Of a stretch of DNA of 64,000 nucleotides, positions 1 to 64,000 are shown in pieces. Numbering within the stretch: position 1 is the stretch's first letter; each line of letters opens with the position of its first letter. The translations under genes and the position numbers were made by a program. The notes beneath the pieces were generated by a model, which saw only the letters and a list, made by a program, of their open reading frames with translations, was not told where the DNA came from and did not search any database. Origin of the DNA: Raillietiella orientalis (Eukaryota). The DNA lies in assembly GCA_036172245.1 (NCBI GenBank), contig JAYWIR010000006.1:2356001-2420000 (forward strand), written 5' to 3'.

Positions 1-1469
1 ACCAATTGCTACCAGGACACAGCTGATTTCGCCCACCAACACGATTGCCAGTGCGGATCGCATTCGCCGAATGACTCACATTCCTGCATCAAAGCCGGTG
101 GTCCACCGTGGTTTCGTGTGCCCGTAGATCCCAAGTTTTGCGATGAAATTATTTACTGGCGGAGCATCACATCATCGTTCTTACAACGCTGTTCATTCAC
201 CCAAACGACCGCAAGGTCACCAAACGTGTTTCCAGGAAGCGTAGAGCGCACGTGATGAACAGTCTCACACATTCAAGAGATGATGCGTAGTAACTGAATT
301 CTTCGATGCCGGATCCAGATCACCTACGCTTGTATTGTAGGGGGCTAATGTTCTGGAGGTACACATCCTACAGTGCAGCAGATCGTGTACGCATTAGTTA
401 CCGCTTCTTTGAAGGGAAAAACAAAAACGAAAACGGTGCTGAACGCATGAATCATTTAAGCCACCGTCATCCTTCATTCTTTTCAACTGGATTCATCAGT
501 TCTCTCCATGTACCAGTAGAGTCATATTTTGGTTCTTCTCGAAAGAGGTCAAAAAAAATACTATGTATATGTTTATGCACATGCAAGTATTTGCTTATGC
601 GTTTTACGTTTCATTAAGTAATGAAAAGCCGACATAAAGGTCAGAGAAATGACCATAAACATCGAAACGTGATGAGCATAAATATCAAACGTTTCTCGCA
701 AATCCACGCTCACACCGATCAGGATTAAGAAACAATGGTGTCATTAAATTTAAATCCCTTATGTAAAATGGACTTGATCAGCAGAATAGACAGTACTATA
801 AACTTGGAATAATCAATACTTATTGCTCAGGCACAATGACGGTAACAGTAGATTGGGGAGAATACACTTATTTTCAGAGCCTCGAAGGTTCAACAGTCAT
901 ATGGTGCCATCCTTTTCATTCGTGAAGAAACCAACACCTCTAAAGTGAGCAATTAATGGAAATTGAAATCAAATCAACAACAAAAAAAGAAAAGTGCCTG
1001 TTTCTTTTGAACGAGTTCCTGAACAAGTTCCTTTTGAAACCTGGATGTTCCACCTGACCGCTTTGATCCATTTACTTTGAAACGGAGTCAAAAGCTCCAG
1101 AGAAATTGTGGCAAGGCGTGCGGAATGAAAGTTTTTCCCGTCATCTTCCCGGCGTTCCAATATGCAAAACGCAAATTCCCCTACGCGGTTTTCTGCCAAG
1201 GCAGCAGCGAACATTCTGTTTTTCATTGGAAACACTGTTTCACTGTTCCCACTTGCTGTTTTATGGATTGATTAAGAAATTATGCTTATTCACTTCAGTT
1301 GGAATTCTCTTTTCATTTTAAATGAACTGTAGGCGAGAGCAAAAAGAAGGATAGAGCAAATTTTCGAATTGTAATCTTCAAACACAAAAAACAAGGATAT
1401 CGTTTAATATGGTTTCCTGGATTCCACGTTTAGCTCATGGGTGTCCCGGGAAAGTGCTTTCGTTATCAA

Positions 1470-1507
1470 GCACTAATTTATGAGCTTGTGAGCTCATAAA
1501 TTAGTGC
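1470..1507. repeat. Perfect hairpin, 17-bp stem and 4-nt loop
   Basis: GCACTAATTTATGAGCT-tgtg-AGCTCATAAATTAGTGC. Confidence 0.95.
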
Positions 1508-2699
1508 CCTGAAGATGAGTAATATTATTGTGAAGACCTTGCTTTTGAGAGCGGACTCGAAGGGATCGAAGGGCGTAGTACTGAATACATAAAACTCCTT
1601 ATTCTTTTTCTTATTTCGAAATCATTTATGTAGAGAGTACTCCACTGTCTGTTTGTATTTATTCTGTGATTCAACAAACATCTCTTGAAAAGATGAGAAT
1701 CCATCCAAATAGCTTTCGCCTCCTCATCCAAGGCCCCCCATTCGTTGTTTGTGTCTCCATTTGAATCCTGGCACGTAAGTAAACTTGTTTCTTTGTGTGA
1801 GCATCATTTCACTTCCTGTTGCATCGGAAGTTTCGTCGACGGAAAGGAATATTTTGAACAACAGTAAATGGCATTTGTTTTCCATACAATGCATTCACGA
1901 TCATGGAAGTCCCGTTATTTCATTTCTATCACACGAGTCCATCGAAGCATGACACTCATACATACAATCACGCGCCACGAGAGTACATTGAAAACTCCTA
2001 CTCGTCTATCATCTATTTTTCCTTTCAATGTTTCTTACTTGTGTCCCCAGTCCCCATAACTTAGTAAATCTTATTAGTGTGAATTGCATATGACTTTTGC
2101 GTTGTTTCTGCAATTTTCCTGCAGAAGGATCGTTCTGAAACCCATATGAAACCACTTCTGGAACTCATTGACTTTTTTTCCTGGTAATCACTAATAGACA
2201 AAAGAAACAAAAAAAAAGGCAAGGTTACCAATAGTTCAGACTCCATCAGAACGCCCAACCGCAAAATAATCAAATACCTTGAATTGGAAATCCGCAACGA
2301 GGAACAGGATAATACGCGAGGAGAGCTCCCATTTTTTTTGCCTTTCTAAAAATACGGTATTACATCTTGGTAGATTATCTCATCATTTTTTATACCACTC
2401 TTATTCAATCGTACATCCACCGCCTCTAAACACATTGCCTCGGAGCTCGTAACGGATATGTTGGAAACCAAAGCGCTCACTTCCGATGGGTTGTGCCAGG
2501 AGGCTGAGTGTCTCTGTCTGCGCCAAGCTGAGCATCCGACTGAGAATTCCAGAAAATTCGAACGGGATATCGACATCGTTCCAGAATTATCCTCGATGCA
2601 CACACGTCGCACTTGCTTGAGGGCTGCAACACCCCGGAAAGGGCGATGCGCTTGTCGACAGGGTGATTCGGGAGAAGCATTCTCCTTGACGACACGTAA

Positions 2700-3260
2700 G
2701 TGTTGCAAGAACACGACTGTGTGCAGAGACAGGATGCGTATACAGCACAGAGGGCGCTGAAGGTAATCTGATGAGCTTTGGAGCTGCTGCGGAGTCTTTG
2801 AAACCGCTCCTCTTTCTGGTGGCATCGGCTGGTTCCGTTGCGCTGTGGTAGATTCAGTCGAAAAGCAGCATCAACGGAAAAAAAGCATCCTCGTCCTCCT
2901 CCTCCGGTATATGAGTCCTTCAGATCTTCACTCGAGTTCCTTTTCCTGGAGCCGTGATCGAGTGGAAAGGGGCGCCCCCTCCACGCTCAACCACAATTGT
3001 GCCAACACCTGGGCGATCACTGTTTTTGCTGCTAATTGCAAACAGCAGTGCCCCCGCTGAAGTTCGCGGCCAGGTTCGCATGGGAGCGATCCCGCACACC
3101 ATCTCGTCGGGTTGCTTCCTTCTCCGGTCTGCTGTTTCTCGGAGTTCAGACAGGGTCAGCAGAATGTTCGCGATGCTTTCGCACAGTCAACGGATACCCG
3201 ATTCAGGAACAGCATGGATGGGAGTTGAAGGAGTTTACCAAAAGACCAGGAAGAATCGGT
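2700..3260 (-). mobile_element. Decayed APE endonuclease remnant of a non-LTR retrotransposon
   Basis: Minus-strand frames give VNSFN, ELRET (LQET-like) and RPGVGTIV (RGVAIL-like) in APE order; frameshifted. Confidence 0.4.
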
Positions 3261-3884
3261 CCAAAGGGGGAGAGTGGAAAAGGACGATGCACTTTCGTTT
3301 CCGTCGTCGAGTTCGTTGCACCGTCGTCAGATGGCAGCTTTCGCAGGGAAACAGTTACCAGAAAACGTGCTAGCAGGACTCCCCACAACGCATGAAACTG
3401 CCGCTCCTGGCTGCTGGGTTCTTTCAACTGCCTGCAAGCTTTCGTTCCTGTTTTCGGGAAGGAACCCCTTATAAGGATACCGCTCCGTTCCCATGGAAAG
3501 GCGGTCATCCCAACTGGGGTAAATGAAGATTTGTTAGCTTGGCTGGCAGCCGTCGCAGTAGGGCAAAATGGATCGTTTCCGTCTGTGAACGGACTGAAAT
3601 CCAGACATGACACTCAGGATGCGCAGGGAAAGCACACACACAGGAAGGGAAAAAAAAGCAAAGAAAAACGGAAATGTACCAGAAGCCTTTGATGAATGTG
3701 CAAGCTCACTGGACCACTGCCGGCACTTCTGCAAACATTTGTTCTTGTCTTTTGGACAGCCTCGCTGAAAGGCTCCCCTTAGTAGACTACCTGCGAGAAG
3801 AACGAGAAGGACGAGGGACGAGAAGGACACTCAAGAAGAACGAGGGGTTCACGAAGCCGTTTAACGCTGTCCACGCCGCCCGGT

Positions 3885-4300
3885 TGTGTGTGCTGACTCT
3901 TTAAGTTTGGGGACCCTATGAATCTAGGGAGGAGAAAGGAGTCCTTTCCTCCTGCGCTTGGTAGGGGAATCCCCGAGAAAACCCTCACCCTGGTTGTTCT
4001 CCGGAGAAATCCCCCGGAGAAGGATCCGCTTCTCGTTTCTTCTCCGAGGAGAACCCCGAAGGGACGCTTCCGAATTTCTCTGAAGGGCACCGTCTCCCGA
4101 AGGGAATGGCTCTCTTCTCTATCACTCTGGAGAGGCAACCCCCGTAGGCTCGGCTCAACCAGCCCTGTGGCACGCGATGGAGAGTCCCGCCCGATGTGGG
4201 ACGGCTCTGTTCTCTGAGTAGAGGGTAATCGCAAAGAGAACCGGTGCTTTTTGAGGAGTCCGGAAGGACCCCGGAGGGTTGACCCGGAGGATCAACTTTT
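3885..4300 (-). mobile_element. SINE family A, headless (5'-truncated) copy
   Basis: Colinear similarity to 19510-20162 and 49240-49850, e.g. GGATCCGCTTCTCGTTTCTTCTCCGAGGAGAACCCCGAAGGGACGCTTCCGAATTTCTC; shared terminus GACTCTTTAAGTT. Confidence 0.85.
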
Positions 4301-7300
4301 AATCCTGACTTCTTCTCCGTAGATGGTCCGCGGTGAGCCATTAAGAACAGATTGGTTCAGACGTCCGGCGAGGATCTCCCGAAGGGGTCGCAGCCTTCCC
4401 CTATGGCAACCGAAGAGCAAAGAGGAGCTCGACAGACGTCCAGGGGTCGATAGGGCCGCAAAAGCAGCACCAGGGGTGTGGCAGCTGGCAGTCACCATCC
4501 CTCTTCGGGGGAGGGGATGCTGGATGCGGGGAGGACGACCCCTTGCCGAGGCGAGACCCGGCCGAGAGGAGTAGCGTTCCGCCGGGGGTCCACGGAGGAC
4601 TCGTGCCCGCAGCTTGCTCTGCTTCTTCGGCAGAAGCCCCGACATATGCCGACAAACTGTACTATCCTCCGTAGGGCCGGGGAAGAGCCCTGTTCCCGCC
4701 CCTCGGCCGGAAGCTCAAGATGCAGATGCGTCTTCCTTGGACGGTCGGCGGCGGCGGCGGCTCGCAGTTCGTCCCGTCCGGTGCTCAGCGAGCGCTCTGG
4801 AAGCGTCGCGGATCTAGCACGGTCGAGGGATCGAGGACCCGGCTCACGAAGACTTTCCCCTCGGGACCCTGACTTCCCGGGCGGTCTGCCCTTCTCCCTA
4901 AACTGCGGGCAGTGGTGCAGCTGGAGGGCGAGCGAACTCAGCAGTCCAGCATCGGCTTCCGTCGTCCAGCTGCAAGGTAGAAGATGCTGTTTATGTGGCC
5001 ATCGCGTCGAGCCGCTCTGACTCGCGTCCGCCCCCCAGGAGACCTGAGGAGCCCCTCCTCTCCCCGGTACGCCGTCTCTGCGCAGACCGCGGGGCCGCTC
5101 CTCCCTCCTCGGGGGCTTCCTCCTTTCTGCCTCGAAGAAAAGTCTCCCTTTCCCGCCTTTCCCGGAGGTCGCTACGGCGACGGCGGGTCGGAGGAACCCC
5201 TGAACCCCTTGAGCCGCTAAAAGAAAGGAACGCGGTCGCTCCCCTCCTCCACCGAGGGGTCGAAGGCCCCCTTTCCCGCCTGGGAGCGGAGGGACCTCCC
5301 GAAGGCCACGGGACGGATGTCGAAGACCTGCGGGGGGAGTGGAGCGTTCTAGATGCCCTCGGTGGGAGAAGTCGCGAAGGAGTGCCTCTCCTCTCCCCCT
5401 CGAAAGAGGTCCGGGAATCCATCGCCTGGTCCTGCTCAGGGTCCGCGCTTTATTGGGGGAGGGCAGCATAGAGAAACCCCGCGGGGGAGCAGGCGCAAGC
5501 CGTTCCTTGCTTCCTGGAGGACCTTGACCCCCTACGTGTCCCTTCCAGACCAGGTCTTTCTTCTCTGGAATCCGGGGGACCGGCGAGGAGCGGCGCCGGG
5601 AAGCTTCCGCGCCATCCTCCGCAGCTTGCGTGCCTCCAGGGTGGGTCCAGAGGTGACCCTCCCTGGCGAGGTTGGGAGGTCATGTGCTTCCAGGGCGTCC
5701 CGTCGTGGGACACTTGGAGTCGGGATAGGGAGCGGATTCCCAGCTGGAGGTAGGGTAAGCGCGGCATAGGGTAGTCGCGGCTCCTTACTTCCGTTCTCGC
5801 TGCCCCTCCCCCGCTTCCCTGCGTCTGTTTGCGCGAGAGCCACTGGAAAATTTCAGAAGGATTTTGAACCCGCCGGGTTGCGCCCAGAGACTGCTCCTGC
5901 GTACCTCCTGTCCACTCCGGGACCCCAGGATCGGTCGCCATTCCCACCAGGGTCATATCTCTCGGATCCTGCCGCGTGACGCCCCTCTTTCTACTCTCCG
6001 CCGACCGAGGAGCCTGCAGGCAGGGACGGCCCTGATCCGGGTGCGTCTCCTCCCCTCGAACTCGAGCGCCGCCCATCTTCAGGGCCCGGCTGGTAGGCGG
6101 GTCGCCGCTCGCTTTCCGGCGGGATTCCTGCTTGCGTGGTTTCGCCGCCCAGGGCAATCAAGGCCCCGTTCCTCCTGCCCGGGTAATGATCCTCTGGAGG
6201 AGCCGACGGTCGGAGTTTCGGAGCTCAGGCGAGGCGGGCTGGCTAGGGGCGTGAGGACGGGTCGCGGTCACTTCGACCTCGAGGCGTCCACTCACTCGCT
6301 TTGCCGGGCGAGACTGTCCGACTCCCAGCCAGGGCCTCGCCAGGCGAGCCTCTGGCGGATGCCCTGAGGCGGTGATGAAGGCGAGGATGGGGATCTCCGA
6401 AGGAGACCAGAGGTCACCGGAAGATCCGCCCTTTGCTCTGCTCCTGTGATCAGCTTGCGCGTCGGGGTCGCTGCTGACGTTTGGAGGAGTTTCCTTCCTT
6501 CTGGTGGTTATGACCAGGAGCGGCTAGCCACTTTGCTCCGTCGAGTGGTCAGCGTCTCCCATGGACCCGTTTATGTGCTTCTCTTCCTTGCCACTGCTCG
6601 ATGCCGGGGCAAGGGTGGTCCGGACCGTCCAGGAAAAAAAAGGACTCGTTTCCTGGCAGACACCACCTCCGACATCGGTTCGCGGAGAGGGGGCAGGTCC
6701 TCTCCTAATGGCAAAACGCTGAAAGATAGCGGAAGCTGCTCCCTTCGACTTGGTGCCGTCTTGGTGCCAGTCAGTGCTTCAAAGCGAAGACTCCACCGCC
6801 TCTCAGCTGCATCCCTGTCCTGCCGAGAAATGGACGGGATGCGATAGCGCTCTGGAATGACACAGTTTCCTTGAGCAGAAGGCTGATGTCTGGACCGGTT
6901 TCTGCAGGAGCAGATCAGGACGGACGCTTCCAGATCAAGGGATCTCCCTGCTCCTCCTCGGGGAAACGATGAGCATTCACTCTCCTGCCCTCCAGTGCAC
7001 AGTTGTGGAGAGGATCAGAGGGACTGGAGCCCCCTCTAGGGGCTCAAACGCAACTTGGGCCGCGCATGGCACCCGCCTGTGCACTTCGTAGCAGCGCCGC
7101 ATAAGGACGTGCGCCATCGGAAGGTGACGTGTTGCACTTTAGCAGCGGAAGACAGACAGGCGGTTTCCCTTTCCCTTCTCCCTCCCCCCCTTCCATCCCT
7201 CAAGATGGACTAGAGACGAGACGCGGAAGAATGATGCAGCAGACTCCGGGAAGGAGTTCCTCAGAGTTTCCGGAGAGCTTGGCGGATGCGCCCCATTCCA

Positions 7301-9399
7301 GAGGGCTACTCGTGCGTCCTGCGGGGATACTGCATGTGCGTTTCCCGGTGCGCTCTGCTTCACGGGGCTGGCACAAACGTAGGGTTCTCTCGCCGATTCC
7401 GTCATCTCTGGGAGGAACCAGGAAGCCTCCTTTGTCACCTGCTTGTGTCGTCGTCGCCGCCATCGTCCGCAAGTGCGCGTCGCAGGTTCCCATGAGAACT
7501 TTGCGCTCTCCGGACGAAGAGGATAAGTCCGAGCAGCTGACGGTCCTGAGGTACGTCGGGTTGGCTGCCGAATCCCCTCAGAAGCCAAGGACGCGGCTGC
7601 GGGTCGATCGAGGGGGAGCGCGCTGAAAGCTCCAGAGGCCGTTCCGCTCTCAGAGAAGCCATCGCGCGGCAAAGGAAGCAGAAGAAGAGGCAAAGGGAGA
7701 AATCGGAGGAAGGGGGAGATTCGAGACTCCGAGTTCTTCTTCCGTCCTGATTGCCACGGGGCTTCGAACGCAATGCGGCCGCTGACGTACGCGTCGCGCG
7801 GCGGGTTTATCCCGGACCGTCTTGATGCTTCCTCCACGTGGAATTTGCGCGAAGTGCGGATCCACATCCTCCACATCCACCCACCTGCAAGCGCCCGCGA
7901 TGGAGTGATGCGGAGAAGCGGCGGCCCCTCTCGGCAAGATGCGGGAGCCGCGGAGAGCTCTTTGGCCCTCGGCGAACATGAGCGCGCAAGCGCGCAGTCG
8001 GGCATCTAGGTAGCGTGTGCGCTGCTGCGTGGCCCGCGCCTGTGCTCTGTGAGGACGTACGCAAGGTCTGATGGGACCGAGCGTTGTTCTCAGCCATCTT
8101 CCACAGTCTGTGTTCACATGAACGGTGGCACTCGCCAATTGGAGCTCCTCTCCCCTGCTTCTATCTAAGGACTCTGCCACCATCCAGTTCTTGTTTAGGG
8201 TCCAGTCAACTGGCCTGAACGACTCGAATAGTCCTTTCTACAGAAAAGGACACGAGGGGACGGCTGCAACCAGAATGGCTGTCTGCTGGAATGCGATCCC
8301 CCGAAGTCAGACGCAGCATCCCAATCCAAAAAAACCTTAAATCCAACTGCCGAGCACTGTAGCATTTCGATTTTCTCCCAGTGTCACCAATCACCGGATG
8401 GTCCGTGAGGTCACTTTCATAAGCTACGTGGAAAGGGAGGAACGCACCCCGTTTTCTTTCGCATGTTCCTCATGGTCCGTCATGCACCGCAGGAAGTCGT
8501 CCCTCTTTCAAGCAACCCGTGGCGACGAGGGAGTGTCCGAATCGCTGGGGCAGCTGAAATCTCAGCTGCCTTTCCTTGACACCCGGATTGCCCCTTGATG
8601 ATGTGCATGAGAAAACACAGGTCACGTGGAAACCAACGTCAGCACTCTGACAGCCTGCCTGAGCGTGTCGGAACGACTGCTATACCGCCGACTACAAAGA
8701 TCGCTGCGATCTACCTTCAGGAAAACAATCCGCGGATTCTGGAACGCAAATGGCTGCTTCAACAGAGGTCTCCTTGAAGGAACGAAGAGCTCCCTTTAGA
8801 ACTTGGTGGTGCTTGCTGCACATATGCTCCGTGTTGCTCTTCCACCATTCTCACCTTTCGCTCTTCAGGTAACGAGAGGTTCGTGCTGGCGGAGCTTTCA
8901 GGGCGCTTGCGGCTACTCCAAAAAGACGCTCCTGGAGGACGGCGTCATGTTCCCCGAATGCGGAGCGATGCGTGCTGTCACCCTTGCAGACTGCTCCACC
9001 CGGGTGGTGGTTGCCAGGACAATGACGTCCAATCGACACTCCGTGAGCTTCGAAGTACCGCCTCGACGCTGCCTGCCTGCAGGCCCACGAGCCTGCTGTG
9101 GAGAGTACGTTCCACGGGCCGCAAGCGCGCATACGGGCCGATGCTTCTTTGCAGAAGAGGAGATCTGGTTTGGGAGTGGTCGGTTGAGTGTCCTCCTCCA
9201 ACACTGTCACCGGCATTTCGCAGGGACGGCGAGCGTCCGGGACGGCGGTTCGAATGTTCCTCCGAAGCACCGAGCTGTGGATGTGCTGCTCTCAGGCCAC
9301 CACGTCTCTCTCTGCCTTGGTTGGTCCCGTCGCAGCGCCCCCTCAGGGCGGGACGTGACATCCGGATGCGCCGACGCGCGTTTCCTGTAACTTGTAGAG

Positions 9400-11920
9400 A
9401 GAAACGTACAAGAACAAACACACAAAAGAATGACAGAGTGGGACGCCAGGTTCAACCAGAGTCCAAAGAATTCTGACAGGAAGCCAACCGTGAAAGTGGC
9501 CAGTGAGGGTAGCTTGGGAGAAGGGGGGGAAGGGGATGTTACATGCAGAAATGCGAAAAAATATACAGCTGCCTGCATGGGGAGAAGAGGGGTAGAAGGT
9601 AGTCGGAAATCCCTGGAGTTTATCAGGTGCAGGATTCTGGCAAGCTCAACGCTAAAGGTCACCTGGTGATCTTTAGCATGGAAGCCCTCCACATGAAACA
9701 GGAATTTTTCTTTGGGAAAATTCAGGGTCCAGCGATCACTCAGGCGTCGCCGGAACGCACCATCACGCGTACAGAGCGGGCGACGGATACCGAGTTCCCA
9801 CATCACCCCATCCTCTCTCAGAACTTGTGGACCCCGAAGTTTTCGAAAAAGGAGTGAGGGATCCCGCATGGGCCTGTTGATGGCACCCCTGAGCATGAAA
9901 AGAAAGGGAGAGAGGCAGCCGGCGATACCTGCCTTCCTTCCTTTCCCGCGCCTCGACCTTCACAAAGCCCACGGGGTCATTCGATGTCTTCCGGGTCGTC
10001 GCAGGCCCGCTCCAGCCATTCGAACGAGCGAGAGAGAAGGTCGACCGGACGCGACCCTCAGCCTGTCCAGGTTTTCCAGAGACCTTCCGGACCGCACAGG
10101 GGACTCGGACGGTCACTTCCACCGAAACACTGGGGAGTCATCTTGCTCGGGACCTTGCGGAGTGCGCGATGGAGCAGCTCTAAGAGAGAGGGGGGACGCC
10201 GGCAGAGACACCTCACATGCACCGGGACTATCCTCTAGAAGAGGGAATGATGAGAGGAGCTGCGCGCCATCGAAGAAGTGGTACCATGAGACTTCCGACC
10301 CAGTCGTTCTACCTTCACAAAGAGGAGAGAGCCTTCGGAAGGATTTTCGGTCGCTCTGGTTGTTCCGGAAACACTGTAGCAGCTTTGGGTTGAGGGGAAG
10401 ATGTCTTCAGGGACTTCTTGATTCTAGAAAAACCCTTCCAAGGAACCTCCGCCAGCATCATTGCGCATCTTTCGATGCTCCTGTGGGCCTCCGAACGCAG
10501 GAGCACGCTGGTGTTTCGCATTCGACGTGTTTCTCAGGGGGAAGGAGCGAAGGACCGGGACGTCCCGTCGCAGGAGACACGAAGGCCCCGTCCTCCTGGA
10601 ATTTCGTTGGAGTGGTCCCTCCCGCTATAGTTGTTCATTCTGACTGGAGAGCTGGTATGCGCCCCCCAGCGCACGGCGCAGCTCACGCTGGACGTTGGCG
10701 CACTCTAGCGCCGCCTTTTCCGTGCTTTCTGCCTTCGCGCAGGGAGCTCCGAGCCCCCTCCTGAGCGCCTCGCAGTTCTTCAGGTACCGGCAGGCTTTGG
10801 TTGCCACTGATTCTCCCGCAGAAACCGGCACAACTCTGTCGGCGAAGAGGAGAAGCAGTTTCTCACATCGGGGCGGAAATGGTCGTGTTCCTCCCGATGC
10901 CGCTGCCAAGTGTCCGCATCGGCAGGCAGGCAGCGCCGAGTAGGAGTGTTCGTCCCGAGACTCTGGGTGCGACCGGCTTCCGAAGTTTCGAGCCCTCACT
11001 CCCCTGCTCATCCTTCTGGATTTGGCTGCTTGGAGACCACAAGCTCCCGTTCTCCAGCCGGCCTGGTCCAGAAATCGACGGGCCGCCCGTCGATTTCTGG
11101 ACCAGGCCGGCTGGTGACGGTTGCGCCGCTCTCGGCAGAGATCGAGGACGCGCGTCGGAGACGCCTCCCGCATCGAGGGTCATCTGCATGTGCGACGCGT
11201 GCCGCTTCTCTTTGCGAGAGCTGCACAAGAAGCCGAATTCACCCAAACGGAAGCTGCCAAAGCTTCTGAGGATTAGGGTGGGGGAGAGGCATCACAGCAT
11301 ATCGCAGTCTGTGCTTGTGGACCAGTCCCTCCCTGCAACTGCGGGAACCCGCGCTGCATCCAAGAAACCCCTCCTGCCAGCCTGCCTTGATTTCTCGGAA
11401 GCAGCAGGACGGCCAGGTGGACGGAGCAGCGCTGTCCGTGTGGGAGAGGGGAAGAACAAGGCTCCAGTCGCGCACCAGCTGTCGTGGCGAAGACAGCGGA
11501 TTTCGAGGTCAGGCGCGCAGGGACCAAGGCCGCACCAGCGGGGATGAGCGTGCTGTCCAGGGACACCCGAAAGGGAGTGTGAGTTTCCGACGGCAAAATA
11601 GAAGCGTTTCCGGGGCAACTCTTCCATTTATTAGGAACCGGAGCAATGGGTGCTCCCCCCTTCCATCCTCGGCATTTGAATACTTCAGTTCTTGCACTCG
11701 TTCGGCATTTGGCGCGCTGACCGATTTGCGGCTGCACCTTCTGCAGATGGATCGGAGTTTCACTTGCGTGCGGGCATCCCGCATCGTCCCTCAGCAACGA
11801 CTTTCTCCATTGCTCTCATCCGCACATGGACGCTTTTGTCCGTCCTTCAGCATCCAAATCTCCGGAGGAAGATATGGATAGATGGATGCGATGCTCATGA
11901 TAAAATCCCATGGGGTGGGG
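9400..11920 (-). mobile_element. Decayed Tx1/L1-like ORF2 (RT to C-terminus), interrupted
   Basis: FLINGRVAPE...FGCP (RT motif-4-like) near 11.6 kb; ELARILHL near 9.65 kb matches ELAGILHR of the 38.2 kb copy. Confidence 0.5.
11054..11114. repeat. Perfect 61-bp palindrome (30-bp arms, 1-nt spacer)
   Basis: CCAGCCGGCCTGGTCCAGAAATCGACGGGC-c-GCCCGTCGATTTCTGGACCAGGCCGGCTGG. Confidence 0.97.
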
Positions 11921-12379
11921 GCGGGATGGCGATGTCCTTCTGCACTTCTTCCCCTATAAACTGCCCAGAGAGTACTCCGTCTCAGATTTTCAGAATGAAT
12001 GAATAAAGCTGACAATGACGAAGGCTCGGACATGTGTCGTTCCGAGACGAAAGCGCTGGAGACAGGATAAATAGAGCGGGAGGTGGGATGGTTACGTACT
12101 ACGGCAACTCCATCCCACGGTTCCTTAGAACCTCCGTTGGGAGGAGACGGGAAGGGGAGAAAAGAGTGCTACTCACTCTGACCACAGAAGAACTGGAGGA
12201 GTGGGAACCGTCTTTTGTTTGACCTTTTGAAGGGGTCTTTCTGAGGTGGTCCTAAGGGTTCCTGGAGAGAACCTTTGTCAGGTAACGGTGGCCGCACCCG
12301 CCTTCGATCTTGGCGGTCGCCACCGCTCCGGCATGGAGGATGGTCAGGCAGAGAGGCAACCGGAGCGCATTTGTCCGGT

Positions 12380-12435
12380 GGTCACCACCTCAGGGGCATC
12401 TTCGGACGACCGAAGATGCCCCTGAGGTGGTGACC
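12380..12435. repeat. Perfect hairpin, 26-bp stem and 4-nt loop
   Basis: GGTCACCACCTCAGGGGCATCTTCGG-acga-CCGAAGATGCCCCTGAGGTGGTGACC. Confidence 0.97.
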
Positions 12436-14949
12436 TCTCACCCCCACTCGCTGCATCCCCGAAGCGCCTGCACCGAAGAAGTTGCCGCCACGCTGCCTCA
12501 GTGGGCGCGTTCTTTGGGCTCACTGCCTGCCGAGGGGCGCGGTGGTGCTCCCTTCGTTTTCGGCGGTCCCATGGTCGCAGCGGTCCAGAGGCTAAGAGCA
12601 AGGGACTCCGTGCTGCAAGAGTCCTCCATGGCGGCCATGGCGGCTCCTAAGAAAGTCCGCGCACGTGCTGGCGCAGGACGTGAGGCCGCGTTGTCCTCCC
12701 TGACGCCTTCGTGCTCTCCCTCCAGAGCCTCCCCAACTTCCGTGAAACCTTGCACGCCGGATTGCTCTCGGGAAGGAGAACGTCAGGATGACGCACGAGA
12801 GAAGGACAGCTGGCAGTCGCGAAAAGGTAAGCAGGTCGCGGGGTGGCGGTCGCCCCCCCCGCCTTTCCTGAGATGCGGATCTCTGGAGCATTCCGGCAGC
12901 TCCAGTGGAAAGGGTCGATGCGATCTTCCAGCGCGCGAAAGCTCCGTGGAAGGATGGGGAAGCGTTGAATGGGAGCACTTGACGTCAGGCAGGTTGGGGG
13001 TCTGCGATCCGAAGAACGACGGCGTGCTCGGAGAACTCTAGTTGTTTCACCTTCGCAGAAAAGGGGAGAGCATGGTGCACGGCCAAGACCTAGCATGGCC
13101 GGGGCCCCTACTGGGCATGCAGCGTGTCGGCGAGCTTCCGGTAAGACAACCAAAGTGGGGGTGGCGGAGAGGTCCTCGAACTGTGCCCGGGGAATCTGTC
13201 AACACCTAAAAGAACCTGAAGGAGCGCTCTCTGTGAGGACGGAGTGGTTGGATGCCCGCTTGGTGACGGCTTGCCGAATTTTCTGAGTGACGGCACCTGG
13301 ATCTCTCAGTTCGTCTGGGGACCTGCTGGTCAATGGGCAGAGAGCGCCCTCTTTCCAAGTCCGAGAATGCGGAATGGATAGTCTCCAAAAACTTCATTGG
13401 CTCCTTTCCTGTCCCCTCGGAGGAGCAGATGCTTGGACATCGCTCGGTGCGCGCTTCGAAGAGGCGTCCCCAACTTCCTGTTTTGCCCTGCGCATCCTTC
13501 TCTCGCGTGTCGAGCTCCTTTGTCACGTGACTCCACGGCGTTGCCGGGTTGCCTGTCTGTCTGCCCACCTGGTAACAGCTCGGAAGAAGGCATGGAAAGC
13601 AAAGGAGAGCAAATGCAAGCGACTGCTGTTCTGCTGCTCCACTTTCGCCCCACTAGCGGAGGGGCCGAAAAACGCTGGGAAATTGGAGACCTTCCGCTCG
13701 AAGGCAGAAAGCCGGAAGGAGAGGCAGGCGGTGCATCCAATACGACAGGGTACATGGTCGGGGTCACCGAGAAACAGCGCAAGGAGCTTTCAATTAGATG
13801 ATCCCACGAACATAGGCCGTACGTACCAAGTTTGTATAACTGATGGTCGATTGTTGATGTCTTCGATCTTTGTGAACAGCGGATTTTTAACGTGCATGGT
13901 TCATCGCTGAGCGTGGCATCAAGAGAATGCTCACGACCATTTCCCAAGCGAACTGTGGCAGGATTTTCATCCCGTATGCTCCATGACGAGGGAAGAAGTC
14001 TCGGACGCTGCAGACAAAAGGCTAAACGCATTTGGATCTTGAGAAGTTCCGCCGTCACATACGAGTGCATTGGTTTGGAGATGAACAAGGAGCCAAGAAG
14101 TAGTGAGTGACCAGAGCCATGTGTGAAAGACCAAGGATGGCCTTGGAGCGTGTGAACGTGACTGCAAGCGAATGAGCGAGGCAAGAAGATGACCCGGAAG
14201 GTTACCCTCCACTCTGCTAGAGGTCTATCTGACGTGAGACATCCGCGTTCATTATGCATGCACACCGTGGTAGAGTTCTGCTGGTGCGAGGAGGTGTAGA
14301 CAAAATGAACTGTGGAAAGCAAGGGCTCACTACGTGGTCACTCGGTGCGTCTTGACCTCTGCGTTTCGGCTGATGGGCTGCACGCATGCCTACAAAGTAT
14401 GCATTCAGTAATTTCTTCAGAAGAGCGAGTCACCGGCTTCGTCTCAAGGACGTTCAGGATGCTTATGGGGAAGAGTAACTGTTCACGAGTGAACCAGACT
14501 ATTCTGGGTCCAAAGAGCGCGATTGTTTTGCGTCTGTCATTCAGCTGCTGAGAACCACTGTCGTTGCTACCACTCTGAAAGGACTGTGAGGACTGGTCAT
14601 TACGAGGACGTGGAAGCTGTTGGCTGGTAACGACAGCAGAAAGAGCAGGAAACAATGCAGCTTATTTTCATTTTTATTTTGGAACTCCAGCATTCGGCGT
14701 GCAGTGTCCCCAGCTGCTTATAGGACCAATACATTGCATCATCAGAGGGGTTTGATTTCTTTCGTCGAAGTCTTCACACGTGAACTGTGGAGTGTATACA
14801 TCAAAAACAGAGTGCTCCCACTTGCTTTCAGCAGGCACGATGCTTGCAATTCACCGCTTTTCCATCGATGCACAGCAAAAGAAGTCTCTTGGAATTCTCT
14901 GCGAATTTTCCGGGACGGCAGCAGCTTTTTCCCGATGCCAGCCTCTGAA

Positions 14950-15950
14950 CGAATCACTCGAATGGACCTCCGTCTCTGGTTCGACCGGATTCCTCATGTG
15001 AAAGCGTGGAAGCTCGAATGAGGGCTCGGTGCAGGGCCTCGAGGAATTACTCAAGGACACCGTTTCAACCCTTCCCGGGTTTTCGAAGTTGCGATCTGCT
15101 TCCGTTTGCAGATGCGCTTTTGCTTTTCCCATTAGCATAAGGAGAGGAAAATCGTAGACGGAGAGACAAGACTCACGTAGAGGAAGGGAAAACAAGCCAG
15201 AGACTCCATAAAAGTGCCCTGGAACTTCCAGAGATACCACGGTAAGGAAGGATTTCCCTTCTGAAGAGAGATTTCAATCGATCCACGTGCCACGTCTGGA
15301 GAATCGTCCACATCACAGCATGGTCTATATAGCATGGCTTCTGCGGAGAAAGGCGAGTTATCCGCGGGCTGTGACTTCGTCAAGTGTTCCGAACAGATGG
15401 CGATGAACCAACGGCCTGCCCGAAGCCGAAGACCGCATTTCCTCGTCTCATCTCGCCAGTGGGGTGTGCAATCCGGGAAATCGGTCTGTCCCGGGCTACT
15501 CGGGAGCACTCGTAGGGGTACCAGTTTCCGGTGAGCAACGACAATTCGGGTGTTCGTCCGCTCTCAGTGCAAGAGCGGAGTTTTGATGACTGAAGTAACC
15601 ACGGTGATGGAGCCACATACGATCGGATCGATGGAAACCTCCATCGTGTGTCTCATGTTGGAGTGACACTCTCGAAAAAATCTCCGCATCGGACTCCATG
15701 AAGTCTGCCGCTGTGAAGGAAGGATCCATCCTGCTGTGCTCAGTCGCTATGGAAACTGCGAGTTCAAGTAGTTTGCTTCTGGAGGGATCGCGGAGCATCG
15801 AGAGATTAGGGTTGACAATCCTGGTGAGGTGCCTACTTGTCAGAAAGCTCCTATTCTTGGAGTTTGAAGGATCGGAAATGCTCTAATGGATGGTGGACTG
15901 ATCCCGGTCCACACTTCGGATGGAAATTGGAGTTTTCATCCGGGAAAAAA
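14950..15950 (-). mobile_element. Decayed non-LTR reverse transcriptase domain
   Basis: Ordered degenerate motifs: KCGPGSVHHPLEHF (KSPGPDG.P.EF), GGFHRSDR (QxGF..GR), ISLQKGNPSLP (RQGxPLSP), YANG (YADD). Confidence 0.6.
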
Positions 15951-17323
15951 GAAGAACTTGGGAGAAATTCGAAAAAGAAGGAAGTTTCCCCCTTTCGTTG
16001 GTTTCTACGCGAGCGTCTTCCAGGAGAAAGGAGAAACGGCTCTTGATGGAGCGCTTCCTCTGGGCACACGGACCGGAAAAGTTCTTTCCCCCGAAAGGGG
16101 GGTGCGGGTTTCGCGGCTTGGAAAGCTAACTCTTGGCCTGCGGAAGCCGGAGAGGCTTCCGAATGGTCGATGGGGGGGGGGGCATGAGGCATAGAAACTG
16201 TGTCGGAGAAACCTCCCCGTCCCCGGTCCGCGCCAACGCCTCGTGCAGACTCGATAGCCAGTCGGCCGGTGCGCTCGCATCGCTCTGCGCTAGCCCACCG
16301 TCGCTGCAGCCGCTACGGCGGATCAGAAGGAACGGGGCTCTTCGGGGAACGCTGGAGGGTCGCCTGAATGAACGAGCCACTTCTCCAGGGTCAAACGAAG
16401 GGAGGGCTGCTTTCCTCCGCATTTTCCGCCCTCACCTTCAGGCGTTCAGCTGACCCACTGCACGGAGAGGCTGGGAAGAAAAGAGATGCTTCCGGTGATG
16501 TGCTCCTCCGAGGCCCTCGCAACGCCAAACTCGTTTTTCTTCCCCTACTCCTCATCCCCATCATCTTGCCCTCTTCGCGGAGCTTTGCTCTCGTCATTCC
16601 CCAGAGGAGCCTTCGGGTGGCTGCTTAGCGAGGGGTCGCGGGGAGTTCTCCTGCTCTCCGTCGCAGAGAGTCACGAGCCTCTCGTAAGAAAGGCAGCAGC
16701 CCGGATGGTCGAAGACGGCCCGCTCGCCCCATCCATTGAGGACTCAGGGTCTCTGAGCCGAGCGGAAGCTCCTGGACCTCCCCAAGACAAGCGAGCACTG
16801 CTGGAGTCCCGCCTTCCTCCTCCCACACCTCCGTCCACGGCGAACCTCCCTCTCGAAAGGCTCCCCTGCCTCTGTCGGAGACCACCCGACAGAGGAAGGG
16901 GCGCGCTGTGCCGAGTGGCTCGCGGGACGTCTGAGCTCGTTCCGACCCTGTTGCCGGCGAGCTCCTTCCTCCACACAAGAAGCCCACGGCCCCTGGGACC
17001 CCCAGAGGCGTTTGTTCCTCCTCACGCAAGGGCCACCTCGCTCCACTCTCAACGGGGAGTGCTGCTCAGCAGTATACCGGGACTGACCCCCTGACCGCAG
17101 CCTCCGCATCTCGGAAAGACAAGAAGCGACCTCCTCGGTCTGCGAGGAGCGGAGGGGATAGCTCCAGGAGTTTCTCCTTGTGCAGGATTGCACCCCGGCT
17201 CCTAGACTTGGATCAACAGGGCGTGCGTGCGTGTTGGGAGAGAGGGAGGGGGAAGGAAGGCGAGGCAAACTCCTTTCTTGTTGGTAAAAGACGACCCGAA
17301 CCAGCTGGGTGAAAAGACTTGGT

Positions 17324-17640
17324 TTATCACCCAGTCACGCAAGGACGTTTATTACAAAAAATAATAAGCATACATGCGTAGGACCGATGGCCCTACATCG
17401 TCGGAAAATGTGCCCTTTTCTGCTGGATGATCTTCAGGGAAAAGGACATCACTCGCAGGGCTTTACACCTGGCAGGCTAGTAGTCACGGTGACTCCCTTG
17501 CCGTGCTCTGAGCGTCCCGTCTGGAATAGGGTCTCGGAGCAAACGAGAATGAAGCTCCCGGATGTACACGCTTCGGCTGTACATATACTAACATTGGAAC
17601 GATACAGAGAAGATTAGCATTACCCCTGAGCAAGGATGAC
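17324..17640 (-). mobile_element. 3' terminus of Tx1/L1-like LINE
   Basis: GGTTTATCACCCAGTCACGCAAGGACGTTTATTACAAAAAATAA...GTAGG..CCTACATCGTC aligns with 57096-57185. Confidence 0.7.
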
Positions 17641-17904
17641 ACGCAAAATCGTGAAGCGTTCCCGGAAGTTAGTACCTCGAGGACCTCGGATGATCCTATT
17701 GTCTCCCCCCGCTCCCCGAGCCTCCTCCCGTGGCAACCTCGTGACCATGCGAGCTCGAAGCAAGCGTCACCTTTGTAGCCTGAGGGAAATGCGCGAAGCG
17801 GGGCATCGGATCCGGGACGGAGCCCCGGATTCGCGGAACGAAGGGAAAAATTCGTGATCCTTCCGTTTTTAGGGAGACTCCGCTCATGATGAAGACGACG
17901 ACTG

Positions 17905-18300
17905 TGAAGAGGAGGAGGAGGAAGGGAGAGGAAGAGAAAGAAAGGAAGAGGAAGAAAGAGGGAAGAGGAAAAGAGGAGGAATGGAGGAGGAGAAGGGATG
18001 AAGGAAAAGAAAGAAGGGTGGAGGAATGAAAGAGGAACGCAAGACGGAGAGGGGAGGAAAGGAGGAGGAGAAAGGATATATCAGCAATCGGGAACGAAGC
18101 ACCCTTCGGGATGAGGGTGGAGTCGCCCTGAACCTTGATTTGTGGGAACGCCCCACACCCGACACTACATCCTGCAACAGGGAGCGAAGGAAAAGCGACA
18201 AGGACGGATACATCTCGGTGTTTAGGGAGGGATGCGTCTCCTCTTTGGTTTACGGAACGGAGAAGTTTCAAAGCATGTCTTTTCGGGGAGGGAGCTGTTT
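17905..18300 (+). repeat. Repeat family B (polypurine tract plus ~170-bp core), copy 1
   Basis: Core TCAGCAATCGGGAACGAAGCACCCTTCGGGATGAGGG...GCCCTGAACCTTGATTT...CCCACACCCGACAC recurs at 19.1 kb (+) and 28.0 kb (-). Confidence 0.9.
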
Positions 18301-19099
18301 ATCTGCAGGACTTTAGAAAGGGAGGATCGGGATGATGGCTAACGTCGAGAGTGCAAGCGGTTCTGAAGGTGGAGGCGGCCGGATTCTGCAGCTAAGCGAC
18401 TTCTGAGCGATGACTTTTTCTTGTGGCTGAGCGGACCAAGTGCAGGTGAGCACTCATTCAGCCTCAGGGCTCCTTCAGTCTGATTCCAGAGGAAGGCGGG
18501 AAGTGGGAACTGAGGACCCCACACATCAGGCGCCTCTGAGGACGGAGTCCTCTCTTTCGAGGAAGAACTCAGTCTCAAAAGGCGAGCTGCTGCTCCAGCA
18601 GACCATGCGGAAGCCAACATCCTGTTAGTTCCATGGCGGGGACGCCATTCCGGGTCCCAAGTTTTACCGGCTTTCTGAAACCGCCGATAGAAGTCGCTTC
18701 TTTCTGGTTCAGAAGAAAAAGAGGAAGTAGGGGAGTTGTGGCCCGCCACCGTGTTCTCCTGCGCTGCCACCGCTGCTTTTGAGTCCTTCAGGAGAGGAGT
18801 TCCCGGCTCTTCCTTGTTACGCTCCCGGTGAATGGTCTGGACGGAAGCAGAAAACGCTTTCTTTCCTGCGGTCCGGCGACGCTCCCATCCGTTCTCATCG
18901 CAGGGGAACGGAGACTCCTTCCTCCAAGGATATTCCCTTGGACCCTGAGGAGGCTGCGTCCATCTTCTTTCTAGACTTCTTCTCCTTGGCTGCAGACGGC
19001 GCCTTCTCGCCCTCCTTCAGCCTAGGGGAACTTTCTCATCGTCGCCTATCGCGCGCCCGATTGCTCCCGAAAGGTTCGCTGTCAGCCATGCTCCTTCAG

Positions 19100-19255
19100 G
19101 TAGAAGGAGAAAGGATCTGTCAGCAATCGGGAACGAAGCACTCTTCGGGATGAAGGATAACCGCCCTGAACCTTGATTTCTGGAAACGCCCCCTTACGAC
19201 ATCATGTCCTGAAACGGAGCGGGGGAAAAGCGAGAAGGACGGACACATCTCGCCT
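19100..19255 (+). repeat. Repeat family B, core-only copy 2
   Basis: TCAGCAATCGGGAACGAAGCACTCTTCGGGATGAAGG..CGCCCTGAACCTTGATTTCTGG. Confidence 0.85.
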
Positions 19256-19509
19256 TCTGTCCTTCAGGAACCTCCCCTGCGTCCGCTTCGTAGTTTTCGT
19301 CCGCGGAGCGACTTAAATCCAGGAGCCACCTCCCTCCCTCTGACTTCTCGAACGTTCCAGGGGATCTCCATCCCAGCTCGGCAATCGGCCAAATAGGTCC
19401 AGTGGAACAGGACCGCCGAGCGATTTTTTTTCCCCTTTTTTTGCTTCGCTTAGTGCTGAAGACCAGGGGCTCACAAAGCTCCTGAAGCACCGTCCACGCC
19501 ACCTGAGGG

Positions 19510-20162
19510 TGCGTGTCAACTCTTCAAGTTATAAGGGGTACCTCGGAGGGATCAACTCACGAATCCAGGGAGGCTTTGGTGAAAGGAGTCCGTTCTTCTT
19601 ACCCTTCGGAGGGAATCACGATAGAAACCTCCCTCTTATTACTTCCGGAGGGACCCCCATCATTTCTTCTCCGGAGTAAACCCGAAAAGGATGCGTTCCT
19701 TGCTTCCTCCTCTGAAGAGAACCCTGGAGGGCCGCTTCCCTTTTTATTTAAAGGGTACTCCGCAAAGGAAACAGGCAACCCTCCGAGGGAGGTATCATCC
19801 ATGGTACGCGATGAAAGTCTCCCACCATCTCCCCAGAGAAAGGGACAGGCTCCATTTTCACAACCGGAGGAGAATCCCGAAGAGGAGCGGCTCTTTGGTT
19901 CCGGAAAGGATCCAGGAGGATTAACTTCCAATTCCGGTCAGCCAACGGGGGCATCCGGTTTCCGGCTTCCACCGATGCGGTACCCGAATCCTATCGACCA
20001 GCCAACCAGCGTCGTCCTGAGAAGGAGAGGGAGGAAGGGAATCGAAACCCACGACGCAACCATTTCTCTGGTGTCAGTCCTTCCCTGGGCGGGATTCGAA
20101 CCCGCAACGCTGAGTTTCAAGCGTGGAGGCCGCCGCAGCCACACGGCCGGCCAACGTGGGCT
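19510..20162 (-). mobile_element. SINE family A, near full length, tRNA-derived head
   Basis: Minus-strand B-box GGTTCGAATCC (20092-20102) in a GCGGG/CCCGC T-arm, a second B-box-like GGGTTTCGATTCCC (20037-20050), and a body shared with three other copies. Confidence 0.85.
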
Positions 20163-20199
20163 GGCATTCCACCCCAATCCAGAATCGCTCTGAATTGGG

Positions 20200-23100
20200 G
20201 TGGAAATTTCCTCTCTACTCTCACTGAGCACCTGCTTACTGCCCGGAGGAATTAATTCGAGGCCATCGAGCAGAGTAGCGTCCGTTCCAGGGCTCTGGGA
20301 TCAGGAGCTTCCCTCCTGCAGAGTCCACAGGAGCACGCGGGAGCGCGCAGGGGCAATCTGACCTTCGATTGTTGCTTCCAAGTTCCCCAACTCAGCAGCT
20401 ACAGATGCGCGGATTCTGATGGGAGCCGCAGCTCTAACCATAGGAAGATGGCGGACAGGCGACCTTTTCTGGATCCAAGAGAAGACGAGATAAATTTTCC
20501 GAAAGTGCGCTTCCCCCCAACACTGCTATTTTCCCCATTCATCTCCCACAGACGCGTTTCGCGCCGAGATCATCGTGATTTATCGCAGCCACTTTGCATC
20601 CAGATCTCTGCGCACGGAGACGGAGAAGCCGCCTATTTACAGACACCACCCGTGAAGGCTGTTTGACAACGAGGACGAGTTCGTCAGTGAAATGCAAAGA
20701 GCGGGCACTGTCTCAAGGACTTTTCCTTCCGAGTCTCCGAAGGAGGAAAAGAAGGGGCTCCAGCGCGAAGGTGGGCAAGGCGGACGAATACTTGCCCCTG
20801 CGGTTTCAGAGAACCTTCCTTCGGGGAGATGATGCCTGGCGTCTCGCGACCTCTCACGAGTCTCCATTTCGATATCGATCCACAGCCCTCTCCCTCGAAA
20901 CTTTGGACTTCCTCATTCGGAGATAAGCCGCAAAGTTTTCCTCAGCATCCCGACCTCCCTGAGCCTCGGCGATCTCGGAATTCCGCGCTATCCCTCCCCC
21001 CCGCAACACTGATAGCGCGATGCGAACCATCAGACGCCCCAAGGAACCAGCCAATTGCGATCGAGGGGAGGGCATGGATGAGGTACGGTGAAGCGAGGCT
21101 CGTCCCTCGGACTCCTATAGCATGGGGCACTCACTACGAGTGAAGGGGGAGAGACAGGAGCGCTGACCGGATCGCTCTCTTCTGGTGAGCACCAGAGCCA
21201 TCGTTAACCCGCTTTCTGAAACTTACTCCCCTCCTCGGTCTACGCATCATCTCATCATTTATGAGATTTCTTCGTCTCTCTTTCCACACTTTACGATTCT
21301 CCTCCCTCCACTTAATGCTCCAGGGTGAGCGACTGAACGGAAGCAACTCTTCGAGTGCGGCTTCGCAGCGTGACGTCAGCGTTCTCGAGCAGCACGGCAC
21401 CCAATAATGCCATCCCTAACAATCCCAACAATCCCATCTAAAAATAGGCTCTGGGAAGAAGCCCGCCTCGAGTGTAGCTTTGCGCCGAATAGGAGCGAGG
21501 CCGGAGCTGGGCCGGTTTTAAGCAGCTCACTCTATAGGAGTGCTCACTGTCTCCGCCGGCACGTCTCTCTTGCATATGACTTTCTCTACTGATACCCCTA
21601 GGGAGATAAAGGATCCTAGGCGTAGCTAGAATGAACCAAATACTCTTCTTCGTCAGCAGAGATCCAGCAAGTCTCCTACCTCGAACCTTCCACCATCCCA
21701 CAAGTCTCACACCTTCAGGAGAGAGAGCGGGGAAGAAGAGGAGGAAGAAAAGAAACAGGAGAGATCTCCTTTACTCCGAGACATGGCTAAAGAGATCCTT
21801 CCCTCAGGGGGGAAAGCGATTCGGCGAAAAGCAAAGAGGACCCGCCGAAGAACGCAAACGGGCCTTGTTGCGGAGATCTCCCGAAGAGGTCATCTGCAGA
21901 AGCGGTGGCTCCGACTGCCGTAGGAAACAACAGGAGAGAACCCGTCTGAGGAAGCTCACGCAGCGACTGTGATGTGACGGGGTTACGGGGTGGTGCTGTG
22001 TGGCACGCCGTCCAGCAAGGCGGTCAGCGGGCCGGGATCCGTGACGGCCGCGCGCCCTGGAAACCATCCCCATCCTCTCCTTCGCGCCTGAATTTCCCCC
22101 TTCCCCCGTACGCGTTCATGCGCGAATCCACGGCGAACCATGGTCCTGTGCATCTGGCCGCAAGTGGGATCGCAGTTCATCTCGGAACGGATGCTGCCAG
22201 CTACTTGGCGGTTGCAGGCGCTGGCGTCCGAAGCTGGTCTCAGCGGGAAGCATGCCATCCCGGCTATGGAATTGAGTGTTCTCAGGACTCGTTCCCCTTC
22301 TCGATACGTCGTCCAGAGGGAGAATTGCTGTGATGACTGATATCAGGGGCAGTCAGACGTGCGGCCCTGGGTTTTGGAAGGGCGGCTTCGGAACGCTGCT
22401 GCTCGACCTGCGGTCGTGGTGGCTGGCTCTGCCGACGGGCGCCGCGGCGTGATGATGATCACCTGTTCCTCGCCCACTCCGAGATCACGTGGGAGCGCAG
22501 TTGACGAGCTGAGGGGCGTGTGCAGTGCAGACTGGTTGGATCCGTCCCGCTTTCGCATGCGGACTCCATTCTCACCCGCTTGGACCTCAGCATCCGACAA
22601 TGGAAAATCCTTGTCATCACCCAAAGGCGCGGACTTCAGTTGCCCCGCTTTCGGCTTCACCTCAGTGGACCAACCACCACTTACCTTCCACGTAAGAAAA
22701 ACACAAGGAAGTCGCTCAATCGATGCTCTGCAACCAGCCAAACTGGGACGATGCTGTTTGTCCATGCGACCCCGCGTTCAGCCCCAAGAAACTAGGGGGA
22801 GTCATCCGTCACCCTTGCCACCTTCCCACACCATGAACTTTCACACCTGCTTCGGCAGGGAAAGGCGGAGGAGTCTGGAAGTTCATAGAGTGGGGATGCC
22901 TCTGAACCTGAGGCCTAGCGTGGACGAGGAGCAAAGCCGGAGGATCATCCTTTTGCTTCCGGGAATTTCGGAAGATTGCAGGAGCCGTAAATGCCTGCGG
23001 CCAGTTCCGACGAACCGGTAACCGCCTGTTGCTCGTGTTCCCTCCCCCTACGCCCCCTCATCGGGGAAGGCGCTGCTTGCCGAGGGAAGATCTCTAGGAG

Positions 23101-24200
23101 ACAGAAGAGCTCTGCCGGCGGGGCATCGGCAACGGAAGGTCCTCCAGGTGGAGCTGGGAATCCAGCATCTTCCTTGTCTTTTTTCCGGGGTTCCTCTTGT
23201 CGGTCCCTTTATCCTCTTACGGCACCGCAGAAGCTCTCCTCCTGGGATTGCCTCGACCGTTCCCAGCCCCGAGCGGATACGGGGATTTCTAGGCAGTCTC
23301 CCTGGAAACCCAGCCGCTCACTTTGGTCCTTCCTAGGGATGAATGTCGGTTTTTCGTTCCCTCTGAATTCGACAGTGGACCCACCTCTCCTCGTCATTCT
23401 TCCGAGGGATAGCCAGAGGTCAGCACCCGAGATGCAGCCCTTCCTGGTTTTTTAGGATGTCGCCGCTTGTGGCCCCCTCCTTGCCCCTCCCTCAGCATCA
23501 CGCGCTCCCTGGACATGTCCGCAGAACGATGTTTCTGGAAGCGCAAAGTCCACAGGACCTTCTGCTTCCTCGCACACAAGACCTCGGACAGGATTTCCGC
23601 AGCTCCGGTGACGTTGGACCACAAAGAACAGCAAGGGATGGGTCGCCATTGAGACTCGGTGACACACGAGATTGACCGACTTCTCGGTCGCCGGGGAGTC
23701 TCGACATACAACCTCCCTCCTTTGTGTGTCGCTCCCGACTGTTTTTGTGTTTCGAGATTCTTCTCTGGAGGTTCCTCCTTCCCTTCGAATTCAGCGGGGA
23801 TGGGCGACTCGGCGAGGGTGATCCTGTGGAGTGTGGGATCCACTCTGTAGTCGGTCGCGAAGAGTCGGGTCCTTTGCACGGTAGCCTCCTTAGTGATTCT
23901 CCCACTCCTGCCTTGAAGCAGAAAACGGGAGCCCCCGCCTAGCCCGCTGGCTGTTGTCGCCACTCTCTCATGGGGAAGACCTCGCTAGGTCCAGGGGACG
24001 TGGGGTGGGGCATGCAATCCTTCGGGTGCTTCCTGCGGAGGTGCTGCAAGGCACGAAGCAGTCGCGGGTTGGCCGGAGAGGCCCCTGCCCGGGTGTCCGC
24101 GACGCGGAGACTGCGCCAGCTGGAACCACCTCCAGGGAAACCCTTTTCTCCTCTGCCCTTCCCCCTCGGCAAGGAGCTCCGCTCGCTGTCCCGACCCTAG
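20200..24200 (-). mobile_element. Decayed Tx1/L1-like LINE: putative ORF1, APE, linker and RT N-half
   Basis: In order: VFLTWKVSG (TWNVRG, ~22.7 kb), GWWKV..SLL (WKLN.SLL, ~21.7 kb), IHALPSI..GASDG (SPGPDG, ~21.05 kb), ISKWRLV (WRPI), IEGQIAP..LQEG (motif 4, ~20.3 kb). The ORF1 part above 22.75 kb is assigned by position only. Confidence 0.6.
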
Positions 24201-24689
24201 AGTAGGGTTCCCCAACAACAGTAGGAAACGGTCCTTTCCTTCCTTCCTCTTCAGAGTGGAAAATGCCCATTCTTCAGCGTCAGTCTATCTCTGTAGCTGC
24301 ACCCATTTAATATCCCCTTTTCTCATCCCATGTCATCCCACCCTTCACCTCCTAGCCCCCTCATCTTCTTGCTGCTGTCTTACAAGGATGTCTTCCTTCT
24401 TTCCAGTTCCAAAGGCATCTAGTGAGGTTGCAGGGATAGAGCACATTTTGCCACCAGCTCTGAAGAAAAAGAAACTCCTTGAAAGAAGCGAAGGTTTCGC
24501 TCCTTCGTAGGGTTCGTTCCTTTCTCCCTTCCCTTCATCTTCCTCTCCTTCCTTCTCTCTTCCTCCTCTCCCCGTTCGACCGGCTCTTCTTTTCTCCCAG
24601 GATCCATCGCCTTCCTCCTGGGCTCCCGGACAACGTGGGAACTCTCTGTTGTTTCCGCCCGCCTGTGTTTGTGCCGTGAGGAGCACCTC

Positions 24690-25420
24690 GGTCTTGGGTC
24701 GCGCCGGTAACGCTGGCTCCTCCCGGCTGTTACGCGAGCGGTCCAGCCAGCACGCTCATTCAGCACAGGCACGGCTGTGCGGGAGACCTCTCGTCGTCGC
24801 TGGAGCAGCCCGGTTGTGAGGCAGGTTCTCATGTCCATGCCGCAGGCTCGGCGCGAGGGCTACAACCCCGCTGCGGCGGCCAGAAGTTTTTCCCGAGCGA
24901 AGCAGCGGGTCCCGCGCCAGACCTTCGAGGTCGCCTTGGCTGCAGGAGGAGCGCTGTGGCAAAGCGTCGTCTAGCAGCGGAGTGAGAGGGTGGACTGCTG
25001 CCTGCCTGCTTCCCCCCAGGGCCTCTTCTGCTCGTCTGGCTGCGCCGAGGTTCGCTTGAGCGAGTGAGTCCTGTGCGGAGGCAGTGCCACCCCGTGCTTC
25101 CACTATGGGGTTGGGGTGAGAACCACCCCGTCTCTACAGCGGAGAGCCGGAAGACTTTTTCTGCGACGCCTCACCGAGAGAACGTCTGGCATCTCCCCGA
25201 TGGTTTTGCTAGCGCGCCCCAGGCATCCGGCGGCGCTGGAGGGTGGCCATCGCCGCAATCGCCATCACAAGCTCCAGACTGTTCCCACCTAAGGAAAGGC
25301 GAAAGGGGACGCCTGCTAGGAATGCAGTCTCGTGGTTCCCCAGGATTGAAGCGTCGACAAATAGGCCGGAAGGGGCAGTGGCGCACGCGTCCCAAATAAA
25401 AGCGGTTCCATCGGGTACCT
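24690..25420 (-). mobile_element. Decayed LINE ORF2 post-RT fragment
   Basis: SGLFVD..ILG and EEALGG (GGLG-like); CGCGCCGGTAACG resembles CGCGCCAGTAACG in the 57.67 kb copy. Confidence 0.4.
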
Positions 25421-26859
25421 CTTCTTCGTCCTCCTCTTCCCCCCTTTCTCCTTTTCTTCTCTTTTCTACCCGAAGGAAGGGAAGTGAGAGTGCCGAATAA
25501 AATCTTAGGATGGCGTCTCGTTGCTTCCACATCCCATCAGGGAGAAGCAGAAAGATGAAGGGAAGAGGGGGAGGTCTGGCAGCATGAAGATTGCCGAATA
25601 TCCGCAAGATGGCAGTGGGGTCCAAAGACTCCCTCTCCCCCCTCTCCCCCCTCCCTCGTGAGGGAGAGGCAAGTGCAAGCTGGGGCAGGTTTGGTGACCT
25701 TTCTCGGGAACTGGAATACAGGAAGACGAAGACGCGGCATTCGGACACTGAAAACGGGAATCTGTTCCTTCCTTCCTCTCCTGTTGGTCGATCTTCACCT
25801 TCCCCCTCGTTCCCGAAGAGGGCGCGCGATCCATGCCGCGGCGGTCGAGCAGTGCAGTCCGAGGCGCCGGCCGAGCTGCAAGCGGTACTGAAGCTGCCCT
25901 TTTGGGAAAGCCGAGACGAGAAGCAGCGCACGTGCCCGATTCGCGGCGCCGGCGGGACAGACGGGCCAGCGGTAGCCACCACCCGCGAACCTTCCTGGAC
26001 CCTCGGCGCGCTCCCGCGACTCTTCCAGCCCGAAGCACACTCTCAATCTCTCCTCCGGCAGGGTATCCTCTGTGGGGGTCTTGTTCTGAGGCACCCCGAT
26101 GCCAGGGTGATGATTTCTGCATCCTGCGCTTCCACCCTGCCCTCCTGGGGATGACGAACGGCGTCACTCGACAGCGCTCCGGATTCCTAATTGGGACACT
26201 GTATCGTCCATTATCCTCGCTCTTCCCAGAGTGATCGCCAACTGTGCAGGTCTGTGTCCTGGAGCCTCTCCAGACTCCATGCCAAGTTTCCTGCTGCGAA
26301 CCAGGAGGAACAATGGCGCAGGAACCCTAGTCCTCCGGTGGAAGGCAAAGAGAGCCCTCAGTCCCGAGCACCTCCCTCGGGCACCCCGGATTCGCAGTAC
26401 TCGGCTCGGAGAGCGGCTGCCACCCCATTCCATGCTCAACTCCCCCTTCACCCTTAGAGCGGATGCGGCGGCGGCAGGCAGCAGGCGCAGGCTGGAGCAG
26501 CGTGAAGAATGCTCCCGGCGTACCCCCTTACCCTTACCGCTTACCCCCTTACCACGACTTGTTCCCCCAGCCGGTAACAAGTCGGTCAGCGCAGCTCGCT
26601 CTCATCGTGGAATCCACAGAGCCCGTAATTTCTCGATTCATCCGGGACGCGCGCCGACACCTTCGGCGCATCGGACTCTCCTCCAGATACCACTTTCGAG
26701 GGGAGGAAGGGGACCTGCTGCCCTTTTCCCGCTCCTCGTGATAGAACTTCGCTTCCCGGCCTCGAGAAGCAGGCAGCCTTGCTCCCCGTGGCATCCACGC
26801 GCCGTGGCGGGGAAGGGGGGGGGGAGGAGAGAGGGCAACACGTGAGGGAGAATGCCTCT

Positions 26860-27700
26860 GGGTCAGCCTTAATGTCAGGGATGACGAAGGTAGACCGGCA
26901 GGATGATGAGTGGGACTTCGCAGGGAGTCCAGTCGCTTTTGGGAGGGGCTCTTACCATGAGATCCTCGGGAGCCAGGACAGCTCTCACTTGCCTCTCGTG
27001 ACGGATATTCCTGAACAGACACAGGGCAGCCAAAACAGCTGCTATGGAGACGGCAACCTTCTGAAAATGTGAGAAAAAATGCTTCGCTCCACATCGTCGG
27101 CGTGGAAGACCAGCAAGAGATAAAAGATTTAGCTTCTCCGCACTCGGAAATCGGGAGTGTCCAATTACCACCGCTTTTCTATGAAACCATACACTCTAGA
27201 AGCTCGCCAATTTCTGGAAAACTGCAGCTGCTGCACGTCTTTCACGGATCGGCTCCGTGAAAGACATTCGTACTGGCTGCCGCCTCTCGGTCCGCTTTCA
27301 GTTGGTCTGGAGAGACCTGATACGCTCACAAAGTTGGTCGCTCTTGCAGTCCGAAAGACCGTTTCTCCTTGTGGTCCTCCATTTCGGGACCTAAGCGAAT
27401 TAAGGTTCCTGAAAGGGAGTGGAGCTGAAATTGGGTGTCTGGGTGGACCGCTCCGCAGTTCTTCCGTTCCCCCTCGCAGCCATCAATTTCCAGAGACGGC
27501 TCGTTTAAAGGTGTGCTGCTGCCGGGAGTCCAGCTGCTCTTATTTTCCAAGGTCCATCCACGTCCATCCACCTACATCGCGACTGGTAATTCCAGACGGA
27601 CAGTCAGGTGCTTCCCGTGAGGTCATGTGGCTGCGATTCGATGGTGGACAAAAGCATTTTGATATGTCCAGCTTAGATTCATCTTTCATCTGAGAATTTG
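26860..27700 (+). mobile_element. Decayed LINE RT C-half and thumb
   Basis: SGTSQG (motif 4), CYGDG (YADD-like), ISGKLQLL, VGLERPD (GGLG.PD-like) in order. Confidence 0.5.
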
Positions 27701-27889
27701 AAGGACAGAGTCTGCAGGAAGCACGCTCAATCAAGAACCTCCCAGCAGCTCAAAAGAGCGTCTGTAAGGGCCTCTGGAATGGAAGAATCACCCCCGTCCC
27801 AACTGCCTATCGAACGAGGAGCATCCGGATCGACTGAACACGCTGGGTGGCTCTTGAATGCGCGTGCTTCCTGCAGAGGCTTCGGCACC

Positions 27890-28415
27890 CGTGGACTCCT
27901 TTCCTTCCTTTTCTTTCCTTTCCACTTTCTCCTCCTCCCTGCCTCCTTCTTTCTCTCTCAGACCTTTCTGAAAAGACACTCTCAGGAAATTCTCTGTTCT
28001 ATAAACCAAAAAGGAGACGCGTCTTTTCCTGAGCACTCGGATGTAGCCGTCCTCGTATTTCCTTCGCTCCCTGTTGCAGGATGTGGTGTCGGGTGTGGGA
28101 CGTTCCCAGAAATCAAGGTTCAGGGCGGCTCACCTTCATCCCGAAGGGTGCTTTGTTCCTGACTGCTGACAGCTTCTTTCTTTCTCCACCTCCCTCCCTC
28201 CTCTCTTCGTCTTGAGTCCCTCTTTCCCCCCTCCACCCTTTCTCTTCCTCCTTTCCCCCTCTCTTTGTCTTGTGTTCCTCTTTTCCTCCTTTCTTTCTCC
28301 TGATCCCTTCCTCTCTTCCTCTTCCCTTCCTTCTTCCTTCCTTTTTCCACCTCTTTTCCTTTTCCTCCTCCTTTCCTCTTTCCTTTTTCCTTCTTTCCTC
28401 CTCTCCGCCTCCTTC
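27890..28415 (-). repeat. Repeat family B, copy 3 (inverted)
   Basis: Reverse complement of the 17.9-18.3 kb core and polypurine tract. Confidence 0.9.
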
Positions 28416-28419
28416 CTCG

Positions 28420-29130
28420 GCGTGCAATCCGATCAACTCGGGAGACGAGAAGGCCTGAACATCGCTCGTGAAGGTCCGTGTCGAATTCCTCAAGGAAAAT
28501 CTGCATCGGCGATCCACATGGTGGACACCGCCCCTCGCTGCTTCTCCGAACGAATTTACGGAGCTTCCACCGAATTGCACGCCATCCTGTCAGCCAATCC
28601 AAGGAGTCAACTTCTGCGTCGCTGTATCGCCTCTCTTTGACAACCACCTGATCCTCCCTGCACTTGCTCACCAAAGTTTCGCGCTGTTCGCAGAGTCGTA
28701 TGCATGTGTGCAGGAGCTCTGAGCATGCATCTGTGGAGGTCATCAAGGTGTTCGTGTTGTGCTGCCATTTCCGTCTGGAAGTGAGCTCCCTGGCTTTTCA
28801 GCATCTTGGGTGCTCCCACATCAATCAAAAGCGCGCCCTTGAGGTGTCGTTCAAATGATCCAATAAAAAGTCTGCGATAAGTCCGTCATCTCCTTCGACG
28901 GCCACGGCTGAAAATCCTGCCCAGCATCCCTCGAGAATGCACTGCGCGGAGCCGCCTGCCTTCGACTTCACTGAGACCCCGCATCGCAGCTTGCAGCTCG
29001 CCTCACTGTCTTTGAGTTTCCTCCTCCTTTCCTGGCAGCTTTTTAGATCCAGCTGTCGGTCTACCTGTTCTCTACCCGCACTTGGACGAGACTTTTGACC
29101 ATTTTTTCCTAGAAACAATTCCATCCGCAT
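28420..29130 (-). mobile_element. Decayed APE endonuclease of a Tx1/L1-like LINE
   Basis: SCQE, KAGGSA, IDVGAP (INVYAP), LDDLH (GDFN), SRVDRI (SRLDRI) in canonical order. Confidence 0.65.
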
Positions 29131-30640
29131 GTGCCCATTCCTCAGTGGCTAAGAGGCAGGGAGCGATCCGTGATCGAACGAAACCGAACTCCACCTCCCC
29201 CGCACCCAGTCAGATCTCTGTACCCCAACGAGGCTGTAGCTGGCTTCATCGCGACCGGCGACCCGACCTGCGGCTCCCGAGTATACGTCCCGGGAATGCA
29301 GGACGCTCGAGCACGTCCATTTCTCTCCGCATTGTTCCCTCGCACCTCTCCTACGCTCTCGCGTAACATCGTCGCATTCCACGCGCACCCAAGGATGCCG
29401 CGACGGTCGCGCGCGCGCCGATGCCGACGTTCCTCCGCGGCCAAGTCGCGCTCGCATCTTTCGCGGTGTCTTGTTCCCTCCTCTCCCGGAGCCGCGGCTG
29501 GGGACTCGTAAAGGCAGGAGGCGCTCAGGCGATTGGTCTTCCGCCGCATCTCCCGCACCGATTCCAGTAGCTGTGCGGAATCCGGAATGGGTTCATGCGA
29601 GTCCTTGGCTGCCTTGAAAGTTTTCCTTGAAAGGCCGAGTCACGCGCCCCGTCTTGCCAATCTCGTCCACATTAGATACTCTTGGGGGAAAAGGCCAGAA
29701 CGGGGTAATCCTTCCTCGATATTGGGTATCCCTGCATAACAAATAATAATCCATGCATTCCGACTGGCGACAAGTCACATTTATTCCGTCAGAGGTCTCA
29801 TGTGTCTTCTAAGCACGCCACACCATGGCTTCGACCCACTTACCCATGTTCCGCAACGTCTTAACGCCTGTCTGCAAAAGTGCCACTTTTTGCTGCGGCT
29901 GCACCCCATCTCACCCACGGCAATCCGAGTCCATTCCACTCTTTTCCCTCGAAAATTTCGCATCCACTGTTCCCGAGACTGCTGCGGCCATAGAGCGCCT
30001 CTTTCTCGTCGACGCCGGTTCACGATGCTTCAAAAATTCTCCGCTTCTGCTTCAGTTCCCACATTTCGCTCCCCATTTCTCCGTTTTGCTTCGCCCTTCC
30101 TCTCTCTTCAGCCTCCGTTGGATTCCGCGGCCACCACGTGATTGTCGCCCTAGCTATCACATGGACGCCATCTTCCAGGGCAAACATCCTGGCGCCTTTT
30201 ATCCACGCAGGTGTGCACACCCCTGCACCCTTGGAATCGTTTTCGCGAGCGCAGCACGAAACCGCCAGACAAAACGCCGCCTGAAGATGAGCGCCTCACG
30301 ACTTCCGCTCACTCAAACTTTTTGTTTGTTTTTTCCCTCAAAGCAGAAAGAGGATTCCGTCGACTTAGCATCATGGAGACTGCCATAATTCGGATCCCAG
30401 AGTGCGCGTCTAATGTGAGAATCCACGGAGCCGGAATCAGCCCGCACTCGGCGCCTCGTCTCCCTCCCCGTTCTGCATCTGCTATTTCTTGTACCATGGT
30501 TCCCTTGCTGGAACTGAGATACTTCGTAATCGACAAGTCGGTAGGCCCACTCAGCGGTTGGTACGATCTGTTAGAAGGTACAAATGCCTTTTCCTGGACG
30601 AGCAGCACGCCTGACAACATGTGCCAAGTTCACTCGGTGT

Positions 30641-30810
30641 TTCCTTGGTCCCCAGCCTGGAGTTGGAGGCTGCGGCCTCCGCTCGTGAAGAGCCGAGAGT
30701 CGCTGGTTCGAATCCCGCCTAAGGAAGGATCGAGAACGGGGTGCGTCGTGGGTTCGAGTTCCCCGCAAGATGACGCTGCTTGGCCTGTAGACTTCAGGTG
30801 GGGCACTGGT
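30641..30810 (+). mobile_element. SINE family A head, split by a LINE insertion
   Basis: TTCCTTGG...GGTTCGAATCCCGCCTAAGGAA, then a second B-box-like GGGTTCGAGTTCCC; matches the reverse complement of 20010-20150. Confidence 0.85.
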
Positions 30811-31612
30811 TTTCCACCCTGGTTCGTCGGGGCGTTTATTTAACACAAAATAAACATTTAAGATTTTTGTGGTTGGACCACTGGTCTAACCACGTCCTTT
30901 CTGTAGATACCCTGCCGTGTTACCGGTACGCAGACCAGTGAGGACCACCACAATAACAGAAGGGAGGGGCCAAACAATAAGAAAAATAAACAAAACAATT
31001 CTGGAGGTGGGAGTGTGGGAAGGGCGCAGTTCTCTGCATCTTTTGGAGGATACCGACAAGGTCTTGTTTGATATTGACGTCCAGATGGGGCCATCAGGCC
31101 TCTATCCGTAAAAAGCGGAGAGTGAAGTGGATGGCGTCCCTGTCTTCAGCTCCTCCGTTGGCTACGCTCCACGTGGCCACGATCCCACGGAGGCAGCAAA
31201 GTGCTGCAAAGGCTGCGGCTGGAGCCTTTGCAGCAGGGCGTCTCTTACAAAGAAAAGTATTACGTCTCTAGCGTTGCCGCCAGGGATTCCAAGGGTTGCG
31301 GCAAAGCATCCCCAAAGGGATCGGAAGACTATACAGTCCACTAGGAGGTGCGAGTGGGATTCCTGCTCCCCGCAACTGACGCAGCTCTGGTCCACACACA
31401 CCCGTGTCCAGTGATGCCGAAGAACGTCGCACGGGAGGCATCAGTGCAGTAGCATCAATGCCGACTCCTGCTACCTCAAAGGGAGGGTGTGGGTGTTCAT
31501 GGGCACCGGGGACAATGCAGTTCTTCCTCCGAAATACCCAGTAGCATGCCCCAGCACAAAAGTCCACGGAGTTGAGCAATCGAGTTCGCAGCGTCCGTTT
31601 TCACTAACGCCG
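30811..31612 (-). mobile_element. 5'-truncated Tx1/L1-like LINE with 17-bp TSD
   Basis: CVSCGEQESHSHLLVDC knuckle; AATAAA near the 3' end; TSD TCAGGTG(GG/CA)GCACTGGT at 30794-30810 and 31613-31629. Confidence 0.85.
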
Positions 31613-31870
31613 TCAGGTGCAGCACTGGTGAAAGCCTTATGCCTACCTTGACTGGAAGTCGAATTCCTGGTATTCTTCCAGGAATCAAGGAGTCTAGATT
31701 CCTTCGAGGTTCTTCTCCGGTTGTGCGAAGCAGACATCTCCCCCCTACCCAACCCCTCTTACTATGGAGCTGGCGGACTGATGATGCCTCTCCAGTGTGC
31801 AAAGAAGCGCGCTGTTCCCTTCGGGAAGCGCCCTTCAGACAAAATTCGCATCGTTCCTTGGATTCTGGAA
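31613..31870 (+). mobile_element. SINE family A body, continuing after the LINE insertion
   Basis: CTTCCAGGAATCAAGGAG and GCGCGCTGTTCCCTTCGGGAAGCGCCCTTC match the reverse complement of 49480-49720. Confidence 0.8.
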
Positions 31871-33354
31871 AGCACCGCTCTTCAGGAATCGCGCAAACCG
31901 CCTTGTCAGGACGCTTGGATCACGAGGTTAGCCCCCAGATCGGAGGAACGCTCGCATCGCTGCTGAACGATCCTTGGAAGACTTTTTCCTGCCTTTTTCG
32001 GGAGATGGTTGAGCGAACTTGGAGCTCGACGTAACTCGCGCGCTCTCTCGAGGGTTCTTCCTGGCTGGAAGAGTTTCCCTTCTTTTCAGCAGGGCACGAG
32101 GTGAAGATTCATTCAAGGCAATCTTCAGCTTCCCCGCCTGTGTCCCCTCGGAGAGCAGGGAACTGTGTGGGCAGCCAGCAGTTCCCGAATCAGCGCTGAT
32201 TGGCCGATGGTCGATTCCTGGGTCGGCTGCGGCGTGCGTTGCGTGATGCGCGAGACGCATCCTCAGGAAACGGGTCCCGGGGACGTCTGTGAGTCATGCG
32301 AGGGATTCGCGGCAAACCTGGAGAGCGATGGGGGGAGTGGGGAGAAAAAGGAAAAGAAAATCCGCCGCCGTCGAATAATCTTGATTGGAGAGCAGCCGAG
32401 AGCTCTTTTGCACAGTTCACGCGTGAACAAGAGGAGGGATAATAAAGAGATGAGGCCGCTTTCCGGGGCTGTGTGCTGAATGTCGCGGCCACCGGAACCC
32501 TATGAGACCTTCCTTGATTTTCGTAAGGATTTGCTCCCCGGGACCGAGTTCCTGGAGAGTCGAGATTCCTCTCCCGCGGACGTGCTCCAGGTCTCGAGAA
32601 GACTTCCTCGTCTCCCGCTCATTGTCCCGACTCTGGAGGCATCGATCAGGCTTTTCTGTCTGCGCGGGTCCGGTTCGCCACGCCCGGTGCCGGAAAAACC
32701 AGCGACGCCGCCTTTGAGCGGGAATATTCCTTTCTCTTTTTTTCCTTTTTTTTGGAGGTCCTTTCGTCGGGGGCGGTGATCCAGCCCATGTCTTTCGGGA
32801 ACCCTGCGCCTTCGAAGTCCTTTTCTGGAGTGTTCCTTCCGCCCCTAAAGAGTTTTCTATTTCCTCAGTACCTCATCGTGAGGGGGGAGGGGAAATTCCA
32901 TGGTTCCAGAGATCCTGCGAAGATCCTCTTGCGGCGGCGGCAGTTTTCTGGAGACGAGCTGGAGTGCCGGTGCTCGACGCCTGCTCTCTTCCTCCTTCTT
33001 CCAGCTCCGTTGATGGGTTCTTACGGGGCAAGCAACGATCCCATGATGGCCCCTCCGCCCGGCTCACGAGACCTGGTTTCATCTTTGACCTCCCTCCTGG
33101 AATGGCCTGGCAGGCGGCCACACACTTCGTGCTCTTTCCGCTGAGGATGCGAACCTCCTCCCATCTTCGCCTCCTTCTCGAAGGAAGTTCGGCCGCTTCA
33201 ATCTGGAAGTCGAGGACGCCTCGCCTCCAGAGAGGAAGGTACCACGAAGCGCGATGCTGACCAGCGCAGGAGGCGTTTCCTGCTTAACCCGAAACTGCTG
33301 TCGCACACAAATGCCTGTTTCCTTTCCCCTCCCACCCGCCCCCCCTCCCCTTGC

Positions 33355-33794
33355 GTTGGGTCCCGCGTGGACTCGGACGTCAGTCGTGGACTTCCCGAAT
33401 GTGGTGTTCAAATATCCACTTTGCCAAATATCCACGTTGCATTGCTACCACATTGCCACATTTGCACGTGAGGAGTGTCCACGTGTCTTCCAAGGTCTTC
33501 TGAGAATTTTCTTCCAGCTTGGAAGGCTGAGCGTGGGTGTTGCTTCCGATTCGACTGTCGGTCCAGCGAGGCATCCGGAAAAAAAAAGCAGAAAGAAAAG
33601 GTCAAGGACCACACAGTAGCCACAGCGTTCAAATATCCACCTCTGCTGGTCGCACTTCGACGTGCGCGCCGAAATCTTGGGATTCGGGGGAACACGTAGA
33701 TGGCATGAGGACGGGCGTCCGGGGGCAAAGTGGACATTTGAACACCACATTCGGGAAGTCCACGTTTGACGCCCGAGTCCACGAGAGACTCAAC
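33355..33794. mobile_element. MITE with ~70-bp terminal inverted repeats
   Basis: Left CGTGGACTCGGACGTCAGTCGTGGACTTCCCGAATGTGGTGTTCAAATATCCACTTTGCC is nearly exactly inverted at 33724-33783; internal CAAATATCCAC repeats; no TSD seen. Confidence 0.85.
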
Positions 33795-34901
33795 CAGAGA
33801 AATAGGCTAAGGAAACAGCTAGAGTACCAGAAGTGAATCTCCGCTGCCTGCCTCCAGAGGACCGGTTCGGATGCTCTCTGGCTGGGCCGAGGAACGTCCG
33901 ACTACCCTGCGAGAAGAGCCAAACGCGCCGCTGGGCAGACCGGGAGGAACGAACGGCCTCGATTTTCCTGCTTGCTCGAAAGGTTTCGCCTCCCTGCTAC
34001 GTGATCCGGCGCGAGAGGTCGCAGAGGCCACGCCCTCCGGCGACGCAGCCACGAACGGCAGGAGCAAAGGAACGCGCATGCGCGGACAAGCCATTTAACG
34101 AACCGGCGAGAAACTTTCCTCACGAGTAGCCGTTGCCTCCCCCGTCTCGCCCATTCTAAAGGGCAGGTCGGTCTGAACGCTTCCGGGCCATCTGGGTTTG
34201 CGACTGGAAAGTTTCTGAACCTCACGGAGGACACAACCAAGGGTGGTGGGATGGACGGCGTAGAATAAGAGTTTACGGGCTGGTAAATCCACGTCTGTCC
34301 ACGTTCGTCCCGAGGGTTCCTTTCATCCCGCTTCCAGATCGGACAGTTTCTCGGAGTTTCACACAGGGACGGAGGCGGCGACTGCCATGGGCGCCCTTGG
34401 ACAGAGGTCGCATTCTTCCTCCATTTCGCAGCGCTGCCGCCCTCCCGTGGCAGGAGAAGCTATCGCGGATGGCCAAGGAACTCCAGGGAATTTCGTGCTT
34501 CCCCAATGACTTTTGGCTTCCTGTCCATTCGCCCGCTCCCCGTCCACCTTTCTGCGGCGCCTCCGCCTAATCCCTCGAGCAAAGTTTGAAACGCCGGCTG
34601 CTTCCTGTGAGAGGCAATCGCCCGCCCCGCCATCCCGTCCAGCGTTCCTCCAGCGGGTGCTCGCTTGGCGCTCGAGGTCCCAGGGATGCAAAAACGGTAG
34701 CGATCTTAAAAGTGAGAGAGGCTGCGAATGGGGTGGGCAGTCGGTAGGTGATGGAAGACCAATCGATGGGATTGTACGCAGCGGTGCTGGGATGAAGGCA
34801 GATAGCTCTTCGAAGGTCAGGGATGCTGAGCAGCAAGGATTTCTCCTGCATGGATGGGATGGACGTTACTGAGTTGTCGTGGTGGTTTTTTGCACGGTAT
34901 T

Positions 34902-35277
34902 CAGGGGCACTCGGTACTCGTCGGTAATTCGCTCCGAAACTCGTGACGAGTACCGAAACCGACGAGTACCGAACGAGTCCCTTTCTAGGCTTCGTGATAT
35001 CATTTTTAACCATTTCAGGACCCATAAATTAACGCTTTAAATGCACACAAAGCACACACACAAAAAAGGAACTATTCGGGGGACACTCTATGGAAGTGTT
35101 TGGTACTGTCCGCGAGCTATCACGAGACGAAAACCTTCATTTGTTTCATCATGAAAGTGGGGTGTCGAGTTCTAAGCATGCGCCTCCGAGTGTCGAAAGA
35201 TTTTTTTTTCCTCGTCAAAATGCGACGAGTACTGAGCTTGCTGAGTTCCGACAGCGTCGAGTACCGAGGCACCGCTG
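34902..35277 (+). mobile_element. Tc1/pogo(Tigger)-type MITE, copy 1
   Basis: TIRs CAGGGGCACTCGGTACTCG / CGAGTACCGAGGCACCGCTG; near-identical inverted copy at 59314-59688; internal CGACGAGTAC repeats. Confidence 0.85.
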
Positions 35278-35329
35278 TGACAAATTTACAATTTTTGTGG
35301 TGGAACACGTGGTTCCATCACATGCTCAA

Positions 35330-36500
35330 AACCCAGTGAACCCAGTTAACCTGCCAACTACCGGTACGCAGACAGGCGAGGTGCACTTCGGCAGCGAAAG
35401 GGAAGAGAAAAGCGAAAACAAAAATGAACAAACAAAAACAAAAAGACGGGAAAGTTTATCTCGGAAAAAAGGAGGAGGGGAGCTGGTGCAGGAATCAATC
35501 GCTGGCAGGCCTCCTCTGCATCCTCTGCAGGATGCTGGCGAGATCGCTCCTGGCTGCTGTCCAATCGGAGCCATCTAGTGGCAGCCCTTGGGAAGATCCT
35601 TCACTAGTGGATCCTGCCCCTCTCCTGTTCTCTTCCACTTCGGGTCGGTAGCTGCCCGAACGCGTTCCAGGCAGCCACCGACCCGCGGAGGCAGCAGGGA
35701 ACTGCGAGGGACACGACTGGCGGCAGTGCGGCCCGCATGAAGGGGCGTTTCGTCACATCTCTGAGGTTGCACGCAGAGATCCAGAGGAACGTCGCGAAAC
35801 GTTCTCAGAGGGACCGGAAGGTGACACATTCAAGAAGTAGGTGCAGGGGGACGGGTCTCCCCTTCCCCGCACCTGTCGCACTCCGCTGTGATCCAATGGT
35901 GAAGGCGCGCTCTGAGTGGGATCCTCCAGTGCAAGACCAGTCAGCACGCCAGCATCTCCCTATGAAAGACCCCAGAGCGGAAGTCCTTTGGACGGGCACT
36001 CGGATGGTGGGGAGTTGTAGAGAGGTCGACTTTCCCTTATCAACAGCCCTGCGACCTTAAGGACCTCGTCCGTCCGCGCCGCAAGCGTTCCTCTCAGAAG
36101 AGCTCGCTGCTCTGCCGCGGGGACTCGCGCCGTTTGCAGAGCGGACTCCTCTCTGTGCATGTGGCTGAGAGCCAACGGCACCACCGTCGCAGCTTCTGCA
36201 CTTTGCCAGTCCTGGGGGCATCCGCTCGCCGCGCCGGTGCTGGCGGGCGACCAGCCGGCGCTACTCTTCGGCGAAACCGCGCGGGGAGCGCCCCTCGTCG
36301 AGTCGACCCATCCCCGTCGAGGGGAAACGGACACCCGTTCCTAGGGTCTCCTGCACAAGAACGGCTTCATTGCGCCCAATCTGGGGAAGTCCTCTTTGCG
36401 CGATTATCTGTCCGCTTCCACGCTCCTGGTGATCCCGCGAGGATAGGGAGCACTGGCGACGCGACCCTCGTCCAGGGAACCGTCTGGAGGTTGCCGTCAT
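35330..36500 (-). mobile_element. Decayed Tx1/L1-like ORF2 C-terminus and 3' UTR
   Basis: ECDRCGEGET../LHLLLECVTFRSL knuckle; TACCGGTACGCAGAC block shared with 30.92 kb. Confidence 0.75.
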
Positions 36501-36899
36501 CACGATGCTTCCTCTCCTTGCTTGTTCTGGGTGATGCTACTCAGGAAACGATACCCGCGGTCAGGAATTCCCCTCCTGATAGGGGATCGGGAAGCAGCTC
36601 CTTGCGGGGAGCTGCGTTTCCTATTTCTTCCTACGATTTCCAAGGTTGCCTCTCATATTTAAGGGGAAGAGGTGGGAATAGGGAGGGACGATCGATTTGG
36701 GTTGCGCGTGCAGCCTTGGAAATTTTTTTCATCTTTAAAAGCATTTTTTTTCTCCTTTTGTTGATCTCAGCAGTCCCAGAACCACAGTGGGATGGCGGCT
36801 GGAGTGCCAGAAGCGAAAAGTGAGGACTTTCGGAACTTCCCCCAGAGGGCATTCCAGGATCCCGGAGCTCGTCTTTCAGAATTTGTGTGAAAATAAAAA

Positions 36900-38200
36900 T
36901 CCGGACGCGCAGCCCGGCTGAACTCCGAGGCCATGCTGGGAGCCGCAGGCGGAAAACGGAAGGCTAAGGTCGAAAGCGCCGCGGCGGGACGGCCCCGCTG
37001 TCGCTGCTGCCGAGCACCCGCCACAGTTTAAGGGGATTCGGCTTATCCCCAGGAGCAGCTCGCCTCCCTACTGGAAGGCCAAACATGGATCTCCTGCCGC
37101 CCGACGAACTTCAATGCTTGGCGTCAGGAGACTGTTGAGTCCTGGGCTATGTTACAGGGAATGAGCCCTCAAGATCCTCACCTTCTGCGAAATCTGTTGC
37201 CACGACCGCTGGATATGGTGATGCAGGACGTGGTAAAGTGGTCAACCCTGGACGACATACCCCTTGACGTAGCACCGTCTCCCCTCAGGACCGGAGATGA
37301 CAGTAGCCTGCCGGCAAGGTGGGGGTTTCCGTGCACCGTCGCGGGAATGGAGAAACTTCTGGGCGAGTTTGAGACGCGCGAGTTAGTGGATGCTGCCACA
37401 CCGTGTGCTTTGGCGACGGGGTTCCTTCGGTGGTTGGGAATCCTTAAGTATTGCCCCCAAAGAACTTATGGTCCCCTCCTCATTGCTTGGACACTTCGGT
37501 GTTCCCCCTCTCCTGGTAGCAGGCCGTACAGCTCTTCCTCCACCGGGGATTTCAGTGCAAAGAACAGAGGCACCCCGGTTTCCGCCTGGGGGTGCATCCC
37601 CGAACTGCGCCAGGAGCTGTCAGCGGGAGTCGATCCCACCGCACCTGCTTTTGGACTGCAACGCCGTCTTCCAGGAACTGCGGCGGAAGCTAGAGTCAGC
37701 ACTCCTGCACCAGGAGGACACCGTCTGCGACCTGCTGTGGCGGTTCTTCGCGCCGGGAGGACTCTCGGCGGACGCGGTGAACGCAACCATCGTCACAGTG
37801 CTCGAGAAGACCACGACAGCGGAGGGAGATCACCTCCATGGCAGCCGCTCACGAGAGGACAGCTGCAAAGTGGACTCACCTGCAAAAGGAAGGCGAGAAG
37901 GAGATCGCCGGCATCCAGCGCCGGTTCTGCAGTGAAGGAATGGCAGACAGCAATGACCCTTGTCCCTTGCCTTCCTCTATTTATTTTTTATTAGTTTGTC
38001 TTCTTTCTTATTCCCTTATTCCTTTCGCGCCGTAACTTTCCCGATTTTTATCCCGGTGCATACGGCACAAACCCAAAGACGCGTGACCCAATCCCCCAGA
38101 TTTCCTCTTTTTTCTTGTCTCCATACCCCACCCGTCTCCAGTTCCGGACTTTTAGATATTTCGACCTGCGTGTCGGTGGACCCTTCGCCTGAGCTTCTGT
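36900..38200 (+). mobile_element. Decayed Tx1/L1-like ORF2 C-terminus and pyrimidine-rich 3' UTR
   Basis: ORFs 37149-37994 and 37390-37935 join by frameshift; SPNCARSCQRESIPPHLLLDC knuckle. Confidence 0.7.
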
Positions 38201-38206
38201 CTTTAG

Positions 38207-40300
38207 TTTGTCATCTGGTTGCGCCGGTGCGTTTATTTATATAAAAAATAAACCTACAGGTCAGTGACAAGACGCTTGGTCCTGACACGTGTAAATATAC
38301 CAAAAAGAACCTGTCGAGAACCGGGACGCAGTCCAGCGAGGTTCTCCTCGGCAGCAGAGGAGAAGTGGAAACAAAAAAAAAAAAAAATGAAACAAAAAAA
38401 TATATACAAAAAAATGGGAATGTTCGGGAAGGGATCACCGGGTGCTGGAGGGCGTCCTTGCATCCTATGTAGGATTCCGGCAAGTTCCTGTTTCAAGGTT
38501 CCCAGATGAAGCGATCTTGACGCTATCCTTATGAAGAGGATGGCAGAATGGATGGCGTCCCTGTCGTCCTGGCCTGCTCTGGCTCTGCTCCATGCAGCCA
38601 CGATCCTGCTAGGTAGAAAAGTGTTGCCAGGGATGCAGTGAGGGAGTCGCTTCAGAAGATCTCTGGGGTTGCCCTTGGGGGTCCGCAGGGACGCGGCGAA
38701 GCGTTTTCACAGGAGGCGGAGGGCAACACAATCCATGAGCAGGTGCGGGAGAGACTCATTCTCTTTGCGCCTGCCGCAGTTCGGGCTTAAATTACCCCAG
38801 GCCCAATGGTGTCGGCGGCCTTGCAGCGTTTCACGGGAGGCCTCAGTGCAACAGTAGGGTCAAGCTAGCACTGCTCCAGCACTCTGAGGGCCATTGCATC
38901 TCCTCCGAAGGAATTTCTAGTAGCTCTCCCCAGAGTAGCAGTCTTTTTAGAGGGACCCTCGGAATGGCAGCATCTGTTAGTTCCCGAATTGTCCACGCAT
39001 TTAGATGCCTTCTGTCTTTGGTTGGGAACCAGCGTGTTTCCAGCTGGTTTTTCTTTATAAAACGAACGCCTCTGCGCTACCAGGTGAAAGATTCCCGGAA
39101 GAGAGAGCCAGCTGGATCGGTTTCTTACCACCAGTTCGGATTCCTTTGAGAGGAACCGTCCCCAGAGAGACCTACGTGACACCGTTCCCACGCAGTCCTA
39201 TTCTTTGGCGAAGAATAGGAGCAGCATCAGATGACTCTTTTCATCTGCTCCTCTGACCTGGATGCTGGAGAGAGCTGCTCTCAGAACTCGCCCGGTTTCC
39301 CCGGAGTCCTGACGAGCGGGGGTCCCGTGATCCACGATGTCGAACGGCCTCCTCGGAGCACAGCACAAGGTCTTGATGGATTCACCAGGTCACGAGGGGT
39401 GCTTTGGCGCACGCGGTGCTGCCGGACATGAGACTGCGTGGTTCTCATCGGGGTGAACCAACGCGGCACCACGGTGGCTCGCAAGCGGCTGACCCAACAT
39501 ACTGCATGCTTCCGCCTATTCGACTTCCGTCTCCAACTCCCCCTGGAACTTCTGTCTTCGTTTGGGAGCCGGCTTTGCAACTTTCAACCCCCCTGCCTGG
39601 ACGGGAGAAAGAAACCACGCCGTGGCTCGTCTTCTGCCACTGCTCCTGCAGCGCTGCATTCACGTACCGCGGCGGCAGGGGACAGCACACACGGAAGGTG
39701 GGAAGCCACCTCGTTAGGGCGGAAGATTGCCAGACGCCGGCACGCGAGCTCCCCATCCCCTGCGCTGGGCTCGCCATGAGGGACGGCGTTCGCCCAGCAC
39801 GCGATCCTCGCCCTCGTGCCCGTGCGGAAATTGGTCTTTTCCCTAACCTCCAGCCGGCCCTCCGGTGCTGCGTGTGCTCCTCTTGTCGACGAGAGATCCT
39901 CGCAAGCCTTCCCGGACCCGTGGTCTTGCTCTCTAGTCCCGAAGAGTCCTCAAGGGAAGACCCCCGAAGACTCGTTGTCATCTTGGAAAGATTAAAGGAA
40001 TTTTGCAATGTTGCGGCTTGCACGGGAAGAATGCGGAAGTGGTGGCGGCGGCGGTGGCACATTCTCTCAGCCTCCTCGGATAAGAAGAATTTCGGCGCGC
40101 GCTTGAAATGAGAGGGGCCAAACCTTCTCCTCAACGGGGATGGAACCGGGAGATGCGCGGTGCGCAAACGAACAATCAGGAATGGATAAGACCGGTCTGC
40201 GGGGAGATGCCAGAGGTCAGTGGAAGCCGGACGGAGTCCTTCCCAAGTTTCCATCCCCCTCGAGGCGTCCGGAACGACCTCAGGATGCACGTGGTCAGTC
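38207..40300 (-). mobile_element. Decayed Tx1/L1-like LINE (RT end to 3' terminus)
   Basis: SSGLESKT (SGL.N.SK), LETRWFPT, PNCG..ENESLPHLLMDC knuckle; 3' part homologous to 30.8-31.4 kb. Confidence 0.8.
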
Positions 40301-43300
40301 TCGAACACTCCTCCCCGGGTCGGGAGGTGTTCTCCTTTCCCAGTCTCGAGACCCCTTCCGGGGACTCCCGTCGGGGGGTATTTCTTCCGGGCCTTTCTTC
40401 CGGAGGACGGAGCTCCGGAGTCGTCCGGGAATCGAGGGCGGACCTTCCGCTTCTCGAAGACCTCTTCTCAAGATGGCCGCTCCTCTCCGGGAGCGAGGCA
40501 GTGGCCGGCTGCGCGCTTCCGGATCCTCGCCGCAGCCCTGGTGCCCTGGAGTTCGCGTCCACTTTCCCCTCGTTGTGCGCGTCTTTGGCTATCCTCCCCC
40601 TCCCCCACTCCGCTCTCCCTCCCTCTTTCATCCCCCTCCCCCCCACTGCTTGTTCTCCCCCCATGAATGTTTGATTAACCGCACGCCGCTCGTTTTCTTC
40701 CCTTCCCCCGATCGTTCCGAAACTTCTCGTGACGAGAAGTCGAATTCGACAGAGCCTTTTCAAAAAGGGAGCGGAGGAGGGAGTCCGGATGACGTGCGTC
40801 CGAGCCTTCCGCCGGCTGCCCCGTCATCCGGCCGTGCCAGCGGTGCGTTCTCTGGTTCCTAGCCTGACGGCTGGAGGCCGGCGGACTGCACTCCTCTTCG
40901 CTCATTCGGGTCCATCGTGGCTGCGTCCGTTCCGGGGAGGGAAGAAAGGGTCGCCCGTGTCTTGTACACGAACCCACCTTTCTCTGCAGCTGGGGTTCTC
41001 TCTCGAGGGCCCCAGGACAAGGAGGGGGCATTGTTCGGACGCGTCCGTCGCGGAGGACGTCTTCGAGCTCATCAAGGAGATGAAAGGCCACTGCTTTAAG
41101 GTCGAGAAGACGCAAGTTGCGGAAGGTCCTGCTCTTCCTCTTCGCTTTGAGCGACCTCTGCAGGAATTGGGAGATCTTCATCGGCAGCACGCCGAAACAG
41201 GTGCACGACTTTAGCTACCGCGCGCTGATGATCAGGTGCTTCTTGGTCTCCCTGCACGACGAGCCCAGCAAGCTGGCGGCTCTCATGAAGGACCAGGTGG
41301 AGATGGGCTTTGCTTCCGGCCTCCAGGAGTCTCAGTTCATGATAATACCGGAGGCAGCGATTTCACCCGACCTGGCAGGGGACCAGCGAGCACCGACCTC
41401 TCGGTTTCGAGAGAACGAAAGGGGAACTGAAAGGAGCCGTTGAGAAGGATCCCTAGCAAACATGAGAAGGAGATGAAGGAGTAATTGATGAAGTTGAAGA
41501 ACTGTGGCCTCTCCCTGAGGTACGATCCGGCTGCAGGCAGAGGATGGAGCAAGTCAGGGCTCAACCTGATGCATCTGCCGACCGCTTCGACACTCCGACC
41601 AGAGATATGCTGACCTCGCACATCCCTCCCCTCTCCGGTTGCCGAGGATACGAAACATTAGCAGAAACAGCAGCTGGTGACCACCTCGACTCTGCCCATG
41701 GCACGAAGTTGTCTGGCAGGCAAGCCGCAGGCCACTCTCTGGGGGCGTAGCTCCGCGGCGAGGTGAGTCCGGGGAGAAGAAACGCTCCCACTTCCGTGCT
41801 TCGGAGGGAAAAAAGGGGATCTGGGCGAGGGTCTCCTGCCCACGGGAACCCGAGACCTCGATAGGGCAGAAAGCTGGCTGATGAAGAGAGCGGACGCAAG
41901 GATCGGAGTGGCGTCTGGACGGGCGTTCCTGAGCGAGCGTTCAAAGCAGAGAACCGAGCAGGGGTGACCTGCAGGGCATTTGCTTGGGTTCCCAAAATTC
42001 TCGTCGGTATCCCTCCGCACTCCATCGGGAGTTCCCTTCCAGAAACAGAAAGCTCCGATCCCGCTGCAGGGTCCCCGTGAGACTGTCTCGCTCGGTCAGC
42101 CCTTGCAGCGTCCGTTTTGCTAGCAGCTGTTGGGTGTGGTGAATCCTCCCATCAACTCAGAGCCTCGAGCGAGACACGTCCCCTTCGCACGTGGCAGAAG
42201 GGATGGATCCCCAGCGGCAAACCGCCTGGACCGCTTGCCTCTTCCTGCAGGAGGAAACCGGAAGTTTGAGGAAGTCTCGGAGTTCTGTTCGGAGCCATCA
42301 GCATCCTTCCTTAGAAGCAGTCCTCAGCCCAGCTTCCGATTTCCTCTCTGATTCCCTGCAGGTAAAAATAGAAACAAATAAGAGTAGAGGAAGAGGGGAA
42401 GAAAGGGAAAGCAGCGGAACGGCTCATCTCTTAATTCGGCGTGGCGCTCACCCACGGCAGATTTGCCTTCCAGATGAGAACCCGGATTACTAGATCTCCG
42501 AGGAGAGCTGGCACCTTGAACCGCTAGCTTTGAGGACAAGAGGGTGCCTCAGACCGAAGTCTTCCCTTTGCCTCCTCTCTCTCCCATTCAGTTCCCCCGT
42601 GCGTTTGCGATAATCTGACCGACTGGCAAACTTCCAACGGTCCACTTCTCGTTTCTTCCATGCTCCCTCCTTTTGAGCAAAGATACGTCCTATCCAAAAC
42701 TCTGAGCCAAAAGAGCTTAAAGGAGCGACCCCTTCCTCCTCCGAAAAAAAAGATGGATCCAATTCCAGGATCCGTCCAAGCACGAGATCACTTCTGGGAG
42801 AAGACTCCCTGGAAGCTGCGAATCGCGGAGCTAAAGACCGTGGTAGTCGGAGGGGGAGCATCAGGAACGTTGCAATCTACGCGCATGGGAGCCCAGATGT
42901 GGAGGAGGGAGGTTCCATGATTTCCAGGTATTCGCGAGGAAATTGACTTCCCGCACGAAGATCCCATCTCCCTAAAGGAGGACAAGGCAGTCGTTTCGTT
43001 TGCGATTGGCGTCTGTCAGGCAAGCCCCATGCTCTTGAACGGGGACGCTGGGGAAAAGCTGGAGGAACGCGCTCGAGAGCCCTCTTCCTTTCCTGGCGGA
43101 CTGTTCATCTTCCTGTCCGGATCCTCGGAAATGAGGGGCGGCGGGAGCCAGAGGCACGTCAGCAGTTAGCGCGTCTCGGCTGCTCCCTCGTCCGCCCGCG
43201 AACTGCGCGCGTTTCGTTACGTTCCAGGCGGCGCCCGCTCTGTCCGGTTCCCCTACCGCGCTCGTGCTCTGCCTCCCGGGTGTGGTGAAGGCGGCAGCTG

Positions 43301-45365
43301 ATCGCTCCGCGCAGAGGCTAACGGTGGCTTGCTCGGGAGGCTCGCGGTCACGCGCAGAGCTATCCCTCCGTCCTCGTTCGCTGCGGGCGAAGGACCGGTC
43401 TGCAGCGGGTCCTCAGGAAATGGGTGGCGCCCGTGAGGGTAGCTCTGCCGGGCGGGGGGCTTTCCTCCAGGGTTGTTCGCATGAGGCTCGGTCGTGATCG
43501 CTGCGGCGCTGGCTTTGCCAGCCAGGATCGGAACCTTCAGCCTCTTTTTCTACATCGGCTTGTTCCTCTGCTGGGCGCCAAAAGCCGGTTTGCTGAGGTC
43601 ACCCTCTGGGCATTTCCGTCCAGGTTCCACGAGGCCCAAGGTGCTCCTCTTCGAACCATCCAAGGTGGTGGGAGGAAGACCGGCGAGTTTCGCTGCGACG
43701 AGAGCGGCGCTCTTCGAGTCCGGTACGGGCGTATCGAGGGGTACTTTCTTCGAGTTCCGTCAGAAGGCGCTGCTGCAGGGGAGAACCAAACTGAAGACGA
43801 CTATCGTCTTCGGTCCAAGAACACAGCAAAAACAAACCCAGGCACGGGGGAGGGAGGGTAATGAGTAAATAAATTAGAACGAGCGAGTTCTTCGTAGATG
43901 CTTCCAGAATTTCATTAGCAATATGGCCGCAATTCTTTCTTGGAGCTTCTCTCAATCTGGAATGCTTCGTAAACAATGGGAATTCCGGAAAAGCCAAGGG
44001 AACGAATTGAATTCCTGGAGGGACAGATCCGCTCTGTCTCTCGCGCGGGGAGAGGCAGGAATCGGGTATGGGATTTTGCTCTTTGTGTATGCATCCTCAC
44101 ACGTGGCACATGCACATCATGGGGGCGTTTGGAGAAAGTGAAAGGCACAACAGGTTCTGGTGTAGCCACCGGGGGAATTGGACGATCGCGGAGCAACAGG
44201 AAATCACGGGAAAGACGAGCCATCCCTGCAATGCAGAGGTCTCCGGAAAAGGACAGCCCGTGGCCTCCAAAGAGGTTCCTGCGCAGAAAGCGGTCCCAAG
44301 TTCGCCGAGGCAAGTCCCCCTCTTCCCGAAGGCCCGGCGAGGAAACCAGCAGTGAAGAGCGGGCGTGCGCGCTTCCAAGGCGGCAGCCTTCTTTCAGAGT
44401 GATGGCCCTCGCGTCGGGAAAACCTCAAAGAGAGCAGCACCTGCTCGCTGCAAGTCGCACCACACCATTCGACGCCGTAGAGCGGTCCTCGCTCGGGCAA
44501 ACACGTGCAGAAGAAGCGCTTGGACCCTTGGAAGGAAAAGGCTCCCTGGAAGATCGGGATAAGCTCGCGATGCTTTCCGCACCAAAAAGTGGAACGATCA
44601 AGGATGAGGAATAGATTCGCGAGGAATCGTGAAATCGCTGCCGACTGAATACCCTCTCTCCCTCATCCCCATGTTTAACTTGCTCCTGACGACCTCTTTC
44701 ACCTAAAAGCGGTGGGGGTGGGGAGGGAGGGGGGGACCCATTACCTCTGATTTCGATTCCTTTCTCCCTTTTTCCCCCGCTCAGGTCTCCTCCACAAACA
44801 CACGGTGTTTTTGTTTTCGACGAGATTAAGGTACCGTTTATCCCCGATCGAGTCGCGCGGACGGAGCCCAGCCAGCGCTTTCCCGGATGGGTCCATTTAT
44901 AAGTCGACTTGCCAACAGCGACGAGCGCATCCTATAAGTACAGATAAATGGCTACGGCCTCGCTGTTCCCCTGTTTTCGCCCTTCTCAAATGGATTCCCT
45001 CGTGTCCCTACGATCCGGCGTCGAGTCTTCCGAATGCGCACGGCGGTGGCCTCCTTCATCAAAATAAGTGGATGGTTCCTCAGCGAAGCAAACACAAGGG
45101 AAGAAAGGATCCCAGAAGGAGCAAACATAGCGAGGAAGAATAACCCGATCATGACAATAAATTAAAAACAAAAACAAACAGAAGGAAGAAGAGGAGGAGG
45201 AGGAAGAAAGCATTGAGGATGCGTTATGGCTATTTGGACAGACTTCTTAAATGGGAGGACTCTCTTCTCTAAAAACACAAATGCGATGATGCTGCTCTGG
45301 CTTACTTGGATCCTGCTACTCTGGGAAGCAAGACATCTGTAGAGCACAAAGGAAAGGAAATATGT

Positions 45366-45415
45366 GTACATATATATATATATATATGTACGTGATATAT
45401 ATATATATATCACGT
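45366..45415. repeat. Two adjacent (TA)n-centred palindromes
   Basis: GTAC(AT)nGTAC followed by ACGTG(AT)nCACGT. Confidence 0.85.
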
Positions 45416-46610
45416 GAGCGGCAGCGTGGAGGAAGAGGAAGCAGGCAAGGTCAGATATTCAATTCTCGTTGCGGACCTGTGACACGAAGCAATTAGGAAA
45501 CCGAAGCTTCCGATTCAGAGCTAAAAAGATAAGCGGTCAATGTGCAAGTCATTTGCTGCAGAAGAAAGGCAGCAGCTCACTTTTTCTTTCCTGGGAGGGA
45601 ATTTATTTATGCTCCTCCACGTTGCGTTCCGTGAGCTGCAAAGCAAACAGAAACGCGGCGCCATGGCAACGGTGGACGGAAAAACAAAGAAGAAAAGAAA
45701 AGAATGGAGAAAAATGCGCGAATAAGACACGCTGCTGCGAGACCGTCTTCTTTCCAGGAGGAATTATGAGAACTGTTCCGGATAAAGACACGACAAATTG
45801 GGACAGGAAGTGGCGATGGAGTGCTTGAAAATTTTCGAGCTTCGCGCGTGCACCGCGGCGACTGCAGCTGAGGGTTTCCCATGTCGACGCTTCCCGGAGG
45901 CTTCCAAATCGGGAGCGGACGACCTGCGATTTCCGATGAAATATTTCGGCGCCGTCGAGAGCCAGCGGAAAGCACGAAGTGGGTGGGAGTGCGTGGATGG
46001 AGGGGGGCGACGTGCAGCGAGAGAGAGCCATCCGGTCCTTTCGACATTTCACTCCTGTTCCCATCTCCTTCTATTTTTACCGCGCCTCTTAATATTTCGT
46101 GAATTCATCTTCCGGGCGAGGAAGCCACCAGGACCAGTAGCGCTGTGATCAGCGCCATCCCGGCGTTTCCCGGGGGCAGTCGGTGCTTCGGCTGTTTTCC
46201 TGCCCGGGCCCACGGCATCCACGAAATCAACCAGACGGTGTATCAAGGAAAGAGGAAGGTGGTCTCGCCTTTCCTTTTCGGGAGGAGGGAGGAGGAGGAA
46301 AGGAAATAAATAAAAATAAATAAATTCAGGCTCACGAAAAATTCAGTTTTCTCCTTCTCATTTTTATCTTCTTCCTCCCTTTTCCTTTCCCTCACTGCGT
46401 GTGCTGTGTGACCCTTTGGGTGAGGAGCTCATCAGATTTTAAAACGCTGTGTGATACGCGAGTCGCAGTCGTGACCTCTGTGGACGGACTGCTTTTTCTC
46501 GTACCGCGTGCTCTATCGAGGTCGACTGACTATGTAAAGTGCTGATTAAAGTTACTATTGCAATTCCTTATTTACACCACATTAAATAAAATATTGTCAT
46601 CCTCGGTTTT

Positions 46611-47476
46611 CCCCAGTCCGACATGCGGTGGGGTGAATTTAGTTTCCACTTTCGTTGATACAGGAGTTGGTCAGTGTCACTGGCTTTCACATTTTCTCGC
46701 TTTCGGGGTTGGTCTTCGGGCATCGAGTCACGGAGTCTGCGTGGGGATTTCACTCACTTGACGAGGTTCCCGAATCCTTCGCAGGATGTAACGGGACGTC
46801 CAAGTGGGAGTCCGTCCACAGTTCCTGATCCCAATTTCCCTTTTCACTAATCCTTTCAGGATTTCCACTGCTGGCACACTGTTTATTCCGGTTTTTGCCC
46901 TTCTCACCACGATGCTCGTGATAAAGAGGGTGATGATGGTGGTGCGGGCCATTGGGCTGTATCGGGGAACGTTGCCGTTCCCTTCAAACATCCCTGCCAG
47001 GATCTTCATCCTGTCCATCCTCTGCAGGCCTGTCGCCTCCTTCAGCTTGGCCGAGTCCCGGCGCAGCGTCGGGCAGGCGAGCACGTGGAGTTGGGTTTCC
47101 CTGGCTCCACAGGCCTTGCACATCTCGTCCTGCGCGTTCCCTGACCAGTGTCTCGTCCTCGTGCCGCTCAGGATGCCTCCGTGACGAAATATCAGGAGGT
47201 CCTCCTGAGTGTCGGGTGGTAAAGCGCTCGTCCAGACCGTGGTTCCAACCGCCAGCAGGTTCACCTGGCTCGCGGTCACGCGCAGAGCTTGGAGGTTGGC
47301 GATCACAGACAGAGCTTCTCCTCGTCCGGATTCTTCTTCACTGCTTCTCGGATGTTTCCTCTGGTGATCAGGAGCCAGCAGTTGGATTCCTGATTTGTCC
47401 AAAGCTCTCGATATCTGTGGGTAAATCTTCCCATCATCTTCTTGGTGAGGCGGAGACCGCCTTTTGTCGCATTTTT
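46611..47476 (-). mobile_element. Young 5'-truncated LINE (ORF2 C-terminus) with 14-bp TSD
   Basis: Uninterrupted ORF 46728-47480 with CKACGARETQLHVLAC (zf-RVT-like); perfect TSD TCATCCTCGGTTTT at 46597-46610 and 47477-47490. Confidence 0.9.
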
Positions 47477-47599
47477 TCATCCTCGGTTTTTCAGAGAGGT
47501 GGCTCTCTGGAAAACGGAGAACAGTTAGCCGATATAAATAGAATTTTCTTTACTGTTGCTAAGGGAACTGTAAGAACGTAAGCGTATGCGTCCGTCTCA

Positions 47600-48790
47600 A
47601 ACATGGATAGTATTAACAGTTGCCAGAGGCATAGGTGGGTCCATAGTCCACGCCGGTAATTTTCGTCGGACGCATATATGCATCCACAGCACTCAAAGAG
47701 TTGATGGAAACTTCAGATTTCATGTGTAGGTATTACGAAGATTTGATTTATTGCCTATAAAGTGCAATTCGGTGCTCCGGCACGAGTAGAGGGTGTAATG
47801 GGGAGGTGAAAAGGGGACTTTTACGTGATGTGACGGTGGTGAGGATAGTTTATCCTCTACGAACGTGCGTCCCCCGTGTTCGCACATCGCCGTTTTGGTC
47901 ACTCTGGAGCGATGGATTCTCCCAGCAAAGACCAATGAAGAGTTTTAGCGAAGATGCAGGACGGAAAGGGATGGAAGCGAACCACGGTATGCAAAATTGG
48001 GATACACGAACGTGATTTTGCATTGGAATGGGATGCAATTGCAATTTTGCCTGAGCGGGACAGGTTGAATAATGGAGCCATTGAGTACAAAGTATCCCGT
48101 CGCTCTGATGTGAGGATGGATGAATCGCAAGCTGGTAGATGTACCGGAAGGTGTACTTTGGCAAGGGGGTGAGGGTTCCTTGAAGCGAGGGACCGTCTCC
48201 ACATTGAGGATCGTGGGTGGTTCCGTCGTATCGGATCGAATCGTGGTGGGGAACAGCATAGAAAAAGAGGTGGTGAGTAGAACGGCAGTGCCAGAGCTAC
48301 CTTTCGTACCAGTGTGGAATTCCGGAATCGATCCACTGGGAACGGATATTTTAGTGGGAAGTATCGGATTGAACTGATCAAGTTCTGAAGATGATGTGTA
48401 CACTGACGGATTGATGATGTCTCTGTTTATTAATGGATGAAGAAGTGAAGAAGACAAGCTTGTTTTTTGTGTGTGTGGGTCTACACGTGGGGTGGTGAAA
48501 GGAGTCATCAGATTAGAGATGTCTCTCACAGGGTTTTGACACAGAGTTGGGGTTGGCTCTTCGAGTATTACGTATATTGAATGAATCCTGTAAAATGGGT
48601 GTTTTAATCGTTAGGAGTAAGGGAGGTGAGGAAAGGTGTAAAGGTGAGGCGGATATGGTGAGGAATTTGGCAAAAGTTCACTTGAAATGTTTCTTAAGGG
48701 CGTTTGCTCATGGATGCTGCAAGGCGGCATTTCCCAAACTGCTCCGCGGAACACTGGTGCTCCGAGGAGAGTCAGTAAGTGTTCCGTGAA
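47600..48790 (-). mobile_element. Decayed I/Jockey-like LINE, post-RT and RNase H region
   Basis: NALR..S...SSP-like segment (frameshifted), then FHTGTKGSSGTAV (YTDGSK-like) and TILNVE. Confidence 0.4.
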
Positions 48791-49239
48791 AAATCATGAA
48801 GATTAATATATTTTAAATGATGTCGAGTTCATTTTCACATGTTTTGTTTTACATGATTAAAATTCGAGAAAAAATGTTTGCATTGTTTTCTTAGCTCTTA
48901 TATTTACTTGCCTAATTTATTCATTATTAATATCTGCCTCGCTTATGAAATAACCGAGGTATTCCGTCAAAATTTCAGGATCTGCGAAGCGTTCCGTCAT
49001 AGGGAAAGTTCGGGAAACGCCGCGGTAAGGAAGGGTCGTCTCGGTGCACTGATAAGCCGCTGTGGTGTTTTGCCTGTGCTAAGCCAGCATAGTGATTATC
49101 TACTCAGTTGGCAGCGTGGATGAAAGATTGTGTCGGGAAGAGCTGCCGCATTCTGTGATTTCGGATTTAATTTTATAGCGAAAAGCCTGCGATGAATTCA
49201 CCCTTCGAGGTAGCTGTCGTTTGGAGATTAGAGGGGCAG

Positions 49240-49850
49240 ACTCGACTCTTCAAGTTAGGAGTCACTGCGGCAGGGGACCGCGCTATGAATCCTGGAAGGG
49301 CTCCGGAGGAAGGAGTCCGTTCCTCTCTCACACTTGGGAGGGAAACCCAAAGGGAATCTCTTCCTCCTCCTGTTTCCGGAGGATCCCCCGGGAAATGATC
49401 ATTCCTCATTTCTTCTCCGAAAGGAACCCGGAAAAGATCCGCTCCTTGTTTCTTCCTCTGAAGAGAACCCCGAACGGACGCTTCCGAATTTCTCCGAAGG
49501 GCGCTCCACGAAGGAAGCAGCGCGTTTCTTACACTCTGGAGAAGCAACCCCCGAGAAAGGAGATATCAACCAGCTTCAATGTACGCGATGGTACGGCCCC
49601 ATTTTCATCAGCGGAGGAGAACCTTGGAGGGAATCGGCGCTCCTTGATTCCTGGAAGGACCCCGGAGGGTCAACTTGCAATTCCGTCCAGTCAACGGGGC
49701 ATCCGGATTTCACCGGTGCCGCACCCGGAGCTCGTGGACCAGACAGCGTCCTCCTGACGGGGGAGGAATCGAGACCCAAAAAGCACCCATTTCTCAGCGT
49801 CCATCCTTCCCCCGGGCGGGATTCGAACCCACAGCGCGTGGTACCAACGT
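49240..49850 (-). mobile_element. SINE family A copy
   Basis: B-box at 49819-49829, second degenerate box near 49765, body colinear with 19.5-20.1 kb, terminus GACTCTTCAAGTT. Confidence 0.85.
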
Positions 49851-49959
49851 CAGAGGGATGAGGCTAATATGAGATTTTCGGGAGATTCAGTCTGCGGAGC
49901 ATAATGAAGCAAGGATCTTCGTGGCTAAGAGATTAGTTGCGAGATAGTGATCTCGAAAT

Positions 49960-50750
49960 ACAGGAAAAGTTAGCGGATGAGTACCAGCGCAAGTTTCACG
50001 GAGAGTTCTAATTGATGTGGGAGTTTGGGACCTCGATGTTGAATTAGGTATCCAAAAGGTGTAGAAGATTTATGGCCGCAGTCCGTTCGGCGGAAAACAC
50101 TGCCTGATTCGAGTTTAGATCGGGGTGAGCCGCTTCCGTTTCTTTCTTCGAACGCGATGAACTTCTTCGGAGCGAAGAGATGGGAAAAGCCGAAGCATTT
50201 TTTCGTCTGGGGAAACTTGCAAAATGTACTTCTCGAGGAGGCTGTAGCGTTTTCGAGCGTGGTCCATGGTACTTTGGCTGAGCGTAGGGTGTGCAGTGGG
50301 CAAGGGGGGGACAAACAAGGTGGGCCTGGGAACGGTGCAGTCTGCAAGAAATGCGTTGAAGTTGTTAGGCGAGCGGTATTGGGAATTAGGTGGGGCGTAA
50401 ATCAATTGCCCTGTGGTTTTGCTGGGGATAATGGCGGGGGTAATGAGAGGAGCGATGGGGTTGATGCTGCTTGCATATCTGTTATTTGGGAGGGAAGATG
50501 TATGGAGTGTGAATGAGTGGAAAGGTGGGAAACGGCAAGTGCAGATGTGTTGCTGTAATACGTTCTGTCGCTCAGATCATTTCCTGTGGAGACTGTTGCC
50601 TTGGTGGGAATGCTTATGCCTGTAGGTGAGTATAGACTGGGAGTAGGAGGTGGTTCATGCTTTGCAGGTTAAACAGAGTGGCTATGTGGACTGCTGCGTG
50701 TTTGGCGGAGGTGAATCGCCTGCCTCGTGATGTTTTTTTTCGGAGGCTGG
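49960..50750 (-). mobile_element. Decayed APE endonuclease, I/Jockey-like
   Basis: IYAPPNS...LFV....TAHP (IY.PP...GDFNAH) in ORF 50115-50405. Confidence 0.55.
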
Positions 50751-52399
50751 ATCTGAATTGCTTTCGGGAAAGGATGTAGGGTATGGAGTGAATGTACAGT
50801 ATGGATGTGGGATGCCTTTATTGGTCTTCGATTTACGGAACCGATGTTCTGACTAAACTGTTAAGGTTGGTAATGTGAAGCTATAGCGGGAACGACAGGA
50901 AAAATAGGAAGTATGAGGGAGATAAAACTTGTCTGAGAGGCAGGAGCGATGAGGCAGTAGTTTGGGTTCTTCGGGTCATGTGAGAAATGAGAAGGGCTTT
51001 CTTTTTTTTTTTTTTTAAAGAATAGGAGAGGGATGATAGAAGAGGAGGAATTTGGTAGGGTGGAAGGATTGCTTGATGTCGGTCGTCGTAGTGTTGGTTT
51101 TTTGTAATATGGCGGGGTAGGACACGGATGGATGGTGTTCCGATGTTCAAGGTTGTCAGAGTGGTCTTGAGTGCTAGACTTATGTAGAGATTTATAAGGG
51201 TCGATTTTTTAATCTATTCTTTGAAAGTGAGATGGTTCTTATAGTGGTGATTGTGGTGGGAAGGGACTATCAGAGAAAACACTGTGGAGCCAGGGTTTAT
51301 ATGCCCATGCATGCTAAGGGTTTCTTTTTTGGTCTGTGTGATTAATTTTGGGAGGGATGTAGGATTCATCGTAAGAACGGTGGAAAGTAATTCATGGAAG
51401 AAAGGGGTGAATTGGAGTGTCTTTTGTGCAGTTACCGGAGTATGGGCTTCCTAAGGCTCATGCGGAGTTCTTACGGTTCAGTGATTCTTGAAGACGTCAC
51501 GTTGCGGCTGGGAAATCATGGGGTAGTGCAATTATTGAGGAAGCATAATTATGCAATTACAAGGTTACATTAATTTGGTAGGAGTTGGGATGTTGGGTGG
51601 TGTGGCGAGGGAACCAATGGGTTTTCGGCACGTGGATTATAAGGTGATGGCATATTCTTCATTCTGTCACATAAGAGGGATTGTAGGTGGAAGGTTAGTG
51701 GAGGCAGAAGGAGGAATGGTAGGGCGTGTGGTGTTGATGGGTGCTAATGGTTTTTTTTTTTTTTGTGAAATATGATGCGTAAATTCTTCGGGAGACCATC
51801 TAAACATCTGAAGGGTGGTGCAAGGGTAGGATTTAGTGGATTTGGAGGCTGCATTGGCTCGGGGATAGCGTCCACATCCGGAGGAGGCTCAAGTGTTACA
51901 GAGTCAAATGATAAAGCAGGCTTAATGAGTTGCATAAGTAAGGAGATAATGAGACTAATTAAGAGGGAAAGTAAAAGAACTGAAATCTTTGTGAAGAGAC
52001 AAAAATCAAGTAGGGCCCATGGCAATCACTTAATGATTCACTTCCTTAACAAGGTAACTTCGAGGACTTCTAATCCTTGACTAGTTAAGGATTGTTATGA
52101 GCGTTACTTCATTTCTTAATTAAAATGAAAGTTTCTGCTTGCAAAACAAATGTTATTATTTTGGTTATAAGTTTAACGCTTTTCTAGATTATGAATAAGC
52201 TCTAAATTATGGATAATTTAGTGATATTATTATTGTAATTTGAGTAATTGTAATTTTAATTTGGAGGCACATCTATCATTAACAGTGTGGTATGCATAGG
52301 TTTAACTCAAATGTTCTCAAGATTTCTGCCTTGAAGGGATAATGTGTTATATCAAAAGGAAAATTAATTATTGGAAATTATTTGCACTGTATATACTAA

Positions 52400-53560
52400 A
52401 AGAGTATGATGATAGGTATAGGAAGAAGAGAAAGAGAGAGACTGAGAAACCGAAGAGAAACCGAGGTCCACGGAATATCAACATCACAGAGGAAGCTCAA
52501 AGGAGAGGCGATGAATGTGATTAAGAGGGAGTGTAGGAATTTGCAGTGATGAAAGACTGAGGCAGGGAGGCCAGCAATTCCATGAAGGCCGTGGACTCCT
52601 CTAGCAACGAAAAAAAGAAAAGTGGAACCGAAGATGGAGCCTGTCATGGAGGGTCTCAGAATAAAATATTCTATAGTTTGAGTAATGATAAACCAGAAGC
52701 CTGCAATGGAATTTTATTTTATTTTTTTCTCTCTCCCTCTGAACAGAGAGTGATGTGATTGAAATTCCCCATCTTAGGAGAAGAGCTACGTTGAGGAGTG
52801 GTACTTCAATAGCGGATGGTACAGAAGCGTAGAGGGGAGTTCAGGAAAGGTTGAATTTGTGACGCGGAGGAATGATCAAAAGAAAAGATGGCATCAGGCA
52901 AATGGAAAGATTCCTAAAGGAATGAATGCGACTGCTGCAAATTTGAATGGGTTCATCGGGAGGACGCCGATGAATGAGGATTTCCGTTTTACGCCTTTCC
53001 CCCAAAGGAATCTGCTCCCGATTATGGCACCAACGTCGTCATCCAACTTATAACCACCATTTTACCATCACATCTACTACCACTACCGAGGACGGAGTAT
53101 ATTTCTAGGAGTGGAATAAGGAGAGGTGGATGTGTCGGGGTTCCTCTTGGGGTGAGGTTGGTGAGAAAGTGCGAGAGGTAGGCATAATAGATGGAGACGA
53201 GCTGTCTAGAGGTTCGCAGTGGCATGGTTAGGAAGAGAGATATGAAGAGATGGACGTGGTATGATGGCAATGTGTATGGCGCGAGCCTTGATTGGTCAAT
53301 AAGGAAGAAGGTGGAGGATAAGGCAATGAAAGTTTCCATGGAGACGTAACTTTGTGTATGTAAGTTGCTGTTGTTGGTTCCTGGTAACAGTTTAATGGAT
53401 CGAATGAAAATGAGTATAACTGAAGGTGAGACATGGATTTAAGTCCAATGTGATGTTTGATAGACAGTGAACTCATAGATGACCGATGGTTGGCTGGTTG
53501 TTGATTAGCTCATTCTAAGATTATGAACCGCAATAAAGGGTCATACAGGGTGTGAGAACC
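52400..53560 (-). mobile_element. Decayed I/Jockey-like RT fragment, copy a
   Basis: Homologous to 54.3-54.8 kb (GGTTGTTGATT.G..CATTCTAAGA..ATGAAC); FA(D)D-like remnant near 52.89 kb. Confidence 0.45.
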
Positions 53561-55070
53561 CACATCCTATATGACTCTAGGCACTCTACATACTCTGTAT
53601 ATATAATAAGATGACGGCAATGTATGTAATGAGATGGAGAGGCGAGGAGTGGGTGGAGGGATTGAATGGAATGAAAATGGAACTTCTGGTAGTCGGCATT
53701 TTGCTTTTGAATATTCGGTGGTAATGGTAGATATGAAGGGAAAAGGGTGCTTATAAGGTGGATGGCGATGGTTGTGAAACAATAAAAGATAAGGAGTCAG
53801 TATATGGGTATTAAGTGTGGAATAGGGTGGATCGATTCCAGGATTTGCCGTGGCAATTACGACTTGAGTAAATATTGCTACTTTTTAACTAAAACTGCAA
53901 TAGTTGGTTCTCGTAAGACAATCGTGGGGATTGATGGACCTGAGTTGGATGCTTGTCTGAGTCCCTGTGACTTGGAGGCACAAATTTCGGAGCATTGGCC
54001 GAAATAGGAGAATTCCTGGTTTATCTAGGATGATACACTGTTGGGGAACACGTGTAGGAATATAATAGATTTGAATTCCTGGAGAGGAAACAGCTCGCGG
54101 ATGCAGGACATCTGAGGATGTGATGATTGTGGGGATTGTTGTGTTGTTTGGTATGAAGAGAGGATCATCTGTGGTGAGGAGACGTCAGTTGTTTTTGCTG
54201 AGAATTATGGACGAGTCGGAACTGATGCCTTTAAAGTCTCAATGTCTGTTGAAGAAACCCAGAATCATTGGTTTTCCATGGATGTGGTTATAGGAGAGAT
54301 TAAATGGTTTCCCGTCCACGAGGCAGAGGATCTGAAGAAAGGAATGTGATTAGTTTCTGTCAAGGGAATGAGTAGTGAGAGGGCCTGTGAGGGGATGGAA
54401 CTTCAAATGAATCCTTCGAGGTGACTGTCGAGTAGGAGGAGGTTGGTATGTGAGTTTGCGAGATAGGTAAAGATGTTCTGTAGAATTGGTAGGCAAGTGG
54501 TATTGTTATGATGGTTAGTCGTGCAAGAGGATGAGGTGTTCCACGAAGGGGAAGGGAGGTTTAGAATACGAATGAGAGTGCAGCTGGATATCATATGTAG
54601 ACTTTAAGTCGAGTGCATTAATTCCGCCATATCCGAACGATGATGGAGCATTCCAAGAATGGGTGCACTGTAGAGGGAAAGTGGTGAAGTCATTTTACTG
54701 GACTGATGTTTGATAGATCATCAACGGATTGTTGGTTGTTGATTGGTACATTCTAAGACGATGAACAAGAGAAGGAGTGCGGAGATGAGGGTGTCTAGTG
54801 ATGGTATCGAGTTTCCTTGGCTAAAGATGTCTGTTTAAACCAATTAGCGTCGTGGTACTCTAAGTCCTAGGAAGTGTTTCGGGAAGAAGGCCACGTCAGC
54901 TCCGATGAATATTGCGATGAATTGGATATTGAAAATGGAGCAATTGAAGAATAAACCAGTTATTAAGGACGGCAGGATTGTTTTTTGTTTTTTCGTCTGC
55001 ATGGACCGTTTGTAGAGGATGCACAGGATACTCAATTGCTGAACTACTACCTCCAGCCAGTGTATATGTA
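53561..55070 (-). mobile_element. Decayed I/Jockey-like RT fragment, copy b
   Basis: VLECTNQ (LER.IN-like), SSIPSQALS (GIPQGS.LS-like), CIILDK (LGIILD-like) in order; strong purine/pyrimidine strand skew. Confidence 0.5.
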
Positions 55071-55120
55071 TGAGTATATCTATTGAAGGTAGTGCCCGGT
55101 TGGGCACACTACCTTCAATT

Positions 55121-55389
<269 letters not shown>

Positions 55390-56029
55390 AAATCCTTACA
55401 CCGTTTATATATATACACATATATATCAAATTCTTACTCCTTTCTCCTCCTTAGATTTTGTACACATACATGTACAAAATCTTTACTCCTTATACACACA
55501 AACACATATATAAGGAATAAGGATTTTATTTCCTCGGTTTTGAAAGAGCATCTGTGTAACCCAATACACTTGGGTCCCCGGAAAGAAAACTGGATTGTTC
55601 TTGAAAAATTTCTTCCAGCATGCTCTGGCTTCCTGGGGCAGATCAGAGGTCAAGAATATGAGGACGAGGAGAAAGGTGAATTCGTCATCAAACAGTCCGT
55701 CCCACATGCGAGACGTCGCCTCTCGGTACCGCCGTCGGCCGCGGGTTCGGGGCGCCCCGCCCCACCAGAGAAGCGGGAGAACGAGGCACACCTCAGCGGG
55801 AAAGGGCGCTTCCTCAGGTTCGGTGGCTCCGGACGAAGACGAGCGAGCGTCGCTCCTTCGCTAGCGGCAAGGGATCGAGGTCGGATGGATAACAGGGCAG
55901 GGAAGGCGGGGGAGTCACCGCTGCGCCCCGTGCAGTTGGTGGTCTCCGAAGAAGGACGGTGGGAATCGGATGTTCCTGCAGAAACAGGGTCACCTACAGG
56001 ACCTCGGTAGATCGTGGGTGTTCCTGTGC

Positions 56030-56600
56030 TGTGACAGCATGGCCCATCACAGCATCACAGCTGGACAGTCCTCCCAGAGAGATCTTCTTGCGCCTGAGGA
56101 TGTGGACCGGGACGCTGTCAACAATGGAGTCCAGGAACCCTGCACATTACTCTGAGACTCCCACCTCGCATCCGACTGGAGCTGGGCAGGTGTGTGAACC
56201 TCGGACCATGAGGCCTACGACTAAGCCCTTCTTGTGCTTTGCCTCTGGGAGTCTATCTGAAACCGATGGTCCAGTTCACGCACCACGTGGAATACCTCAC
56301 CCTGTCCCTTGGAGGACAGTGTCCATCTCTTGCCTTGGAAATTCTAGTCTGCAAGATATGCTTTCTTTGCGAGGTTTTTGTATCCCTTGAGGGCACGTTG
56401 CAGCCCAAAGTGCGTGCTCCTTTCCACTCGAAGTTTTCTCTAGTAGTGCCATCTACCGGCGACAGAGTTCCAGGTCGAGGCTTCCTGCTTCCTTCAGTGA
56501 TCTCAGTGCGACCTTCCCTCTACGGAGTCTGGGTGGAGAGCCTCTAGCTTTCTTCCGCTTCCTCTTGTCGGAGGTCTTGTGGAACTCTCCTTCTGATGCT
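56030..56600 (+). mobile_element. Decayed LINE RT C-terminal fragment
   Basis: MAHHSIT (AYADDIT-like), LGVY, LSLGG..LVCK and YGVW in order. Confidence 0.45.
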
Positions 56601-57097
56601 GCGACCGGGAACGGACCACTCGAGTGAGGTGAGAAGCCAACTTGCAGCGATGGAACCAGTGAATGCTTCAGGAAATTTTTGGATCACTGCAACGGTCGAA
56701 CCTACCGGCGACGGACCCTTCGCAGTCAGGAAGGAAGGAGATGAAGGGTTCTTTCAGGTCCAGCCTCGCATCGTTCAGGGGAAGATGAAAGAAGAACCTT
56801 ATAGAACCCCTATTACTTCCGACAGCCCTTGGGGAGCGAATCGTTTTTAGCCTCCGTTTCCCGAAGGGACTACGGGGCATTAGCTGCTATAGGGAAGTGA
56901 AGGGGACGAGGAAACAAGTCCATCTGCTCCGTTCCCATTCCCATTCCATTTTTTGGATTCTTCACCACTTGTCACTGCGAGCTCCTCGAGGTAGATGAGG
57001 AAGGATGTTTCCTTTGCCTGTCGTCAACCCCTTTTCGTACGCAAACGTCACATGGGACTCGCGGAGGTTTCGGCAAGCTATCCGCCCCAGCATTTGG

Positions 57098-58700
57098 TTT
57101 ATCATCTGATCACGCCGGGGCGTTTATTATAAAAAAATAAATACACGTGTGTAGGACTTTCGCCCCTACATCGTCCGAAAATGCTTGGAATCCGCCGAGT
57201 AACCGGCACGCCGGTCTTGTAAGATTCCCAGCAGCTCGTCCCAGCGCTACAGTCCCTTCGGTGGGGCACTTGGGGTCGCAGCGACCGTGAGCTGACCCGT
57301 GGTCCAGCCACCTAGTTCCCTCGTCTTCTGACTGATTTCGCAACTGACTTCCCATTAGTCGTCTGGTTACTGTTCAGGTGCTCCCTGAGCGAGGGTAGTG
57401 TTGCGGCTAGGGAGGTTCTTTGCGCCCACGTCCACGTGATGGGCTGCACGATGACGCTCTGCAGCGAGTGGTTGTTGTAGGAGGAATGCAGCAGTCGCTG
57501 CCGCATCTCCGGGCTCGCTTCGTAGTCCTTGGCCCATGTGCGAACGGTTACCTGCAACCGGGCACTACCGTTCGCCAGCCGGCAGAAGATCCAGTTGTTC
57601 GTTCTGGTCAGTTTGGCCACTCTCCGGGGCTCCAGTCCTCAGCGGGACACGTTGCACCTGCCCCGCCGCGCCAGTAACGAAGGCAGTCCAGCGTAGCCGG
57701 TGGCTAGCTTGACCAAGTATCGTGCAGGCTCGCATCAGTTCGTGCTGCAAAGTTTCACTACGAGGGCAAGCATCCTCCACTGGAGCTGCCGTTCCAGGCT
57801 CTCTACTGTCAGGAGGTCGAGGCCTCCTGACAGTAGAGAGCGTCGCGACGCTAGCGCATAAGTCCTTCAGGCGGACTGGGGGACTCCCTGTGCCTCAGAG
57901 GGCGATTCTGAGGAGGTCCTTCATCCGCCTTTCAATGCTACTGGGTGGGGGAAAACAAAAAGCAGGGGGCAGAAGAGGGAGGTCATGAACGTGTTCCACA
58001 CTGCGGCTTGTTCCGGCAAGAAACTTGTCACCCTGAAATGGGCCGATCGCCGACTGCGCCTTCTGGACGAAGCCTCCGCCGGAGCATAGTCCTCCATCGG
58101 TACACCGAGGTACTTATAGTATCAAACAGTGAGGATCCCTGAGCATTTGGTGTGCAACTTGCTGCTGTCCTGCCCCCGAGATTCGAACGTGAGAGAAAAT
58201 TGCGAGTCTGCACGCGCTTTGATCTCTACATTAGCAGCGTCCAGAAAGTGCGTGAAGACGTCTGTGCCCGCCCGGGTTTCCTGGAGCTCCTTGACAGTCG
58301 TGTGTCGAAACCGAAATTCCTCCAGATGGCATTGCCATGGGAATTTACGGGTTCGCAGGACAGACGATCTCGTCAACGATCACCGAGTGGGAGGGTGCTT
58401 TGCTCACTCGCATTCTTACGAATTGCCGGCAACAATGCCTCATTCCCTGGCAACCTCCGCTCAGCGTTCCCATTGTTCTTTCTCTCCTCCACTAACAATG
58501 CATGGTTCCCTGGCAACCCTTCGAGCCCTCTCTCTCATTCAGCTCGTTTGGGCTGCCTGCCGATCGTAGTACTGGCCTAGGTAAGCTTTGCTCCGCCGCG
58601 TAGCCGAAAGAATGGCGAGGAGGACTTTCGGCTTCCCTGACGGCCACCCGAGCGCGTGCAGGATAGCTCCATCTCCTGATCTCCTGGAACCACGGGGAGA
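57098..58700 (-). mobile_element. Decayed Tx1/L1-like LINE (RT motif 4 to 3' terminus)
   Basis: SGGRQGS..SSPF, IVDEIVC (YADDI-like), KCSGI (KYLGI-like), GGLDL, and a conserved 3' terminus with AATAAA. Confidence 0.75.
57798..57841. repeat. Perfect hairpin, 19-bp stem and 6-nt loop, inside decayed ORF2
   Basis: GCTCTCTACTGTCAGGAGG-tcgagg-CCTCCTGACAGTAGAGAGC. Confidence 0.95.
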
Positions 58701-59313
58701 GAAACGCCAGAAGAAATAGGAGAAATCTGAATTTCCAAGTTCGGCGAGCGTAGAAACACGCAGCTTCTCGGCAGATTCCGCACCGGAAGGAAGGGGAATC
58801 GAAGCTCCCTCGAAGACTCGCAGTGGTGTTTCCACGGCGGCGGATCTCCTGAGCGCGGGTGCTTCCGAAGGAAGGACTCCAAGACGAATCTTCTCCTTTT
58901 CTGACGCGTTCCTTTGTATCTCTCCTCCCTCCTTCCTCCTCTAACTTTTTAGCCGCGGCAGCTCCACCCGGTTCCCAAGAAGTTGCCGTTCTTTTTCTCT
59001 CAAGAAGTTAGTCGTGATCGCAGAGGCTCTTTTGTGTGCGTCCCAGGAAGCAGCAGCCTTCGCGCACCAGAGATCCACGTGACACTGCGGTGCCTGTCAA
59101 AAAAAAACCGGATGTTGAGATCGCGGAGGATCATAAAAATAAATACGTATGCTTATTATGTATTTATATTTATTAGAAATCTATATTTAATAAATATATA
59201 AATAAAGAATTATAAAAAAATAAAAAAATGACAATGACAAAAATAGTGTGGAAAAAATGAAATAAACGTAATAAACACGTGTGTTTATGCATGTTTATAC
59301 ATGCTATTAATCA

Positions 59314-59688
59314 CAGTGGTACCTCGGTACTCGACGCTGTCGGAACTCAGCAAGCTCAGTACTCGTCGCATTTTGACGAGGAAAAAAATGTTTCGACACT
59401 CGGAGGCGCATGCTTAGAACTCGACACCCCACTTTCATGATGAAACAAATGAAGGTTTTCGTCTCGTGATAGCTCGCGGACAGTACCAAACACTTCCATA
59501 GAGTGTCCCCCGAATAGTTCCTTTTTTGTGTGTGTGCTTTGTGTGCATTTAAAGCGTTAATTTATGGGTCCTGAAATAGTTAAAAATGATATCACGAAGC
59601 CTAGAAAGGGACTCGTTCGGTACTCGTCGGTTTCGGCACTCGTCACGAGTTCCGGAACGAATTACCGACGAGTAACGAGGTGCCACTG
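59314..59688 (-). mobile_element. Tc1/pogo(Tigger)-type MITE, copy 2
   Basis: CAGTGGTACCTCGGTACTCG...CGAGTAACGAGGTGCCACTG followed by TA; near-identical to 34902-35277. Confidence 0.9.
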
Positions 59689-61719
59689 TATATTAATAGC
59701 ATGTATGTTGAAATAAATACGCATATTTATACATGATGAGCACGTAAATTTGTCTTTTAGGCTGATTCGAGGTTTCATATTCCGGATTTCGGAGTCTGGG
59801 ACGATGCCCCAAACCCACGCACTGCTGCCCCTGCGTTCGCCAGTGCCCGAGCGTTCCGATGCCACCAGGTGATGTCACCGCCGCCCTCACTCCAGCATCC
59901 CAAAAAGGCTCTCTCCTTCGCCTCCTTTCTCCTACTCGACGCCTCTTCGTGGAAAAGAGTGTTCTGGAAGGTGACCCGCCTCCGACCGAGAGACTTGCTA
60001 CGAGGGCAGCGGAATCGTGGGCCGACCTGCTAGACGAGGGGCGAGCGCGAAGGTTGCTGCGGCTGCGGGGCGCGCCTCTGCCTCCCGGTCCTCCCCGGCT
60101 CGTCTTCCCTCAGGGGATAATCAAGGAGCCTCCAGGAGGAGAAGGATGGCGTCTAGCAACCACGGCTGAGGAGTGGCCCTTCAGATTTCACAGTAAGTGG
60201 ATCGTCCACGTTCGTCTGAGGTCCGGAAGAGGAACGAATGGACCTCCGTGCCCGAGAGGACCACCCCACCCTTCACAAGCAGACAGAAGAAAGGCACAGG
60301 AGGCCTTCAAGGCATCCTCAAGGAAGGACGAAAATGCCGTCATGGAAACGAAGGGAGGAGGAAGCTCATAGAGGAACCAATGAGAGATCAACGATGAGGT
60401 CTCCCGTCGGATCCTTGAGGGACGGGATCTTTTTAGCAGATCGACGCAAAACGAGGCAGGCAGCCTCCAGAGAACCAAAGCGAAGAGCGGAGAGAGACCT
60501 TGAAGTCCCCGCGCGCTGGGAAAGAGGCAGAAGTCGCATCAGGGAAAGCGCAGAGAGTTTCCGCAGGGAGACCGAAAAATCCTGACGTCCTTCGCATCGG
60601 CGCGCTCCCGTCCGTAACCTAGCAACGAGGATCCTCCCTCACGCGATTCTCCCGCGAATACTGGACACCCTCCCAGTCTCTCGTGCTCTGGGGTCTCCGT
60701 GCACGTGATGGGAACCGGGAGCAGACTCAAGACGCGGAGTCGCTCGAAGATCAGGTGAACAGTTTCCACGGCGACGCGCTCGCGAATGAGCCAACTCAGG
60801 TGGCGTCTGCCGTTCCTCCCCTTTTCTCTCCCCCTTTCCCCCTCTTCCTCTTCGACCAAGCCGCCAGATAAACGGCGCCTTCTCCTTCTCTCTTTCATGT
60901 CGCGGCCCAGCCTCCTGCCCTTCGCTGTTGTGGCTTCGCCGCCCCACAACCTGAGAGAGCACACTGCGGAGTTTTCCCACCAAGGGCGCTACGGAACGGA
61001 TTCATACAATGCAGAGGTGGGGATTAGAGGGATTCTGGATCCTAACGCGCAGCGCATCTCCCCCACTTCCCAAAGCAAAAGAGAATACTGCAAAGGCGCG
61101 GCAGTGGGGCCGCCTTGCCGTGTTGTGGCGCCTCGGAAGGTGGCTCGAGCTGCTGGGCTCCACCGGAGGCGGCAGCAGCCATCCCGAGGTCTCCTTCCCG
61201 CCTGGGCACGAAAAAGTCTGCAACGGCGGCTGGCGGACTGCAATGCTCCTTGCTCCTCCGTTCCTCGAGCGTATAGGGGACAGGCTCGCTCCACCCGATG
61301 AATTCACCATGGTGCCTCTGCTTTCTCCAGACTTCTTCCCTGAGCTTCCCGCGGCACCTGTCGCGGAGGGAGGGGCATCGCTTGCAGCCCATCCTACGGG
61401 CAACCGGAAGGCGGTTGAACGGTAGGTAGAAACGGGGAGAAAGAGAGGTCCTTTCATCGGGCGGAGGGAAAGGCAGCCCTCGGGCAGAATAGATCAGGAC
61501 TTCTTCCGCTGAAGGACGTCCCAGATGCGCGTTCTTCCCGACCCTCTCATCGGCGGTGCAGGGTTCCCGGATACAAAAGGCCCAGAAGCTCCCACGACAG
61601 AGTCCACCCGCGACCCCGAAAGACCATCGGTGCTTCCCATCCACTGCAAAGGGCGCGATGGCGGACTGCTCCGTTTCTACCACTGCAGGGCTCCACCACC
61701 GCAGCTTTGGAACTGAGAG

Positions 61720-61784
61720 CTCCTGAGTGATTCGAACCCACTGCCTCGCGATCTCCGGGCTAGCTCTCCGGACTCGCGGCCACC
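61720..61784 (-). other. tRNA-like (A/B-box) remnant, possibly the head of another SINE
   Basis: Minus strand GGTGGCCGCGAG...GGGTTCGAATCAC. Confidence 0.35.
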
Positions 61785-62589
61785 TTCAAACTGCGCTCTT
61801 TCCACTTTACGTCAGATGAGGGCAGCACCACCTGCTGGTCCCGCGTGCTTTTCCCCCTCCGGCTGAAGACCGGAGGCAGCAGGTTCAGCGGACGCTCTTC
61901 CTAGACCGCGGTGCGTGAGGGAGAGCGCCATCCACGTTCTCATCTGTTCTGAGCGAGAGAGAGAAGCGTGGGAAGGAGGGAGGTCACCGTATAACCCGAC
62001 TCTTTCGTGGAGGACTCCTTCTCAGACTCGACTCGCACGGCCAGAGTCACCACTCTGCGGAATGACCTTTCAGCACGCGAGCTACTCCCCTCTGCTGCCT
62101 GCTCCTCCGGGACCTAGTTAGCCCGCTTGTACGTGTCCTTTCCTTCTTCCCGATCCTCCATGGTCAACTCACGAGGCCACGCTGTCAGTAGAGACGACCT
62201 ATCCCACCGACATCCGCGGAAGCGCTCTCCCATCCTGGAAGGGCGGGAACACACGGGCAGCCGATGGACCGGCTCGTGAGGGCGACGCCTCCCTCACCTG
62301 GATGACTCTCGGAGCCCAACGTTGCGAGCTCTCTCATGGGTCAGCGATCGGTAGCGAGTTATGGTGTCCGACAGAAAGACGTGGTCCTAGGGACCTTATT
62401 GTGGCTTGAGGCAACAGTTTCGTGGCTCCGGGCTCCACAAGCGCAAGCGAACCGCACATGCACGACGGTCTTCTAGGAGCACATGAGCAAGAGGAAAAAG
62501 AAGGAGGAGGAAGGAAAAAAGGGAGGGAGGTAAAAGGAAAAGGAAGAGAAGAAAAGTAGGATCTTCATTAGTGCCGCAGCTGCGTCGAG

Positions 62590-63400
62590 CTAGGCTGAGC
62601 TACTTCCGATTCTCTCAGCAATGCGCATCCTGGCAACTATGGCCTCAGGCGCCCTGACCTCTTGCCACGACTCGATAGCAGCCGACATCCCCACACAGAC
62701 CCTGGTGAACAAGAAAAGGGAATTTCTTGCTTCCGGGAACTCCTTGGAGAAACGCTGGTTTCCCACGGCCCGGCGTTACGAAGGACGCTTGGCAGTCCGC
62801 ATGTCGGGATGGTGGTCACGCTCCTGAATGCCATGCTGCCTGGGAGCGACTGAAGCCTCTCGCATGTCGCCCATAGGGTCAGCAGTACGAGCATGTTCAT
62901 CCTCCCAATGAAATCAGGAGGTTCGTCCGGATCCCACGGTCAGTGCCCAAGAAGGCAGCTGAAGGGACGGACAGGCAAGCCAGCTCTGCCGAACTCCGTC
63001 AGAAACCCAGCCGACGGTATTCGTGGTTTCCCCTGGGTTCACAGGGATCTCAGGATCCTAAGGACGACAGTGCGTGGAAAGCTCTAAGCACTTTCAAGAA
63101 CGGACGCGAACCAGCTCTGTTGAACGGGCGCACCACACAGAGTGTATATGCCCAGATCTTGCAGTTTCCAACGTCTTCATGCCCTCTTCACCCTTTCGTT
63201 CTTCCTGTCTTCTTGTTCTCGTTTCCAAGAATCATCTGTCTGCCACCACATCAACTAGCTCCAGTTCCCCTTAAGAGCAGATGTCCCGAGCGATCCGTCC
63301 ATAGGGAGTTGCCTCAACCCGTGGGTCCCATGGATATCTCGGCCATCTTCGACCAGCCACAGGGCACCTTGTCCTACGGGGGTGCCTCAGAAGCATCTCC
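62590..63400 (+). mobile_element. Decayed LINE ORF2 C-terminal region
   Basis: LEKRWFPT matches LETRWFPT at 39.0 kb; degenerate C..(C)GSH.YLGHL knuckle near 63.32 kb. Confidence 0.55.
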
Positions 63401-63489
63401 AGCTCTCCTGCCACCTCTTTATTTTGAAAGATGCTGGAGACAAGACTGTTAGGGAGCTGGGCATCCCTAGTCAACAAAGGGGGGGGGGG

Positions 63490-63860
63490 GACAGTCACGC
63501 AGCACCTCGTTTTACAAGGCGCCCTGTGGCTTGTTGCCCCCGACATCGGAGATAGCTGAGATACTCATGGGACCCACAGGCTGGTGTATCTCCCGATAGA
63601 AGAAGGGGTTCTTCAACCCTTCTTTTTGAGCCGTGCGTGACGCTGTTGCCAAAGCGACGGGTGAACGCGTCTTCCTCGCATCCGTGCGGGCCAGCAGCGA
63701 TAGCGCCGGCACGACTCTGCAGGGAGCCCACGTAAAGACTGCTGCGAATTCTTGGAGAGGGAAGAAGCGACTCTCCAGAGAAATTGCATTCCTGAGAGCC
63801 GTCGTTCCCTTCATTGTGGGGTCCGGGAATGAATTAAAACTCACAAAAGGAATCCTTTAA
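63490..63860 (-). mobile_element. Decayed LINE ORF2 C-terminal region, inverted relative to its neighbour
   Basis: GTGGGTCCCATG..TATCTC.GC.ATCT and AGCCACAGGGC.CCTTGT are shared in inverted form with 63315-63375. Confidence 0.55.
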
Positions 63861-64000
63861 TTCGATTCTGCGCTAAGGAGCCGCATACCTCCCTCCGCGT
63901 AAAGTTTGGATCCCCGAAACAGAAGTTTCCCTCGCAGACTTCGTTGGGAGCCGTTGATTATTCCACTCTTCTTCCTTCCGGTATCTCTGATGGTTTTGGC

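Follow-up and report, generated by a model that had tools for sequence, protein, structure and literature searches.

LINE copies without a poly(A) tail at YGGT follow a real insertion rule of a familiar kind in a Raillietiella orientalis window

Why should LINE copies in one stretch of DNA all end against nearly the same few bases, without a poly(A) tail in between? The window analysed here is the whole stretch of 64,000 nucleotides from contig JAYWIR010000006.1 of Raillietiella orientalis, and all coordinates refer to it. A reading made from the sequence alone (the sequence-only reading) had listed five such junctions of minus-strand LINEs, two of them with target-site duplications (TSDs), and proposed that the elements either nick preferentially after YGGT or use an ...AAACC(A) RNA end, reminiscent of a tRNA CCA end, to anneal to the nicked target. 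Indeed, the plus strand reads TTGGTTT at 17319, CTGGTTTT at 30806, TTAGTTT at 38203, TCGGTTTT at 46603 and TTGGTTT at 57094, and the corresponding ends in element sense are GGTGATAAACC (copy A), GGTGGAAAACC (copy B, 30806), GATGACAAACT (copy C, 38203), GGGGAAAACC (copy D, 46603) and GATGATAAACC (copy E, 57094). The terminal motif is followed by only 0-3 A at all five junctions, so that there is no poly(A) run. The junction strings and the missing poly(A) were thus both borne out by the window sequence.

The copies found in the window are:

17319..17410, minus strand: copy A, a 3' tail fragment only, ~92 nt, end GGTGATAAACC, 77% identity to 57094-57183
30811..31612, minus strand: copy B, a 5'-truncated LINE fragment of 802 bp that carries a CxxC..H..C motif and the complete 3' tail, end GGTGGAAAA(CC)
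38205..39008, minus strand: copy C, a 5'-truncated LINE fragment of 804 bp, end GATGACAAACT
46611..47476, minus strand: copy D, an 866-bp fragment of a distantly related family, CTGGGG at its end, then the TSD
57099..58141, minus strand: copy E, a 5'-truncated LINE fragment of 1043 bp, end GATGATAA(ACC)
35284..36100, minus strand: copy F, same superfamily as A, B, C and E, last ~47 nt missing
37087..38204, plus strand: copy G, an older copy split by copy C
39020..39093, plus strand: H, the rest of the 3' tail of G beyond the copy C insertion, matches at E=6.5e-4 and E=2.2e-9
9356..9696, minus strand: copy I, a weak, old copy, matches at E=7e-4 and E=3.1e-4

A shared 3' tail

Copies A, B, C and E (17319, 30806, 38203 and 57094) belong to one diverged LINE superfamily with a common 3' tail of ~95 nt, in which a hairpin is followed by an AU hairpin containing AATAAA and by a stretch of exactly 27 nt that closes with AAACY. 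The distance from AATAAA to the end is exactly 27 nt in 4/4 tails; an AAUAAA ~27 nt before the end is the usual geometry of cleavage and polyadenylation. RNAalifold on five tails returned two hairpins with 17 pairs, 4 of them changed on both sides in this small sample, and folds of single sequences gave both hairpins again with z-scores of just -0.02 to -1.83. A conserved stem-loop in the 3' tail with compensatory changes, as found in these five tails, is a feature of stringent-type LINEs. LINE features are also the common 3' end combined with differing 5' ends (lengths of ~92, 802, 804, 866 and 1043 bp) and the TSDs of variable length (10-17 bp) at 4/5 junctions, with a paralogous empty site for copy B. 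The closely related copies E and C agree at 84% over 51 nt.

From this architecture, together with a sub-threshold zf-RVT match, we assign the copies to putative LINEs. Copy B matches zf-RVT (PF13966) with E=0.0029 and 18.7 bits, under the gathering score of 27.5, and we take this weak match to be compatible with the L1/Tx1 superfamily, given where the domain occurs. None of the 222 window ORFs of at least 110 aa gave any Pfam match (E<=0.001), and 15 read-through frames, 3.6-3.9 kb long and lying upstream of the five junctions, had no RVT or endonuclease match; no reverse transcriptase (RT) was thus found in the window. The missing RT says nothing of the family, since the copies are mere 3' fragments of 0.09-1.05 kb.

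Copy D holds a 248-codon frame that is open to its 5' end and carries a CKACG..H..C motif. With the other copies it has in common only the last ~15 nt and a weak similarity of its protein to copy B (31% over 51 aa, E=3.9e-4); the Atlas feature clusters closest to copy D carry PF13966 (score 0.93), with a recognition value below the guide line. The 273-aa open frame of copy D had no match among longer proteins and only noise in the PDB at E<=10, and its sole match in 1.84e9 representatives, a six-fold acyl-carrier repeat protein, was discarded as spurious. A strict pattern of the tail had 0 matches in metagenomes, and viral contigs gave 0 matches. A looser pattern hit five metagenomic loci (L001-L005), which have neither the hairpins nor homology to the family and were taken as chance.

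The remaining copies add less. A young 384-bp repeat (34898-35280) abuts copy F where its tail is lost, and the junction of F is uninformative. Copy C sits in the 3' tail of the older plus-strand copy G/H. The end of H (ACCAGGTGAAAGATTCC) and the tail of copy I (CCGGATGTCACGTCC) do not show AAACC; both of these older tails are decayed and weakly aligned. A full-length U6-like sequence ~150 bp from copy A raised the possibility of a U6/LINE chimera, which we rejected because the U6 is on the other strand and faces away from the tail. The word TTGGTTTA at 18245 was likewise dropped as a sixth junction, with no tail behind it.

Target-site duplications and the YGGT motif

Is the junction motif a property of the element or of its target? 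The extended motif YRGTTTNNCAYC occurs 4 times in the window against 0.88 expected, and 1/100 shuffles reaches 4. However, its recurrence at the left junctions is not independent evidence by itself, because the four occurrences are homologous copies of one tail. More telling are the TSDs: the two reported earlier (D and E) are present, and we located two more (B and C). Their coordinates, given without strand, are:

30794-30810: left TSD of copy B, TCAGGTGGGGCACTGGT
31613-31629: right TSD of copy B, TCAGGTGCAGCACTGGT, then GAAAGCC
38194-38204: left TSD of copy C, CTTCTGTCTTT, 11/11
39009-39023: right TSD of copy C, CTTCTGTCTTTGGTT, then GGGAACC
46597-46610: left TSD of copy D, TCATCCTCGGTTTT, p 0.007
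47477-47490: right TSD of copy D, TCATCCTCGGTTTT, 14/14, then TCAGAG
57089-57098: left TSD of copy E, AGCATTTGGT, weak alone
58142-58151: right TSD of copy E, AGCATTTGGT, then GTGCAAC

Judged against 400 random positions in a 4-kb search, the TSDs scored 12 for B (p 0.02), 12.5 for C (p 0.02) and 15 for D (p <=0.005), while that of E scored 10 (p 0.16) and, with p 0.12-0.16 over two tests, is not significant alone. For copy A, the 4-kb search found no TSD (best score 8). The TSD of B reads TCAGGTG[GG/CA]GCACTGGT with 15/17 identical; that of C reaches 14/15 if extended through GGTT (38194-38208 / 39009-39023), with a mismatch of A for G at 38205; and that of D spans the whole GGTTTT. Homology to sister copies stops at the TSD, at 31599-31600 for B and at 39013 for C.

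The right-hand copy of each TSD, which is the unmodified target, reads YGGT(T) at its 3' edge in 4/4 cases (B, C, D and E) and overlaps the conserved terminus of the element. With a GGT frequency of 0.0136 at a fixed place, 4/4 would arise by chance with a probability of ~3e-8. Furthermore, the host repeat of B has two uninterrupted paralogues (49671-49771 and within 19650-20200), and both TSD copies of B align to the same single segment in them, where CACCGGT is followed by GAAAT and CATCGGT by GGAAG. These paralogues carry GGT, and hence GGT was in the target before insertion. A short-motif insertion rule is thus real in this small sample of four TSDs in one window, and the insertions have a short target motif in common. 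It is not site-specificity in the sense of Tx1: apart from YGGT, the targets are a SINE-like repeat (B), the tail of another LINE (C) and two sequences with no paralogue in the window (D and E), i.e. four different contexts.

The bases around the motif vary in the targets and are fixed at the junctions. The targets themselves have 1, 1, 2 and 5 T after GG, and T occupies 10/15 of the positions in the three bases 5' of GG (p 3.5e-4). The T-run at the left junction is constant per family, with 3 in A, E and C and 4 in B and D; E and C both show 3 T, where their targets have 1 and 2 T. The ends carry the bases CCA (A, B and E), CTA (C) and CCG (D).

How the insertion register may be set

Taking the explanation as a whole, we consider it somewhat probable that a stringent-type LINE tail is combined with pairing of the target T(n)GGT(n) to A(3-4)CC of the RNA. 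The copies would be decayed, 5'-truncated members of a stringent-type superfamily whose RT recognises a specific 3' tail instead of poly(A). The transcript would be cleaved at or just past CC and probably polyadenylated there, and the element endonuclease would nick T-rich DNA. The freed target end ...T(n)GGT(n)-3' could then pair with ...A(n)CC of the RNA and with the first A's of any poly(A), the register being fixed by two G:C pairs, so that cDNA synthesis would begin just inside the 3' UTR and the poly(A) would not be copied. The terminal AACC in each copy would be the GGTT of the target itself. Since every copy would land on such a site, each daughter would again end in AAACC, and it would make no difference whether AAACC is encoded or gained by read-through, as in R1 and R2. 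The same 3 T in E and C, from targets with 1 and 2 T, are what pairing predicts, and the enrichment of T 5' of GG is expected if A's come after CC in the RNA. Of the two alternatives offered by the sequence-only reading, which form the right pair, the fixed T-run lengths favour RNA pairing over a nick after YGGT, and the window separates the two in part. We speculate further, with considerable doubt, that a 'CC register' is at work in several diverged lineages of a single LINE superfamily, in which a CC-interrupted, A-rich and polyadenylated template is primed only at T(n)GGT(n), the RT starts at a fixed internal base and the poly(A) is skipped.

Several observations sit uneasily with the pairing explanation. 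Extending the TSD of C through GGTT needs one G-to-A change after insertion, H and I are without AAACC, and copy D shares little with the other copies. The sample comprises four TSDs from a single window, with E weak alone. A fixed nick after GGT also yields the T-runs, at the price of two coincidences (the extra T in C and the TTT in D).

An endonuclease preference alone is unlikely in our judgement. The enzyme would nick just after YGGT, the RNA would end in ...GAUGAYAA or ...GGRRAAA without CC, no pairing would occur, and the AAACC terminus would be made up of target sequence preceded by two or three templated A's. A nick at GGT^ does fit all four sites (GGT^G in B and E, GGT^T in C and D) and reproduces the T-run lengths as one T from the target and 2 or 3 from the template; sequence-specific endonucleases are described for Tx1L and R1Bm (PMC1950540), and CC is missing at the ends of the old tails H and I. 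However, the longer TSD overlaps of C (+1 T, ~1/4) and D (+3 T, ~1/64) would become coincidences, and there would be no reason for the preferred target to equal the conserved element end in lineages as distant as B and D. The AAUAAA 27 nt upstream also makes a polyadenylated RNA likely, and unregistered priming on poly(A) should vary the T-runs, yet 5/5 show the 3 or 4 of their family.

Less likely still is an RNA that ends in ...AAACC(A) without poly(A) and pairs with the target through its free end, the CCA-like version proposed earlier. The AAUAAA exactly 27 nt before the end in 4/4 tails, in the usual geometry of cleavage and polyadenylation, argues against it, and the T enrichment 5' of GG (10/15) is simpler with A's after CC. 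There is also no fixed CCA: its A lies within the TSDs of B and E, D has G instead and C ends in CT. The analogy to a tRNA-like, CCA-ended template, as in retroplasmid-type priming, fails because the base after CC falls inside the TSD (B, D and E) and is hence target-derived, being G in one copy. What speaks for such an end is that no copy has poly(A) and that LINEs able to do without poly(A) typically have a conserved stem-loop tail (PMC4176376, PMC3472496). Finally, there could be no insertion rule at all, with AAACY being the five terminal bases that the element passes on and the overlaps with the TSDs due to chance. This is very improbable and already disfavoured by the window data. In its favour, the tails at four of the five junctions are homologous, so that their shared left-junction string needs no special cause, and the TSD of E is weak alone; but the right-hand TSD copies do not belong to the element and still show GGT in 4/4 (~3e-8), GGT stands in the two uninterrupted paralogues of B, and the TSD of D (14/14, p 0.007) spans all of GGTTTT.

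Comparison with known target-primed systems

Is this an uncharacterised insertion rule, as had been suggested? The rule is real, and its kind is familiar, since short pairing between RNA and target at the 3' ends of LINEs is known from R1, SART1, RTE and L1. At present, it amounts to an ordinary variant of target-primed reverse transcription as already described, drawn from four old insertions. If true genome-wide, it would be a compact natural case in which the RNA end, not the endonuclease, chooses the insertion register; a two-base change of the tail should then retarget the family, which would be intermediate between poly(A)-primed L1 and fully site-specific elements of the R1/SART type. 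If the CC-register reading were true, the template, not the endonuclease, would turn a relaxed L1-like preference for T-tracts into a short-motif rule. For annotation, the last 3-6 'consensus' bases in such families would be target sequence, and TSD and boundary calls therefore need care.

In SART1Bm, 3-4-nt motifs of the 3' UTR (AGG or GGUU) were proposed to anneal to the nicked strand and to set the RT start, and R1Bm requires downstream target sequence (PMC7265360). As in R1Bm, R2 and SART1Bm, the 3' end of the element overlaps the target here (PMC7265360); whereas those elements use one repeated gene or telomeric repeats, the copies in the window share a motif of ~4-6 nt in four different targets. 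In RTE-related retroposons, there is a correlation between the 3' repeat and the first base of the TSD, pointing to a template-dependent choice of the primer site (Nishiyama and Ohshima 2018, PMC6007223), and our TSD profile similarly tracks the 3'-terminal sequence of the element. In the RTE clade, the 3' ends resemble microsatellites and a T-stretch lies one helical turn upstream (PMC6007223). In the 'snap-velcro' model of human L1, priming requires that the T-rich target, once nicked, pairs through its 3' end with the RNA 3' end (PMC3649969, PMC4014453). Priming in human L1 takes place inside poly(A), and a long A tail is copied, whereas here CC in an A-rich end would fix the register and leave the tail uncopied.

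The closest likeness in tail structure is to stringent-type LINEs (eel UnaL2, zebrafish ZfL2 and the L1-clade LINE1-1_ZM and L1-1_CR), in which a hairpin 3' tail is kept by compensatory changes across diverged lineages and a copied poly(A) is not needed (PMC3472496, PMC4176376). L1-clade lineages with conserved 3' stems and without a 3' repeat exist as well; Table 1 of Ohshima lists 5/15 green-algal and 9/233 flowering-plant L1-clade families without a 3' repeat (PMC3472496). In most stringent-type LINEs, the terminus is a short tandem repeat, for instance (TGTAA)n, (CA)n or (TTG)n, while here there is a single A(3-4)CC and an AAUAAA lies inside a tail stem. Target preferences are also described for L1-superfamily elements of the Tx1 clade (Tx1L, Keno, Kibi, Koshi and Tx1-Mar; PMC4494074). 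Tx1 families, however, pick long specific targets such as snRNA genes, a given DNA transposon or microsatellites, whereas the targets of the copies described here differ beyond YGGT.

LINE copies and their 3' tail

By alignment and nhmmer searches of the window, we recovered one diverged LINE superfamily, represented by the decayed fragments A, B, C, E, F, G/H and I; copy D stands apart from it.

LINE copies in the window
17319-17410, minus: A, tail fragment only
30811-31612, minus: B, superfamily member
38205-39008, minus: C, nested in G/H
57099-58141, minus: E, superfamily member
35284-36100, minus: F, 3' end lost at an abutting young 384-bp repeat
37087-38204 and 39020-39093, plus: G/H, older, split by the insertion of C
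9356-9696, minus: I, weak and old
46611-47476, minus: D, different family

The 3' end is common to the copies and the 5' ends differ, which is the usual mark of 5'-truncated LINEs. Seven of the eight copies lie on the minus strand, and C is nested in the 3' tail of the older plus-strand G/H (37087-39093) of the same superfamily, the insertion point being the 5' arm of that tail's first hairpin. With A, copy D has about 15 terminal bases in common and no more; its resemblance to B, centred on a CxxC..H..C motif, amounts to 31% over 51 residues (E=3.9e-4). The 384-bp repeat is present as a young inverted pair (34898-35280 and 59311-59692, 96.6% identical), one copy of which adjoins and truncates the 3' end of F.

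The coding evidence for LINE identity is thin. None of the 222 ORFs of at least 110 aa in the whole window matched Pfam, and neither these ORFs nor 15 frames read through in the region upstream of the junctions yielded reverse transcriptase or endonuclease sequence within the window. The sole match in the frames was to zf-RVT in B (E=0.08); a 102-residue stretch of B taken alone reached E=0.0029 and 18.7 bits, under the gathering score of 27.5. For the open frame of D we found no relative among longer proteins and none in the PDB, and its only match among 1.84e9 representatives, to an acyl-carrier-repeat protein, was rejected as spurious. The language-model clusters nearest to this frame carry zf-RVT, which we take as a lead only.

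A tail of about 95 nt is common to A, E, B, C and partly H, the tail of G/H. It consists of a first hairpin (GTAGGGCC..GGTCCTAC in A, the same stem being built from other sequences in B, C and H), an AU hairpin GTTTATT...AATAAAC and a stretch CGCCCCGGCG..ACCAGATGAYAAACC. Both hairpins were predicted by RNAalifold from five tails, with 17 pairs of which four are changed on both sides, and were regained in single-sequence folds with weak z-scores (-0.02 to -1.83). AATAAA and the final base of AAACY are exactly 27 nt apart in four of four tails and, as read from the sequence, this spacing is that of a cleavage and polyadenylation site. E and C have tails with 84% identity over 51 nt. AAACC is absent from the old tails H (ACCAGGTGAAAGATTCC) and I (CCGGATGTCACGTCC), both of which are decayed and weakly aligned. 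Pattern scans of metagenomes for the tail returned no match in the strict form and five chance matches in a looser one, hence no relatives, and viral contigs gave no match.

Other elements were also resolved in the window. About 150 bp from tail A, on the opposite strand, lies a full-length U6 snRNA-like sequence (17564-17670, plus; Rfam RF00026, 96.4 bits, model positions 1-105), with no T-run terminator downstream and no obvious TATA upstream, which is probably a retro-pseudogene. Between about 48000 and 55000 the two strands are strongly asymmetric: the plus strand has little C and much G and T (GC skew +0.2 to +0.5, GC 0.32-0.51), a pattern resembling C-to-T decay or editing confined to one strand of an old element; this stretch is interrupted at 49.2-49.8 kb by a SINE-like repeat. 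The (AT)50 and (AC)22 microsatellites at 55153-55297 give spurious sub-gathering matches to Rfam miRNA families.

Junctions and target-site duplications

The sequence-only reading had described LINE 3' ends that lack poly(A) and abut YRGTTT. Indeed, all five plus-strand junction strings are present, namely TTGGTTT at 17319 (A), CTGGTTTT at 30806 (B), TTAGTTT at 38203 (C), TCGGTTTT at 46603 (D) and TTGGTTT at 57094 (E), and at every one of these 3' ends only 0-3 A follow the terminus, so that poly(A) is absent from all five. In element sense the termini read GGTGATAAACC, GGTGGAAAACC, GATGACAAACT, GGGGAAAACC and GATGATAAACC. The extended motif YRGTTTNNCAYC occurs four times against 0.88 expected, a number reached in one of 100 shuffles. 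Since the four occurrences are homologous copies, their number by itself documents common descent rather than a rule.

Target-site duplications (TSDs) were searched as words of the left flank that recur within the following few kb. The left copy adjoins the element 3' end, and the right copy is the unmodified target.

TSDs (left and right copy; matches; score; p; edge of the right copy, marked by a slash)
D: TCATCCTCGGTTTT; 46597-46610 and 47477-47490; 14/14; 15; 0.007 (3000 random positions); CTCGGTTTT/TCAG
C: CTTCTGTCTTT; 38194-38204 and 39009-39019; 11/11; 12.5; 0.045; TTTGGTT/GGG
C, extended through GGTT: to 38208 and 39023; 14/15
E: AGCATTTGGT; 57089-57098 and 58142-58151; 10/10; 10; 0.12-0.16, weak alone; TTTGGT/GTGC
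B: TCAGGTG[GG/CA]GCACTGGT; 30794-30810 and 31613-31629; 15/17; 12; 0.02; ACTGGT/GAAAG
A: none found by the flank-word search (best score 8)

The extension in C requires a G-to-A change at 38205. Homology to sister copies ends at the TSD in B (31599-31600) and in C (39013). B has inserted into a SINE-like repeat, two paralogues of which are uninterrupted (49242-49837 and 19516-20136); the left and the right copy of the B duplication map to one and the same segment of these paralogues (...GGGTGCGGCACCGGT/GAAATCC and ...GGGTACCGCATCGGT/GGAAGCC). This repeat family of about 600 bp (3931-4148, 19516-20136, 49242-49837 and, with B inserted, 30669-30810 with 31613-31860; plus coordinates) is called SINE-like because one of its ends carries a tRNA-like T-arm (GGTTCGAATCCCGCC in sense); its 3' end is unlike the LINE tail.

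Is the YGGT motif a property of the element or of the target? The right-hand copies, which are target and not element, end in YGGT(T) in four of four cases, so that the last 3-6 bases of the apparent element end, (A)nCC, are matched by pre-existing target. With a window frequency of GGT at a given place of 0.0136, four of four would arise by chance at about 3e-8, or about 2.5e-6 without E. The proposed insertion rule is thus real in the present sample. The suggested analogy to a tRNA CCA end is not supported: C ends in CT, and in B, D and E the base that follows CC belongs to the TSD and, in D, is a G.

Pairing or endonuclease choice

After GG, the T-run at the junction is constant per family (three in A, E and C, four in B and D); the targets themselves carry one T (B), one (E), two (C) and five (D). 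E and C, with related tails, thereby reach the same three T from targets with one and two. Among the three bases 5' of GG, 10 of 15 are T (p 3.5e-4). Since the plus strand is the cDNA, it is also the primer strand, and the nick would fall on it at the 3' edge of the TSD or anywhere in the overlap zone. We lean towards a primer end that pairs with an RNA terminus ...A(n)CC, the nicked target ...T(n)GGT(n) thereby setting the start of reverse transcription. Pairing is favoured over endonuclease choice alone by the fixed T-runs, the missing A tails and the T enrichment 5' of GG, which reads as if A's came after CC in the RNA. The T-run lengths would also follow from a selective enzyme with a fixed nick GGT^, but the additional T of C and the TTT of D would then both have to be coincidental, and we consider endonuclease preference alone rather unlikely.

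Because AAUAAA lies 27 nt upstream, the RNA was probably polyadenylated; a non-polyadenylated RNA ending in CC(A), for which the bare termini might speak, seems improbable to us. If poly(A) were primed without register, T-runs of varying length and residual A tails would be expected; the junctions show neither. That no insertion rule exists at all, the terminal AAACY being simply inherited and the TSD overlaps chance, is very hard to believe given the target edges. The AAACC-less tails of H and I and the base change required in C count against pairing, and we hold this reading with moderate confidence, as it comes from four TSDs, one of them weak, with D distantly related and an RNA end that we infer.

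Comparison with known systems

Several precedents are on record. L1-clade lineages with conserved 3' stems are described in PMC3472496, whose Table 1 gives L1 families without a 3' repeat as 5/15 in green algae and 9/233 in flowering plants. Short motifs of the SART1Bm 3' UTR (AGG, GGUU) have been suggested to pair with the nicked strand, and accurate initiation by R1Bm requires downstream target sequence (both in PMC7265360). In RTE-related retroposons the first TSD base correlates with the 3'-terminal repeat (PMC6007223), and human L1 is primed by T-rich ends pairing with poly(A) (PMC3649969, PMC4014453). Tx1-clade families are reported to select long specific targets (PMC4494074, PMC1950540); unlike these, the copies in the window have no long specific target. 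Among the open-access papers searched, we found no description of this particular A(n)CC/YGGT motif. In view of the precedents in L1, SART1Bm, R1Bm and RTE, insertion at YGGT is therefore a further example of known behaviour, and its distinctive feature would be the CC inside an A-rich end that would set the register.
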